Shown: piece by piece, positions 1-47,469 of the stretch
Layout: every line of letters starts with the position of its first letter
How positions within the stretch are numbered: the stretch's first letter is position 1
Assembly (NCBI GenBank): GCA_944332535.1
Contig: CALVKE010000038.1
Location: 1-47,469 of the forward strand
DNA from: an uncultured Bacilli bacterium
GTDB taxonomy: Bacteria; Bacillota_I; Bacilli_A; RF39; UBA660
Length of the DNA: 47,469 nt
Reading direction: 5' to 3'
Program-made: the position numbers and the translations under genes
Notes under the pieces: model-generated
Databases searched by the model: none
Told to the model about the DNA's origin: nothing
What the model saw: the letters and a program-made list of their open reading frames with translations, nothing else

Positions 1-86
1 TTTGTGATCTTTTCTACTTCATCATAGAAAATAGGTAATGATTCTTCTTCGTTGTAACATGGTACAACAATTGATACTTTTTTCAC
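1..86 (-). CDS. GT2 glycosyltransferase (GtrB/DPM1-like), 5' part only, runs off the left edge
   Basis: Manual translation from GTG at 86: MKKVSIVVPCYNEEESLPIFYDEVEKIT, a typical GT2 N-terminus; starts 4 nt after the stop of the upstream gene. Confidence 0.8.
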   Translation of the reverse strand, partial: MKKVSIVVPCYNEEESLPIFYDEVEKIT

Positions 87-90
87 TTTA

Positions 91-573
91 CTACTTCCTT
101 CCTTCGATAAAATTCTCAATTAAACGAATCATATTGGGGGTATTACTCTTATATTGCCTCGGAGAAAATCGGGGTAATTCTTTTAGTGCCTTTTCAAAGC
201 TTTTTTCATCTTGAAAAGATAATATGTATCCTTCTTTGGTAAACTCCTCCGTAATTTCTAATTGATGATCATTATGATGTTCTTTGTATTTGGCTAGGCG
301 TGGCATCACCAAAATTTTTTTATGGTGTTTTAATCCTGTGAAGATGCTGCCGACTCCTCCATGTGTGATTAAAAAACTACAATCTTCAATATATTTTTCA
401 AACTGATCTTCGGGTACATAGTCTAAAACCTGCATATATTGAGAAGAAAATTTCGTACAACCAGCTTGCACAACGACCTCTTGGGTTATTTTCTTTTTCT
501 TAATTTCTTTTTCTAACAATTCTAGTAATCGTTCAAAACTTTTATCCTGGGTTCCTAAGGTTACAAATATCAA
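91..573 (-). CDS. PssE/Cps14G-like glycosyltransferase subunit (Alg13-like)
   Basis: IFVTLGTQ, ITHGGVGSI and HHNDHQLEI motifs; likely TTG start at 573 overlapping the TGA of the partner gene (ORF track start 627). Confidence 0.85.
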   Translation of the reverse strand: MIFVTLGTQDKSFERLLELLEKEIKKKKITQEVVVQAGCTKFSSQYMQVLDYVPEDQFEKYIEDCSFLITHGGVGSIFTGLKHHKKILVMPRLAKYKEHHNDHQLEITEEFTKEGYILSFQDEKSFEKALKELPRFSPRQYKSNTPNMIRLIENFIEGRK

Positions 574-1040
574 AATATCCACCCCCCATACGTTGCTTTC
601 GGATACACTTCTAACATACTTTTCCACTGAACGATAAATAAATCGGCAATATGATAAAGTAATTTCCCTGTTACCGATTTGCTATGAGCATTGGCAAATG
701 TTTCAATATAAATTACTTTTCGCCGAAAAAGTTTGGCGATACAACACATTGGTCCAGCCGTATGAGCTCCCGTTGTTACAATAAATTGTGGGCGATACTT
801 GAAAAAGTAAAATAAGGAAATAAAACAATTTGCTAATAATTTAAAAGGATACGATATAGGATGATGTTTGGTTCCATAAATTAAGAAATGAACTCTACCC
901 GGATATTTTTCTTTTAAATTCTGATTACTTTTTGTTTTTTCCGTTACAATCTGATAATCATAATGAGAAAACATCTCTTTTAATTCTAATAATTCTGTAA
1001 GGTGTCCTCCACAACTGGAAATAAATAGTACTCTTTTCAT
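570..1040 (-). CDS. PssD/Cps14F-like glycosyltransferase subunit (Alg14-like)
   Basis: SSCGGHLTEL, TTGAHTAGP, IYIETFA, FIVQW motifs; coupled to the Alg13-like gene. Confidence 0.88.
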   Translation of the reverse strand: MKRVLFISSCGGHLTELLELKEMFSHYDYQIVTEKTKSNQNLKEKYPGRVHFLIYGTKHHPISYPFKLLANCFISLFYFFKYRPQFIVTTGAHTAGPMCCIAKLFRRKVIYIETFANAHSKSVTGKLLYHIADLFIVQWKSMLEVYPKATYGGWIF

Positions 1041-1050
1041 AAACGATCCT

Positions 1051-2187
1051 CTACTTTAATAGTTTTAACCACATTTCTTTCACAATATCTACCGTATAGT
1101 GTTCACTTGTTTTTCTGGCATTTTTTCCTAATTCACGACGCTTATTATAATCTTTCATCAACTTTAATACTTTCTCAGCCATCTCATCTATACTACGATC
1201 GTTGATCAAATATCCATTTTCTCCATCTTGAATTAGTTCACACGCTCCTTCCGCACTAGAAAAAGCAATGCACGGAATTCCAAAGCTCATCGCTTCAATT
1301 AAAACGATTCCGAAAGATTCGGTATAACTTGTCATTAGATAAAGACTAGATTTGGCAAGAAGGGAGTTAATTTTATCTTTGGTCAAAAATCCGTGTACAG
1401 TAACAACATTTTCTAAATGATACTGATAGATTTTATCCACAACCATATTTTTTTGAGCACCATCCCCGATTAAATCTAAGCGAAGTTTCGGATTTTTCTC
1501 ATAAACTTTTTGAAATACATCGATTAAATCTGGAAAGCCTTTTTCTCTAGAAAATCTTCCAATCGAAATGATTCTATTTTCGGTTAATGGAGAAACGTGT
1601 TCTGGCAAATAATCTAAGATATTCGGAATTGTTACACAATGACATTTATAATTGGCTTTTTTCATTTCTTTCTTATAAAAATTACGAAGCGAATCGGAAA
1701 CTAGTACCAATTGATCGATGTTCTTACAAGAATCGACGACTTTTTTGACATATTTTACATTTCCATGATGATGATTATGTTCCCAGGCAATCTTTTTGGT
1801 ACCCTTTCTTACGTAACGACCTAACCAGCCATTGAATAAACATCGTGTAGAAATAGCAATATCGGCATCGACTTCTTTCATTGCTCGTATTGTTCTTTGT
1901 TTACGAAGAAATAAACAATATACCGCTTTATAACTTTCTTTGATAAAAGAAAGGGGGCGTTTGTTACGAAGTGCGTTTTTCCATTCTTCTCCATTTGGCT
2001 TAACTTCGTCGATTAAATAAGTAACTTGAATTCTGGAATCTACATGAAAAGCAGATTCTTCATAAAGTTTATAAGTGGATACAATTTCTACTTGGTAATG
2101 GCTGCAGATAGCATTGGCTAGCGCTACAACACTTTTTTCTAATCCACCAAATCCAAGATGAAGAGAAAAGATCGTCACCTTCTTCAT
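1051..2187 (-). CDS. GT4 glycosyltransferase
   Basis: GGLEK near N-terminus, GRFSREKG, ESFGIVLIEAMSFG (EX7E); ATG at 2187 behind AGGTGA (ORF track start 2196). Confidence 0.88.
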   Translation of the reverse strand: MKKVTIFSLHLGFGGLEKSVVALANAICSHYQVEIVSTYKLYEESAFHVDSRIQVTYLIDEVKPNGEEWKNALRNKRPLSFIKESYKAVYCLFLRKQRTIRAMKEVDADIAISTRCLFNGWLGRYVRKGTKKIAWEHNHHHGNVKYVKKVVDSCKNIDQLVLVSDSLRNFYKKEMKKANYKCHCVTIPNILDYLPEHVSPLTENRIISIGRFSREKGFPDLIDVFQKVYEKNPKLRLDLIGDGAQKNMVVDKIYQYHLENVVTVHGFLTKDKINSLLAKSSLYLMTSYTESFGIVLIEAMSFGIPCIAFSSAEGACELIQDGENGYLINDRSIDEMAEKVLKLMKDYNKRRELGKNARKTSEHYTVDIVKEMWLKLLK

Positions 2188-2204
2188 TTTTATCACCTAT
2201 TTTT

Positions 2205-2233
2205 ATTATAGGGGAAAAGCGCCGAAATTACAA
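2205..2233 (-). promoter_or_regulatory. sigma-A-type promoter for the GT4-pssD-pssE-GT2 unit
   Basis: Minus strand TTGTAA (2233-2228), 17 nt, TATAAT (2210-2205). Confidence 0.65.
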
Positions 2234-2251
2234 GAAAAACTAAAGAAGATT

Positions 2252-3720
2252 CAGGATAAAAACATGAAAGAAATGGAGAAAAAGTATTGACATCTAGATA
2301 TAGCAAGCAACAAGAGATATCTTTTTGTCTTAAACCACTCATTTTTTGCTGCTTTTTTCGTAAAGTACATGTAAAATAAGATTGGGTGTGTGATTATGAA
2401 AAAGAAGAATTTAACCAAAACAGAAATTACCGAAAAATTATTAAAAAAATATGAGGTAAGCCTAGAAGAATTAAACTATGATGCTTTAAAACAATTTAAA
2501 GAAAAAGTAAAAGCATTATCTGATTCCCGTCAAAAAGGCAAAGTGAAATACAAAATATGGGACATTATCATTGTCAGCTTTTTAGCCATATTAGGTAATT
2601 GTAATGATTGGGAAGAAATAAGAGAATTTGCCATTGCCAAAAAAAGTTGGTTGAAAAACTTTTTACTTCTCACTGGAGGTATTCCTTCGGCCATTACCTA
2701 CAAGAGAGTCTTCTCCATTATTAAACCAGAAGAGTTAGAAAATATATGTGTTTTGTTTGCTCAAGATGTTCTGAAATTATTTTCTAGCGAAAGAGATATT
2801 ATGAATATTGATGGGAAAACAGACAATGGTAGCAAAAGATGTGAAAGTGATATAAGAAATAAAGTAAAAGCTTTGAATGTTTTAAATGTTTATTCCAATC
2901 ATTTGGGACTATGTATGGCTAGTGAACAAATTAATGATAAAACAAATGAAATACCAACTATTCCTAAATTATTAGATAGAATCCAAGTAAAAGGAAACAT
3001 TATTACTTGGGATGCTTTAAACACTCAAAAGAGTAATGTTGAAAAAGTAATAAAATTAAAAGGAGACTATGTTGTTCCTATCAAGTTGAATCAAGAAAAT
3101 TTCTATAACGATCTAGTACTATATTTTAATGATAAACAACTAGAAATTATTAGAGCTGGTGGCATTGGCAATGGTTATTTTAAAGATACTGAGAAATCTC
3201 ACTCTTCTATTATTACCTATGAATATTTTCAAACAGAAGATGTTTCTTGGTATCATGATTTAAAGAGTTGGAAAGGCATAAAAACGTTTGGGTTAGTAAA
3301 GAAAACAATCGAAAAGCACGGACAAAAAACTACAGAATTCAGATATTATATTTCTAGTTTGTATTTAGATATTGAAACCTTTTCTAATGCCATTAGACAG
3401 CATTGGAGTGTAGAAAATAAATTACATTGGCATTTGGATTTTACTTTTAAACAAGACGAGAATTCTACTATGGATAAAAATGCACTTTTTAATTTACAGA
3501 TATTAAAAAAATTAAGTTTAGCTTTTCTTAATGATGTAAAAAGAATTTATAATCGTAGTTTAAGACTAATAAGATTTCGATTATCACTATCTTTTGAAAC
3601 AGAGATACTTAGATTTTTTAACATTCTTGCTCATTAAATTTTTTCATTTTAAAACAGCTAAAATCCTTATATTATAAAGATATTTTAACTGTTCTAAATT
3701 TTTTTCATGTTTTTATCCTG
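2252..3720 (+). mobile_element. ISAs1-family insertion sequence, 1469 bp
   Basis: Perfect 18-bp terminal inverted repeats CAGGATAAAAACATGAAA (2252-2269) / TTTCATGTTTTTATCCTG (3703-3720); 9-bp direct repeat AAGAAGATT at 2243-2251 and 3721-3729; single transposase ORF. Confidence 0.93.
2396..3637 (+). CDS. ISAs1-family transposase
   Basis: DSRQKGKVKY, GIPSAITYKRVF, NIDGK, NEIP, ITWDALNTQ, IRQHWSVENKLHWHLD motifs; start ATG 2396 or GTG 2390. Confidence 0.92.
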   Translation: MKKKNLTKTEITEKLLKKYEVSLEELNYDALKQFKEKVKALSDSRQKGKVKYKIWDIIIVSFLAILGNCNDWEEIREFAIAKKSWLKNFLLLTGGIPSAITYKRVFSIIKPEELENICVLFAQDVLKLFSSERDIMNIDGKTDNGSKRCESDIRNKVKALNVLNVYSNHLGLCMASEQINDKTNEIPTIPKLLDRIQVKGNIITWDALNTQKSNVEKVIKLKGDYVVPIKLNQENFYNDLVLYFNDKQLEIIRAGGIGNGYFKDTEKSHSSIITYEYFQTEDVSWYHDLKSWKGIKTFGLVKKTIEKHGQKTTEFRYYISSLYLDIETFSNAIRQHWSVENKLHWHLDFTFKQDENSTMDKNALFNLQILKKLSLAFLNDVKRIYNRSLRLIRFRLSLSFETEILRFFNILAH

Positions 3721-3749
3721 AAGAAGATTCTAGCTGAGAGAATCTTCTT
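3721..3749 (-). terminator. Terminator hairpin of the GT2 gene, cut off from its original U-tract by ISAs1
   Basis: AAGAAGATTCT-AGCTGAG-AGAATCTTCTT, 11-bp perfect stem at the stop codon. Confidence 0.65.
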
Positions 3750-4698
3750 ACTTGGAACTTCTAGAGGATTGGTCCTCTTTCATTTTTAACGTGTTTAAAT
3801 ATAATTCATATAACTGCTTATGTTTCTTAGCAATTACTTCAAGGATAATTCCAGCAATCCACAATAAAATAGAAAGGACGAGGAAAATTCCAGATACAAT
3901 TAAAGTGGGGAACCGAGGAACTAGTCCTATTTGAAAGTATTCTATTACTACTGGAAACCCCATAATACAAGAAAGAAGTAAAAAGAAAAAAGAAAACATT
4001 CCAAAAAACCAAAATGGTTTATACTCTTTAAATAAAGTAGCAATCATTTTTAATACTCTTAAACCATCACTATATGTATTTAACTTAGAAACACTTCCGT
4101 CTGGTCGATCGCGATAATTAACAGGAATTTCCACTAATTTGAAATTCTTATCTACTGCATGAATCGTCATTTCAGTTTCAATTTCAAATCCTTTGGATAA
4201 CACTGGGAAGCCTTTTGCAAATTCATAACTGAAAGCTCGATATCCTGTCATGATATCTTTGACATTATTTTTAAACAATTTATTAATCAGAAACCGGACA
4301 ATTTTATTTCCAAAGTTGTGAAATGGCCTTTTATTCTCTGTAAAATAGGTACTAGATAAACGATCTCCAATCACCATATCCGCCTTTCCGCATAGTACTT
4401 GCTCACACATTTCTTTTGCATTTTCTGCTGGATAGGTATCATCCCCATCGATCATTAAGTAACAGTCTGCATCAATTTCACGAAACATCGTCCGAATCAC
4501 ATTTCCCTTTCCTTGACGATATTCATAACGAACAATAGCTCCCGCTTTTTTGGCAATTTCATCGGTTCCGTCTGTAGAATTATTATCATAAACATAAATA
4601 TCGGATTCTGGAAGAACTTTTTTATAATCTTTTACCACTTTCTCTATTGTTTTTGCTTCATTATAACAAGGAATTAACACTGCTATTTTCTTTTTCAT
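3748..4698 (-). CDS. GT2 polyprenyl-phosphate glycosyltransferase (DPM1-like, two C-terminal TM helices)
   Basis: LIPCYNEA, YDNNSTDGT, IDGDDTY, DIMTGYRAF, GFEIETE, YRDRPDGSVSKL; GAGGT RBS. Confidence 0.9.
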   Translation of the reverse strand: MKKKIAVLIPCYNEAKTIEKVVKDYKKVLPESDIYVYDNNSTDGTDEIAKKAGAIVRYEYRQGKGNVIRTMFREIDADCYLMIDGDDTYPAENAKEMCEQVLCGKADMVIGDRLSSTYFTENKRPFHNFGNKIVRFLINKLFKNNVKDIMTGYRAFSYEFAKGFPVLSKGFEIETEMTIHAVDKNFKLVEIPVNYRDRPDGSVSKLNTYSDGLRVLKMIATLFKEYKPFWFFGMFSFFFLLLSCIMGFPVVIEYFQIGLVPRFPTLIVSGIFLVLSILLWIAGIILEVIAKKHKQLYELYLNTLKMKEDQSSRSSK

Positions 4699-4766
4699 AT
4701 ACTACCTCTATTTCTTTTTTATTTGATACTTATAGTGTATCATGCTTTCTTTCCTTTTAAAAGAGT

Positions 4767-4792
4767 AAAAAAGCACCCAAAAGTGCCTTTTT
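4767..4792 (-). terminator. Rho-independent terminator after the surface protein gene
   Basis: Minus strand AAAAAGGCAC-TTTTGG-GTGCTTTTTT just after the stop at 4801. Confidence 0.65.
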
Positions 4793-4800
4793 ATTTTTTG

Positions 4801-7800
4801 CTACTTTTCAAAATAAGCATTCGATGTAGAACCGGGAGCAGCTCCACCTTTTTTAACAAGAACCACTTCAAGTCCTTCAAGACGATAAGCGTATCCTGCA
4901 GTTCCAGCTTTTGCTCCATTTTTTGCCCATCCTAACCATCCAAAGTTCTCGGCATGAACACGATAATAAACATCATAATATTTTGCCATTTCTCCAGTTA
5001 GTTTTATTTCGATTGCTTCCAAGCGTTTTGCTTCTCCGCTCGTTCCGCTCATCTCTCCATTTTTCTTGAAGCTACTTTCCCATCCATAATCTTCAATGTG
5101 CGTACGATATTCGATATTTCCGCTATATTCTGGATTATCTAAATAGATTCGAACTCCTTCGAGGCGTTTTGCTTCTCCACTTGTTCCACTCATTTCTCCA
5201 TCGTATTTATATCCTTGCCATCCGTAGTCTTCTACATGCGTCTGATAATGCACGTATCTTTGCACATACGGTCTACTCGTTACTCCTGGCGCTTTTCCAC
5301 CTTTTTCAACCAATACGATTTCGATTCCTTCTAGACGATAAGCATATCCTGCGGTTCCAGCTTTTGCTCCATTCTTTGCCCAATCTAACCAACCAACATT
5401 TTCGGCGTGGACACGATAATAAATGTCATATTCTTTTGCCATCTCACCAGTTAGTTGAATTTGAATAGCTTCCAAACGTTTTGCTTCCCCGCTCGTTCCG
5501 CTCATGGCGCCGTTTGTTTTCCAACTTTCTTCCCATCCATAGTCTTCAATATGCGTACGATATTGCACTCCTCCACTATATGGAAGATTTTCTAGTTTAA
5601 TATTGATTCCTTCTAAGCGTTTTGCTTCTCCTTCTGTTCCACTCATCGCACCATTTTTTACATAATTTTGCCATCCGTAATCCTCAACATGAGTTCGATA
5701 AGAAACATTTGGGATTTTTTCAACGACTTTTACTGTACATGTTGCCGTTTTTCCATTCGATGTTTTTACTGTAATCGTCGTCGTACCAATCGTTTTTGCG
5801 GTGATTTTTCCCGTACTATCTATGGTTGCAACACCAGTATTGCTCGACGTCCAACTAAGTGTTTTGCTATCCGTCGTATTACTTGGATTAATCGTTGCAG
5901 TCAAAGTAGTTGTAGATCCTTTTTGTATACTTGTGTTTGTTTTATTTAGGGTAACACTAGTAATGGGGCGAGACGGTACTGTAATCGTACAAGTTGCAGT
6001 TTTTCCATTAGAAGTCTTTACGGTAATTGTTGCTGTTCCATATCCCTTAGCTGTTACTTTTCCAGTGCTGTCTACCGTTGCAACAGTTGTACTGTTTGAA
6101 GTCCAAGTAAGTGCTTTACTATCTGTTGTATTACTTGGATTGATCGTTGCACTTAGTGTTAATGTCGATCCCTTTTCAATTGTTGCACTCGTTTTATTTA
6201 ATGTTACACTTGTAATAGGATGCGTTGGTACCGTGATCGTACAAGTTGCAGTTTTTCCATTTGATGTTTTTACTGTGATTTTGACTGTTCCATATCCTTT
6301 AGCTGTCACTTTACCGGTACTATCTACGGTTGCAACATTTGTATTACTTGATGTCCAGGTAAGTGTTTTACTATCCGTTGTATTACTTGGATTAATTGTT
6401 GCACTTAACGTTAGTGTAGATCCTTTTTCAATTGTCGCACTCGTTTTATTTAATGTTACACTTGTAATTGGAATGGGGTTTACTGTAACCTTACAAGTTG
6501 CTGTTTTCCCATTGGATGTTTTTACTGTAATCGTCGTCTCTCCAATCTCTTTGGCGGTAATTCTTCCTGTACTATCTACGGTCGCAACACTTGTATTACT
6601 TGATGTCCAAGTGAGTGTTTTGCTATCTGTCGTATTACTTGGATTGATTGTTGCTGTTAATGTGGCAGTAGTTCCTTTTCCAATCGATAATGTCGTCTCA
6701 TTTAGTGTTACTCCTGTAATTGCCACTGGCTTTTTAATTACGTAGATATACGAACGACTTGTTTTACCGTTAGAAGTAGTTGCAGTAATCGTTGTGCTAC
6801 CTATCGCTTTTGCCGTTACTTTTCCAGTATTATCCACTGTCGCAACACTCGTGTTACTAGAGGTCCAAGTAAGATCTTGACTAATCGTTGCATAGGTTGG
6901 CTTAATCGTAGCTTTTAATTGTAATGTATCTCCAACATATACATTGGAAGTGATTGGTGAAGTGCTTACTGAGGTAATTTCAATAGGAGAAGAGGTTACA
7001 ATTACATCAAAAGCTTCTGTTTTCGATGGATTATTAATTGCATTGGCAAAGATCGTAACTCTTCCCTCTCCTTCTTTTACTCCTGTTAATATTCCATTTT
7101 CATCTACTGTTACAATATCTTTATCCCAAGAAACAAACTTTGTAGAATAAACAAGAGCATTACTTGGCTCATAAGAAAAATCAATCTTTTTCTTTTCTCC
7201 TACGTCTAAAACAATAGTATCTGCTACTACAATTTGATTAAGATAAGTCCCAATTGTAATAATATATTCCTCGCTAACACCAGCAAGTGTTACACGAATT
7301 GTTGCTGTTCCGTCTTTTAAAGCAGTAATAGTTCCATTTTCATCAATCGTTGCAATCGTTGGATTTAAGCTTTCCCATTGAAAAAGATTTTTTGGAATGT
7401 CTCGTTTTGCTAGACCCCATTCTACATTGACTAATCGCGTATATTCCATTTCTTTTGTTTCCCCAACTTTCATTGGGTTAGCAATTTCAGAATCATCTTC
7501 TGTGGTCCGTAATCCCACATCAAAATTTATATACTGTTTAGCGAGTAGTTCATATTCTTCTTTTTCAGCTGTTACCCCCGTTTTGGTTGATAATCCATTG
7601 GATTCTTCATAAGAAAATAATTGAACCCAATAATAAATTCCATTTGATTCATAGCACCCTACACCAATGGATTGAAAACTAGATCTTAAAATATTGGCTT
7701 TATGTCCATACGAACCCATCCAACCATTTACTACATAAGCAGCTGTTGTATAATTTGCTGCAATATTTTCTCCATTTGCTTTTTGTATATCTAAAGCTTC

Positions 7801-9147
7801 TGCCCCGGTCGGCCTCGTATGGCTATAGTAAAGAGCAAGTTCTTTTGCCCGTTGCATAGCGGCCTCCGTTAACTCTGCATCCATTTTTAATGGACTAACA
7901 CCAACATTAAAGCGTTCCTCATTTACAAGAGTAACTACTTCATTTGCCATATCATAATTATATTTTCCTGAAATTGGCACACTAATTACGTCTCTATAAC
8001 TTCCGTCATTTATAAGTGTCAAGTTATCAGGAACAGTGAAGGTTGGAGTATTTGATTGATAATAGAAATTATTATTTAAAAAATCTACTTCCTCTGGAAA
8101 CTCAATGTAACGAAGCTCTGGTGAATAACTGATTCCAGTATTAAGAATTCCTTCTAACGTACCGTTAAAATAAATTTCTTCTAGGCTAGCATTTCTGTAA
8201 ATAGCCCACATATCGACAACTCCAACATTTCCATCAAATATAATGGTATCTAACAGGTCACATTCCGCAATCGATTTATAGGGTACTTCCTCAATATCTG
8301 CATGTATTGTCAATGTCTCAAGAGCATCTAATTCATAAAAAGCAAACATTTCAATTAAAGTTACGCTTTTGGGAACGACTAATTCTACTAGACTATCACA
8401 ATAGCTAAATGCAGATTCTCCAATTTCTTCTACCCCGTTTGGAATCGTGATACTCGTTAAGTTAGAAACGTAGGTAAAGGCCGCTTCCCCAATTATTTTA
8501 ACGCTAGATGGTATCGTATAAGAAGTTCCCGTCTTAGCAGCAGGATAAGCAACTAATTCTGTTTTATCTTTTGTAAACAAAACTCCATTTATAGCAGTAA
8601 AGTTTTTATTTTCGGAGTTCACTACAATTTCACGAATATTCGTATCCATTGCAATTCCTGAACCAATTTTTGATACATTCTTAGGAATGGTTACAGTACG
8701 AATTTGTGTATTACCAATAAATAAATTTACTCCTATCTCTTCTAATGATGTTGGGAAAGTAATCGAAGAGATTTTGGTGTTTTGTAGAGCATTATCTCCT
8801 AGCACTTTTAGATTGCTTGATAGGCTAATCATTGTCAAATTACTGCAATCGGCAAACGCTCCCAGTTCAATCGTCTCGATCGTATTTGGCATTTCTATCG
8901 ATTCGATTGTTGTTTTGGACATAAATGCTTTTTGTCCTATTATCGTAATATCTTTCCCATCAATTTGATTTGGGATTTCTACGATTTCCTCCTCTCCCAA
9001 ATATTTATCAATTTGAACAGTATTATCTTCTAAGATGGTATATTGATATTTCCCATCTGATGTTGTTTCTGCCAAAACATTAGATGATATGAAAAAAGTT
9101 GCAAAAGTTAAAAATATAAACAATATTTTTCTATTTTTGCCTCTCAT
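4801..9147 (-). CDS. Large secreted surface protein: signal peptide, BspA-type leucine-rich repeats, CAP/SCP domain, ~7 Ig-like (Big_2) domains, six ChW repeats
   Basis: Signal peptide ending VLA; LRR units like LTSITIPNGVEEIGESAF; CAP motifs SHTRP, GENIA, WMGSYGHKANIL, YWVQLF; WTSSNTSVATVD Ig repeats; YRTHVEDYGW...SGTSGEAKRLE ChW repeats. ATG 9147 behind GGAG (ORF track start 9168). Confidence 0.88.
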   Translation of the reverse strand: MRGKNRKILFIFLTFATFFISSNVLAETTSDGKYQYTILEDNTVQIDKYLGEEEIVEIPNQIDGKDITIIGQKAFMSKTTIESIEMPNTIETIELGAFADCSNLTMISLSSNLKVLGDNALQNTKISSITFPTSLEEIGVNLFIGNTQIRTVTIPKNVSKIGSGIAMDTNIREIVVNSENKNFTAINGVLFTKDKTELVAYPAAKTGTSYTIPSSVKIIGEAAFTYVSNLTSITIPNGVEEIGESAFSYCDSLVELVVPKSVTLIEMFAFYELDALETLTIHADIEEVPYKSIAECDLLDTIIFDGNVGVVDMWAIYRNASLEEIYFNGTLEGILNTGISYSPELRYIEFPEEVDFLNNNFYYQSNTPTFTVPDNLTLINDGSYRDVISVPISGKYNYDMANEVVTLVNEERFNVGVSPLKMDAELTEAAMQRAKELALYYSHTRPTGAEALDIQKANGENIAANYTTAAYVVNGWMGSYGHKANILRSSFQSIGVGCYESNGIYYWVQLFSYEESNGLSTKTGVTAEKEEYELLAKQYINFDVGLRTTEDDSEIANPMKVGETKEMEYTRLVNVEWGLAKRDIPKNLFQWESLNPTIATIDENGTITALKDGTATIRVTLAGVSEEYIITIGTYLNQIVVADTIVLDVGEKKKIDFSYEPSNALVYSTKFVSWDKDIVTVDENGILTGVKEGEGRVTIFANAINNPSKTEAFDVIVTSSPIEITSVSTSPITSNVYVGDTLQLKATIKPTYATISQDLTWTSSNTSVATVDNTGKVTAKAIGSTTITATTSNGKTSRSYIYVIKKPVAITGVTLNETTLSIGKGTTATLTATINPSNTTDSKTLTWTSSNTSVATVDSTGRITAKEIGETTITVKTSNGKTATCKVTVNPIPITSVTLNKTSATIEKGSTLTLSATINPSNTTDSKTLTWTSSNTNVATVDSTGKVTAKGYGTVKITVKTSNGKTATCTITVPTHPITSVTLNKTSATIEKGSTLTLSATINPSNTTDSKALTWTSNSTTVATVDSTGKVTAKGYGTATITVKTSNGKTATCTITVPSRPITSVTLNKTNTSIQKGSTTTLTATINPSNTTDSKTLSWTSSNTGVATIDSTGKITAKTIGTTTITVKTSNGKTATCTVKVVEKIPNVSYRTHVEDYGWQNYVKNGAMSGTEGEAKRLEGINIKLENLPYSGGVQYRTHIEDYGWEESWKTNGAMSGTSGEAKRLEAIQIQLTGEMAKEYDIYYRVHAENVGWLDWAKNGAKAGTAGYAYRLEGIEIVLVEKGGKAPGVTSRPYVQRYVHYQTHVEDYGWQGYKYDGEMSGTSGEAKRLEGVRIYLDNPEYSGNIEYRTHIEDYGWESSFKKNGEMSGTSGEAKRLEAIEIKLTGEMAKYYDVYYRVHAENFGWLGWAKNGAKAGTAGYAYRLEGLEVVLVKKGGAAPGSTSNAYFEK
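4810..5710 (-). repeat. Duplicated block of three ChW repeats, 453-bp period
   Basis: YRTHVEDYGWQ (Tyr codon at 5700) and YQTHVEDYGWQ (5247); near-identical AKAGTAGYAYRLEG in both blocks. Confidence 0.8.
5716..6723 (-). repeat. Four tandem 252-bp (84-aa) Big_2 coding repeats
   Basis: Units begin at 6723, 6471, 6219, 5967; each has ATINPSNTTDSK and VKTSNGKTATC; a more diverged unit begins near 6981. Confidence 0.88.
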
Positions 9148-9172
9148 TTTCTCTCCACTCCTTTTCAACTGT

Positions 9173-9181
9173 ATTATATCA
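9173..9181 (-). promoter_or_regulatory. Extended -10 element for the surface protein gene
   Basis: Minus strand TGATATAAT about 25 nt upstream of the ATG; no clear -35. Confidence 0.45.
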
Positions 9182-9282
9182 CTAAATGTTAAAATTTAAT
9201 ACCTTTTTTTTAATAAAATCGTTAATTTTCATTTGGAATTCCGTTTTTTAAAGAAAAGTGGAAATAAGTCTGATTATATTTT

Positions 9283-9346
9283 ATAAGATTTATAAATCAA
9301 GGGCGAATGAAATGAGTTTATGAAACCCTTGATTTTTAAATCTTAT
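9283..9346. repeat. 21-bp intergenic inverted repeat with 22-nt spacer
   Basis: ATAAGATTTATAAATCAAGGG (9283-9303) / CCCTTGATTTTTAAATCTTAT (9326-9346), 20 of 21 complementary. Confidence 0.85.
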
Positions 9347-9540
9347 TGATTATAATAAGTTATACAAATAAAGTTCATCTTTATTTGTTATCAATAAATT
9401 AATTGATTTTTATCCTTTTATAGTGGTTATTATAATATCTAAAGCGGAATTTAGTCTAAAAATTGAAGTTGTAAGATAAATGTAGACACAAAAATACATG
9501 TCTACATTTTTTGTTATAATAAAATTGGAGGTATAACAAT

Positions 9541-9909
9541 ATGGCAAGAATAAGAAAAGAACCTAATAGGTATTGGTCAAAAGAAGAAAAATTAAAATTA
9601 ATAAAAGAAGTTTTAAATGGTGAATCGTCAGTTCAAGTTGCAAAAAGATATGATATATCTGATGGAATGCTCAGAAATTGGATTATTAAATATAATAAAT
9701 ATGGTGAATCATCTTTAGAAAATAAAAAGAAACCTGGAAATCCTTTATGTAAATATTCAAATAGAAAAAACTTAACAGAAATAGAACAACTTCAATATGA
9801 AAATATGAGATTAAAAATTGAAAACAAACGATTAAAAAAAGGTTACCTAGTGAAAGGAGATGGTACAGTTGTAGTAGTAGACGAGAAAAAGTTTTGGAAT
9901 TCGAAATAG
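9541..9909 (+). CDS. IS3-family transposase OrfA (helix-turn-helix)
   Basis: WSKEEKLKLI...VAKRYDIS...LRNWIIKY HTH and LKIENKRLKK zipper; GGAGGT RBS; TGTTATAAT upstream. Confidence 0.88.
   Translation: MARIRKEPNRYWSKEEKLKLIKEVLNGESSVQVAKRYDISDGMLRNWIIKYNKYGESSLENKKKPGNPLCKYSNRKNLTEIEQLQYENMRLKIENKRLKKGYLVKGDGTVVVVDEKKFWNSK
9834..9841 (+). other. -1 programmed frameshift site (A7G) giving the OrfAB fusion
   Basis: TTA AAA AAA GGT in orfA; the -1 frame reads RLPSERRWYSCSSRREKVLEFEIV without a stop into orfB. Confidence 0.75.
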
Positions 9910-10778
9910 TAGAAACATTAAGTAAAGATTATTCTATAAAATCATTATGCGATATAATGAATATTTCAAGAAGCGGATATTATAAATGGTTGAAAAACAA
10001 AGATATTTTAAATCAATATGAAAGCAATCGTAGAGATTTAGAATCATTAATTAGAGATATACATAAAAGAAAACCAAGTTATGGTTATCATAGAATAAAT
10101 GCTATTATTCGAAGAGAAACAGGATGGGTCGTTTCAGATAATTTGGTACATAAAGTTTGTAAGATCTTCAAAATAAGAAGTAAAGCTAGACACTATTCGA
10201 TTTATAAGAAACCAGGAGAAGAATCAATAAAATATCGTAATATTATAAATAACAATTGGAAAACTTCTCGCCCTTTTGAGAAAATAACGTCCGACACAAC
10301 AATGATTTGGTTTAAAAGACAAAGATATGATTGGACATATTACGTAGATGCATTTGATGATTCTATAATAGGATCAGATATTAAACCTTTTTATCACGGA
10401 GTAAGCGTGTCTAATCATAGAAATGCTTTAAATGATATGTTACAAAATAAAATAAAAAGAGGATATAAAAGCCAAGAAACTATTTTCCACTCAGATCAAG
10501 GCACAATATATTCCTCATTGGCATTTAATAATGCACATAAAGATTATAAAATAATTGGGTCTATGTCGAGAATAGGTACACCAACAGATAATCCAATTAT
10601 TGAATCAAAAAACGGTTGGTTAAAGAAAGAAATGTATATTGATTTTAATCAAGAAGATTATGAAACTGTTGAACAATATATAGAGGCTATTATATATGAT
10701 CATAATTACTTAAGACCCAGTTATGCATTAAATTATAAAACCCCAATTGAGTATAGAAATCAATTGGGGTTTAAATAA
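9894..10778 (+). CDS. IS3-family transposase OrfB (DDE integrase core)
   Basis: ISRSGYYKW, YGYHRI, ITSDTT, FHSDQG, DNPIIES, LNYKTP motifs. Confidence 0.92.
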   Translation: MEFEIVETLSKDYSIKSLCDIMNISRSGYYKWLKNKDILNQYESNRRDLESLIRDIHKRKPSYGYHRINAIIRRETGWVVSDNLVHKVCKIFKIRSKARHYSIYKKPGEESIKYRNIINNNWKTSRPFEKITSDTTMIWFKRQRYDWTYYVDAFDDSIIGSDIKPFYHGVSVSNHRNALNDMLQNKIKRGYKSQETIFHSDQGTIYSSLAFNNAHKDYKIIGSMSRIGTPTDNPIIESKNGWLKKEMYIDFNQEDYETVEQYIEAIIYDHNYLRPSYALNYKTPIEYRNQLGFK

Positions 10779-10880
10779 ATGTTTTTTATTGTCTACTTTT
10801 CATTGACAACTTTATTTAGTCTAAAAATTCACGTTTTTTTAATAAAATAAGCATTTTTATACATAGTACAAATATCCAGC

Positions 10881-10917
10881 AAAAAAAGAATGCGTTCTGT
10901 CATTCACGCACTTTTTT
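10881..10917 (-). terminator. Rho-independent terminator ending the polymer/side-chain operon
   Basis: Minus strand AAAAAAGTGCGT-GAATGACAGA-ACGCATTCTTTTTTT directly after the stop at 10920. Confidence 0.7.
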
Positions 10918-10919
10918 CC

Positions 10920-11816
10920 TTAAAATTCTTCTTGTTTATAGACAGATGGGAAAAAAGGAAAAAACTTATATCGTCCTTTGTCCCAGAAATAGGTATAATC
11001 GAACCCTTTCGAAAACAGGACAGCACCAATGGTGCCACTAGTTCTTCCTGCAATAAAGCAATCACATTTCGATAATAGAATAATTGTCGTTAAATATTCT
11101 AGTCCTTTTAAATAAGCATCATTTTTTCGTTCGAAATGGATTTTCGATAAATAAGATCCTTTTGTATTTGAAAATCGCTTTTGATTACTGTAAATTAATT
11201 TTTTCCCGAAAGCCTTTTGAAATTTTTTTAAAATTTCTTCGTCTTCTGTTGCTAAAAAAAGTTTTTGACATTTGCGTCTTTTCATCACTTTTTTGGCTTT
11301 TTCAATAACTTCTTCTGCCGTTGGTTGCACAGGATGACGGAACGGTTTTAACTGCACATAATCCGTTCCTCTACAAAGTACCCCTAAAACTCTATCTTTT
11401 CTATCTTTTCCAAATAAATTTCTTTCTTCTTTCTCAATGACTTTTCTAGTTCCATAATTCAATCGTATATATTTTTGAGCAATCTTTTTCCAATAATCTC
11501 TTTTTTTCTTATTCAAAAAGAAAGACATCGAATCATTTGGACGATTTCTCGGCACACTTGTTAACTCTTCCCATTTCTTTCCTTCAATATCTTTTAATGA
11601 AATATTCATTGGCTGTTCAAAAAAGAATTCCCAAGCATTCTTGAGTCCTACTTCCCCTTCTTCTAGATAAGCATTGGGGTAGGTTTGCATATCAATCACA
11701 GGAATCTTCCCCTCTTGGATTACCTTATTAATATTTCCAATATTCGTAATCACATAAGAAAAAAGTCCGAGATGATCTCCATATCTTTTAATTACTACAT
11801 ACTTTTCTTCTGTCAT
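10920..11816 (-). CDS. Putative fucosyltransferase (NodZ/O-fucosyltransferase-like fold)
   Basis: GVLCRGTDY, LFLATED and LLSKCDCFIAGRTSG resemble fucosyltransferase motifs I-III. Confidence 0.6.
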   Translation of the reverse strand: MTEEKYVVIKRYGDHLGLFSYVITNIGNINKVIQEGKIPVIDMQTYPNAYLEEGEVGLKNAWEFFFEQPMNISLKDIEGKKWEELTSVPRNRPNDSMSFFLNKKKRDYWKKIAQKYIRLNYGTRKVIEKEERNLFGKDRKDRVLGVLCRGTDYVQLKPFRHPVQPTAEEVIEKAKKVMKRRKCQKLFLATEDEEILKKFQKAFGKKLIYSNQKRFSNTKGSYLSKIHFERKNDAYLKGLEYLTTIILLSKCDCFIAGRTSGTIGAVLFSKGFDYTYFWDKGRYKFFPFFPSVYKQEEF

Positions 11817-11826
11817 GTTCTTCTCC

Positions 11827-13929
11827 TTATACTTCTATTAAAATCCAATCATCTTCGTAAATATCTACTTTTTGATTTGGATTTTGAAACCATTTCGATG
11901 GAGCTATGGTAATTCTTTTTTTACTATCCGTCAAATATTGTGCCCACCAACTAAAAGAAGAATTGGAAATGATAAAATGCTTACAGTGATACATGAGACG
12001 TAATTCCTCATAATTTGGATTATTTCCTTCTATAAATACCATTTTCTCATTCGATTTTAAATGTTCCTTCACCCAAGCAATATCGTCTGAGAAAATAAAG
12101 AACGTAGGATCTTTCACTCTTTTTTTCATCACTTGCATTGCGTTTTGATAATACTCTATTGTACAAACTTGATGATTACTTCCTACATAGTCTCCTCTTC
12201 TAATATGGACACACACGGATGTTTCTTTTTTTATTTTGTCTAATATCTTTTTATTTTGAGGGAGTACTTTCTCTTTTACCCTTAATTCCTTCTTTAAAAT
12301 ATCTTTGTATTCCTCAAAGTATTTTAACGATTGATAGTATCCTACCATCACCTGGTGACGACTAGGACTTTCTTGTAGTTCCATATACCCATCTGGAACA
12401 CAGTAAAATCCAAAATAATTTAGTATTGGTTGCATTTTTTGCATAACTCTAAAACCGTTTTTTCTCTTTCCTAAAAATACGTAGTAAAATCCATAGAGGA
12501 GATAATTCAAGGAACTTTTGATCCCTTCTCTTTTTGTTATTTTTATTTTTTTTGAAATACAGAAATGATTTAATGAATAAACATTATGTGTTTTGTTCGT
12601 AATTCCTTTTAAAGAGAGCTCTCCTTCTATATGGTACTTCAGCATATGACTTCGCAGTGCACAATATTCAAACATTTGGTTTCCTAATCCTCCTGCTAAA
12701 CGCATCGTTACCTTTCTAGAGGAAGAATTGCTATAATGTTCAATTAAGAATAAATAAACGGTAAATTGAAAAAACATGATGAATAAGTAAGAAAGACTGG
12801 CTCCTAATAAGGCATGTCTCGGAATAATATAATAGCATACAAGAATAGCAGAAAAAGCATCTATTATTAGTACCATTAGTTGTGAAAAAGTCTTTCGCAT
12901 CGCTATTAAGACTGCTGAAAAAAAGGAAGATAGTGCGTAAAAGGTAGAAGCTAGTAGAATGATTACTAAATTTATTTGCTGGTTAACTAAGTCAATTCCA
13001 TATAATAACTCTAAGACTGGTTCTCCTAAGAAATATCCTCCGATCATACAGCAACCGCCGCACACTGCAACGAACGCTGAAATTTTAAAAAGAAATACTT
13101 TTAAATCATGATATTTTTTATCTCCTACCATCTCTCCGATTCTTACTAAGAAAGGTTGAATAATATACCCGGCAACCAAAGATAGAAAGGAAGCTGGCAT
13201 AATAATAATTCCATAAATTGCTTGAAGGTCATTCTGTCCTAACAATTCTAATGCATAACGAGGGGCATTTAATAAATATATGGTCAAAAAAGAAAACAAG
13301 AAAGTATAGGTACCATCTCTTAATAAATGGAAGTTGCGTCTCCAAGAAAAAGGAGTTTTCTTGATTGGTTTAGCAGATGGAATATCATAACCTATTAAAA
13401 ATAATACGCCGGTTATCACAATGGCAAGACATGCTAAGACTAGATTTTTCGTTCCATAATTAACGAGGAAAAATACCCCTGTTATTACAACTGCTCTTGC
13501 AAAAAGAGAAATTCCTGCTCTATACAAATTACCATTCTTTTGGGTAATTGCATGGAAAGATTCCATAATTGCATCTAATCCGCGGTATAGTGTTAAAAGG
13601 AATAATACCATTCCCTTTTTTCCATCACACCCCGTACATAAAATAAAAATAACTGCAGCGATGATGGCAATAATATAGGTAAAAAGGCGGTTATAGATAT
13701 AATCGGTATCGGAATACTGATTTTTAATATCTGTAATTTGAAAGGTCTTTCCACAATAAGCTGCAACTGCATATAGAATACATGCTGTTGCAAAACAATA
13801 CGTAAAAATTCCTGCATCTTCGATCCCATTAACTCTGGTTGTAATCATCATGAAAAAAAGAGAAGTGAATCCAAATATCAAAGATCCGATAAAATTCCAA
13901 ATAAAATTCTTTTTCGTTTTCTCTTGCAT
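11827..13929 (-). CDS. Fusion protein: Wzx-like flippase (about aa 1-400) + GT11 alpha-1,2-fucosyltransferase (about aa 405-700)
   Basis: KNFIWNFIGS start and ~12 hydrophobic segments, then RLAGGLGNQMFEY, GYYQSLKYF, VHIRRGDY, IFSDD, ISNSSFSWWA in one open frame. Confidence 0.85.
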   Translation of the reverse strand: MQEKTKKNFIWNFIGSLIFGFTSLFFMMITTRVNGIEDAGIFTYCFATACILYAVAAYCGKTFQITDIKNQYSDTDYIYNRLFTYIIAIIAAVIFILCTGCDGKKGMVLFLLTLYRGLDAIMESFHAITQKNGNLYRAGISLFARAVVITGVFFLVNYGTKNLVLACLAIVITGVLFLIGYDIPSAKPIKKTPFSWRRNFHLLRDGTYTFLFSFLTIYLLNAPRYALELLGQNDLQAIYGIIIMPASFLSLVAGYIIQPFLVRIGEMVGDKKYHDLKVFLFKISAFVAVCGGCCMIGGYFLGEPVLELLYGIDLVNQQINLVIILLASTFYALSSFFSAVLIAMRKTFSQLMVLIIDAFSAILVCYYIIPRHALLGASLSYLFIMFFQFTVYLFLIEHYSNSSSRKVTMRLAGGLGNQMFEYCALRSHMLKYHIEGELSLKGITNKTHNVYSLNHFCISKKIKITKREGIKSSLNYLLYGFYYVFLGKRKNGFRVMQKMQPILNYFGFYCVPDGYMELQESPSRHQVMVGYYQSLKYFEEYKDILKKELRVKEKVLPQNKKILDKIKKETSVCVHIRRGDYVGSNHQVCTIEYYQNAMQVMKKRVKDPTFFIFSDDIAWVKEHLKSNEKMVFIEGNNPNYEELRLMYHCKHFIISNSSFSWWAQYLTDSKKRITIAPSKWFQNPNQKVDIYEDDWILIEV

Positions 13930-13941
13930 GTTGGCCTCCTT

Positions 13942-14904
13942 CTATAAATATAAATACTTTGCAAGATGTTTTAATAGAAATTTAAGAAGTGCATAATATT
14001 TTTTATGAATGATATATAAATATGTTCGGTAAGATATCGGAAGCGTAGAAATATAGCGATTTTGATACCAATTTGGATACTCTTTTTCTACATGTTCACA
14101 AATCTCTTGAATCATTTCTTTGGAAAAATGTTGGTGAAAACTAGCTCGATACGTAGTTCCTATTAAAATATGATATAAATTCATAAATTCAATGTTTTGA
14201 CGATATTTTTGATAAATTCTTTTTTTCTTTGCAAATGATTTTATCTCTTCCATAATTTGATAGATATCAAAAATTCGATCGTCCGCCCTTCTTACTAAAG
14301 ATCCCTCTTGCTGGCGATAATTATGTAAGAATTCATCCACAATGCTAAAACTTTTCGCACTAATAAATACTTCTGCTCCTACTAATAAATCCTCATACCA
14401 AATGTTTTCGGGGAATCTTATTTTATTATCCTTTAATAAACTTAACTTACATAATTTATTCCACATGGCTGGAAATTTTGCAAGATATACATCTTCTTTC
14501 GTCATGTGATGATATGTTACTTTGTTCGGATAAATTCTTTTAATGCTACAAATCGTAAAATCTACATTTTTTTCTTGGATTTCTTGATATAAATTTTCTA
14601 GATAAGTGTCTTCCAAATAATCATCGCTGTCGATAAAGGAAATATACTCTCCTTTGGCTCGATCTAATCCATAATTCCTAGCACTACTGACTCCTCCATT
14701 TTCTTTGTAATAGTAATGAAATCTTTTATCTTCTTTTATTTCTTCTTGAATAATGGTAGCTGTTTGATCGGTACTCCCATCGTCTACTAATAATACTTCA
14801 AAATGGGGATAGGTTTGCTTTTGTATGGATTGAATGCATTCAGCAATATATTTTTCCACATTATAGCATGCAATAACAATTGTAATCTTACTTTTTTTCA
14901 CCAT
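13942..14904 (-). CDS. GT2 glycosyltransferase
   Basis: VIACYNVEKY, VDDGSTD, NGGVSSARN, FIDSDD, WYED. Confidence 0.9.
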   Translation of the reverse strand: MVKKSKITIVIACYNVEKYIAECIQSIQKQTYPHFEVLLVDDGSTDQTATIIQEEIKEDKRFHYYYKENGGVSSARNYGLDRAKGEYISFIDSDDYLEDTYLENLYQEIQEKNVDFTICSIKRIYPNKVTYHHMTKEDVYLAKFPAMWNKLCKLSLLKDNKIRFPENIWYEDLLVGAEVFISAKSFSIVDEFLHNYRQQEGSLVRRADDRIFDIYQIMEEIKSFAKKKRIYQKYRQNIEFMNLYHILIGTTYRASFHQHFSKEMIQEICEHVEKEYPNWYQNRYISTLPISYRTYLYIIHKKYYALLKFLLKHLAKYLYL

Positions 14905-15226
14905 AACACTTTTCCTCTAATAACGCTACTCTTTGCGCTAACTCTGTTATTTTTTCTTGTTGCTCAGAAATTCTCTTGCTGTTTCGAAAGTTGATAAATA
15001 CCAAAAAGATAATACAAAACACAAAAAATAAAGAAGGCGGATAATATACTCCAAAGAATTCTGCTACTTTGTTAATCGAATAAGGAAAAATTGCTAAAAA
15101 TAACATGACGATAGCTGCTATCGTCCACCAAAAGCTTTCTTTGATCGAAAACTTTTTCTTTCGCACTTCTGAAATAATATAAATAATGCTGAGTAGAGCA
15201 ATGATAATAAAATAAATCGTTTTCAT
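14888..15226 (-). CDS. DUF2304-like small membrane protein (GacJ/WpsB-like)
   Basis: Three TM segments, FGVYYPPSLFF, C-terminal ITELAQRVALLE; coupled to a DPM-like GT2. Confidence 0.8.
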   Translation of the reverse strand: MKTIYFIIIALLSIIYIISEVRKKKFSIKESFWWTIAAIVMLFLAIFPYSINKVAEFFGVYYPPSLFFVFCIIFLVFINFRNSKRISEQQEKITELAQRVALLEEKCYGEKK

Positions 15227-15951
15227 CGTTCTTTCACCTTCTTTTTAGGATGTTGAATCAAAATAAATACGATGGTATAAAACATATTCACCATATATCT
15301 TATGGGTTTGATAATGCCACCATGCATGCTTTCTCCTGCCTTTCTAAGGCGCATTTTAACTGGAATTTCTTTAATTTTATATCCTTCTAATAACATTTCA
15401 ATAATTAAATTGGCATCTGGAAATTCTGGATATCCTCCCATTTCAGAATAACGATCGATCACTTTTTTATTGATACACTGAAATCCAGATAAAGGGTCTG
15501 CTATTTTTTCTTTACAAAATAATTTAATCATCCCAGAAAACAACTTAGTTCCGAGTTTCCGAAAAAAAGGGGCTGGATAACCCATATCTTTTAAATATCT
15601 GGATCCAATCGTAATATCATAGTTGCCTTCTTTAGCCGCCTCATATAATTTTAATGCTTCCTTTGCAATATGTTGTCCGTCCGCATCAAACTGAATCACA
15701 TAATCATAATCGTACAGATTCGCATATTTAATTCCCGTTTGCACAGCCATCGCGTATCCCATATTAAATACTCCTGTGATACATTTTACCTTATTTTTTC
15801 TTACAATTTCTTCGGTTGCATCTTTCGATGAGTCATTAATTACTAGAATATCTGCAAAACTAGCGTCTTTTTTAATTTCTTTTAATACTTTTTCAATATT
15901 TTTTTCTTCATTATACGCTGGGATGACAAATAACACCTTTTCTTTTTCCAC
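15223..15951 (-). CDS. GT2 undecaprenyl-phosphate glycosyltransferase (GacI/WpsA-like)
   Basis: IPAYNEE, AVQTGIKYA, QFDADGQH, IGSRY, DPLSGF, MRLRKAGESMH; GTG start with GGAGGT RBS. Confidence 0.85.
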   Translation of the reverse strand: MEKEKVLFVIPAYNEEKNIEKVLKEIKKDASFADILVINDSSKDATEEIVRKNKVKCITGVFNMGYAMAVQTGIKYANLYDYDYVIQFDADGQHIAKEALKLYEAAKEGNYDITIGSRYLKDMGYPAPFFRKLGTKLFSGMIKLFCKEKIADPLSGFQCINKKVIDRYSEMGGYPEFPDANLIIEMLLEGYKIKEIPVKMRLRKAGESMHGGIIKPIRYMVNMFYTIVFILIQHPKKKVKER

Positions 15952-15964
15952 GATGATTACCTCC

Positions 15965-18085
15965 TTATAAAAAATAATGAATAATTGTATTGATTACATT
16001 AAAATGAACAAAAATGATAAGGGCTGTATAAACGAGTCCTATTTTAGGAAAGAATAGATATCGTTTCTTATTACATAATAGAAGGAATGGTAAAATAGCA
16101 ATCGGTAAGAAATATCTTCCTTGTACTCCTTCTGCTACGCTTGCTCCAACAGAGGTCCAGGTTAAATACATTCCAAAAATAGTAAGTAAGAAAATCACTG
16201 CAAATACGCTTATCATTCCGATCTTCTCCCATTTCGTGTATTCTTCTTTTTCTTTGATTAAGAAGGGAGAAAGTAATAAGAGTAAGATATAAATATTAAT
16301 AACCATTCGATCAATAGAAATGTTAAACCAACCGAGTTCTACGCCGAAAAAACTATCCCAGTAAAATGTTGCATTTGTTCCGATCGTATTAATAAATACT
16401 CGCAAAATAGAAAATGGATGCGATAATAGATTGGATAGTTGAGAACCCAAACTAATATTTTTTACTGCGACTTCCTCACTGACCACTTGTGTTGGAGTCA
16501 TTGCATGAAGAATGTATAGTCCAATACATACAAGGATAGATGCAATCGTAAAGAGGACAATTCTTTTTTTATCTTTAGTTGGGACCCATTCTTTTTTCAT
16601 AAATAAAAGAAGAAGACTCAGCAAAACGAGAGGAATATAGACGTATTTCATGCAAGCAACCAATAACATGGATAATAATAGTAATACTTGTTGCTTTTTG
16701 GTCACTTTCTTCTTTCGCTTTAGTAAATATAAGATATAACATATATAGAAAATACCAAACATATTCATCATGGAATCTGCGGATACCGAAATTGCTTGTT
16801 GCAACCACATTGGATTTAGAAAGTAGATTGTTAAAACGAGCTTTCCGATCGGTAATATTTTGATAGAGAAATAAGCAAGTAGTAAGAAAACGATAAAAGT
16901 GAGGATTCTTGCCAAGTAAAATCCTACGAAATAAGGTAGATGAAATACCTTTCCCAAAGAAAGTCCTATAATAGATGGAAGATAGGAAACAATACTATAA
17001 CCAGATGCCGTAGACTTTCCCATTTCGCCATTCGGAGGCGTCAATAGTAGATCATTTAACTGCTGGTAACTTTTTAAATTAGAACTATTATTGTCTTCTA
17101 CTATTTTAGGAATCTCTACATAGGTTCCAGTATCTTCTAAAACACCTTGTGTTATTTTATAGGCAGAAGCATAGTGAACGATCTCATCCGGAACGTGCGT
17201 TGGAGGGAGAAACAAAAGATATCCAAGGCCAATTGGAATCGCAAAAAGAAGAAAATAATCTTCTATTTTACGAGTGTGTCTTGATTCTTGATAAGCTTGT
17301 AGAAAAAGAAGAATTTCGCCACATAATAATAGGCCCCCAAAGCATAAATAAGAAAAGGTAAAATGATAATAAAGGTGGATAATAAACACGTATAACAAAC
17401 CGAGCGATAAGCCACTCAATAAGAAATAAATAATGTAAAAAATAGTTTTTTTCTTAAGGAATGGTAGGTATGAATGAATCTTTTCGTTTTTCCATACCTG
17501 TAAATAAAAATAAAAGCTAATGACAAAAAGGAAGAGGAAAAGTACTAAAATTCCTGCTAAAAACACTGTATCTCCCGTTAAAATGATAGCACTCTGATAA
17601 GGATAATGCTCCTCTTTTATTTCAACGTATTCCTCCCTTTGATTACTTTCTTTTCCATAAATTGCAATTTTTTCTTCTTCTTCGCACTCTCTACACTGTA
17701 GTTCAAAACTCAATAGCTTTCCTTTACTATCTCCTATTTTGTCAAAGGAAAATACGACGTAGGTGTTATCTGTAATATCGTCTGTCTTTAAATCTACTTT
17801 TCGAATCTCCTCTCCCTGGCTGTTTCTTAGAGTGAAATCTAATGTTTTATCTTCTATTGTCTGTTGATAGGTTCCTAATTTTATAGCAATTGAATCTAAA
17901 TTATCTACACTTGAATAAAAGAATTGCGTCACACTATTGTCTTGATAAATATTCGTATAGACCAAATCGTCTGAACCTCGATAATTTTCTACATGATAAA
18001 AGTTGCCTTTCAACAAAATCCCTATTAAGGAAATAGAGCATAAAAGAAATAAGCCAAATAAAATTTTATTCTTATTCTTTTTCAT
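15965..18085 (-). CDS. DUF2142-like multi-pass membrane protein (putative GT-C transferase, GacL/WpsJ-like) with extra N-terminal extracellular domain
   Basis: PPTHVPDEIVHY, SVSADS, KYVY, GVELGWF, EGVQGRYFLP motifs; more than 10 TM segments. Confidence 0.75.
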   Translation of the reverse strand: MKKNKNKILFGLFLLCSISLIGILLKGNFYHVENYRGSDDLVYTNIYQDNSVTQFFYSSVDNLDSIAIKLGTYQQTIEDKTLDFTLRNSQGEEIRKVDLKTDDITDNTYVVFSFDKIGDSKGKLLSFELQCRECEEEEKIAIYGKESNQREEYVEIKEEHYPYQSAIILTGDTVFLAGILVLFLFLFVISFYFYLQVWKNEKIHSYLPFLKKKTIFYIIYFLLSGLSLGLLYVFIIHLYYHFTFSYLCFGGLLLCGEILLFLQAYQESRHTRKIEDYFLLFAIPIGLGYLLFLPPTHVPDEIVHYASAYKITQGVLEDTGTYVEIPKIVEDNNSSNLKSYQQLNDLLLTPPNGEMGKSTASGYSIVSYLPSIIGLSLGKVFHLPYFVGFYLARILTFIVFLLLAYFSIKILPIGKLVLTIYFLNPMWLQQAISVSADSMMNMFGIFYICYILYLLKRKKKVTKKQQVLLLLSMLLVACMKYVYIPLVLLSLLLLFMKKEWVPTKDKKRIVLFTIASILVCIGLYILHAMTPTQVVSEEVAVKNISLGSQLSNLLSHPFSILRVFINTIGTNATFYWDSFFGVELGWFNISIDRMVINIYILLLLLSPFLIKEKEEYTKWEKIGMISVFAVIFLLTIFGMYLTWTSVGASVAEGVQGRYFLPIAILPFLLLCNKKRYLFFPKIGLVYTALIIFVHFNVINTIIHYFL

Positions 18086-20189
18086 TTTTCTCTACCTCCT
18101 TTTTATCTAGTACAAAACACATTTCTTTACTTAGATTCGGGTTATAAAAAGGATCATTTTGTAATATTTTTTTCCACTTTTTTTTCATATATTCCGTGGA
18201 ATACTGCAATTCTTTTGCTTTTTCGGGACTTTGGCTCTTGCCACGACTTAACGATTCATAATGATAAAGCTCTACTTGTGGTAAACAGATATTATAGTAG
18301 CCTTTTTCTAGTAATTTTAAGCAAAAATCAATGTCATTATAATTTATTTCTAATTCTTCTGTTAATCCGTTCACTTCAAAGTATTTCTTTTTATCAACCA
18401 TTAGACAGGCTCCAGTAACAGCAGCATAATTATAAGGAACAAGTAATCTTCCCGCTAGGGCAGATGCAAATTTGTCTTTTAGATAGTACGCATGATTTGC
18501 AATCTTTTCTTCCCCTACTCCTACTACTACTCCAGCATGTTGAATCTTTCCATTTGCAAATAAAAGCTTTGCTCCTACTGCGCCAATGCGTTCTTGCATT
18601 GCATAACCTAACATGATTTCTAACCACTCTCCATCGATTACTTCCACATCATTGTTTAACAGTAATAAATAGTCTCCTTCGGCATGCTTTGCTCCTATGT
18701 TGTTAATTTTTGAATAATTAAACTTTTCTGGATATTCCATCACTTTTAAATTATCGTGCTCTTCTTGTAATTTTCGCAATCCTTCCATCGTATGTGCTTC
18801 TTGACTATTGTTATCGATTATGATCACTTCATAATTTTGGTACTTCGTTTTTTGATATATCGAATTTACACAGGTCTCTACAAGCCCTATTTTGTCTTTT
18901 GTTGGAATGATAATAGAGACTTTCGGATTATTTTTCATTTCATATTTTAAAATATAGGAAGTTGCTATATTAGCGATCGATGCTTTGATTTTTCTTCTTT
19001 TTAAGGCATCTTCTAATGCTTTTATTCCACTCATGCTAGCATAACTTTTATTATCTGTCGTCATGGAAGTGGATCCTTCTATCATTCTCCAATGATATAA
19101 AATTTTAGGAATATGGTAAATGTTTTGTGTTTGTTCCGTAAAGCGGAGCATTAAGTCATAGTCTTGTGCTCCTTCATACCCTTTCCTAAAGTTTCCTATT
19201 TGCTTTACAAGTGATGTTCTTAACAACGCAAAGTGACAAATATAGTTATGACTTAGCAAGGTATCTGGCGACCAGTCTGGTTTAAAATGTGGGTCACATC
19301 TTCTTCCAAATGGATCTATTTTATCTTCATCCGTATAAATAAGATCTAAGTTTTTATTTTTGTTTAACGCTTTTACTACTTCGTAAAGAGCATTTTTGTC
19401 TAATATATCATCATTATCCATTAGACCAATAAATTCTCCTCTGGCAATCTTTAGTGCAGAATTACTTGCTTTGGAAATATGACCATTTTTCTTTCGATAA
19501 ACAACATGCACTTTGTCATATTTTTTTTCCATTTCTTTTAATAGTTGAATCGTTTCTTGATTCGTAGAAGCATCATCGGCGATACAAAGTTCAAAATTTG
19601 GATATGTTTGCAGCATTACAGATTCTATTGCCTCTTTTAGATATTTTGCATCGACATTATAAACAGGCATAATGATCGAAATGAATGGCATGTAGGAAAA
19701 CTTTTGATAAGAAGAAGATTGGGGATTTTCCCGCAGCCAATCATTATAATCTTCTATGCTGAAAAGTTGATAGAAACGTTCCTCTTTTGACCGATTCAAA
19801 ATAATCCGTTTGATAAATAAGGAGGCATATTCTTTTAATTTCTTAGGGGGGATGAAAAAGTGATACTCTCTCCAGAGAAACTGAATATTTCGTTTTATAT
19901 AAGAGCATTTTCTAGTACGATTTCGCTTTCTTTGTAAAGAAGCGAGAGAGGTTTGATAAAGAAGTGTCTCTTTCTTTTTTTCTATGCAATAAACCATCAA
20001 CTTTTTTCCTTCTTTTGGACAAGCAAACATAAAAGAAAAACGACAATCAGAAAGATTCGGATTTTCCTCTAGCAAAACTTGTTGATCTAATAAAACTTTT
20101 AATTGACTTCGGTTAGAAGGAAGAGTTCCAGAAATATATAAATCTGCAGTATCTTCCAATAACTCGATCTTCTCTATTTCCTGTTTCAT
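18072..20189 (-). CDS. Two-domain GT2 glycosyltransferase
   Basis: ISIIMPVYN...IADDAS...GAQDYDL, then VSIIIPTKD...LLNND...AVTGACL...NDIDFCL. Confidence 0.9.
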   Translation of the reverse strand: MKQEIEKIELLEDTADLYISGTLPSNRSQLKVLLDQQVLLEENPNLSDCRFSFMFACPKEGKKLMVYCIEKKKETLLYQTSLASLQRKRNRTRKCSYIKRNIQFLWREYHFFIPPKKLKEYASLFIKRIILNRSKEERFYQLFSIEDYNDWLRENPQSSSYQKFSYMPFISIIMPVYNVDAKYLKEAIESVMLQTYPNFELCIADDASTNQETIQLLKEMEKKYDKVHVVYRKKNGHISKASNSALKIARGEFIGLMDNDDILDKNALYEVVKALNKNKNLDLIYTDEDKIDPFGRRCDPHFKPDWSPDTLLSHNYICHFALLRTSLVKQIGNFRKGYEGAQDYDLMLRFTEQTQNIYHIPKILYHWRMIEGSTSMTTDNKSYASMSGIKALEDALKRRKIKASIANIATSYILKYEMKNNPKVSIIIPTKDKIGLVETCVNSIYQKTKYQNYEVIIIDNNSQEAHTMEGLRKLQEEHDNLKVMEYPEKFNYSKINNIGAKHAEGDYLLLLNNDVEVIDGEWLEIMLGYAMQERIGAVGAKLLFANGKIQHAGVVVGVGEEKIANHAYYLKDKFASALAGRLLVPYNYAAVTGACLMVDKKKYFEVNGLTEELEINYNDIDFCLKLLEKGYYNICLPQVELYHYESLSRGKSQSPEKAKELQYSTEYMKKKWKKILQNDPFYNPNLSKEMCFVLDKKEVEKNEKE

Positions 20190-20202
20190 AGCTTCCTACC
20201 TC

Positions 20203-20970
20203 CTATAACTCTTCTGCAAATCTTTTTTCCAGTTTTTTAAATATTTTATGTCCTAAATATACCAAAATCATACTTAATAGTAACAGTAAGAAGAGATCTT
20301 GAAAAGGGGGAGCAGTTTTATATAATAAAATATCTCGATAACAAGTAATAATTTGAGTCATAGGATTTAATTCTAGAATCCATCTTACGTTTGCTGGAAA
20401 CATAGTACTATTATAGACAATTGGCGTTGCATAAAACAACATATTAATAAAGAAATTGATAATGTACTCTGCATCTCTTATATATACGTCAACAGCACTC
20501 GTAATAAAAATAATTCCTAGTGATAATAAATATTGTGCCAAGATGACGAGTGGTAAGAATAGGATATTATAACTAATTCCAATCCCACTAAAAATAACAA
20601 ATAAGAAGATTACAATAAAAGAAATTAGAAAGTTTACTAACCCACTTGTGGCAATCGAAATCGGTAAGATTTCTCTTGGAAAATAAACCTTTTTAATAAT
20701 TCCAGCGTTCATAAGAATGCAGGTGGTTCCCTGCATAATAGTGGTCGTAAAAATATTCCATGGAATGATACCAACTACTAGAAACGTTAAATAATTTTCT
20801 TGTGTTGTCTTTAAAATAAAAGGAAACACAATAGCATATATCAATGCAGAAAGAAGAGGATTGACAAAGGACCATAATATTCCTAAAAAAGATCCTTTGT
20901 ATTTACCACGAACTTCTTTTTTTACATTATTTTTTAATAATTCTCTATAATTGTATAACTCTTTTATCAT
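20203..20970 (-). CDS. wzm: ABC-2 polysaccharide exporter permease
   Basis: KYKGSFLGILWSFVNPL, IKKVYFPREI, FYATPIVY, LNPM, EKRFAEEL. Confidence 0.92.
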   Translation of the reverse strand: MIKELYNYRELLKNNVKKEVRGKYKGSFLGILWSFVNPLLSALIYAIVFPFILKTTQENYLTFLVVGIIPWNIFTTTIMQGTTCILMNAGIIKKVYFPREILPISIATSGLVNFLISFIVIFLFVIFSGIGISYNILFLPLVILAQYLLSLGIIFITSAVDVYIRDAEYIINFFINMLFYATPIVYNSTMFPANVRWILELNPMTQIITCYRDILLYKTAPPFQDLFLLLLLSMILVYLGHKIFKKLEKRFAEEL

Positions 20971-20984
20971 GGTTCCTCCCGTTT

Positions 20985-21713
20985 CTAACCACAGACTTTC
21001 AAATATTCTTCAATGACTTTATCAATTTTTCCATCCATTCTGATTTTTCCATCATAAATCCAAATACCCCTCGTACAAAGATTTCGAATCGCCTCTAAAC
21101 TATGGGAAACAATTACAATTGTTTTGTTACTGTTTTTTAATTGGTTCAATTTTTCGAAACACTTATCCTGAAAATGTTGATCTCCTACGGCTAAAATTTC
21201 ATCGATTAACAATATTTCAGCATCCACATTAATCGCAATCGAAAAGGCAAGACGCATGTACATTCCAGAGGAATACGTGCGAATGGGTTGGTCGATAAAC
21301 TCTTCTAGCTCTGAAAAAGCAATAATTTCATCTATTCTTTTTTCAATTTCTGCTTTCGTAAGGCCGAAAATAGAAGCATTGAAGTAAATGTTTTCTCTTC
21401 CTGTAAAATCTGGATGGAACCCTGCTCCAAGTTCCAATAAAGAAGTCAATTTCCCTTCTGTTTTAATTTCTCCAGAAGTAGGATAAATAATTTTGGTCAT
21501 TAATTTTAGAAGGGTTGATTTTCCACTTCCATTAGTTCCAATTAAAGCGACCGTCTCGCCCTTTTTAATTTTTAAATTAATATCTTTTAGAATCATTCTA
21601 GTTTCTACTTTGTTTTTTCGAAAAACAAGACGTTCTTTGAGGGTTGCGGGTTTGTCCGTTGCTATTTTAAAACTCTTGCTCATGTCCTTGATTATAATTG
21701 CATATTCTTTCAC
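20985..21713 (-). CDS. wzt: ABC polysaccharide exporter ATP-binding protein, no C-terminal carbohydrate-binding extension
   Basis: GTNGSGKST, LELGAGF, YSSGM, LLIDEILAVGD, VSH; 242 aa. Confidence 0.92.
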   Translation of the reverse strand: MKEYAIIIKDMSKSFKIATDKPATLKERLVFRKNKVETRMILKDINLKIKKGETVALIGTNGSGKSTLLKLMTKIIYPTSGEIKTEGKLTSLLELGAGFHPDFTGRENIYFNASIFGLTKAEIEKRIDEIIAFSELEEFIDQPIRTYSSGMYMRLAFSIAINVDAEILLIDEILAVGDQHFQDKCFEKLNQLKNSNKTIVIVSHSLEAIRNLCTRGIWIYDGKIRMDGKIDKVIEEYLKVCG

Positions 21714-21717
21714 TTTT

Positions 21718-22890
21718 TCACCTCGGTAGGCATTCTAATTTTTGATAGACTTCTTCGATTAAGTGTGTTTTTGTCTCATTCAAATAGTTCTGACATACTT
21801 TCTCATAAGCCTTTTGCCCGATTTGTTTTCGAAACTTTGCATTCTGATAGAGCAGCTCTATTTTATCAAACCACTCACCAGGATTACAAAATAGACCATC
21901 TACCCCGTCACACACTAAATTTTGATAAACTTCTGTTGGTGTCATACAAGATGGAACTTTTACAATTCCGGCTTCAAAGAACTTTAACTCCGACTTAGCT
22001 TGATTAAAATCGTTGGCAACAAGAGGAATCATGTTAACGTCTACTCCTCCTATCTCATACTGTAGTTTTGGATAAGGAACTAGCTCTTCGAAGATTACCC
22101 TTCCTTGCGTTTGATACTTTTTCAATTTTCCTTCTAACTGCATAAATCCTACGATCTTTACATAAATATTTTGATATTTTTCTAGCAGCCGAACCAGATC
22201 TCGCTCCACTACGCGAAAATCATTCCGGTGAGATGGAGACCCACTAAAGTATCCAATCACAAATTTTTCTTTCTCTTCTTCCCTATTTTTTAAAACAATT
22301 TGGGATTCCTCTTCTTGTTCATGATTTAAAAAGTTCGGAATCACAAAAGTCGGCTTTTGATAATCTTCTTCTATCTTCTTTTTCAAAAAGTCCGTCGTTA
22401 CGATATAGGCATCACATCTTTTTGCTACCATTTCATATCCACTTGCGATAGAAAGATAAAGAGAAGTATTCGTTTTATTAAAAGACACACCAATATGATT
22501 CATAAAGGATGGAACATAATCTATTTTATAGAGAAGATCATCCATATCGTATACGATTGGAATTTTTTTCATATGAGCAAAATGAATCAAATTTTCAACC
22601 TCGATCGTCCAACTAGTTCTTTGAAAAATGAGAATATCTACAGTTTCCAAATAAGGCATTATCTTAGGAATTTCTTCACATAGAAAATAAGTAACTTCGT
22701 ATTTCTTGCTACTAGTTAGTGCTTCTCTTACATTGTAACAGCGGTAGCGAAAGGTAGAATTATCAAACTCATTTTTGATGTAGACAACCTTTTTTTTCTT
22801 AGACTTTTGAAGAAGGAGACGATATCTTTCCTGGTAGGAAAGAACTTGGAGAGGCATTTTAAATTCTTTACTACACTCTATTTTATACAT
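21718..22890 (-). CDS. GT-B (GT4-like) glycosyltransferase
   Basis: TFRYRC, YDMDDL, GYFSGSPSH, FNQAKSELKFFEAG. Confidence 0.8.
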   Translation of the reverse strand: MYKIECSKEFKMPLQVLSYQERYRLLLQKSKKKKVVYIKNEFDNSTFRYRCYNVREALTSSKKYEVTYFLCEEIPKIMPYLETVDILIFQRTSWTIEVENLIHFAHMKKIPIVYDMDDLLYKIDYVPSFMNHIGVSFNKTNTSLYLSIASGYEMVAKRCDAYIVTTDFLKKKIEEDYQKPTFVIPNFLNHEQEEESQIVLKNREEEKEKFVIGYFSGSPSHRNDFRVVERDLVRLLEKYQNIYVKIVGFMQLEGKLKKYQTQGRVIFEELVPYPKLQYEIGGVDVNMIPLVANDFNQAKSELKFFEAGIVKVPSCMTPTEVYQNLVCDGVDGLFCNPGEWFDKIELLYQNAKFRKQIGQKAYEKVCQNYLNETKTHLIEEVYQKLECLPR

Positions 22891-24358
22891 CTTGATCCTC
22901 TAAAAAGTGATGCATATGAATGATCGAATCTTTTAGTGCTACATCCCAAGTTCCACCAGTATGAGAATTTTGCCAATTTTTCTTTCTTTGTTCCACGTCT
23001 TTCACAAGTTCTGCTCCTTTTCCTAGTGCCTCTACCATATCTTCTTTTTTTAAATCTGCTGTGATAATATTCTTTGAATAGTAATCTAGATTTTGTTTAT
23101 TGGCATAACGATTGGTTACACAAACTGCCCCTGCTGTGGTTGTATCAAGAGGCGGATAACTTGGATGAGGAGTATAAATCATGCTATAACATAAGTCCAC
23201 AGTAGATGCAAAATTACAATATTCTTTCCAATCCATTACTCCTAATTTTTTTACTTCCACTTCTGTATCAAAACAAAAATCAGGTACACTTTTGTCTCCT
23301 GCAGTGTAGACAACCCACTCCTCTGGGTTTAAGGTTCCGGATAAAAATGCTTCATTTAAATTATCTAATCCAAAATAGAAAATATTTCTTTGATGAGAAG
23401 GTCGTGCATAATAAAATAAACTATATTTTTTCTTTTTTGAAAAACTTGTCTTACTTGGTTTTAGAAGTTCCTCAGAAAAGACAGGTTCAAAATAAATCCC
23501 ATTTTCTCTTACATTTTGGTAACCGTTTGCACACAAATAATCATATAGTAATTTTGAATTTACGATTGGAATTAAGCGATTGTCCGTCAATGTATTATAG
23601 CAGCGTAAATGGTTATCCCCATGATCGTAAAAAAAGGTTTCTACTTCTTGCATAATATAAAATACCTTTCCCGTTATTTCAGGAGTATGTAATACGGCAT
23701 CGGCATTAGACCACATCGTACATAAAAAATGATCCTTTTCTGAAATTTCTAATCGTTGATTCGCATCCGTTGCAAAAAATTCCACTTTATTTGGCTTTGC
23801 TAAATGAAATAGATCCAAAAATTGATAGAAGATGCTCTCTTCTGGATTTTGGGCAATGATTCTCAAATCATAATGATATTGATTTACAAATTGAATCGCT
23901 AAAATTAAAGCGGTTGCTTTTCCACCAAAGAAACATCCTTTATCGAATCCATTGAACACAATATTCAAACGGGTATTTTCAATAGTAGTTGGAATGGTTC
24001 GAAAAGGAATGCTTTCGTTAAAATGGGCATTCAGTAAATCTGTTACCGTTCTTTGAAACTTGGTTTTTGGTCCAATAATTCTTTTGTCGTATTGACCAAA
24101 TCGGGTATAATGAACGATTGGATTGATTGTAATATGAAATTTATAATTGGCCCCTAGATAAAGATTATTATCAAACTCGGCACTAGGATTTCTTCCTTCT
24201 TTCCATCCGGAATAATAATAATGCTTTACTGGATCTACTCCGCTATCAACAATATCTGGATTTTGTGATAAATAATAAGTCGCATCAAAATAAGGACTAT
24301 TCTTAATGATCCAAATATTTCGAATATCGGATAGTTTTCTTTTTATTTTATGTATCAT
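22883..24358 (-). CDS. WsaF-like (rhamnosyl) glycosyltransferase with N-terminal accessory module
   Basis: FFGGKATAL, YIMQEVETFFY, YYARPSHQRN, PHPSYPPLD; N-terminal FDATYYLSQNPD...HYYYSGWKEGRNP. Confidence 0.72.
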   Translation of the reverse strand: MIHKIKRKLSDIRNIWIIKNSPYFDATYYLSQNPDIVDSGVDPVKHYYYSGWKEGRNPSAEFDNNLYLGANYKFHITINPIVHYTRFGQYDKRIIGPKTKFQRTVTDLLNAHFNESIPFRTIPTTIENTRLNIVFNGFDKGCFFGGKATALILAIQFVNQYHYDLRIIAQNPEESIFYQFLDLFHLAKPNKVEFFATDANQRLEISEKDHFLCTMWSNADAVLHTPEITGKVFYIMQEVETFFYDHGDNHLRCYNTLTDNRLIPIVNSKLLYDYLCANGYQNVRENGIYFEPVFSEELLKPSKTSFSKKKKYSLFYYARPSHQRNIFYFGLDNLNEAFLSGTLNPEEWVVYTAGDKSVPDFCFDTEVEVKKLGVMDWKEYCNFASTVDLCYSMIYTPHPSYPPLDTTTAGAVCVTNRYANKQNLDYYSKNIITADLKKEDMVEALGKGAELVKDVEQRKKNWQNSHTGGTWDVALKDSIIHMHHFLEDQDV

Positions 24359-24381
24359 CGTTATCGCTCCATTCTTTTGAT

Positions 24382-24410
24382 ATTATAATATATAATTCAA
24401 AATATGACAA
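24382..24410 (-). promoter_or_regulatory. Internal sigma-A-type promoter for 24358 and downstream genes
   Basis: Minus strand TTGTCA (24410-24405), 17 nt, TATAAT (24387-24382). Confidence 0.7.
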
Positions 24411-24420
24411 GTTTCGACCC

Positions 24421-25398
24421 TTACCTTTTGAATCCTCTTTTTATCTTTCTAAGAGGTTCTGTAATTTTCCAACTTGTACTATTTAATATTTTTTCGATTT
24501 CCCTCTGTTTCATTTGTAATTGGTCCATTAATTCTTTTTCTCTTTCACGCAAGACATTTATTTCCTGTCCCTGAATTTCTTTTTCTTCTAATTGCTTTTC
24601 TATTTTTGCATAGTAATTAGGTGTGGTGCGAGAGGCTTTTTTTGCCACTTTTCCAACTTTTAACTCGTAGATATATTGTAAAACACAAAGTTCTCCGTCT
24701 TGATCTAATATTTTGTAAAGATTCGGATAGGAAGTAGCATAAGAGGGAACGACAATAGTCTTTCCTATAATAGTGGGTTGAAACGTTAAGTAATAAAGTG
24801 CATTCATTGCTTCGACCATCTCCAAGAAAGAATTTTTTGTAAAAAAGCGAAGATGGGTATTATCTAGCAATCCCGTTACATTATAGTTAAATGTTCTATC
24901 GATTAAATTTTTACTGATATCCATGTGAGCAATATTAGGAAGGCTAATTAAAATGCTTCCTTGTGCAGTTAGTTTTTTAGAAAATTCATAAAGTACTTTC
25001 CCTGGATCCGGTAAATGCTCTAGAATATCTGCAAATATAATATAATCATATTTTTTCTTATTGCGAAAAAAAGAAAGGTATCTTGGATCTTGTTCATCCG
25101 TTACTGAAAAGTCAAACAGGTTCTGGTAACATTCTTTCTTTTTTGCGATTTCTAATGCTTCAGGATCTATTTCAATTCCATCCACCATACACTCTTTTTC
25201 TCTTTTTAAAATTTCTCCAATATACCCTACGGCACATCCGACATCTAAACAAGTGGATCCCTTAGTGATGTGACTTGCAATAATGGCATGACTATCATTG
25301 GAATCATCTAAACGAATCGTAATTTGTTCTTCATAATATCGATTCTCCTTTTTGGGGCTCACCAAAAGATTTTTTTTAGCATTTCCTAAATGAAACAT
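24421..25398 (-). CDS. Class I SAM-dependent methyltransferase with C-terminal coiled coil
   Basis: LDVGCAVG, FADILEHLPDP, GLLDNTHLRFFT; E/Q/K-rich heptads then NSTSWKITEPLR. Confidence 0.85.
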   Translation of the reverse strand: MFHLGNAKKNLLVSPKKENRYYEEQITIRLDDSNDSHAIIASHITKGSTCLDVGCAVGYIGEILKREKECMVDGIEIDPEALEIAKKKECYQNLFDFSVTDEQDPRYLSFFRNKKKYDYIIFADILEHLPDPGKVLYEFSKKLTAQGSILISLPNIAHMDISKNLIDRTFNYNVTGLLDNTHLRFFTKNSFLEMVEAMNALYYLTFQPTIIGKTIVVPSYATSYPNLYKILDQDGELCVLQYIYELKVGKVAKKASRTTPNYYAKIEKQLEEKEIQGQEINVLREREKELMDQLQMKQREIEKILNSTSWKITEPLRKIKRGFKR

Positions 25399-25420
25399 GT
25401 TTTCTCCTGTCCTTTCTTTT

Positions 25421-26323
25421 CTACTGCCCTTCCTTTTTTCTTTTTACTAATTGTTTTTGCACAATCTTTTCCAAATATTGTCCGTAAGAATTTTTTTGCA
25501 TTAATTCTGCACTTTGCTTCAAATTCTCTAGATCGAGCCAACCTTGATCATATCCGATTTGTTCTAGGCAAGCGATCACTCTTCCACGGTTCTTTTGTGC
25601 ACTATAAATAAAGTTTTCTGCTTCTAATTTGCTTTCAAACGTTCCTGCATCAAACCAAGAAAATCCACCACCAAGCAATTCTGCCTTTAGATTCCCTTCT
25701 TTTAAATACATGGCATTGAGAGTAGTAATTTCCACTTCTCCTCTTTTTGATGGCTTTACTAAGTGTGCTTTTTGACTTACTCCAGATGGATAAAAGTATA
25801 ACCCTGTGATAGCAAAATTACTTTTTGGATACTGTGGTTTTTCTTCTACACTAATAATATTTTTATCTTCATCCAGCTCCATGATTCCAAAGCGTTCCGG
25901 ATCTCTTACTTCATATCCGAAATTGGTAGCTTTTCCTTCTTGGGCATTTCGGCAAGCATTTGCTAACATTTCCACAAAGCCATTTCCATAGAAAATGTTA
26001 TCTCCTAACACCATCGCACAAGGATCCTCTCCAATAAATTCTTCTCCGATTGTAAAAGCTTGGGCAAGTCCCTTTGGTTCTTCTTGCACTGCATAACAAA
26101 GGCGAACTCCAAAGTTTTCTCCATTTCCTAATTGCCTTTTAAATAATTCTTGATCCTGTGGTGTCGTAATAATTAAAATATCCTGAATCCCTGCCAACAT
26201 CAAAGTAGATAGTGGATAATAAATCATTGGTTTATCATAAATCGATTGTAACTGTTTACTGACTGCTCTAGTAAGTGGGTATAATCTTGTCCCACTTCCA
26301 CCTGCAAGTATAATTCCTTTCAT
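25421..26323 (-). CDS. rmlA: Glucose-1-phosphate thymidylyltransferase
   Basis: MKGIILAGGSGTRLYPLT, YDKPMIYYPLSTLMLAG, LGDNIFYG, EEKP, WFDAGT; ATG 26323 with GGAGGT RBS (ORF track start 26335). Confidence 0.95.
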   Translation of the reverse strand: MKGIILAGGSGTRLYPLTRAVSKQLQSIYDKPMIYYPLSTLMLAGIQDILIITTPQDQELFKRQLGNGENFGVRLCYAVQEEPKGLAQAFTIGEEFIGEDPCAMVLGDNIFYGNGFVEMLANACRNAQEGKATNFGYEVRDPERFGIMELDEDKNIISVEEKPQYPKSNFAITGLYFYPSGVSQKAHLVKPSKRGEVEITTLNAMYLKEGNLKAELLGGGFSWFDAGTFESKLEAENFIYSAQKNRGRVIACLEQIGYDQGWLDLENLKQSAELMQKNSYGQYLEKIVQKQLVKRKKEGQ

Positions 26324-26361
26324 AAAACCTCCCATTCTGCAATGCTACCATTGCTATAATC

Positions 26362-26390
26362 ATTATAACAAACTTTTCTTTTGCTGTATA
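26362..26390 (-). promoter_or_regulatory. sigma-A-type promoter for rmlA
   Basis: Minus strand TATACA, 17 nt, TATAAT with TGn extension. Confidence 0.6.
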
Positions 26391-26437
26391 GAAAATCTCA
26401 TGTTTTCTTGGCTTTCTTTGCTTTTTTATCAAATTTC

Positions 26438-26475
26438 AAAAGAAAAACACGCAATCTTTAAGCCATACGTGTCTT
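26438..26475 (-). terminator. Rho-independent terminator after the ligase-GT2 pair
   Basis: Minus strand GACACGTA-TGGCTTAAAGAT-TGCGTGTT followed by T-rich tail. Confidence 0.6.
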
Positions 26476-26490
26476 ATTTCTGTTCCTTAT

Positions 26491-27315
26491 TTATAATTGT
26501 GTTAGTTTTCCCGTGAACTTCAAGAAAAATAATTCTGCCTTACTCGCCCCATTATACGTTTTTTCAAAATAGTATTGACTCTCCTTTAGTATTTTTAATT
26601 TTCGCCGTCTTTGAATATTTTTATCAATCGTTACGGAATGATTATGAATTACGACCACTTCATTGTTGATCTTTGTTTTAAGTTGAATTTTTTCCAACTT
26701 TTTTGCCAAAATATTCTCTTCGTAATAGAGAAAAACGTTTTCATCAAAGAAATCTATCTCTTCTAATACCGTTGACTTAATCAAGAAGAAACAGCCACTT
26801 ACTACCTCAACTGTCGCCTCTTTTTCTTGATAGTGTTCTTCTTTATAATAACGATACTTTTTCTCAAAATAACGATATAACTTTGGTATGTTAAATAAAA
26901 TTTCTTGTTTTGGAGTTGGAAGTCGCCATCCCCTATTTAAGTTATTTTTTTCCACGATGACAGGAGAGGCTACGCCAACATCTTTGGGAAATAATGTCTT
27001 TAACAATTCTTTGATATGTTTTTCTTCTGAGATAATAATATCAGCATTTGAAACAATGATATTACATTTTCCAAATTGTTCGATCAAGTATTTGGCTCCT
27101 ATATTGATAGCGGAACCATAGCCCTTGTTCTCCTCAGCAAAAATAATTTTGACCTTTTTATGTTTTATCGTTTTTAGTTTTTCTTGCTCTTCTTCGGAAG
27201 AGTGATTATCTACAATAACGATTTTTTCAATTACCTTATAGTTTTTCACATTGTTAATTAGTGCAATAGTGGAGTCGTAATCATTGTAGTTTACGATAAT
27301 CATTCCTGTTTTCAT
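26491..27315 (-). CDS. GT2 glycosyltransferase
   Basis: IIVNYND, VDNHS, NKGYGSAINIG, SNAD, SGCFFL, FDENVFLYYEE. Confidence 0.88.
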   Translation of the reverse strand: MKTGMIIVNYNDYDSTIALINNVKNYKVIEKIVIVDNHSSEEEQEKLKTIKHKKVKIIFAEENKGYGSAINIGAKYLIEQFGKCNIIVSNADIIISEEKHIKELLKTLFPKDVGVASPVIVEKNNLNRGWRLPTPKQEILFNIPKLYRYFEKKYRYYKEEHYQEKEATVEVVSGCFFLIKSTVLEEIDFFDENVFLYYEENILAKKLEKIQLKTKINNEVVVIHNHSVTIDKNIQRRRKLKILKESQYYFEKTYNGASKAELFFLKFTGKLTQL

Positions 27316-28558
27316 AGCAGTCCTCCTTTATCCAATTTAAACCTATGATCACCACGTAAAAACTTACTGCTGGAGATGTTAATACATGTCCTGCTAAGCA
27401 AGAAATCAGAAAGAAAATACCAAGAGATAGTATTTGTCTTTTTCGAAAAAGAAGTGGTTGTTTTTCTTTTTTCGTATCTATTATCACAAAAATTCCAGGC
27501 AAGATAATTAGAATCGTTCCAATCCATCCACTGCGATAGAAAATATCAAAAATATCCATTTCAATCGTTTTCAAGTTTACTTGATCGGTTCCATATTTTT
27601 CAATAAAACCAATTCCTAAAAGTTGAGAAGCAGGATCACTTTCCACAAAATTTTGATGTGTTGTCTTCAAAAAAGAAAGACGACTAGAAAAAATAAAATG
27701 ATCGATCCACTCTGGTTTTTGAAAAACTTCGCCAATGTTTTCAATTCCTAAGAAGTCTAAATGCGTCTCAATATTTTTCCAGAAGGAAGTTGTTGGTAGA
27801 TAAAAATAACAAGCTAGTCCTCCCCCTAAGAGAAGAGGAATACATCCTAACAAGATTTTTTTCTTATTTTTGCTTTTTCGAATCTGCCCAAGAAGAAATA
27901 GAAAGGTTACTAAAAGAAGTGTAAAAATAGTGATTTTGCTTCCAAGTGCGAAAAAGACAAGGACGATGACAAGAAATCCTAAGAGAAAAACGCTTCTTTT
28001 TTGTTCTGCAAAAAAGAAATAAGGAAGAAGGCCAGATAATATGGCGCCAATTTCATTGCTCGAATAAAACCATCCAATACTTCCTACTTTTCCTTCAAAA
28101 TAACCGGAAAAATCAGTATGCGTTATCATCGGAACAAAAAGTAAGACGAGATAAATTCCGTAAGTGAAGCGTAATATCTTCTCTGGGATTCGTAGGATTG
28201 TCCTTTTTCTTAAGAAATATAAATTAAGAAGTAAGACAGGAAAATAAAGAAGTCGAGCCATGTTTTTCAGCTCGTAAAATAATACACTGCCGTCTTTTGT
28301 TAACCAGGTATTACCGGTATAGAGAATAAGATAAACAAGAAGCAAAACAAGATACGTTTTTTCAAATTTGCTTGGTTTTTCGAGCCAGAAATTGAATAGC
28401 AAAAGGAGGGCCAAAAAGCCAAAACGAAAAAAGATTCCGAATGTTAAATCAACTTCCCAGAGTTGCATTGATAAAGCAGTAAGACAATCGATAATCGGTT
28501 GTAATACTAGAAAAACCATTAAAATGTGGACTCTTCTTTTTAGGAGCCAATCTTTCAT
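27281..28558 (-). CDS. O-antigen ligase/polymerase family membrane protein
   Basis: About 12 TM segments; LQPIID, GWFYSSNEIG, IFSSR, LLGIG, EMDIFDIF, AGHVL; probable ATG 28558 (ORF track start 28639). Confidence 0.75.
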   Translation of the reverse strand: MKDWLLKRRVHILMVFLVLQPIIDCLTALSMQLWEVDLTFGIFFRFGFLALLLLFNFWLEKPSKFEKTYLVLLLVYLILYTGNTWLTKDGSVLFYELKNMARLLYFPVLLLNLYFLRKRTILRIPEKILRFTYGIYLVLLFVPMITHTDFSGYFEGKVGSIGWFYSSNEIGAILSGLLPYFFFAEQKRSVFLLGFLVIVLVFFALGSKITIFTLLLVTFLFLLGQIRKSKNKKKILLGCIPLLLGGGLACYFYLPTTSFWKNIETHLDFLGIENIGEVFQKPEWIDHFIFSSRLSFLKTTHQNFVESDPASQLLGIGFIEKYGTDQVNLKTIEMDIFDIFYRSGWIGTILIILPGIFVIIDTKKEKQPLLFRKRQILSLGIFFLISCLAGHVLTSPAVSFYVVIIGLNWIKEDCYENRNDYRKLQ

Positions 28559-28598
28559 ACTATCACTCTTTCTATGGTTTATTTTATCATAATCACAC

Positions 28599-28627
28599 AA
28601 AAAAACCAATAGATTCTCATCTATTGA
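28599..28627 (-). terminator. Rho-independent terminator after the ABC permease fragment / capsule operon
   Basis: Minus strand CAATAGAT-GAGA-ATCTATTG-GTTTTTTT. Confidence 0.75.
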
Positions 28628-28638
28628 TTTCAGAAACA

Positions 28639-28827
28639 CTAATGTTTCAAAAACATTTTCTCCAGTTTATTTACTAAGAAATACATTAAGTAGGAAATGA
28701 TGGCTAGTATGACAACAGAGGTAATTACGAGATTGATATTAAATACTTGAGAACCATACATGATAAGATATCCTAACCCTTCTTTTGAAACAAGTAACTC
28801 TCCCATAATAACTCCAGTAAAAGACAT
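28639..28827 (-). pseudogene. 3' fragment (62 codons) of a NitT/TauT/SsuC-type ABC transporter permease
   Basis: GVIMGELLVSKEGLGYLI...QVFN is the C-terminal signature of these permeases; no RBS and only 14 nt between it and the LCP stop. Confidence 0.75.
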
Positions 28828-28841
28828 ATGGAGAGAACTTT

Positions 28842-30350
28842 TTAAGAACTTGTTTTGGCCATTAGTGCATCAATTGCATTTCTTGCCTTTGTTAGACTTT
28901 CTTGATCTTGGGTCATAACATATGGTTTAGAGTTTGGTGCTGTGTGTGTTGGCAGATAAGCATCTCCTCCATTTACCCACTGGGTAGTAATCGTCCATGG
29001 TGACATATCATCAATTTGCATTCTAGCATAATTGGTAATCACATTGGATGGCAAGTTCGTAATATATAATCCCGTTAAAGCATCTAGTAACTCGTCGTAT
29101 TTTTGTAGTAGTGTAATATCAGAAGTAACTTTTGTTACAATAGCTTTTAATACGGCTTGTTGATTTTGAACTCGCATCCGGTCTCCTATTTTAAAAGCAT
29201 ATCTTTCTCTTGCAAAAGCTAAGGCTTCTGAACCATTGAAAGAATTATATCCTTTTTGTACCTTTACTCGATTTCCTTCGGAATCTACATGGTAGGTCGT
29301 AAAAGTATATTCACTATAGACATCTACTCCACCGATTAGATCGATGATCTCAATTAGGGAATCAAAATTAATTTTAACATAATAGTTAATATCAATATGC
29401 ATTAAATCTTCTACCGTTGCAACAGAAGTTTCAATTCCGTATAATCCGGCATGCGTCAATTTGTCTTTTAATCCTGTTTGACCATGTACTTGAACATAAT
29501 AATCACGAGGAATTGAGGTTAATAAAATTTCTTTCGTATTTGGATTAATCGTTGCAATCATGTTAACATCACTTCGTGATACATCTGTTAAAGTATGATT
29601 TCTAGTATCCATTCCAGAGATGAAAATATTGATTGGTTCCGTTTCGATATCATAGACTTCTTTCGAAATATCCGTCTGCGCTTCTTCTAAATCGAATGTA
29701 AAGATCACTCTTACTAAATCATCAAAACTATTGTCTTGAAAGTCTTGAAAATCTTCATCTAAATATTCATCGTAGATCAAATCCATTCGCCCCTTATCCA
29801 TTACCATAGAAGAGACTTCATTTTCTAAAAAGGCATCCACTAATTCATACAAATCGTCATACCCAGTAAAAGTTGCATTTACTTGTTTTGTTAGTTTTTC
29901 TTGTACTTGTTCATTTTTCGGATCGGCATTAAAATAAGCAATGGTTTGATTTTCTAAATCTTTAATATTTTCGTATTCACTATTTTTCAAGACATAAATA
30001 GAATAAGCCCCTACTTTGACAGTTTCGTTATCGAACCCTTCTTTTAAAAACTCTAAAATACGGTCTGTAAACAAAATGCAAAATAGCATAATAGCAAATA
30101 AAACGACAGATAATAAATACCCCGGTATCTTAAAATATAATTTTTTGCGAGTCATCAATACTCCAAATAAAATAATAATAAGAGTAAAAAGTATAATTGC
30201 TAGTAGAAAATAACGGGCGGGCAATACTTGGAGATGATAAATTTTCCACCATAACACGCCAGAAGTTGCAAATAATATAAGTAATGCGATAATACCAACT
30301 AATAAAGCTAGACGAACTTTTTTATGGTCCTTCTTTTTTTCTTTCTCCAT
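28842..30350 (-). CDS. LCP (LytR-CpsA-Psr) family polymer-attachment protein, CpsA/Wzg-like
   Basis: Three N-terminal TMs; ISGMD, RSDVNM, SIPRDYYV, DKLTHAG, ALAFARERY, GDRMRVQNQ. Confidence 0.92.
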   Translation of the reverse strand: MEKEKKKDHKKVRLALLVGIIALLILFATSGVLWWKIYHLQVLPARYFLLAIILFTLIIILFGVLMTRKKLYFKIPGYLLSVVLFAIMLFCILFTDRILEFLKEGFDNETVKVGAYSIYVLKNSEYENIKDLENQTIAYFNADPKNEQVQEKLTKQVNATFTGYDDLYELVDAFLENEVSSMVMDKGRMDLIYDEYLDEDFQDFQDNSFDDLVRVIFTFDLEEAQTDISKEVYDIETEPINIFISGMDTRNHTLTDVSRSDVNMIATINPNTKEILLTSIPRDYYVQVHGQTGLKDKLTHAGLYGIETSVATVEDLMHIDINYYVKINFDSLIEIIDLIGGVDVYSEYTFTTYHVDSEGNRVKVQKGYNSFNGSEALAFARERYAFKIGDRMRVQNQQAVLKAIVTKVTSDITLLQKYDELLDALTGLYITNLPSNVITNYARMQIDDMSPWTITTQWVNGGDAYLPTHTAPNSKPYVMTQDQESLTKARNAIDALMAKTSS

Positions 30351-30366
30351 TTTTTCTCCTCTTTTC

Positions 30367-31533
30367 TTAATCTCTTACGAACAAATCACGAGTATAAACT
30401 TTTTCAGAAACATTTCGAACAAAATGATCAATACGGTTCGCTATGATTATCTCGCTTTTTTCTTGAAAGTCTTCTAAATCCTTTATTACCGGACAATCAG
30501 CAAAACTATTTTCTTTTAAAGTTGGTTCATAAATAATAACTGAGATATTTTTTTGTTTTAACAATTCAATAATACTTTGAATCGCACTCATTCTAAAATT
30601 ATCAGAATCTGCTTTCATAGTTAATCGATATATTCCAACTGTTTTAGGATTTCTTTTGGCAATTTGATCGGCAATGTGATGTTTTCTTGTATCATTGGAT
30701 TTTACAATTGCTTCAATAATATTTTCTGGAACATTCTCATAGTTTGCCAATAATTGTTTGGTATCTTTTGGAAGACAATATCCTCCATAACCAAAAGATG
30801 GATTATTATAGTAATCTCCGATTCTTGGATCTAAACATACTCCGTCAATAATATCTTTCGTATTTAGCCCCTTTAATTCTGCATATGTATCTAATTCATT
30901 AAAATATGCAACACGAAGCGCTAAATAAGTATTGGCAAATAATTTTACTGCTTCTGCCTCAGTAGAGTCCATAAATTTCACGGCTACATCCGGTTTCAAG
31001 CAGGAATCTTTTAGTAAGTTAGCAAATTCTTTTGCTTTCTCGCTTCTTTCTCCAACAATAATGCGAGAAGGATATAGGTTGTCATATAAAGCTTTTCCTT
31101 CTCTTAAAAATTCTGGTGAAAATATAATATTATCAATATGATACTTTTCTTTCATTGCTTTAATAAAACCAACTGGAACAGTACTTTTGACAACCATTGT
31201 TGTATCAATTCCCATACTAATTACCTTTTGAATGATATCTTCTACAGAAGATGTATCAAAGTAATTCTTTTGATCATCATAATTAGTTGGTGTACTAATA
31301 ATAATAAATTTAGCTCCTTCAAAAGCTTCTTTATAATCTAAAGTAGCTTTTAGATTCAAATCTTTTGTTTGAAGAAATTCTTCAATTTTTTCATCTTGAA
31401 TCGGGCTAATTCTATTATTAATCTTTTCTACTTTTTCTGCAATTACGTCCAAAGCCATTACTTCGTTTTTTTGACTTAGTAATACTGCTAAGGATAATCC
31501 TACATAACCAGTACCTGCTACTGCAATTTTCAC
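30367..31533 (-). CDS. ugd: UDP-glucose 6-dehydrogenase
   Basis: [42 protein letters not shown]. Confidence 0.95.
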
Positions 31534-33080
31534 GATTTCACCTTCCTTTTTTTCAATTTATTCCAAATTTTTCTTAAAATCTGTTTTTTATAAAACTCGA
31601 AATCTGCTGTACGATAATAAATTATAAAATATAGGATATTAGAAATGATTACAATAATTATTCCATAAATAAGAAACTCTAAAATTGGATTTGTAATTGT
31701 GATGAAAGAAAGAGCGACATAGTTAACACCAAACACTAAAAGAGCAACTATTGCATGTTTAAAATACAACCACGCATATTCTTTCTTAGTTCCGTGTAAT
31801 AATTTTTCATATACATATTTTGGATAGTTAAAAATATAAACTACCATTGTACTAATAATCGTTCCCATCAAAACACCTGCAAGTCCAAAGTAATGCGTTA
31901 AAATTAAAGAAGCGACTAAATTTACGATAGACTCAATAACTGGGATGTAACGGTCTTCATAAAACACTCCTCCTGCCTCTTTAAAAGCAGACGGAGTTTT
32001 TCTCATTCCACGTATATATACGTGCAACGTCATAACAACTAATACTAGTTGTGGTAATAAATTATCTGCTCCAATCCAGACTTTAATAAATGGAGTAATT
32101 AAAAAATAAAATAAAGTAGCAGAAAGGCCAAAAATCCAAGAATTAAATAAAAGCATTGATTTATAAACACTTCGTGATTTTTCATAATTTTTTTCAACTA
32201 GTAAATTTCCGACAGACGAAGTAAGAGAGTTAAAAATATTAGAAAAAATAGTGTTGATATAATTTGATATCATATAGTAATTGTAATACAAACCAACATA
32301 AACAATTCCTAGGCCCTTTGTCATAGAAATAATAATGCTATCTGTTCCTGTTACTACAAATCCACCAATTTTATGAAATAGAAGTCCGCTTACTTTTTGA
32401 TGAATATCCTTCTTTATTTTTCTTGGTAATTCCTTTGCATGAGATAAATCTGCTAAATAACTATAATGTTTATTTACATAAAGGTGAATAGCAACGTTTT
32501 CTAAAATAGTGAATATAATCTTTAATATTAGATATAATATAAAATTTTGAGTCAGTAATAAAACAATTATTTGAAATAAATTGGTAAGGAAGAGAAAAAT
32601 TACGCTAATTATATTAATTATATAATTTTTTTGATCCGCATACAAAATACTTCTCTTATATGTAAGAAGATAAGAAACTACAGATTGTAATAAAAATAAT
32701 AAAAATAAGACATATAAATTTTCTTTAATGGTCGTGGGACCAACGATCATTGAAACGAATGGAAGTACGAGTAATCCCAGTATCAGTACAATTCCTGCTA
32801 CGCTTTGATAAACTACTTTATAATATTTTAATAATGATTGAATAGATTCTTGATCATTATCTTTTAAAGGTTTATAAAAATTATATACAATTGCCGATCC
32901 AAAACCTAACTCTGCAATCGACAACATACTTAAAATATTAGTGAAAAGGCTTTTAATCCCGTTATATTCATTTCCCAAGGTCCTAATAAATACTGCTTGT
33001 GCTATCACAGCAATGATGATTGAGATGAAACTATATACGAGTGATAAAATCCCATTTCGTATAGAATTTTTTGTCCTCAT
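31530..33080 (-). CDS. wzx: Polysaccharide flippase
   Basis: [18 protein letters not shown], 12-14 TM segments, 516 aa. Confidence 0.85.
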
Positions 33081-34268
33081 TTATCTTACCCTCGATTCTA
33101 ATACTTTTATCCATTGCTCGCCAATTTTTTCCACAGAAAATTTTTCGGCCTGTTCTATGGCCTGCTTTGACATTTCAGAAATTTTAACCGGATCATTTGC
33201 TAATGACAGCATAGCATCTGCATAATCTTGCAAATGATTTTGTTCGATTATATATCCACAATTTTTCTCTTCAAAAATTTCACGAACAGATGGTAAATCA
33301 AAACTAATAACTGGCAATCCATATTCCATTGCCTCCGTTACTACCATTCCCCAGCCTTCCCATAATGAACTCATCAAATAAATAGTGGCATCTAAATATT
33401 GAGACTCCATATCAGAAGTTTTTCCGGGTAAAAAAACACGATTTTCTAATCCTAACTCCTTTACCAATTCCTCACATTTTCTTTTTTCAGGTCCGTCTCC
33501 ATAAATATACAAGTTCCAATCTTTGTTCTTTTTAGAAAAAATGTAGAATGCTCTTATTAACTTATCAAACGATTTTACAAAACTAAATCTTCCTGCTGCC
33601 AAAAACTTTTTAGAAGTTAATTTACTGTGTTTATCTGTTTTGAAGGCATTCGGATTTGCAATGTTTATAACATCATAATTAAAATGTTTTTTAATTTTTT
33701 CTTTATCATCTTTAGTTTGTACGATATAAACATCTAAATTTTGAAACAGATCATTTAAAATTATTTCTTGATGATAAAATCTTCTACCTGGCATCTCAAA
33801 ATAAGCTTCATAAGTACTGTGTTGCCATCCAATCGTTTTTGTATGACTTATTTTTGGCTTTAATATTGACAATATTGTAGAATAAGTACTAGCAATTCCG
33901 ATTATAGCATCAAATTTTTGTTTTTTTATCACTTCAATTATTTCAGGCATATCCCATCGATTACAATAACTATTTTTAATTATTTTTTTACTTTTTTGAA
34001 ACCAACCATACTTTCTATTGCATTGGCCTAAGATTTTCCAAAATTTTCGAATAAGGCGATGAAAAAAATTATTGTATTTTTCTAAAAATACAACTTTTGC
34101 TTTTTCGTCGAGCTGATACAAAGAATAGTCTATATTTTTATTAGAAGACGTCAGTAAAAATGTTACTTGATAACCTTGTTGAATTAAGTAATTAGCAAGA
34201 ACAGTAACTACTCGTTGTTCTCCTCCTAATGTAAACGGAGTATCCATAAAAAAACATATCTTTTTCAA
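33081..34268 (-). CDS. GT4 glycosyltransferase
   Basis: GGEQRV, AGRFSFVK, EGWGMVVTEAMEYG; probable TTG start 34268 (ORF track 34277). Confidence 0.88.
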   Translation of the reverse strand: MKKICFFMDTPFTLGGEQRVVTVLANYLIQQGYQVTFLLTSSNKNIDYSLYQLDEKAKVVFLEKYNNFFHRLIRKFWKILGQCNRKYGWFQKSKKIIKNSYCNRWDMPEIIEVIKKQKFDAIIGIASTYSTILSILKPKISHTKTIGWQHSTYEAYFEMPGRRFYHQEIILNDLFQNLDVYIVQTKDDKEKIKKHFNYDVINIANPNAFKTDKHSKLTSKKFLAAGRFSFVKSFDKLIRAFYIFSKKNKDWNLYIYGDGPEKRKCEELVKELGLENRVFLPGKTSDMESQYLDATIYLMSSLWEGWGMVVTEAMEYGLPVISFDLPSVREIFEEKNCGYIIEQNHLQDYADAMLSLANDPVKISEMSKQAIEQAEKFSVEKIGEQWIKVLESRVR

Positions 34269-34281
34269 AAACAACACCCCC

Positions 34282-35409
34282 TCATGTTTTTTTTGAGCGG
34301 AAAATTAATACAGAGAATACCAATAAAAATGCATTAAATGAAACATTAAATATGATATTTTCCATTAAGCAATAAATACTCAATAAAAATAGGATTAATA
34401 TTATAACATAATCTTTGTTTTTATAAAAGTATTTAATAACTTTTTTATAAGCCAACGCAAATACTAGAAATAAGCAAAGACCATATTTTAACAAAATATA
34501 AAAGTAACCATTATCCAGATATACCGGTGATATTCCTTCCAATGCAGCTTGTTTTTGACCAATAAGACGAATATTGTGTCCAAATAAGTTAATTCCATAT
34601 TGATCCATTAAATTACTGATCCAATAAATTCTTCCGCTTAATAGTTCATTTATCTTTAAACCAATTTCATTATCGGAATTATATAAATAAACACAGAAAA
34701 AAGTAAGTAACGTTAATATTATAAATGAGTGAGTAATAAAGGTTTTTATGAAACGCTGCTCAAATAATTTTTCTAATGTGTGAGTTCGAAATAGTACAAA
34801 TAGCGATAGCAGTATCAAAATAATCATAGAAGTCCTACTATCACAGAAATAATTTATTAAAATTATTGCCGGTAAAATAACGAATAACATTTTTTTAGAA
34901 AATTTATCCTTATGAATATATATATACTCAAAATACGTAAGCAATATTAGATATCCAAACGTATTTGGATGAGAAAATCCCATTGCACTTCGAATACTTC
35001 CATCTTCGCGGTAAACAATATTTTCTTCTGTAAGGCCTAAGAAGTTGCAAATTAAAACAATAGCAATCATACCCACTGTAATTTTGAAAGTATATCGCAT
35101 GAATTTATTAAAATCTATATTTTCACTAGCATAAATTAATAACAGTAATCGTAAGATTTGTCGATCCCCGGCAAAATAACTACAGATTACGGCTAAACAA
35201 AATACAGCAACCATTGCCACAAAAGTTTTTCTAGGATAACAATTGCGCTGTAAAAAAAAGTTTACAATTAAAATGACTAAAGATATATCATTTAAAATGT
35301 CTAAATAATTTGACACTATTGTAACTTTTGAAAAAAGAGCGCTAAACAACATTAACAAATAAGCAAAATAAAATAAAAATATATTTATTTTTGTTTTGTT
35401 TAATTTCAT
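34282..35409 (-). CDS. wzy: Putative polysaccharide polymerase
   Basis: About 10 TMs; RSAMGFSHPN, SRTS, LSGR, LDNGY, LMEN. Confidence 0.75.
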   Translation of the reverse strand: MKLNKTKINIFLFYFAYLLMLFSALFSKVTIVSNYLDILNDISLVILIVNFFLQRNCYPRKTFVAMVAVFCLAVICSYFAGDRQILRLLLLIYASENIDFNKFMRYTFKITVGMIAIVLICNFLGLTEENIVYREDGSIRSAMGFSHPNTFGYLILLTYFEYIYIHKDKFSKKMLFVILPAIILINYFCDSRTSMIILILLSLFVLFRTHTLEKLFEQRFIKTFITHSFIILTLLTFFCVYLYNSDNEIGLKINELLSGRIYWISNLMDQYGINLFGHNIRLIGQKQAALEGISPVYLDNGYFYILLKYGLCLFLVFALAYKKVIKYFYKNKDYVIILILFLLSIYCLMENIIFNVSFNAFLLVFSVLIFRSKKT

Positions 35410-35419
35410 GATTATCCCC

Positions 35420-36268
35420 CTATTCTATTGAAATCAGGCTACCTAAATAATTCAGATATTCCTGTCGCACATTTTGACAAAGTCCTGCATTAGGGGAAAA
35501 GGTTAATTCTCCAAAATAAATCTTTCCGTCAATATTGTATAAATCCACTCGAACAAAAGGAAAATCATTTGATAATTGAGATGCAATTTCAATCATCTGA
35601 CTTAAATTTTTAGGTTTTTCAATAGGATTGGGATTTTGATATTTCTTATAAGAATAATTAAGATGATTCCAGTTTAAATCAAAATAATCACGATAATTTC
35701 CATGTTCTCGATCAGAGCAAACTAAAATGCATTCCACCTTTCCAGAATAGCAAAAAAACTTATAATCGTTCAAGGAAGCAGAAGAGCTATCCAAATATTC
35801 TTCACATAAAATTTGAGGAGTTATTAACGCATAATGATACTCTAACGAAGCTTTAGCATAATTTTTTTTCAAACTTTTTTCTATTTTTCTTCGTACCTTT
35901 TCTATATCTAAGTTCTTCTTATCTTTACAAACGATCACATCTCCAGAACCATGATTGCACTTTAAAACAAACTGTGTTCCTAATTCTTCAAAATCGATCT
36001 TTGTCGCATCATCATAAGTCTTTATTGTCTTGATAATATTTAGATGTGGAATCTTCTTTTTAGCTAAAATTTCTTTTACTGCTATTTTGTCAGACAGCTG
36101 TGCTTCCTTTTCGCCATACTTATGAATAATGAGATAATGAATTTTTTCGTTGAGATCTTGCGGAGCGGTTAAATTTAACTTTTTATGAAACACACGAAAA
36201 TAAATGATTTTATGAGCTATTTTTTTTGGTAGACGATATAATATCTCATGATACAATGTTTTTAACAT
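35420..36268 (-). CDS. TupA-like ATP-grasp amidoligase
   Basis: LNEKI, FVLKCNHGSG, EEYL, DYKFFC, FPFVRVDLY, FGELTFSP. Confidence 0.88.
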   Translation of the reverse strand: MLKTLYHEILYRLPKKIAHKIIYFRVFHKKLNLTAPQDLNEKIHYLIIHKYGEKEAQLSDKIAVKEILAKKKIPHLNIIKTIKTYDDATKIDFEELGTQFVLKCNHGSGDVIVCKDKKNLDIEKVRRKIEKSLKKNYAKASLEYHYALITPQILCEEYLDSSSASLNDYKFFCYSGKVECILVCSDREHGNYRDYFDLNWNHLNYSYKKYQNPNPIEKPKNLSQMIEIASQLSNDFPFVRVDLYNIDGKIYFGELTFSPNAGLCQNVRQEYLNYLGSLISIE

Positions 36269-36280
36269 GCTAACACCTTC

Positions 36281-37300
36281 TTAATTAAATCTTTTTTTTC
36301 TTTTCAATTGATATGCGCTATTCATGGACCAATAGAAGAAGGAAATTAAATGAAAGCGAAGAAAAAATAATCGAACTTTATTAGGAAGAGACAAAAGACG
36401 ATAAGGGCATTTCTGAATTGCCTTTCGAAATACTGGTTCTTTGATCTTTTTTTTAATTTCTTCTTTTATTTGTTTTGAAGTTAGGCCAGCCTGCTGTGGC
36501 AAGTATTTTAATTTGATAATATCATTCAACAAATAAATTGTCCTCATTTGACAATAAGGATCCAATTCTAATTGTTTGGATGTTTGAATGAATTTTGTAG
36601 TTTCTTCTATAATAGCGTAAGCAACTTCATCCGCTTTTTCAGAGTATTTATTGGTTACTGATTCATTAAACATTCGATAATGATAAAGAGGCTGGTCAAT
36701 ATAAGAACATATTTCAGCGTGGTGAAATACATTTAAATTAAAAATAGAATCTTGCATTCTTTTTAAGTTGGGAACAAATGTTAGATGATGCTTTAATAAA
36801 AAACTTTTTTTATAAAGTTTGCTCCATGGTACACCAAAAGTAGAAAAGCAAGCCTTTAAAAGCGTTAATTTGTCATTTTTAAATACTTTATCTTTTTCAA
36901 AGAAACTTTTTTTCTCTTCTTTTTCTGCTGTATTTTGATAGTATCCACACATACTTACGTCGCTATGATAAGTATTGGCGTTTTTCCATAGTAGTTCCAC
37001 TAACTTATCGTCACACCAGTCGTCTCCATCTACAAATAGTAAATACTCTCCGTTTGCCTTTTCAATTCCGTTATTTCTAGCGACAGATACCCCAGCATTT
37101 TCTTGGTAAATATAGCGAATCCGCGAATCTTTTTTTGCGGCTTTTTCACAAATTGCTGCACTATTATCCGGACTGCCATCTACAATTAATAAAATTTCAA
37201 TATTAGAGTAAGTCTGTCGAATTAAACTTTCAATACACTCCTCTAAATACTTCTCTACTTTGTAGATAGGAACAATAATAGATATTAAGGGGGTCCTCAT
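36281..37300 (-). CDS. GT2 glycosyltransferase
   Basis: ISIIVPIYKVEKY, DGSPD, GVSVARN, FVDGDD. Confidence 0.9.
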   Translation of the reverse strand: MRTPLISIIVPIYKVEKYLEECIESLIRQTYSNIEILLIVDGSPDNSAAICEKAAKKDSRIRYIYQENAGVSVARNNGIEKANGEYLLFVDGDDWCDDKLVELLWKNANTYHSDVSMCGYYQNTAEKEEKKSFFEKDKVFKNDKLTLLKACFSTFGVPWSKLYKKSFLLKHHLTFVPNLKRMQDSIFNLNVFHHAEICSYIDQPLYHYRMFNESVTNKYSEKADEVAYAIIEETTKFIQTSKQLELDPYCQMRTIYLLNDIIKLKYLPQQAGLTSKQIKEEIKKKIKEPVFRKAIQKCPYRLLSLPNKVRLFFLRFHLISFFYWSMNSAYQLKRKKRFN

Positions 37301-38466
37301 CTTACATCACTCTCTTCTATCTTATCATATATATTTTTTAACTGTCGATAATTATTTTCTTCTTGAAAAATAGTAACGTCATAATTAACAGGGTACTCTT
37401 CAATTTGATTCTCATCAATAATTCGTTGTAATTGTTCTTGATTATGGTAAATTAAACCATAATTGTTGGATTCGATAATATCCTTTACATTCCCAATTCC
37501 GTATCCTATTAATGGGGTTTTTACGGAGATTGCTTCTAAAATTATCATAGGAAAACCTTCATACCATAAAGAAGGAATTATTAACGCTTTCGCTTTAGCC
37601 AACTCGGAAAAGACCTTTTCATGCGGAAGAAAACCACATAATTCTACCTGATCCATTTGATTTTTCTCTATATAGTTTTTACACCATTCCATTGCAGGTC
37701 CTGTTCCATATATTTTTAATTTCTTATCGATTGTTTTCCAGCTACGTAAAAGTTCCTTGATCCCTTTTGATTCTTCCAAACGCGAAAGATACATATAATA
37801 ATCTTCTTTCTTTGTGGATTTTTCCAATGGTTTTATCATATAATTTGGTTTTACGAATATTTTCTTTTCTGATACAATCTCTTTTGTTTTATTAATTTCT
37901 AATAATTTTTTTTTATTAAACTCTGTTAAGCAGACGAAGAAAACATTGCGGTAAATACCAAGCATTCGATGAAGTTTCATCGATAATGCAATGATAATCG
38001 TTTGTAGTTTACTCTTTCTATAACAAGAATGAGAAATTGCGTGATTCAGTCCGAACTGAGGACATTCTTCGCATATTTTACAATCGCGATACAACAATCC
38101 ATTAGGGCAAATCATTCGAAAGTTATGGATCGTTTGTACAACCGGAATTTTTCTTCTTTTCGCCGCATAAAATACAGCCGGACTAATTAAATTTTGTACA
38201 TTATGGACGTGGACAATATCAATATGGTGTTGCTTTATTAGTTTTTGAACTTCAAAATAAGTTTTCCACGAAAAAATGGTCGTAATTGGTAAAACTAACT
38301 TTGCGAAAAAGGACATATTTTTTATCTCGTTATTATTTCGAAAATAGCAAAAAACTTCGTGGCCATGATCTTCTAACATACGCCTTTCATTTTTTACAAC
38401 TGTATCTTCCCCGCCTGAAATTTGGTACTCATTATGGACCAATAATATTCTTTGTTTTCTCATCAC
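37297..38466 (-). CDS. GT4 glycosyltransferase
   Basis: HNEYQISGGED, TIHNFRMICP, PSLWYEGFPMIILEA. Confidence 0.88.
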   Translation of the reverse strand: MMRKQRILLVHNEYQISGGEDTVVKNERRMLEDHGHEVFCYFRNNNEIKNMSFFAKLVLPITTIFSWKTYFEVQKLIKQHHIDIVHVHNVQNLISPAVFYAAKRRKIPVVQTIHNFRMICPNGLLYRDCKICEECPQFGLNHAISHSCYRKSKLQTIIIALSMKLHRMLGIYRNVFFVCLTEFNKKKLLEINKTKEIVSEKKIFVKPNYMIKPLEKSTKKEDYYMYLSRLEESKGIKELLRSWKTIDKKLKIYGTGPAMEWCKNYIEKNQMDQVELCGFLPHEKVFSELAKAKALIIPSLWYEGFPMIILEAISVKTPLIGYGIGNVKDIIESNNYGLIYHNQEQLQRIIDENQIEEYPVNYDVTIFQEENNYRQLKNIYDKIEESDVR

Positions 38467-39197
38467 TATTTTCCTCTTACTATTAACCTAATAAATTTTA
38501 AATTGGTTTTAAAGTATCTACGGAAAAGCCGTTTTGGTTCTTGCAACAAACGATATAGCCACTCCAAACTACATTTTTGCATCCATTTTGGTGCTCGTTT
38601 AATTTTTTCGGCAAAATAATCAAATCCTGCACCGACTCCAATCATGAGTCCTTTTACTTTTCCTTTATGCTGATACATCCACTTTTCTTGTTTCGGTGCT
38701 CCAAGTCCGACCCAAACAAAATCTGGTTTTGTTTTGTTGATCATTTGAATGATTTTTTTATCTTCCTCTTCGCTTAACGCACGAAATGGTGGCGAATACA
38801 TTCCTACAATATTCAAGTTAGGATATTTTGCTAATAATTTTTCTTTTAATAATTCTAACGTCTCCTCGGTACTTCCGTAAAAGTAATGCGTAAATCCGCA
38901 CTCTTCTGAAATTTCGAAAATCTCTTTCATTAAATCAGGTCCAGTTACTCTTTCTGCTTCTTTAAACCCTCTTTTTTTCGCTACGACACTTAATGGTTTT
39001 CCATCGGGAAGACGTAAATAAGCCGTATTTTGTACTTTACAATATTCTGGATCTTCGTAACTCATGACGGTCGTATGCACATTTGATATACAAATGTATT
39101 CTCCTTTTAACACGGAAATCTTATTTTTAAGAAGCGACACTACTTCTTCCATGTTTGTTACAGCAATTTCTACTCCTAAAATATTACATGTCGTCAT
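38466..39197 (-). CDS. WecB/TagA/CpsF family (GT26) glycosyltransferase
   Basis: SNVH, LPDG, RVTGPDL, VGLGAPKQE, GVGAGFD, LEWLYRLLQEPKRL. Confidence 0.92.
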   Translation of the reverse strand: MTTCNILGVEIAVTNMEEVVSLLKNKISVLKGEYICISNVHTTVMSYEDPEYCKVQNTAYLRLPDGKPLSVVAKKRGFKEAERVTGPDLMKEIFEISEECGFTHYFYGSTEETLELLKEKLLAKYPNLNIVGMYSPPFRALSEEEDKKIIQMINKTKPDFVWVGLGAPKQEKWMYQHKGKVKGLMIGVGAGFDYFAEKIKRAPKWMQKCSLEWLYRLLQEPKRLFRRYFKTNLKFIRLIVRGK

Positions 39198-39224
39198 ATT
39201 CTCTACATCCTTTTCTCTTTTATT

Positions 39225-39289
39225 AAAAAATAAGAAATCTCTTCTTTTTACGTTCCGCTTTGTTGTGGTAAAAAGGATCTTTCTTATTT
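39225..39289 (-). terminator. Long intra-operon hairpin (possible attenuator or processing site)
   Basis: AAATAAGAAA/TTTCTTATTT (10 bp) enclosing CTTTTTAC/GTAAAAAG (8 bp), ending in T6 on the minus strand. Confidence 0.45.
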
Positions 39290-39300
39290 ATTTGCTATCA

Positions 39301-39975
39301 TTATTTTGCACCATTTTTTCTTAATACGGAACTAACTGTTTTCCAAGCAATCTTAATATCTCCTCTAAGTCCCCAGTTATTGGCATATTCTACATCCATT
39401 TTCACTCGTTTTTTAAAAGAGACATTGCTTCTACCACTCACTTGCCAAGGGCCAGTAATTCCTGGCTTTACTTTGATAATTTCAGAATATCCATTTCCCA
39501 TATCCTTCTTTTCTCTTGGCAGATAAGGACGCGGTCCTACAAAAGACATATTTCCTCTTAACACATTAAAAAACTGGGGGAATTCATCTAATGAAGTCTT
39601 TCGAAGAAATTTCCCAATTTTTGTAATCCGGGGATCATTTTTAAGCTTTTTATTCTTCAAATATTCTTTTCGAATCTTTTCGTCTTCTCGCATGAGTCGT
39701 TCTAGTTCAGCCTCTGCATTAGGTATCATACTACGAAATTTATAAATTGCAATCCTTCTTCCATCTTTTCCAATCCGATATTGTTTAAAAAAGATGGGAG
39801 AAAAGTCATGGTTTTTTACGTAACAAATTTTGATAATGCAGTAAAGAGGAAGCAATGTAAGTGTTCCTATCAGTCCAACGATGATATCTGCCATACGTTT
39901 TATAACCAATTTCACTCCATAACGAAAAGCATCTGTTTGTACATACAACTTTTGTAGTATTCCTGCTTCATTCAT
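39301..39975 (-). CDS. Priming phosphoglycosyltransferase (bacterial sugar transferase domain)
   Basis: KRMAD, YKFRSM, DPRIT, RKTSLDEFPQ, GPRP, KPGITG. Confidence 0.92.
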   Translation of the reverse strand: MNEAGILQKLYVQTDAFRYGVKLVIKRMADIIVGLIGTLTLLPLYCIIKICYVKNHDFSPIFFKQYRIGKDGRRIAIYKFRSMIPNAEAELERLMREDEKIRKEYLKNKKLKNDPRITKIGKFLRKTSLDEFPQFFNVLRGNMSFVGPRPYLPREKKDMGNGYSEIIKVKPGITGPWQVSGRSNVSFKKRVKMDVEYANNWGLRGDIKIAWKTVSSVLRKNGAK

Positions 39976-39986
39976 AATGAATCATC

Positions 39987-40769
39987 CTATCTATCTTTTT
40001 TTACAAACAACTTAAATTTTGTTCTTGGTACTCTTATTTTATAAGCGTGTATAACCGTATTTTGAATTACTTTTTCAATGTTTTTATCCACTAATTCCTC
40101 AGCAATATATTTGCTTCCGGTCAGTTTTTCTATTCTTTCTGCCGTCTCTTGAATTCGGTGATAACTCGTCTGTCCTTTGTGATGAACATCGCTTCCGATG
40201 AAGTGAATCATGTGACGTTTTAACATCTCTTCTAAGCGTTCTTGTACATTTTTTCCATACTTGCAGTAAAGGCTTCCAATGTTTCCTTGCATGAGAGCCC
40301 CTTCTTGAATCATTTGTTGAAATTCATCTAGATCTTTATAGTATTCATAACGTTCCGGATGAGCAATGATCGGTACGATTCCTGCTGTACGAAGGCGAAA
40401 AATCAATTCGTGTAACATCGCAAATTTAGAATGAAAAGGTAACTCTAATAGAAGATATCTGCTTTCATTAAGTGTTAAAATCTGATCCGTTTTTAAATAC
40501 TTCATCAAATCGCCATCTAATGTTACTTCGTTTCCCAAGTATAGATGAACCGGAATGTTTTGTCTTTCTACTTCTTGTGTTAATTGCTTAAAGATTCTTT
40601 TTTTCTCTTGGTTGTCGCAAGTAAAGTCCTGTATACTCCGATAATGAGGAGTTAAAATAATGTCGGTATAACCATTTTGTACGGCTTCCTTGATAATTTG
40701 AATGCTCTCTTCTAACGATTCACTTCCATCGTCGATTCCAAACAATATATGATTATGAATATCTTTCAT
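39987..40769 (-). CDS. cpsB: CpsB/CapC PHP-family tyrosine phosphatase
   Basis: DIHNHIL, DDGS, TPH, AHPERY, GSDVH. Confidence 0.9.
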   Translation of the reverse strand: MKDIHNHILFGIDDGSESLEESIQIIKEAVQNGYTDIILTPHYRSIQDFTCDNQEKKRIFKQLTQEVERQNIPVHLYLGNEVTLDGDLMKYLKTDQILTLNESRYLLLELPFHSKFAMLHELIFRLRTAGIVPIIAHPERYEYYKDLDEFQQMIQEGALMQGNIGSLYCKYGKNVQERLEEMLKRHMIHFIGSDVHHKGQTSYHRIQETAERIEKLTGSKYIAEELVDKNIEKVIQNTVIHAYKIRVPRTKFKLFVKKDR

Positions 40770-41452
40770 TATTCGCTATAGTAACCACTACTGTAATAGT
40801 ATGGTTCATCTTTCACGTCTACTTGGTTTAAGATAACTCCGGCTATTTTCGCTCCGACATTATCCAAAGACTTTTTCGACTTTTCTAATAATTCCATAGG
40901 AGTTTGCTTGTATTTTGCCACGATAATAGAAGTATCGACATAAGAAGATACAACAAGAGCATCATTTAATCCTGTAACAGGAGGACAGTCAATTAAAATA
41001 ATATCAAAATGGTTTCTTAATAACTTCAATAAATTAGCACATCTCTCACTAGCAAGAAGTTCCGATGGGTTTGGTGGGAACGTTCCGGCTGGAAGAAGAT
41101 ATAAATTTTTTATTTTGGTCTTTTTTACATAGTTCTTTGCTGTTGCACGATAATCTTCGTCGATTAATAAGTTAGACATACCAAGCGTTTTATTACTTGA
41201 AATTCCAAATATTTTGTGTTGACGTCCTTTTCGAAGATCACAATCGATTAATAATACTCTTTCATTAAACTGCGCAAAGGCACAAGCTAGATTAGCTGTT
41301 ACAAAACTTTTCCCTTCTCCTGGAACAGAAGAAGTAACCATAATCGTCTTAACCTCTTTGTTTATGGCTGAAAATTTTAAATTCGTACGAACTGTTTTGA
41401 TCGCTTCACTAAAAGAAGAAGTCGGTTTATCAATGACAATTAGTTCATTCAT
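40769..41452 (-). CDS. cpsD: CpsD/CapB BY tyrosine kinase
   Basis: GEGKS, IDCDLR, PPNPSELL, IDCPP, C-terminal tyrosine cluster YYYSSGYY. Confidence 0.92.
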   Translation of the reverse strand: MNELIVIDKPTSSFSEAIKTVRTNLKFSAINKEVKTIMVTSSVPGEGKSFVTANLACAFAQFNERVLLIDCDLRKGRQHKIFGISSNKTLGMSNLLIDEDYRATAKNYVKKTKIKNLYLLPAGTFPPNPSELLASERCANLLKLLRNHFDIILIDCPPVTGLNDALVVSSYVDTSIIVAKYKQTPMELLEKSKKSLDNVGAKIAGVILNQVDVKDEPYYYSSGYYSE

Positions 41453-42135
41453 TATTTCACCCCTTTTCCACTGACTGGAATATTTCCAATAACTGGAATT
41501 CCTAGACGATTTTCTACTTCTTCACTAGACTTAATAGAGGTATCAAAATAATAAATAGCAAATACGACTCCTCCAGCTACTACAAGTCCTGCTGCAAAAA
41601 AAAGTAGAAAAGACTTCCCTAATTGAATATTATACGGAGTACTTTGTACTTCTGCTTCATCGATGATCGTTACGTTTTCAAGACTGTAGATTTCCATTAC
41701 TTCCTGCTTAAATACATCCGCTATAGTATCCGCAATTTGTGCCGCTCTCTTTGGATCTTCATCGCTTACACTGATTTGAATAATCTCTGTATCGCTTTTG
41801 TTGGATACTGTTACTTTTTTCGATAACTCTTTGGTTGACTCATTCAATTTCAATTGTGAAATAACTTGGTTCAACACTCTTCTACTTTTAATGATTTCAC
41901 TATAAGTAGCAACCAGTTTTTGGTTCAGTACAATATCATTTTGTGTAAGTGAAGAGGAAGAATCCGCATCTTCTTTTTTCACTAAGATTAATGTAGTGTC
42001 CCCCTTATATAAAGGCGTTTTTAAAACCATTGTATAAACGATTCCAACGGCAAAAATAAAGATTGTAATTAACATCATTAGTGGAATTTTTTTGACAAAA
42101 AAATTAAATAAATCTTTTAAATTTATCTCTTCCAT
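41452..42135 (-). CDS. cpsC: CpsC/CapA (Wzz-family) chain-length regulator
   Basis: MEEINLKDLF, TYSEIIKS, two TMs, FDTSIKSSEEVE...PVIGNIP; real start ATG 42135 (ORF track 42279). Confidence 0.9.
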   Translation of the reverse strand: MEEINLKDLFNFFVKKIPLMMLITIFIFAVGIVYTMVLKTPLYKGDTTLILVKKEDADSSSSLTQNDIVLNQKLVATYSEIIKSRRVLNQVISQLKLNESTKELSKKVTVSNKSDTEIIQISVSDEDPKRAAQIADTIADVFKQEVMEIYSLENVTIIDEAEVQSTPYNIQLGKSFLLFFAAGLVVAGGVVFAIYYFDTSIKSSEEVENRLGIPVIGNIPVSGKGVK

Positions 42136-42184
42136 ACTTCCATCCCTTCTTATTACTAATCTCCCCTGTTCATTTACTGATAAT

Positions 42185-42212
42185 ATTATATCATAGATTT
42201 CTAAAATGTTAA
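42185..42212 (-). promoter_or_regulatory. Promoter of the capsule/EPS operon
   Basis: Minus strand TTAACA, 16 nt, TATAAT with TGn extension. Confidence 0.55.
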
Positions 42213-42456
42213 TCCCTAATTTCACTTTTTGTGTATTTCTCGGTTTTTTTTCAAAAAATGATCCCTTTATTAGAGACAAAAAATTATACCTTCTGTTATT
42301 ATTTTCCTCTTTAGTAGAATCTAAAAAGAAATAGATCCCTATCCATTAATTATTCCATTCTTACTAATTTATGAATTTATTTTGAAATATCCCCACAGAA
42401 ATTAGTCATAAGTTTACAGCGAAAAGATTAAAATTACGTTTATAAATATGAGAAGG

Positions 42457-42465
42457 TGATATAAT
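42457..42465 (+). promoter_or_regulatory. Extended -10 for the divergent O-acetylation cassette
   Basis: TGATATAAT about 50 nt upstream of ATG 42515. Confidence 0.45.
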
Positions 42466-42514
42466 TAATAAAGATATATTTAATAGATTATTTTAGTAAG
42501 ATTCGGTGGTAGGA

Positions 42515-43285
42515 ATGAAAAAAATAGTACTATTAGTTGGCAAGTTATTTCTTTGTGTTTTGATAGCCTTCTTTATTAGTTGGCTTATCATAAAACATGA
42601 TTTTTTGAAATTTTCTCAAACAAGTAAAAAGTATGAAGATACGGAACAATTTTTTATTAACAATGAAAATAGAGATATCGCAAAAATAAAAGAAGACATA
42701 GATAAAGTAAATAATCCAATACTCGAGCCTCCTCTTCTACCAGATTATGATGTGTCTCCTAAGGATTTCTTTCAGCAAAATAGAATCTTGATGATTGGAG
42801 ACTCTATGGTGGAAGGAATGGACGCTTATGAAGTTTTATATTCGTCTAATACGATATGGCAACGAGGAAAAAGAATTGATGACATGTCAGATCAGTTAGA
42901 AAAAGCTGTTACTTATAACCCTAGTGCTATTATTCTTTCCTATGGATTAAACGATGTTCAATTATGGAATGGACGAGTAGATAGCTTTATTAACGCTTAT
43001 AATAATAGTTTAGAGAATATCCGAAAAGCTCTTCCGAATACCACAATCTATGTATGTTCCATATTTCCTGTCAGTCAAGAGGCAATTGACAGAGATTCTT
43101 CTTTTCAATATATCAATTTATTCAATGATAGATTGCAACAATTATGTAATGATAAAGGAATTTCGTTTATAGACAGCAGATATTTATTATCAAATGTATC
43201 TAATCCCTATGGGCCTGATGGCATACATCCGAAAGCTTTTTTCTACAAAGAATGGGCGAATGATATTATGAGTAAAATGAGGTAA
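42515..43285 (+). CDS. Membrane-anchored SGNH/GDSL family protein
   Basis: N-terminal TM; IGDS, YGLND, DGIHP blocks (ORF track start 42506). Confidence 0.85.
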   Translation: MKKIVLLVGKLFLCVLIAFFISWLIIKHDFLKFSQTSKKYEDTEQFFINNENRDIAKIKEDIDKVNNPILEPPLLPDYDVSPKDFFQQNRILMIGDSMVEGMDAYEVLYSSNTIWQRGKRIDDMSDQLEKAVTYNPSAIILSYGLNDVQLWNGRVDSFINAYNNSLENIRKALPNTTIYVCSIFPVSQEAIDRDSSFQYINLFNDRLQQLCNDKGISFIDSRYLLSNVSNPYGPDGIHPKAFFYKEWANDIMSKMR

Positions 43286-43289
43286 TATT

Positions 43290-43751
43290 ATGAGAGTAAA
43301 ACAAATAATTTTTATTGCACTTTTTATTATTCTTTTATTATTAATACCATTTTTCATAAAGGATAAAAAAGTGGAATGGGACGAGATTAAAGAAGTAATT
43401 AAACCATACATTGATCAACAAGTAGTTCAAAATGTTGATTCCAGTACGATATATAATCATTATAAAATAAATACTAATTTGCTAGATGGCTATATTAGTT
43501 ATGGACCTATTTCTTATATGGATGTTCAAGAAATCACAATCTTTAAAGAAAAAAAGATAGAGCAAAGAGATGTTATCGTAAAAAAAATAAAAGACTACAT
43601 TGCTAAAAAAATAACTACTTTTGAAGGATATGCTCCTTTACAGGTAGACTTATTAAAAAATGCTATTGTAGAAGTTAAGGGAGATTATATATTTTGTATA
43701 ATACTAGAGGATAATACTTCGTTATGGCATGATATTATGAAATTATTTTAG
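43290..43751 (+). CDS. DUF4358-like membrane-anchored protein
   Basis: N-terminal TM; VQEITIFK, FEGYAP, LKNAIVEVKGDY; context next to MBOAT. Confidence 0.7.
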   Translation: MRVKQIIFIALFIILLLLIPFFIKDKKVEWDEIKEVIKPYIDQQVVQNVDSSTIYNHYKINTNLLDGYISYGPISYMDVQEITIFKEKKIEQRDVIVKKIKDYIAKKITTFEGYAPLQVDLLKNAIVEVKGDYIFCIILEDNTSLWHDIMKLF

Positions 43752-43765
43752 AAAGAAGGATCCCA

Positions 43766-45127
43766 ATGTCTTTTAATAGTATTATATTTTGCTTTCTATT
43801 TTTACCAATTGCAATTATTATTTATTTCTTTATTCCCAAAAAATTAAAAAATATATATTTACTAATCATTAGTATATTATTTTATTCTTATAGTAGTATT
43901 TTTCATACCATTATCTTATTATTAATCACCATTTATAATTTTGTTGCAGTTCGAAAAATGGATGAGTTACAAGAAAAAAGAAGAAAATATAAATTGATTG
44001 AGATATTAATAATCAATATTTTTACATTATGTTATTTTAAATATTATTATATATTGCTAGATAATTTATTTCATAATCTTTCCTTTAAAGAAATTATTTT
44101 ACCTCTTGGTATGTCATTTTATATATTTACTATATTGTCTTATGTAATTGATGTATATAAAGGAAAAGTACGTAGTGAATCAAATTTGACCTCTTTTGGT
44201 TTGTATGTTTTATTCTTTCCCAAATTAATAATGGGGCCCATTGTCAGATATCAAGATTTTAACGAGCAAATCGATCATCATGATTTTAATAATTCTTTAT
44301 TTCATTACGGTTTTAAAAGATTTATTATTGGTCTTGCTATGAAAGTGGTGCTAGCAGATACTTTTTCTAGAATTATTTCTTTGTATCAAGTTGATTCCAT
44401 GCTTGGTAGTATTGTCATCATTGTCTTGTATTCTATGCAATTATATTATGACTTTGCAGGTTATACAAATATGGCATTAGGACTTAGTAATATTTTCGAG
44501 TTTGATTTTCGAGAAAACTTTCATTACCCTTATATGTCAAAAAGTGTGGGAGAATTCTTTCGAAGATGGCATATTTCATTAGGCGAATGGTTTCGTGATT
44601 ATGTTTATATTCCTTTGGGAGGTAGTCGAACAACAAAGCCTCGTCTAGTAATTAATCTGTTAATTGTTTGGCTTCTTACAGGAATGTGGCATGGGGCTAG
44701 TTATAATTTTATTCTTTGGGGGATTTTTTTAGGAGTCATCATCGTTATAGAAAAATTAGTATTATCTAAAATTAAAATTCCTACATTTGTTGGCGTCCTA
44801 TTTACTTTTATATGTATATCAATTAGTTGGATATTCTTCTTCAATTCTGATTTTGATCATATCACACTATTGTTTAAAAACTTAGTTAATATCCATCATT
44901 TTGCTGATGATCAAATCTATTCGATATTAAGTAATTATCTTGTTTATCTAATTGTTGGTTTTATCGCTTTGACTCCTGTTATCAAAAATATTGGTATTTC
45001 AATTCAGGAAAAACACCCTTATCTATATAATTGTTTTAGTTGTATTTATCTATTATTTTTAATCCTTTTATCAACATCCTATATGATTAGTTATTCCTAT
45101 CAACCATTTTTATATTTTAACTTTTAA
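43766..45127 (+). CDS. MBOAT family O-acyltransferase (AlgI/PatA-like)
   Basis: LPLGMSFYIF, FFPKLIMGPIVRY, YYDFAGY, RRWHISLG, YIPLGG, GMWHG, FLYFNF. Confidence 0.93.
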   Translation: MSFNSIIFCFLFLPIAIIIYFFIPKKLKNIYLLIISILFYSYSSIFHTIILLLITIYNFVAVRKMDELQEKRRKYKLIEILIINIFTLCYFKYYYILLDNLFHNLSFKEIILPLGMSFYIFTILSYVIDVYKGKVRSESNLTSFGLYVLFFPKLIMGPIVRYQDFNEQIDHHDFNNSLFHYGFKRFIIGLAMKVVLADTFSRIISLYQVDSMLGSIVIIVLYSMQLYYDFAGYTNMALGLSNIFEFDFRENFHYPYMSKSVGEFFRRWHISLGEWFRDYVYIPLGGSRTTKPRLVINLLIVWLLTGMWHGASYNFILWGIFLGVIIVIEKLVLSKIKIPTFVGVLFTFICISISWIFFFNSDFDHITLLFKNLVNIHHFADDQIYSILSNYLVYLIVGFIALTPVIKNIGISIQEKHPYLYNCFSCIYLLFLILLSTSYMISYSYQPFLYFNF

Positions 45128-45136
45128 GGAGGAAAC

Positions 45137-46246
45137 ATGAAAAAACATAATTATTTTATCGGATGGATCACATTAATATTTTTATTAACCATATTTTTTA
45201 TTAATTTCTTTTCCCCTACTTTAACTTTTTCGAATCAAGAAAATAGAATTCTTGCGAGTAAACCAAAATTAGATTTCGATAGCCTATTGGACGGTAGTTA
45301 TTTTTCTTCTTATAGCAAATATTTAGAAGATCAATTTTGGAATAGAACTATGTGGAAAAGTTTTAAAACGAGCTTTGAGAAAAAAATGGGGTTAAAGAAA
45401 ATTGATCATTTATATTTTGGAAAAGATGGCAGATTAATAGAAGAAGCAATTGTTCCAAGTGATGACTTTTTAACACGAAGAATTAATAATTTAACAAAGT
45501 TTCTTGATTATTACAAAGATCTTAATACAGAATTTGTATTAGTTCCAAATAAAATTGGAATATATAATGAAGAAATTGGAGTCGAAAACAAGCAAAAAGA
45601 AATTTATCATAATTTTATCAAGAATTTTGATCCGGAATTATTTAAAGTAAATTGTTTTGATATATTGAACTCTCATAAAGAAGAAAATATATTTTATAAT
45701 ACGGATCATCATTATACCTCTTTAGCTGCACGTTATATAAGTGAAAGTTTATACGATAAAAAAGAAGTAACCTATGACAAATATATTGTAAACGATCATT
45801 TTATGGGAACGAGTGCGAATAAGATTGCTTACTATGATAAAGCAGATATTTTTGAATTATATGTACCAAAAGTGGACGTATCTTATTATTTAACTTATAG
45901 TAATGAAGAGAAGGAATATACTTCGCTATATGATAAGAGTAAACAATATAGTTATAATCCTTATGAGATTTTTTTCGGTGGTAATAAAAGTATTATTGAC
46001 ATTCGGACAAATTCAAAAAAGGAAGAAAAGCTACTTATACTAAAGGATTCCTATGCGAATAGTTTCATTCCATTTATTTTATCGGATTATAGAGAAATAA
46101 TTGTTGTGGATCCTAGATATTATTATGATGATATAAATTCTTTAATTGAGGATAAGCAAATCACTGATATCTTGTTCTTTTACAGTATGAATACATTTTT
46201 TGAAGATACCTCTTTGGACGATATGATTGAAAATACCGAAAAATAG
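45137..46246 (+). CDS. DHHW-family (AlgJ/AlgX-like) O-acetylation protein
   Basis: ENRILA, YLEDQF, FYNTDHHYT, KDSYAN, VDPRY. Confidence 0.82.
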   Translation: MKKHNYFIGWITLIFLLTIFFINFFSPTLTFSNQENRILASKPKLDFDSLLDGSYFSSYSKYLEDQFWNRTMWKSFKTSFEKKMGLKKIDHLYFGKDGRLIEEAIVPSDDFLTRRINNLTKFLDYYKDLNTEFVLVPNKIGIYNEEIGVENKQKEIYHNFIKNFDPELFKVNCFDILNSHKEENIFYNTDHHYTSLAARYISESLYDKKEVTYDKYIVNDHFMGTSANKIAYYDKADIFELYVPKVDVSYYLTYSNEEKEYTSLYDKSKQYSYNPYEIFFGGNKSIIDIRTNSKKEEKLLILKDSYANSFIPFILSDYREIIVVDPRYYYDDINSLIEDKQITDILFFYSMNTFFEDTSLDDMIENTEK

Positions 46247-46276
46247 GACTATTAAAGAATTGGGAATAAATGATTT

Positions 46277-46304
46277 GGGAGAGATTTTTTTATCTCTCTT
46301 TTTT
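46277..46304 (+). terminator. Rho-independent terminator after the O-acetylation cassette
   Basis: GGGAGAGAT-TTTTTT-ATCTCTC-TTTTTT. Confidence 0.75.
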
Positions 46305-46373
46305 GTTTTCTTTTCCATGTTATCTTACTCATTTTATAAAATGTAAAAAATATAATGGAATGAGGGGATAGGA

Positions 46374-46493
46374 ATGAGAGTATTACGAGTGGAAAATTAT
46401 GATAAGAATGGAAATAGAATCGAACCTAAGAGGGTTACTTTACATTTTTCTTTATTATATACCCTATTAAAGAAATACATGACGGAATCATAA
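46374..46493 (+). CDS. Small hypothetical protein (39 aa) upstream of the recombinase
   Basis: MRVLRVENYDKNGNRIEPKRVTLHFSLLYTLLKKYMTES; GAGGGG RBS; TATAAT at 46351-46356; below the ORF-track cutoff. Confidence 0.5.
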   Translation: MRVLRVENYDKNGNRIEPKRVTLHFSLLYTLLKKYMTES

Positions 46494-46570
46494 GCTAGAC
46501 TATTAGCATGTTATTTTTTAGGAAAAGGGGGGAATAAGTTATTAGTCATTTCAAAGCCGGAGTCAAAAAC

Positions 46571-47469
46571 ATGAAAGCTCTTTACGTTCGAGTTTCCACA
46601 GATACTCAAGTAGAAGGTTATTCGATCGATGCGCAAATAGAGTTTTTAGTGAGTTTTTTAAAGAGTCAAGGATGGAAGGATTATGAAGTATATATGGATC
46701 CTGGATTTAGTGGTAAGAATTTAGAAAGACCTGCGATTCAAAAACTAATTAAAGACTGTGAATCTGGGGATATTGATACGGTATTGGTCTTTAAATTAGA
46801 TAGATTATCCCGTAGTCAAAAAGATACTCTCTTTTTAATAGAAGAAGTATTTAATAAAAACAATGTAGGTTTTATTTCTATTAGAGAAAGATTTGATACT
46901 ACTTCTCCTTTTGGTAAAGCCATGATAGGAATACTTTCTGTCTTTGCTCAATTAGAAAGAGAAACAATTTTAGAAAGAACCAGAATTGGTCTTAAAAAAC
47001 GTGCTGAGGATGGGTATTGGCGAGGGGGTGGTAAAACTCCTTTTGCTTATGATTATGATAAAGAAACAGGAACTTTAGTTGTGAATCCAGAAAGAAAGGC
47101 TATTTTTGATTTAATGAAGACTTTGCGAATACAAGGATATAGTTATCATGAGTTATCGAAAGTAACTGGATATGATGAAGCATGGATTCAAGGAATATTA
47201 AATGCCAAAACTAATTTAGGAAAAATCCCTTACAAAGGAGAACTTTATGATGGAAGACATGAAGCGATTATTAGTGAAGAAGAATATGAACAATTACAAA
47301 TAATAGAAAAATCTCGAAGTAGGAATCAACATGCTAGTCATTACTTATTATCAGGAAAGATATACTGCGCGAAATGTGGTGCCAAATATCGTTATCAAAA
47401 ATGGGGACAAAGAATTATTTGTTACTGCTATTCACAACAGAAAAGCAAACCTAAATTAGTAAAAGATCC
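46571..47469 (+). CDS. Large serine recombinase/integrase, truncated by the right edge
   Basis: Manual translation: MKALYVRVST (catalytic Ser), DPGFSG...RPA, KLDRLSRS, FAQLERE, and in-frame LLSGKIYCAKCG zinc ribbon; GGAG RBS. Confidence 0.93.
   Translation, partial: MKALYVRVSTDTQVEGYSIDAQIEFLVSFLKSQGWKDYEVYMDPGFSGKNLERPAIQKLIKDCESGDIDTVLVFKLDRLSRSQKDTLFLIEEVFNKNNVGFISIRERFDTTSPFGKAMIGILSVFAQLERETILERTRIGLKKRAEDGYWRGGGKTPFAYDYDKETGTLVVNPERKAIFDLMKTLRIQGYSYHELSKVTGYDEAWIQGILNAKTNLGKIPYKGELYDGRHEAIISEEEYEQLQIIEKSRSRNQHASHYLLSGKIYCAKCGAKYRYQKWGQRIICYCYSQQKSKPKLVKD

Follow-up and report, generated by a model that had tools for sequence, protein, structure and literature searches.

A rare, conserved natural fusion of a Wzx-type flippase with a GT11 glycosyltransferase domain in a candidate side-chain module of an uncultured Bacilli bacterium

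A Wzx-type flippase and a glycosyltransferase of family GT11 are encoded as one polypeptide in an uncultured Bacilli bacterium. This natural flippase-glycosyltransferase fusion is genuine, conserved and rare, and it has gone unstudied. The window (the whole stretch of DNA that was analysed, 47,469 nucleotides) had been described in a first-pass annotation as carrying one 700-codon frame at 11827..13929 that joins the two domains. The frame agrees with the ORF list, which also supplies the strand (minus, not given by the annotation), and the in-frame fusion is borne out by the ORF, the folds, the Pfam matches and the homologues. The start codon of the ORF is preceded by a strong AGGAGG. The parts of the gene are:

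11827..13929, minus strand: whole fused gene flippase::GT11 (ORF of 700 aa with an ATG start)
12739..13929, minus strand: 12-helix MOP/Wzx-type flippase domain, GacK/WpsG-like, aa 1-397 (hydropathy, AF2, Foldseek, VIA and homology)
12712..12738, minus strand: linker HYSNSSSRK, aa 398-406 (H398-K406), short and basic (sequence, homologue alignment and AF2)
12703..12705, minus strand: internal in-frame ATG, M409, with AGAAAGGT 4 nt upstream; not conserved as a start
11827..12711, minus strand: GT11 (alpha-1,2-fucosyltransferase family) domain, predicted cytoplasmic, aa 407-700 plus stop (PF01531, invariant residues and fold)

Full-length homologues with the same junction were found in 37 other proteins (38 with that of the window), at 33-72% identity and 98-100% coverage. 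The architecture search that had been proposed as a check shows a fusion that is rare rather than common, occurring in 2 of 401 genomes of the family and 1 of 399 genomes of the class, with its junction kept. Two wider scans were also run. A contig scan with the full-length alignment picked up GT11 motifs, and its 80 loci, matching only about residues 371-700, are uninformative on the range of the fusion; a metagenome scan with the N-domain alignment gave 403 pattern matches, of which the one confirmed is a stand-alone flippase (locus L098). The fused gene itself is present in 20 sequencing runs from 13 studies, mostly of chicken gut. An RNA-library run (X20) contributed a single contig of 248 bases (13733-13980), which stops short of the junction and does not by itself show transcription. 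A scan of 9000-28900 for promoters and terminators stayed at chance level (86 promoter-like sites vs 94 expected, 12 terminator-like sites vs 9), and the fused protein gave zero matches to NCBIfam.

In a tree of GT11 domains, a single branch separates the 38 fused domains and one fragment from 111 other GT11 sequences; the nearest stand-alone GT11 within the same bacterial family (in genome G569) is 52% identical. On the tree of N-terminal domains the fused state requires at least five to six changes and, as the relatives mostly work unfused, the fusion is dispensable. Members of the same flippase subfamily are fused elsewhere to GT2 (G705, P0061), to GT4 (G716, P0230, P0290, P0298) and to DUF4422 (P0263), and flippase::GT11 is one instance of a broader tendency of this subfamily to be fused. 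The first-pass annotation knew of no characterised fusion; likewise, no description of a flippase-glycosyltransferase fusion of this kind was found in our full-text literature searches or in the review passages on Wzx and fusions that were available.

Residues 1-406 contain about 12 hydrophobic helices by hydropathy and begin with a K-rich N-terminus. Hydropathy, AF2 and VIA agree on the two six-helix lobes and 12 helices that characterise the MOP superfamily, with both termini predicted to be cytoplasmic, their sidedness being inferred via the positive-inside rule. For the topology check that had been proposed, the prediction agrees: with 12 helices and the N-terminus inside, the GT11 domain would face the cytoplasm. 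In the AlphaFold2 model (mean pLDDT 88.7) the helices of the flippase domain cover residues 4-400, where the last of them ends, and the GT11 domain opens with a strand from residue 406, which leaves a short connection at the linker that had been placed at about 12710-12740 and whose exact bases are 12712-12738. The pTM is just 0.68, and the relative orientation of the two domains is therefore uncertain; a complex prediction in which each half was entered as its own chain scored 0.00, which counts neither way on an interface. The best Foldseek match of the flippase domain is WzxE (9g9o_A, E 4.7e-8, TM 0.74), followed by MATE proteins and MurJ. When residues 3-406 were compared by VIA with 12-helix MOP chains, NorM (Z 34.7), WzxE (Z 31.7) and MurJ (Z 27.8) were recovered, MATE chains scoring slightly higher, and the MOP fold alone cannot tell Wzx from MATE. 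Searching the PDB sequences with a profile from alignment A1 returned MATE chains only, at non-significant E-values of 0.27-0.39. It is the gene context that supports translocation of a polyprenyl-(di)phosphate-linked glycan as the probable activity of this domain.

The second half of the protein is a complete GT11 domain, with 150.2 bits to PF01531 against a cut-off of 23.9 and the best stretch at aa 511-698; in the orthologue from genome G737, profile positions 26-297 are covered. The motif GGLGNQMF begins at G413, and G413, G414, G416, N417, Q418, H575, R577, G579 and D580 are invariant in all 38 fused proteins, as are S614, D615, S655, N656 and S657. We take these conserved stretches to be the GT11 motifs GGLGNQ, HxRRGDY, SDD and SNSSFS. 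By Foldseek, the fold matches NodZ (3siw). The domain had been called a fucosyltransferase; its assignment to family GT11 stands by PF01531, and transfer of fucose is doubtful. In the host genome (96 contigs, 90% complete), in which PF01531 occurs once, in the fused gene, none of gmd (TIGR01472), fcl (NF047922), fkp (PF07959) and manC (PF22640) was found over cut-off, and gmd was over cut-off in none of the nine GT11-bearing genomes of the family and in 3 of its 401 genomes overall. Such absences are inconclusive at this completeness; rmlB and rmlC were likewise not found in the same genome although rmlA is present. Because these GDP-fucose genes were found neither in the genome nor, for gmd, in the nine relatives, the donor sugar may differ from fucose.

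The gene lies within a module on the minus strand. Its members, and three further genes of the window that bear on the interpretation, are:

15965..18085, minus strand: 706-aa polytopic membrane protein, candidate GT-C, GacL/WpsJ role (DUF2142 PF09913, 160 bits; GtrII PF14264, 30.8 bits, cut-off 30)
15223..15951, minus strand: 242-aa GT2, candidate polyprenyl-phosphate sugar synthase, GacI/WpsA role (PF00535)
14888..15226, minus strand: 112-aa DUF2304 membrane protein, GacJ/WpsB role (PF10066, 106 bits)
13942..14904, minus strand: 320-aa GT2, predicted cytoplasmic elongating glycosyltransferase (PF00535, 141 bits)
10920..11816, minus strand: 298-aa NodZ/FUT8-like protein, candidate second fucosyltransferase-superfamily enzyme (PF19745, E 2.5e-4, below cut-off)
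27281-28639, same strand as the cluster, upstream of the fused gene: O-antigen-ligase/Wzy-like membrane protein (PF13425, Pfam)
28842-30350, same strand as the cluster: LCP ligase
39301-39975: sole Bac_transf gene, belonging to a separate cps cluster

The module thus reads candidate GT-C, 242-aa GT2, DUF2304, GT2, flippase::GT11 and NodZ-like glycosyltransferase. The DUF2304 gene and that of the 242-aa GT2 overlap by 4 nt. Against NCBIfam, this GT2 stays below cut-off even for its best models, PpgS (85.9 bits), AglJ (76.3) and dolichyl-P hexose transferase, and far below it for the first two. The 298-aa gene begins 10 nt downstream of the fused gene, its SD overlapping the stop of the latter; its product has Atlas feature matches (0.97) to clusters with NodZ/FUT8 domains in 11-58% of their members, which is a lead only. 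It is not homologous to the gene that follows the G737 fusion (E 1.9). An order of GT-C, a GT2 of about 240 aa, DUF2304, one or more glycosyltransferases, flippase and glycosyltransferase is also found in L082-84, L098/L112, L107, L108 and L111, so that the position of the flippase in the module is conserved across related loci; the 706-aa GT-C candidate has the same position in L107, L098 and L112. The adjoining ABC-type cluster encodes RmlA (over cut-off), a WsaF-type glycosyltransferase, a methyltransferase, an ABC-2 permease with its ATPase, and LCP, with rmlB and rmlC not found. The side-chain module is appended to this putative ABC-transporter rhamnan-type cell-wall polysaccharide cluster.

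Since the gene order of the module is conserved in at least seven related loci, we assign the flippase to the GacK/WpsG type, of Wzx rather than GtrA kind. The four-component system and its variant with an Und-P-linked oligosaccharide are defined in PMC10821137, PMC9574508 and bioRxiv 10.1101/180810, in the portions available to us; in the same portions, PMC10821137 gives the trio of GT2, DUF2304 and GT-C as the signature of Und-P-based systems, and the bioRxiv text identifies GacJ as a DUF2304 protein. We favour, with moderate confidence, a reading in which flippase::GT11 is a single bifunctional inner-membrane protein within a four-component-plus-elongation side-chain module. The lipid carrier and the order of steps that we infer would be as follows. 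The 242-aa GT2 and its DUF2304 partner would place the first sugar onto undecaprenyl phosphate. Its extension at the cytoplasmic face would fall to the 320-aa GT2 and the GT11 domain of the fusion, probably joined by the NodZ-like enzyme. The finished lipid-linked oligosaccharide would then be moved outward by the flippase domain, and the DUF2142 GT-C enzyme would transfer it onto a backbone of rhamnan type that the neighbouring ABC transporter exports. The linker of about nine residues would attach the GT11 domain to helix 12 at its cytoplasmic end, and the fusion would keep a transferase that acts late and is otherwise soluble where the flippase opens to the cytoplasm, giving a local hand-off and a 1:1 ratio of the two activities. 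The fusion suggests that the flippase and glycosyltransferase steps are physically coupled; what it shows is co-localisation, not gating, and the proposal of the first-pass annotation that only fucosylated lipid-linked units would be flipped is a conjecture.

Of several possible explanations for the locus, the strongest competitor is a classical Wzx/Wzy pathway, in which the O-antigen-ligase-like protein would polymerise or ligate an Und-PP-linked repeat unit once GT11 has capped it and the flippase has moved it across. This is the pathway from which Wzx proteins are best known, and both the PF13425 gene (27281-28639) and the LCP ligase (28842-30350) share the same-strand cluster. However, this half of the locus contains no phosphoglycosyl transferase of the PF02397 or WecA type, the only Bac_transf gene being in the separate cps cluster, and in L082-84, L098/L112, L107, L108 and L111 the flippase accompanies the GT2, DUF2304 and GT-C trio. 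We therefore consider this pathway rather unlikely. The first-pass annotation took the domain for a Wzx flippase; the gene order in the related loci leads away from the export of an O-antigen-type Wzx/Wzy unit, to a GacK/WpsG-type four-component module.

Less probable still is that the gene yields, besides the full-length protein, a second product, a soluble GT11 of 292 aa that would start at the ATG at 12705 with its own weak ribosome-binding site. The proposal is attractive in that AGAAAGGTAACG stands directly before this codon, whose first base is 12705, with AGAAAGGT 4 nt before it, and the G737 orthologue likewise has an ATG with an upstream AAGGAA near the start of the domain. Moreover, stand-alone GT11 proteins start 7-12 residues ahead of GGLGNQ, and the ATG at 12705 therefore sits at the expected ancestral start. 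In the homologues displayed, however, the column aligned with M409 holds I, L or V, a Met occurring 1-4 residues earlier in a few, and the linker of most lacks Met altogether. The Arg and Lys codons of the linker force a purine run, and an equally good motif of Shine-Dalgarno type precedes 3 of the 21 internal in-frame ATGs of the gene. A vestigial or secondary start, as had been proposed for this codon, thus finds no conserved position, and its purine-rich “Shine-Dalgarno” corresponds to the Arg-Lys codons of the linker.

It is also improbable, to a slightly greater degree, that the N-terminal domain has degenerated as a flippase and now serves only to anchor GT11 in the membrane, with another protein doing the flipping. 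This domain has no Pfam match of its own even at E<=10, and PF01943 fails to match it at any threshold. Stand-alone relatives that are 38-39% identical pass PF01943 at 40.0, 36.1 and 30.5 bits (cut-off 28.2), the precomputed match is present on 3 of the 38 fused proteins, and alignment A2, whose 17 rows are the N-domain of the window and 16 close stand-alone relatives, has only 3 rows that match. Membership of the PF01943 family is accordingly claimed because the domain is homologous to members, not because the model matches. A second possible MOP protein is encoded in the window at 31530-33080 (17% identity over 155 aa, E 0.014, pairwise), which could in principle do the flipping. Against a mere anchor, the polar or charged residues Q64, Q130, D119, H126, R145, R345 and K346 within helices are invariant or nearly so in the 38 proteins, down to 33% identity, and the domain resembles its stand-alone relatives of working size as much as those resemble one another. 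It also fills the flippase slot of the module exactly, and the module contains no other Wzx-type gene.

The reading of the junction itself was checked at the level of sequencing runs, as the first-pass annotation had suggested. A contig of 3021 bases from run X1 (10900-13893) and one of 674 bases from run X2 (12183-12856) both span the junction with 0 gaps and without an indel; X1 may be the sample from which the window was assembled. The contigs of run X3 leave 12629-12723 uncovered and hence do not bridge the junction. Six substitutions were seen in the fused gene across the contigs, five synonymous and one M516I. Around the junction the remaining two frames are both stop-rich. An assembly or sequencing artefact, in which two genes were merged through a lost stop codon or a frameshift, might be suspected in a fragmented assembly of 96 contigs but is practically excluded by the identical architecture in 37 further proteins from several sources (genome G737 included), by the indel-free contigs from two other runs, and by a junction with no homopolymer run of 5 or more within about 60 bases.

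The fusion predicts that flippase and transferase also interact where they are unfused, as in Wps and Gac, and its conserved form provides structural and biochemical studies with a flippase-transferase complex that is already stoichiometric. The module would decorate the cell wall of an abundant gut bacterium with a small genome. Side chains of this type are typical phage receptors and host-facing antigens. The specificity of Wzx flippases is treated as unresolved in the abstract on the TacF “gatekeeper” and in the accessible part of the WzxE paper (PMC11706664). A tentative extension, which we regard as possible at best, is that the fusions to four unrelated transferase types, GT11, GT2, GT4 and DUF4422, act as a Rosetta stone: Wzx-type flippases might normally contact the last cytoplasmic glycosyltransferase and receive completed lipid-linked glycans by direct hand-off, with fidelity stemming partly from this contact rather than only from recognition in the cavity, and the GT11 domain might transfer a sugar other than fucose.

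Among known systems, the closest are GacK of Streptococcus pyogenes and WpsG of Lactococcus, which like the window's flippase are 12-helix and Wzx-type, a likeness that rests on family, fold and gene order and not on direct sequence comparison. In the literature portions at hand, they too lie beside a GT2 and DUF2304 pair and a GT-C, in or next to an ABC-transporter rhamnan cluster, and in the Wps version cytoplasmic glycosyltransferases extend the Und-P-linked sugar ahead of flipping. GacK and WpsG are stand-alone proteins, whereas the window's protein carries a C-terminally fused glycosyltransferase. WzxE (PDB 9g9o/9g9m; Open Biol 2025, PMC11706664), which flips lipid III in E. coli, shares the 12 helices and two lobes, with a VIA Z of 31.7 over 394 residues but just 12-16% identity to the window's domain; it works in a Wzy pathway on a trisaccharide linked to Und-PP and bears no fused enzyme. 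Compared with stand-alone bacterial GT11 proteins (PF01531), the window's domain is complete and has the conserved residues of the family, but it is tethered to a flippase and occurs in host genomes without detectable GDP-fucose synthesis. Natural GacJ-GacI (DUF2304-GT2) fusions in Geobacter, Desulfuromonas and others likewise unite two parts of a system of this type, and are cited as evidence of complex formation in the consulted passages of PMC10821137 and bioRxiv 10.1101/180810. GacJ-GacI combines an activator with a synthase, whereas the protein described here combines a flippase with an elongating transferase.

The first-pass annotation had placed a Wzx flippase and a GT11 enzyme in one reading frame, joined by a linker, and both the frame and the linker position are confirmed. 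The gene lies 12 nt from a GT2 gene upstream and 10 nt from the next gene downstream, with the following features:

11827-13929, minus strand: fused gene, a single 700-codon open frame with an ATG start and AGGAGG upstream of it
12712-12738, minus strand: linker HYSNSSSRK, residues 398-406
12705 (first base), minus strand: internal in-frame ATG, M409, with AGAAAGGT 4 nt upstream

A search of 5.8 billion proteins retrieved 37 other fused homologues (689–721 aa, 33–72% identity, 98–100% query coverage), which align at one common junction where the last helix is followed by a short Lys/Arg-rich stretch and (I/V)R(L)MGGLGNQMF. One orthologue, 53% identical and with an open frame of 699–700 aa, is found in G737, a genome of the same bacterial family. 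Contigs from two other sequencing runs, X1 (10900-13893; possibly the same sample as the window's source) and X2 (12183-12856), bridge the junction gap-free and carry six substitutions, five synonymous plus M516I. Whole or partial copies occur in 20 sequencing runs belonging to 13 studies, most of them carrying the label chicken gut metagenome. An assembly or sequencing artefact is excluded for the fusion.

At its C-terminal end the protein carries a GT11 domain (PF01531, 150 bits, cut-off 23.9), the only PF01531 match in G000, the window's genome. Residues 1–406 gave no separate match in Pfam or NCBIfam; hydropathy indicates a polytopic membrane domain of about 12 helices after a Lys-rich N-terminus. 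In an AlphaFold2 model built from 38 homologues (mean pLDDT 88.7, pTM 0.68), helices run unbroken over residues 4–400 and a beta strand starts at residue 406. Twelve helices with the N-terminus inside predict a cytoplasmic C-terminus and hence a GT11 domain on the side where nucleotide sugars are located, as had been supposed.

The top solved structure for the N-domain model in Foldseek was the lipid III flippase WzxE (9g9o_A, E 4.7e-8, TM 0.74), followed by MATE exporters and MurJ, and VIA-align of residues 3–406 gave NorM (Z 34.7), WzxE (Z 31.7; 394 residues, rmsd 3.6) and MurJ (up to Z 27.8). The modelled fold is therefore that of the MOP superfamily, within which Wzx and MATE are inseparable by fold alone. 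Assignment to the Wzx/PST type rests on homology to members: stand-alone proteins of 407–414 aa in three related genomes are 38–39% identical to the N-domain (E 1e-80 to 1e-87) and exceed the PF01943 gathering cut-off. Precomputed PF01943 annotation is present in 3 of the 38 fused proteins, and a single JGI homologue is labelled O-antigen/teichoic acid export membrane protein.

The ATG at 12705 had been read as a possible vestigial or secondary start. A relic of an ancestral GT11 start is plausible, and stand-alone GT11 proteins begin 7–12 residues ahead of the GGLGNQ stretch, so that at the junction the two proteins are joined end to end and hardly any linker has been added. The data do not support a conserved second product: across the homologues the M409 column holds I, L or V, most of them lacking Met in the linker, the purines before the ATG are the linker Arg-Lys codons, and a comparable SD-like motif precedes 3 of the 21 internal in-frame ATGs. 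The G737 orthologue carries an ATG of its own, close to an AAGGAA.

The fusion is rare. With one genome per species, it occurs in two (G000 and G737) of the 401 family genomes, 41 others having an N-domain match only and 7 a separate GT11; in the class sample it is present in at least one of 399 scored genomes (the window's own), two more (G174, G388) having unscorable candidates. When 1.84 billion representatives clustered at 50% identity were searched in full with an HMM, the best 150 matches comprised 2 full-length fusions, 106 flippase-sized proteins, 3 other long proteins and 39 shorter ones (255–330 aa) that are stand-alone GT11s and a few flippase fragments. The 3 other long proteins are among further fusions, in which this flippase subfamily is joined C-terminally to GT2 (677 aa), GT4/GT1 (790–814 aa) and DUF4422 (679 aa):

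8185-10218 of locus L108 (genome G705): other flippase fusion
6412-8784 of locus L111 (genome G716): other flippase fusion
proteins P0061, P0230, P0263, P0290 and P0298: other flippase fusions

The two with DNA context (G705, G716) lie inside the same GT2-DUF2304 module as described below.

Quick trees without bootstraps, one topology each, bear on the origin. With FastTree, the GT11 domains of all 38 fused proteins and one truncated fragment fall on one side of a branch from 111 other GT11s, which points to a single origin of this half. In the N-domain tree (184 rows) a well-supported clade unites 34 of the 38 fused proteins with 18 stand-alone ones, the remaining 4 sit on a separate long branch, and at least 5–6 changes are needed for the fused state. 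Together these suggest an old fusion with later losses or domain exchange. Two stand-alone GT11 genes (G580 contig C20, L110 1571-2548; G463 contig C6, L114 6906-7862) have tblastn matches to the fused protein beginning at its residues 381–384, inside the last flippase helix, and may be leftovers of fission.

The gene context speaks against the reading of the flippase as an O-antigen Wzx, as it combines a module of GT2, DUF2304 and candidate GT-C genes with an ABC transporter cluster:

minus strand, first part: LCP ligase, O-antigen-ligase-like protein, GT2, RmlA, methyltransferase, WsaF-type GT, GT1
minus strand, middle: ABC ATPase and ABC-2 permease, double GT2, 706-aa DUF2142/GtrII-like membrane protein
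minus strand, end: 242-aa GT2, 112-aa DUF2304, 320-aa GT2, fused gene, 298-aa NodZ/FUT8-like protein, IS3 element

The nearest NCBIfam families of the 242-aa GT2 are PpgS, AglJ and dolichyl-phosphate hexose transferases, all under cut-off. The module order recurs around flippase homologues in all related loci examined (L082, L083, L084, L098, L112, L107, L108, L111); where the flippase is unfused (L082–84, L098, L112), a separate GT2 gene directly follows it, in the slot taken by GT11 in the fusion. The 298-aa protein (10920-11816, minus strand) matches no family above cut-off, has a weak FUT8_N_cat match and some language-model neighbours with NodZ or FUT8 domains, and may be a further enzyme of the fucosyltransferase superfamily whose translation is coupled to that of the fused gene.

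Mobile elements lie alongside this variable end of the glycan locus, and other surface-related genes share the window:

2390-3637, plus strand: DDE_Tnp_1 transposase, further beyond the IS3-type element
4801-9168, minus strand: 1455-aa surface protein with BspA-type LRR, CAP, seven Big_2 and six ChW repeats
9541-10778, plus strand: IS3-type element, two overlapping ORFs (HTH_Tnp_1, rve), abutting the glycan cluster
30367-42279, minus strand: second, Wzy-type capsule-like cluster with Wzz, CpsD-like kinase, CpsB phosphatase, Bac_transf, WecG, GT4, GT2, TupA-like ATP-grasp, UDP-glucose dehydrogenase and two unannotated membrane proteins
31530-33080, in that cluster: 516-aa membrane protein whose faint resemblance to the flippase domain is collinear (E 0.014)
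42506-46246, plus strand: GDSL esterase, DUF4358, MBOAT and DHHW genes, resembling a polysaccharide or teichoic-acid O-acylation module

GT11 enzymes are GDP-fucose-dependent. No gmd, fcl, fkp or manC exceeded cut-off in G000 (1.12 Mb, 90%-complete), where GalE was the only extended SDR found; of the 401 family genomes, 3 have a gmd over cut-off, and the 9 that carry GT11 are not among them. As rmlB and rmlC were likewise not found in G000, though the window's rmlA (above its NCBIfam cut-off) and a rhamnosyltransferase-type gene are present, the assembly may be short of a sugar-nucleotide block. With these genes not found and the assembly possibly incomplete, we take ‘fucosyltransferase’ as a family label for the GT11 domain, not an established activity. 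In G737, a ManC-like mannose-1-phosphate guanylyltransferase gene (L107 3287-4354; TIGR01479, 328 bits, below the cut-off of 373) lies immediately upstream of the fusion, a hint that a GDP-sugar donor is synthesised locally.

We envisage a bifunctional protein that would keep a late cytoplasmic transferase at the flippase mouth in an Und-P-based side-chain pathway. The fusion, its conservation, its topology, the folds and the recurrent gene order stand as results; the carrier, the order of steps, the hand-off and the sugar are inferred, and the gating proposed at first, by which only fucosylated units would be flipped, goes beyond these results. Since most relatives function with separate proteins, joining the two is an optimisation and not a requirement; the fusion matters chiefly as naturally occurring evidence for a coupling of flippase and transferase. 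Full-text literature searches returned no description of a Wzx-glycosyltransferase fusion, and the review passages matching fused, fusion or Wzx (PMC9574508, PMC8035078) name none.

In the lactococcal WpsA/B/G/J system, cytoplasmic transferases extend an Und-P-linked first sugar, a Wzx-type flippase exports the product and a GT-C enzyme then attaches it to rhamnan (PMC10821137, PMC9574508, PMC8035078); GacJ is a DUF2304 protein with a parallel in PpgS/Rv3632 (bioRxiv 10.1101/180810). By analogy the window's locus appears to be of this type, having a GT2, a DUF2304 protein, a flippase and a candidate GT-C membrane protein. The kind of system is already known; what is new is the joining of a Wzx flippase to a glycosyltransferase.

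Follow-up and report, generated by a model that had tools for sequence, protein, structure and literature searches.

Why does a capsule cluster lie between the 3' end of an ABC permease gene and a large serine recombinase (LSR)? The question is posed by the window, that is, the whole 47,469-nt stretch of DNA analysed here, which is the entire contig C38 of genome G000 (an assembly of 96 contigs). On the minus strand, a gene for an O-antigen-ligase-like membrane protein (27281..28561, start approximate; Pfam PF13425) belongs to the host and lies outside the element discussed below. Next to it is the permease remnant (28639..28815, minus strand): 58 open codons running from Gly207 to the stop codon at 28639-28641, SsuC/TauC-like, recognised by homology and by comparison of junctions, and 80% identical to an intact 263-aa permease from the same genus. 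Between the two, again on the minus strand, is a hairpin with a 13-bp stem and a U-tract (28596..28631; z -2.99, equalled by 2 of 200 shuffles), which is likely the permease terminator and would also stop the capsule transcript; a simple terminator scan found none there. Beyond the remnant come the capsule genes (28842..42279), a group of acylation genes (42506..46246) and, on the plus strand from 46571 to the contig end at 47469, the LSR, with Resolvase and zinc-ribbon domains and cut after the first 299 of about 448 codons. A first-pass annotation had read this arrangement (an undecayed fragment that keeps its stop and terminator, the two gene groups, then the recombinase) as a possible serine-recombinase island in the permease gene, and the left attachment arm, the fragment and the junctions of relatives all agree with it. 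Our analysis supports the view that fragment and recombinase are opposite ends of a single element within the permease gene; the DNA from 28815 to just past the contig end would then be one integrated element with a predicted size of about 19.1 kb.

Comparison of junctions among relatives places the crossover at a GG core (28814..28815, minus strand), the first two bases of a conserved glycine codon; the GG occurs at all 83 of the 5' junctions and at 43 of the 44 3' junctions, counts that contain duplicates. The junction that had been proposed at about 28828 is real, although its core lies 13 nt away, and the ATG at 28827, 14 nt past the stop of the LCP gene, which had been taken for permease, belongs to the attachment arm. 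This arm (28816..28839, minus strand) is the element side of the left attachment site, derived from attP, and was recognised by its complementarity to the recombinase-side arm: 17-19 of 24 bases are complementary in comparisons with the eight closest relatives, and attP arms average 15.3 complementary bases of 24 vs. 9.1 for attB. The annotation had held that no att site could be identified, yet the 17 bp at 28821-28837 match the recombinase-side arm of close relatives exactly. Within the window this 17-bp arm has one exact match and one match with three mismatches, at 5051 (chance expectation 0.14); none with three mismatches or fewer falls in 46247-46570, where the att site of a separate element owning the recombinase had been envisaged.

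Because the window ends within the recombinase, the right junction is unassembled. In 62 of the best 80 related loci the 5' half of the permease begins 25-47 nt past the recombinase stop, as it does in all eight relatives whose recombinases (genes of 448 codons) are 94-96% identical to that of the window. The 5' part is therefore expected to the right of the window, as had been proposed, and the right att site of the window copy is predicted about 42 nt past the recombinase stop, near position 47960. Within this genome neither the recombinase end nor the 5' half was found on any contig: a search of the 96 contigs gave no other part of the permease, and all 25 full-length permease queries matched the C38 fragment only. 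The start of contig C39 was considered as a link to the element and rejected, its match with the DNA of relatives being a shared cargo gene; an estimate that C34 and C38 lie 1.3 kb apart was given up because ytlC is also interrupted. The annotation had also suggested looking for a relative with an intact permease beside the ligase gene. Such an arrangement exists in one congener (G002), in which an intact operon lies upstream of the same ligase-GT2-rmlA genes with no capsule genes between; orthologues of the ligase-like gene are present in both congeners (51-52% identity).

For the window copy the left junction alone is assembled, and rejoining was computed on complete relatives. All 27 distinct complete elements rejoin the permease in frame, with computed products of 257-289 aa; three of the 27 lie in flipped orientation. 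No 5' half among 83 has a stop ahead of codon 200. In-frame rejoining is the outcome of any precise integration and is no proof that excision is used.

Upstream of the recombinase is a 39-aa ORF (46374..46493, plus strand), absent from the first-pass annotation, that we predict to encode a recombination directionality factor (RDF), based on conserved position, alignment and a complex model. Among 75 sequences with flanks of sufficient length (window counted), 68 have a small ORF in this position; the 39-aa ORF itself matched no NCBIfam family. When a relative's recombinase was modelled with its small protein, the score was 0.77 vs. 0.55 for the best control, with at least 85% of contacts agreeing between runs and a partner pLDDT of at least 77, the control margin being exceeded by just 0.02; the complex-score mark is reached by 116 of 157 solved pairs and by 2 of 215 mismatched pairs. 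The modelled interface is the junction of zinc domain and coiled coil, where verified RDFs have also been placed (PMC12286644, in the sections available). Regions upstream of the RDF genes carry a conserved -10-like box (33 of 37) and no clear -35 box; the box fits sigma-A too. As to phages, their nearest recombinases are 42-45% identical to the element's family; in viral contigs the best reached 45%, and a permease piece was present in one of 79 loci, at a different site.

The split permease is probably ytlD, an assignment from synteny and regulon lists rather than from comparison with the B. subtilis YtlD sequence. Its best Bacillaceae match (41-44% identity) lies in a block of genes for a substrate-binding protein (SBP), ATPase and permease followed by ytkD; no family specific to ytl genes was found in NCBIfam, Pfam or the ESM Atlas. 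Sigma-K regulon lists include ytlA, ytlC and ytlD (PMC3416734, available part), and C. difficile ytlC, which has a sigma-K promoter, drops to 0.08 in a sigK mutant (PMC3789822, available part). Upstream of ytlA a sigma-K-type -35 motif at the right spacing occurs in 24 of 40 regions (shuffles: mean 2.6, maximum 7), while the corresponding sigma-E and sigma-A motifs occur in 8 and 1 of the 40, both at chance level. No permease was found in 47 of the 63 genomes that lack spoIVA, vs. 46 of the 338 that have it, counts in which kin are not independent. Judged by promoter motif, spoIVA co-occurrence, ytkD synteny and regulon lists, the target looks like a mother-cell sporulation (sigma-K) gene; the analogy with skin and SPbeta drawn by the first-pass annotation thus fits better than could be foreseen there.

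The host genome carries sigK, a sigE-like gene, spoIVA and spoIIID; Spo0A was not found in the window's assembly (90% complete) and is present in five of five relatives. The permease is split in at least 44 of the 308 family genomes that have it, and ytlC and ytlA are split at several sites by other elements. The core sporulation gene spoIVA, which is essential, is likewise split by other elements in all five genomes inspected. In the window genome ytlA is open and 87% identical to that of a congener, and ytlC is broken off at codon 141, where contig C34 ends. The function of the ytl transporter is not known (PMC11466899), and it may be dispensable.

The cargo falls into two groups. A Wzy-type capsule or exopolysaccharide cluster (28842..42279, minus strand; Pfam and NCBIfam matches) encodes Wzd, Wze, Wzh, a priming transferase, WecG, GT4, GT2, a TupA-like protein, a probable Wzy (34282-35409, without family match and assigned from position), a further GT4, a Wzx-like protein, Ugd and LCP. 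The genes at 42506..46246 (plus strand, GC 26.8%) encode, by family matches, a GDSL esterase, DUF4358, MBOAT and DHHW proteins, a predicted polysaccharide acylation module; G324 and G096 have the same four genes (58-74% identity) with no capsule genes in the stretches fetched. Among relatives the element measures 2.5-33 kb and carries other cargo at the same site in other genera. Genes for a relaxase, a coupling protein or type IV secretion are present in relatives G115 and G292 and were not found in the window copy, nor were virion, packaging or lysis genes among ORFs 28842-47469. On our best reading the capsule is ordinary cargo, one of many, and no regulated switch.

We think it fairly probable that this is a skin-like element, which recombinase and predicted RDF excise in the sporulating mother cell, restoring the likely ytlD gene split at the GG core. 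The recombinase would have inserted the element into the Gly207 codon, as the relatives' junctions and the window's left arm indicate, the right junction being extrapolated. Growing cells would keep the element and could express the capsule and acylation genes, the late-sporulation operon presumably being silent at that stage anyway. During sporulation the 39-aa protein would bind the recombinase at the modelled zinc domain/coiled-coil junction and switch it to excision, and recombination of the two junctions would restore the reading frame, as it does in the computed products of all 27 complete relatives. Sigma-K would then drive the operon in the mother cell, as promoter motif and orthologue literature suggest, while the spore would retain element and capsule. 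In the window genome the second insertion, in ytlC, would have to leave too.

It is possible, though we consider it rather unlikely, that the permease was chosen simply because its loss is cheap, excision being rare or linked to transfer (by a helper ICE or phage, or DNA damage) and carriers living without the transporter. Recombinase DNA is 92-93% identical between hosts that share only 65-71% identity at the permease ends (four comparisons), which argues for recent, horizontal spread, and one member, of 33 kb, is conjugative and carries a tetracycline-resistance gene. The 46 spoIVA-positive genomes in which the permease was not found fit cheap loss as well, as does the location of a sister enzyme (57% identity; its small ORF is homologous too) in sigG, a forespore gene, so that targets are not exclusively mother-cell genes. 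Nor was an excision product seen in the contigs searched: a junction motif spanning part of the family found the excised circle in 0 of 177 loci and in no viral contig, its one match in metagenome contigs being unrelated DNA matched by chance, and neither empty site nor circle appeared in assembled contigs, which lose rare forms. However, cheap loss does not readily explain why the split halves are undecayed, why the recombinase is kept in small elements devoid of transfer genes (those of 2.5-2.9 kb, the smallest, still have it), why a decayed att core coincides with an intact permease copy beside the remnant (L093, L150), or why spoIVA should be split likewise.

Two further explanations concern the capsule and the window copy. 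Excision in vegetative cells might silence the capsule and activate the transporter, or capsule types might be traded among strains at this site, the latter being the swappable cassette of the first-pass annotation. A complete capsule cluster between att sites, varied cargo in other genera, and the failure to find Wzd or a close recombinase in either of two congeners (89% and 94% complete) would suit such a model; we nevertheless regard it as very unlikely. The window copy is the sole capsule carrier among the ytlD elements fetched, the single LCP match among these loci (L064) falling outside the L064 element, and when 400 genomes of the family were searched for DNA resembling the capsule cluster (one or two candidates scored in each), single genes of 64-78% identity and no close copy were returned. 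Contigs from four of 24 listed runs, representing four studies and compared over 27470-43700, cover all 30 bins between flank and capsule, with no joints or loose ends at 28815 among those listed, and one strain that differs at 22 of 1424 flank bases spans the same junction. With a sigma-K-type promoter in front of the rejoined operon, growing cells would also gain little from restoring it. Lastly, the family might excise while the window copy, through an upstream deletion and the ytlC insertion, has become a fixed island beside a dead operon. In this copy a block of about 49 nt ahead of the recombinase, retained by the closest relatives, is missing, so that expression may differ; together with the interrupted ytlC and the unassembled last third of the recombinase, this is what commends an idea to which we give very little credence. 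Against it, the 299 recombinase codons seen, the small ORF, the att arm, the 3' fragment and ytlA are all open, the one listed difference of another strain within the permease fragment is silent, and several relatives with intact genes lack the same block. In the block separating the small ORF from the recombinase, a hairpin reached significance in none of four folds.

A joint reading that extends the skin-like excision beyond this locus is more tentative, and we put it at somewhat less than an even chance: these uncultured gut Bacilli may, as they sporulate, rebuild the chromosome of the mother cell at many sites, with independent, genus-crossing serine-recombinase elements at no fewer than six sites of the three-gene sigma-K operon as well as in spoIVA and other spore genes, and the ytl transporter of the window genome may exist only after two excisions, from ytlC and ytlD. 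The need for excision would then keep recombination modules alive, making these sites stable docks for vegetative cargo (a capsule locus, defence genes, antibiotic resistance) that is inherited by the spore and discarded by the mother cell.

If the skin-like reading is correct, sporulation-linked rearrangement, known from a few cultured Bacillus and Clostridium cases, extends to a large uncultured gut lineage and is common there, with the probable ytlACD operon and, in passing, spoIVA as new targets. The predicted RDFs would form a new family of short proteins with matched recombinase and att sites, which could become an integrase tool. Sporulation of these bacteria has so far been predicted from gene content only (PMC10868615, available part); sigma-K genes that are repeatedly hit and yet intact are indirect evidence that it is real. 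There is also a warning for annotation: such split genes get scored as pseudogenes or absences.

Titles and abstract openings in the literature searched mention no element in ytlA, ytlC, ytlD, spoIVA or this lineage, a scope outside which Abe et al. 2013 (Mol Microbiol) and supplements fall. The LSR islands of Durrant et al. (PMC10083194) are alike in that one recombinase cluster uses one target gene in many hosts; the targets given in the available main text are ComM and a prolyl isomerase, 'ABC' and 'transporter' do not occur there, and the supplementary tables could list this gene. Skin splits sigK (B. subtilis, SpoIVCA and Skr; C. difficile, CD1231 and CD1234), a sigma factor gene where here it is an ABC permease gene, and carries phage genes where here there is capsule cargo; the RDF candidate described here is of 39 aa and without NCBIfam family, and excision has been demonstrated for skin, whereas the window element is known from sequence alone. 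SPbeta in spsM (SprA and SprB), vfbin in spoVFB and vrin in spoVR each split a sigma-K gene, as the window element probably does; in SPbeta-type elements the RDF is under a mother-cell promoter and the spore retains the element (PMC4191935, available part). These are phages or phage remnants, whereas the sole autonomous member found here is conjugative. In gerE of Bacillus cereus, the gin element (GirC and GirX) comes with three recombinases and a core of 9 bp, compared with the one recombinase seen and the 2-bp core of the window element, and yet resembles it in its variable, non-phage cargo and in splitting what is probably a late mother-cell gene, as gerE is (PMC5595907, available part).

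The window, which is the entire contig C38 of its own-genome assembly (1.12 Mb in 96 contigs, 90% complete), very probably carries one integrated element that splits a permease gene, likely ytlD of an operon that also holds a substrate-binding protein (SBP) gene (ytlA) and an ATPase gene (ytlC). Of this SsuC/TauC-like permease the window has a 3' fragment that is still open; it sits behind the LCP gene, ends in front of a hairpin plus U-tract and is 80% identical to the intact 263-aa permease of a same-genus genome, G002. None of 25 full-length permease queries matched the own genome beyond this fragment. A contig from an independent run (X4 record 17, 27470-28893) spans the left junction, which is therefore not an assembly artefact. 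Of 190 genome loci found to have a related recombinase, the best 80 were retrieved: at 62 of the 80 the permease 5' part (codons 1-207), which is on the opposite strand, ends 25-47 nt past the recombinase stop, at seven it is more distant or oriented otherwise, and 11 have no usable 5' junction. Where the recombinase is 94-96% identical, the 5' part lies 42 nt from the recombinase stop at all eight loci. Comparison with relatives places the cut at the GG of a conserved Gly codon, in the window at 28815-28814, and an att arm at 28821-28837 exactly matches the recombinase-side arm of close relatives over 17 bp; 17-19 of 24 bases of the window's arm are complementary to that arm in the eight closest relatives. 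The element is therefore predicted to end near 47960, for a size of about 19.1 kb.

The proposal of the first-pass annotation that permease fragment and recombinase are two ends of one element is thus supported by the 5' halves adjoining the recombinase in relatives and by the matching arm, the latter also overturning its statement that no att site was identifiable. It had placed the junction at about 28828; an att junction does exist nearby, but the cut lies at 28815-28814 and the ATG it used belongs to the att arm. A separate recombinase element with its own att site in 46247-46570 is disfavored, there being no copy of the arm near the recombinase start in the window. A relative with the intact permease near the ligase gene, as anticipated, was found in G002, where tsaE-tsaB-rimI-tsaD-HTH-SBP-ATPase-permease is followed by three other genes and then by a ligase-GT2-rmlA block as in the window; own contig C34 runs from tsaE through the ATPase gene in the same order and then ends.

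Pfam and NCBIfam matches define a Wzy-type capsule cluster (28842-42279), a GDSL-DUF4358-MBOAT-DHHW cluster (42506-46246) and a large serine recombinase (46571 to the contig end). About 49 nt that are conserved before the recombinase in close relatives are missing from the window (46520-46575); the gene starts with ATG here, unlike in many relatives, which have a possible ATT or ATA start after a strong ribosome-binding site. Left of the element (91-27315) is a second, host polysaccharide locus with rmlA, an ABC exporter, WsaF-like and other glycosyltransferases, a GT11 fusion, two IS elements (2390-3637 and 9541-10778) and a 1455-aa LRR/CAP/Ig/ChW surface protein. Close relatives of the recombinase come for the most part from uncultured Bacilli, Candidatus Onthousia and Onthocola among them (Bacilli incertae sedis); the lineage belongs to order RF39. 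The named datasets that contain the junction region are mostly metagenomes from chicken gut.

The permease was detected in 308 of 401 family genomes, and the 80 of these with several matches or low scores were re-queried: 33 hold both halves, eight the 5' half only and two the 3' half only (away from ambiguous contig ends), so that, own genome included, the gene is split in at least 44 of 308. Four further genomes have an intact permease plus a spare 3' piece. At L093 and L150 (G328) an intact permease adjoins what is left of a decayed element, a spare 3' piece included, as though the gene had been reacquired. Both junctions lie in one locus for 27 distinct elements (2.5 to 14.9 kb; three flipped), and every one of these rejoins in frame to 257-289 codons. 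At loci L062, L103 and L106 (also L101 and L102) the element is opposite in orientation to the permease and the core dinucleotide is reversed relative to the recombinase. One 33-kb family member (G115:C5:14584-48895; L144, L145) is conjugative, with relaxase, coupling protein and VirB4-like ATPase, and encodes a tetracycline ribosomal protection protein (TetM/W/O/S-type resistance gene). Among 70 selected proteins scanned, the cargo of other elements ranges from a SMODS nucleotidyltransferase, AAA ATPases and Schlafen-type helicases to ABC exporters and metabolic genes. At the DNA level recombinases of different hosts are 92-93% identical where the permease ends of the same hosts share only 65-71% identity (four comparisons), which argues that the module is passed between genera. 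The capsule counts as incidental cargo. Because family genomes (G111 and G023, for example) have similar capsule clusters at other places and the acylation module is found separately in G324 and G096, the window's cargo is a mosaic. The earlier suggestion of a swappable capsule finds no support: flank and capsule are both covered in four runs from four studies, and no other fetched element contains capsule genes.

Of 75 sequences with sufficient flank, 68 have an ORF of 35-49 aa upstream of the recombinase (46374-46493 in the window), the candidate recombination directionality factor (RDF). A complex model of the L031 recombinase with its small-ORF partner scored 0.77 (best control 0.55), with contacts agreeing by at least 85% between runs and a partner pLDDT of at least 77; 116 of 157 solved pairs and 2 of 215 mismatched pairs attain the mark for such scores, counts that are only approximate because alignments were user-supplied. 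The modelled contacts, with strand pairing, involve recombinase residues 303-331 and 399-446. We take these to be the base of the coiled coil and the end of the zinc domain, the same site that verified RDFs are described as contacting (PMC12286644). The model thus favours binding of the predicted RDF to the recombinase, and we rate the small-ORF proteins as a predicted new RDF family. The layout is that of B. subtilis skin, in which skr lies directly upstream of spoIVCA (PMC6957869).

The ytl operon is an insertion hot spot. In fetched loci ytlC breaks at codons ~140 and ~194, and ytlA at ~75, ~150 and ~195. The own ytlC (G000:C34:6486-7023, L133) ends at codon 141, just past the ABC signature motif. 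From there to the contig end it continues as arm-like sequence that is complementary to the arms preceding ytlC 3' halves in relatives; this would be a second element in the operon. Insertions between ytlA and ytlC that split neither gene were seen at L064, L074, L081, L091 and L094. The ytlA gene of Anoxybacillus amylolyticus (NZ_CP015439.1 181998-222572, L176) is split by a complete-looking prophage of ~39.5 kb that encodes a serine recombinase; the record bears a plasmid label, yet chromosomal genes are present at this locus. Two or three spoIVA matches occur in 40 of 338 genomes, and in all five inspected (G108, G011, G012, G029, G157) the gene is cut at codons 121-125: in G108 (G108:C2:72632-76745, L132) by a 2.6-kb element encoding Fic, a 39-aa ORF and a 514-aa recombinase, while the other four, from four genera, have identical element ends at contig edges (L123-L131). 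In the own genome a ~3-kb recombinase element cuts an Amidase_3 gene and the 3' part of a Mn-catalase gene (cotJC-like) adjoins a prophage recombinase (G000:C82:4431-9020 and G000:C79:37676-39604, in that order). A sister recombinase (57% identical, with a homologous small ORF) adjoins the 3' part of sigG in L109:11396-11476; in L110:6099-6160 a palindromic attP-like site takes the place of sigG after the same recombinase end, possibly an excised or unintegrated form.

Excision during sporulation, like that of skin, is the best reading of the element and a probable one; its main rival, a safe-harbour island, we consider rather unlikely. The interrupted operon looks like a sigma-K operon. Its best Bacillaceae match is an Anoxybacillus SBP-ATPase-permease-ytkD-ytzI-luxS neighbourhood (41-44% identity for all three genes); B. 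subtilis has the order ytlA-ytlC-ytlD-ytkD. Upstream of the SBP gene a -10-like box is present in all 40 distinct regions and a sigma-K-type -35 motif with the right spacing in 24 (500 shuffles: mean 2.6, maximum 7); sigma-E and sigma-A -35 motifs in these regions are at chance level only. Two sources list ytlA, ytlC and ytlD among sigma-K genes (PMC3416734) and describe C. difficile ytlC as sigma-K dependent, with AC as the sigma-K -35 motif (PMC3789822). The permease is absent from 47 of 63 genomes without spoIVA vs 46 of 338 with it, a co-occurrence among related, and so not independent, genomes. The own genome has sigK, a sigE-like gene, spoIVA and spoIIID; Spo0A had no match in the 90% complete assembly and was found in both congeners.

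Against sporulation-linked excision we count the ~49 nt missing before the window's recombinase, the ambiguous promoter type of the small ORF in a motif scan, the location of the sister recombinase in sigG, a forespore gene, and the ytl transporter's having no assigned function (PMC11466899). In-frame rejoining of the halves comes with any precise integration. No excised circle or empty site was seen in the contigs searched, which would rarely show one. A literature search, with subscription papers and supplements outside it, found no published report of such elements in ytlA, ytlC, ytlD, spoIVA or this lineage. We rate the element as notable for its frequency, its new predicted RDF family and its multiply split operon. 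It would work like skin, gin and SPbeta, with mother-cell excision as the decisive criterion for membership.
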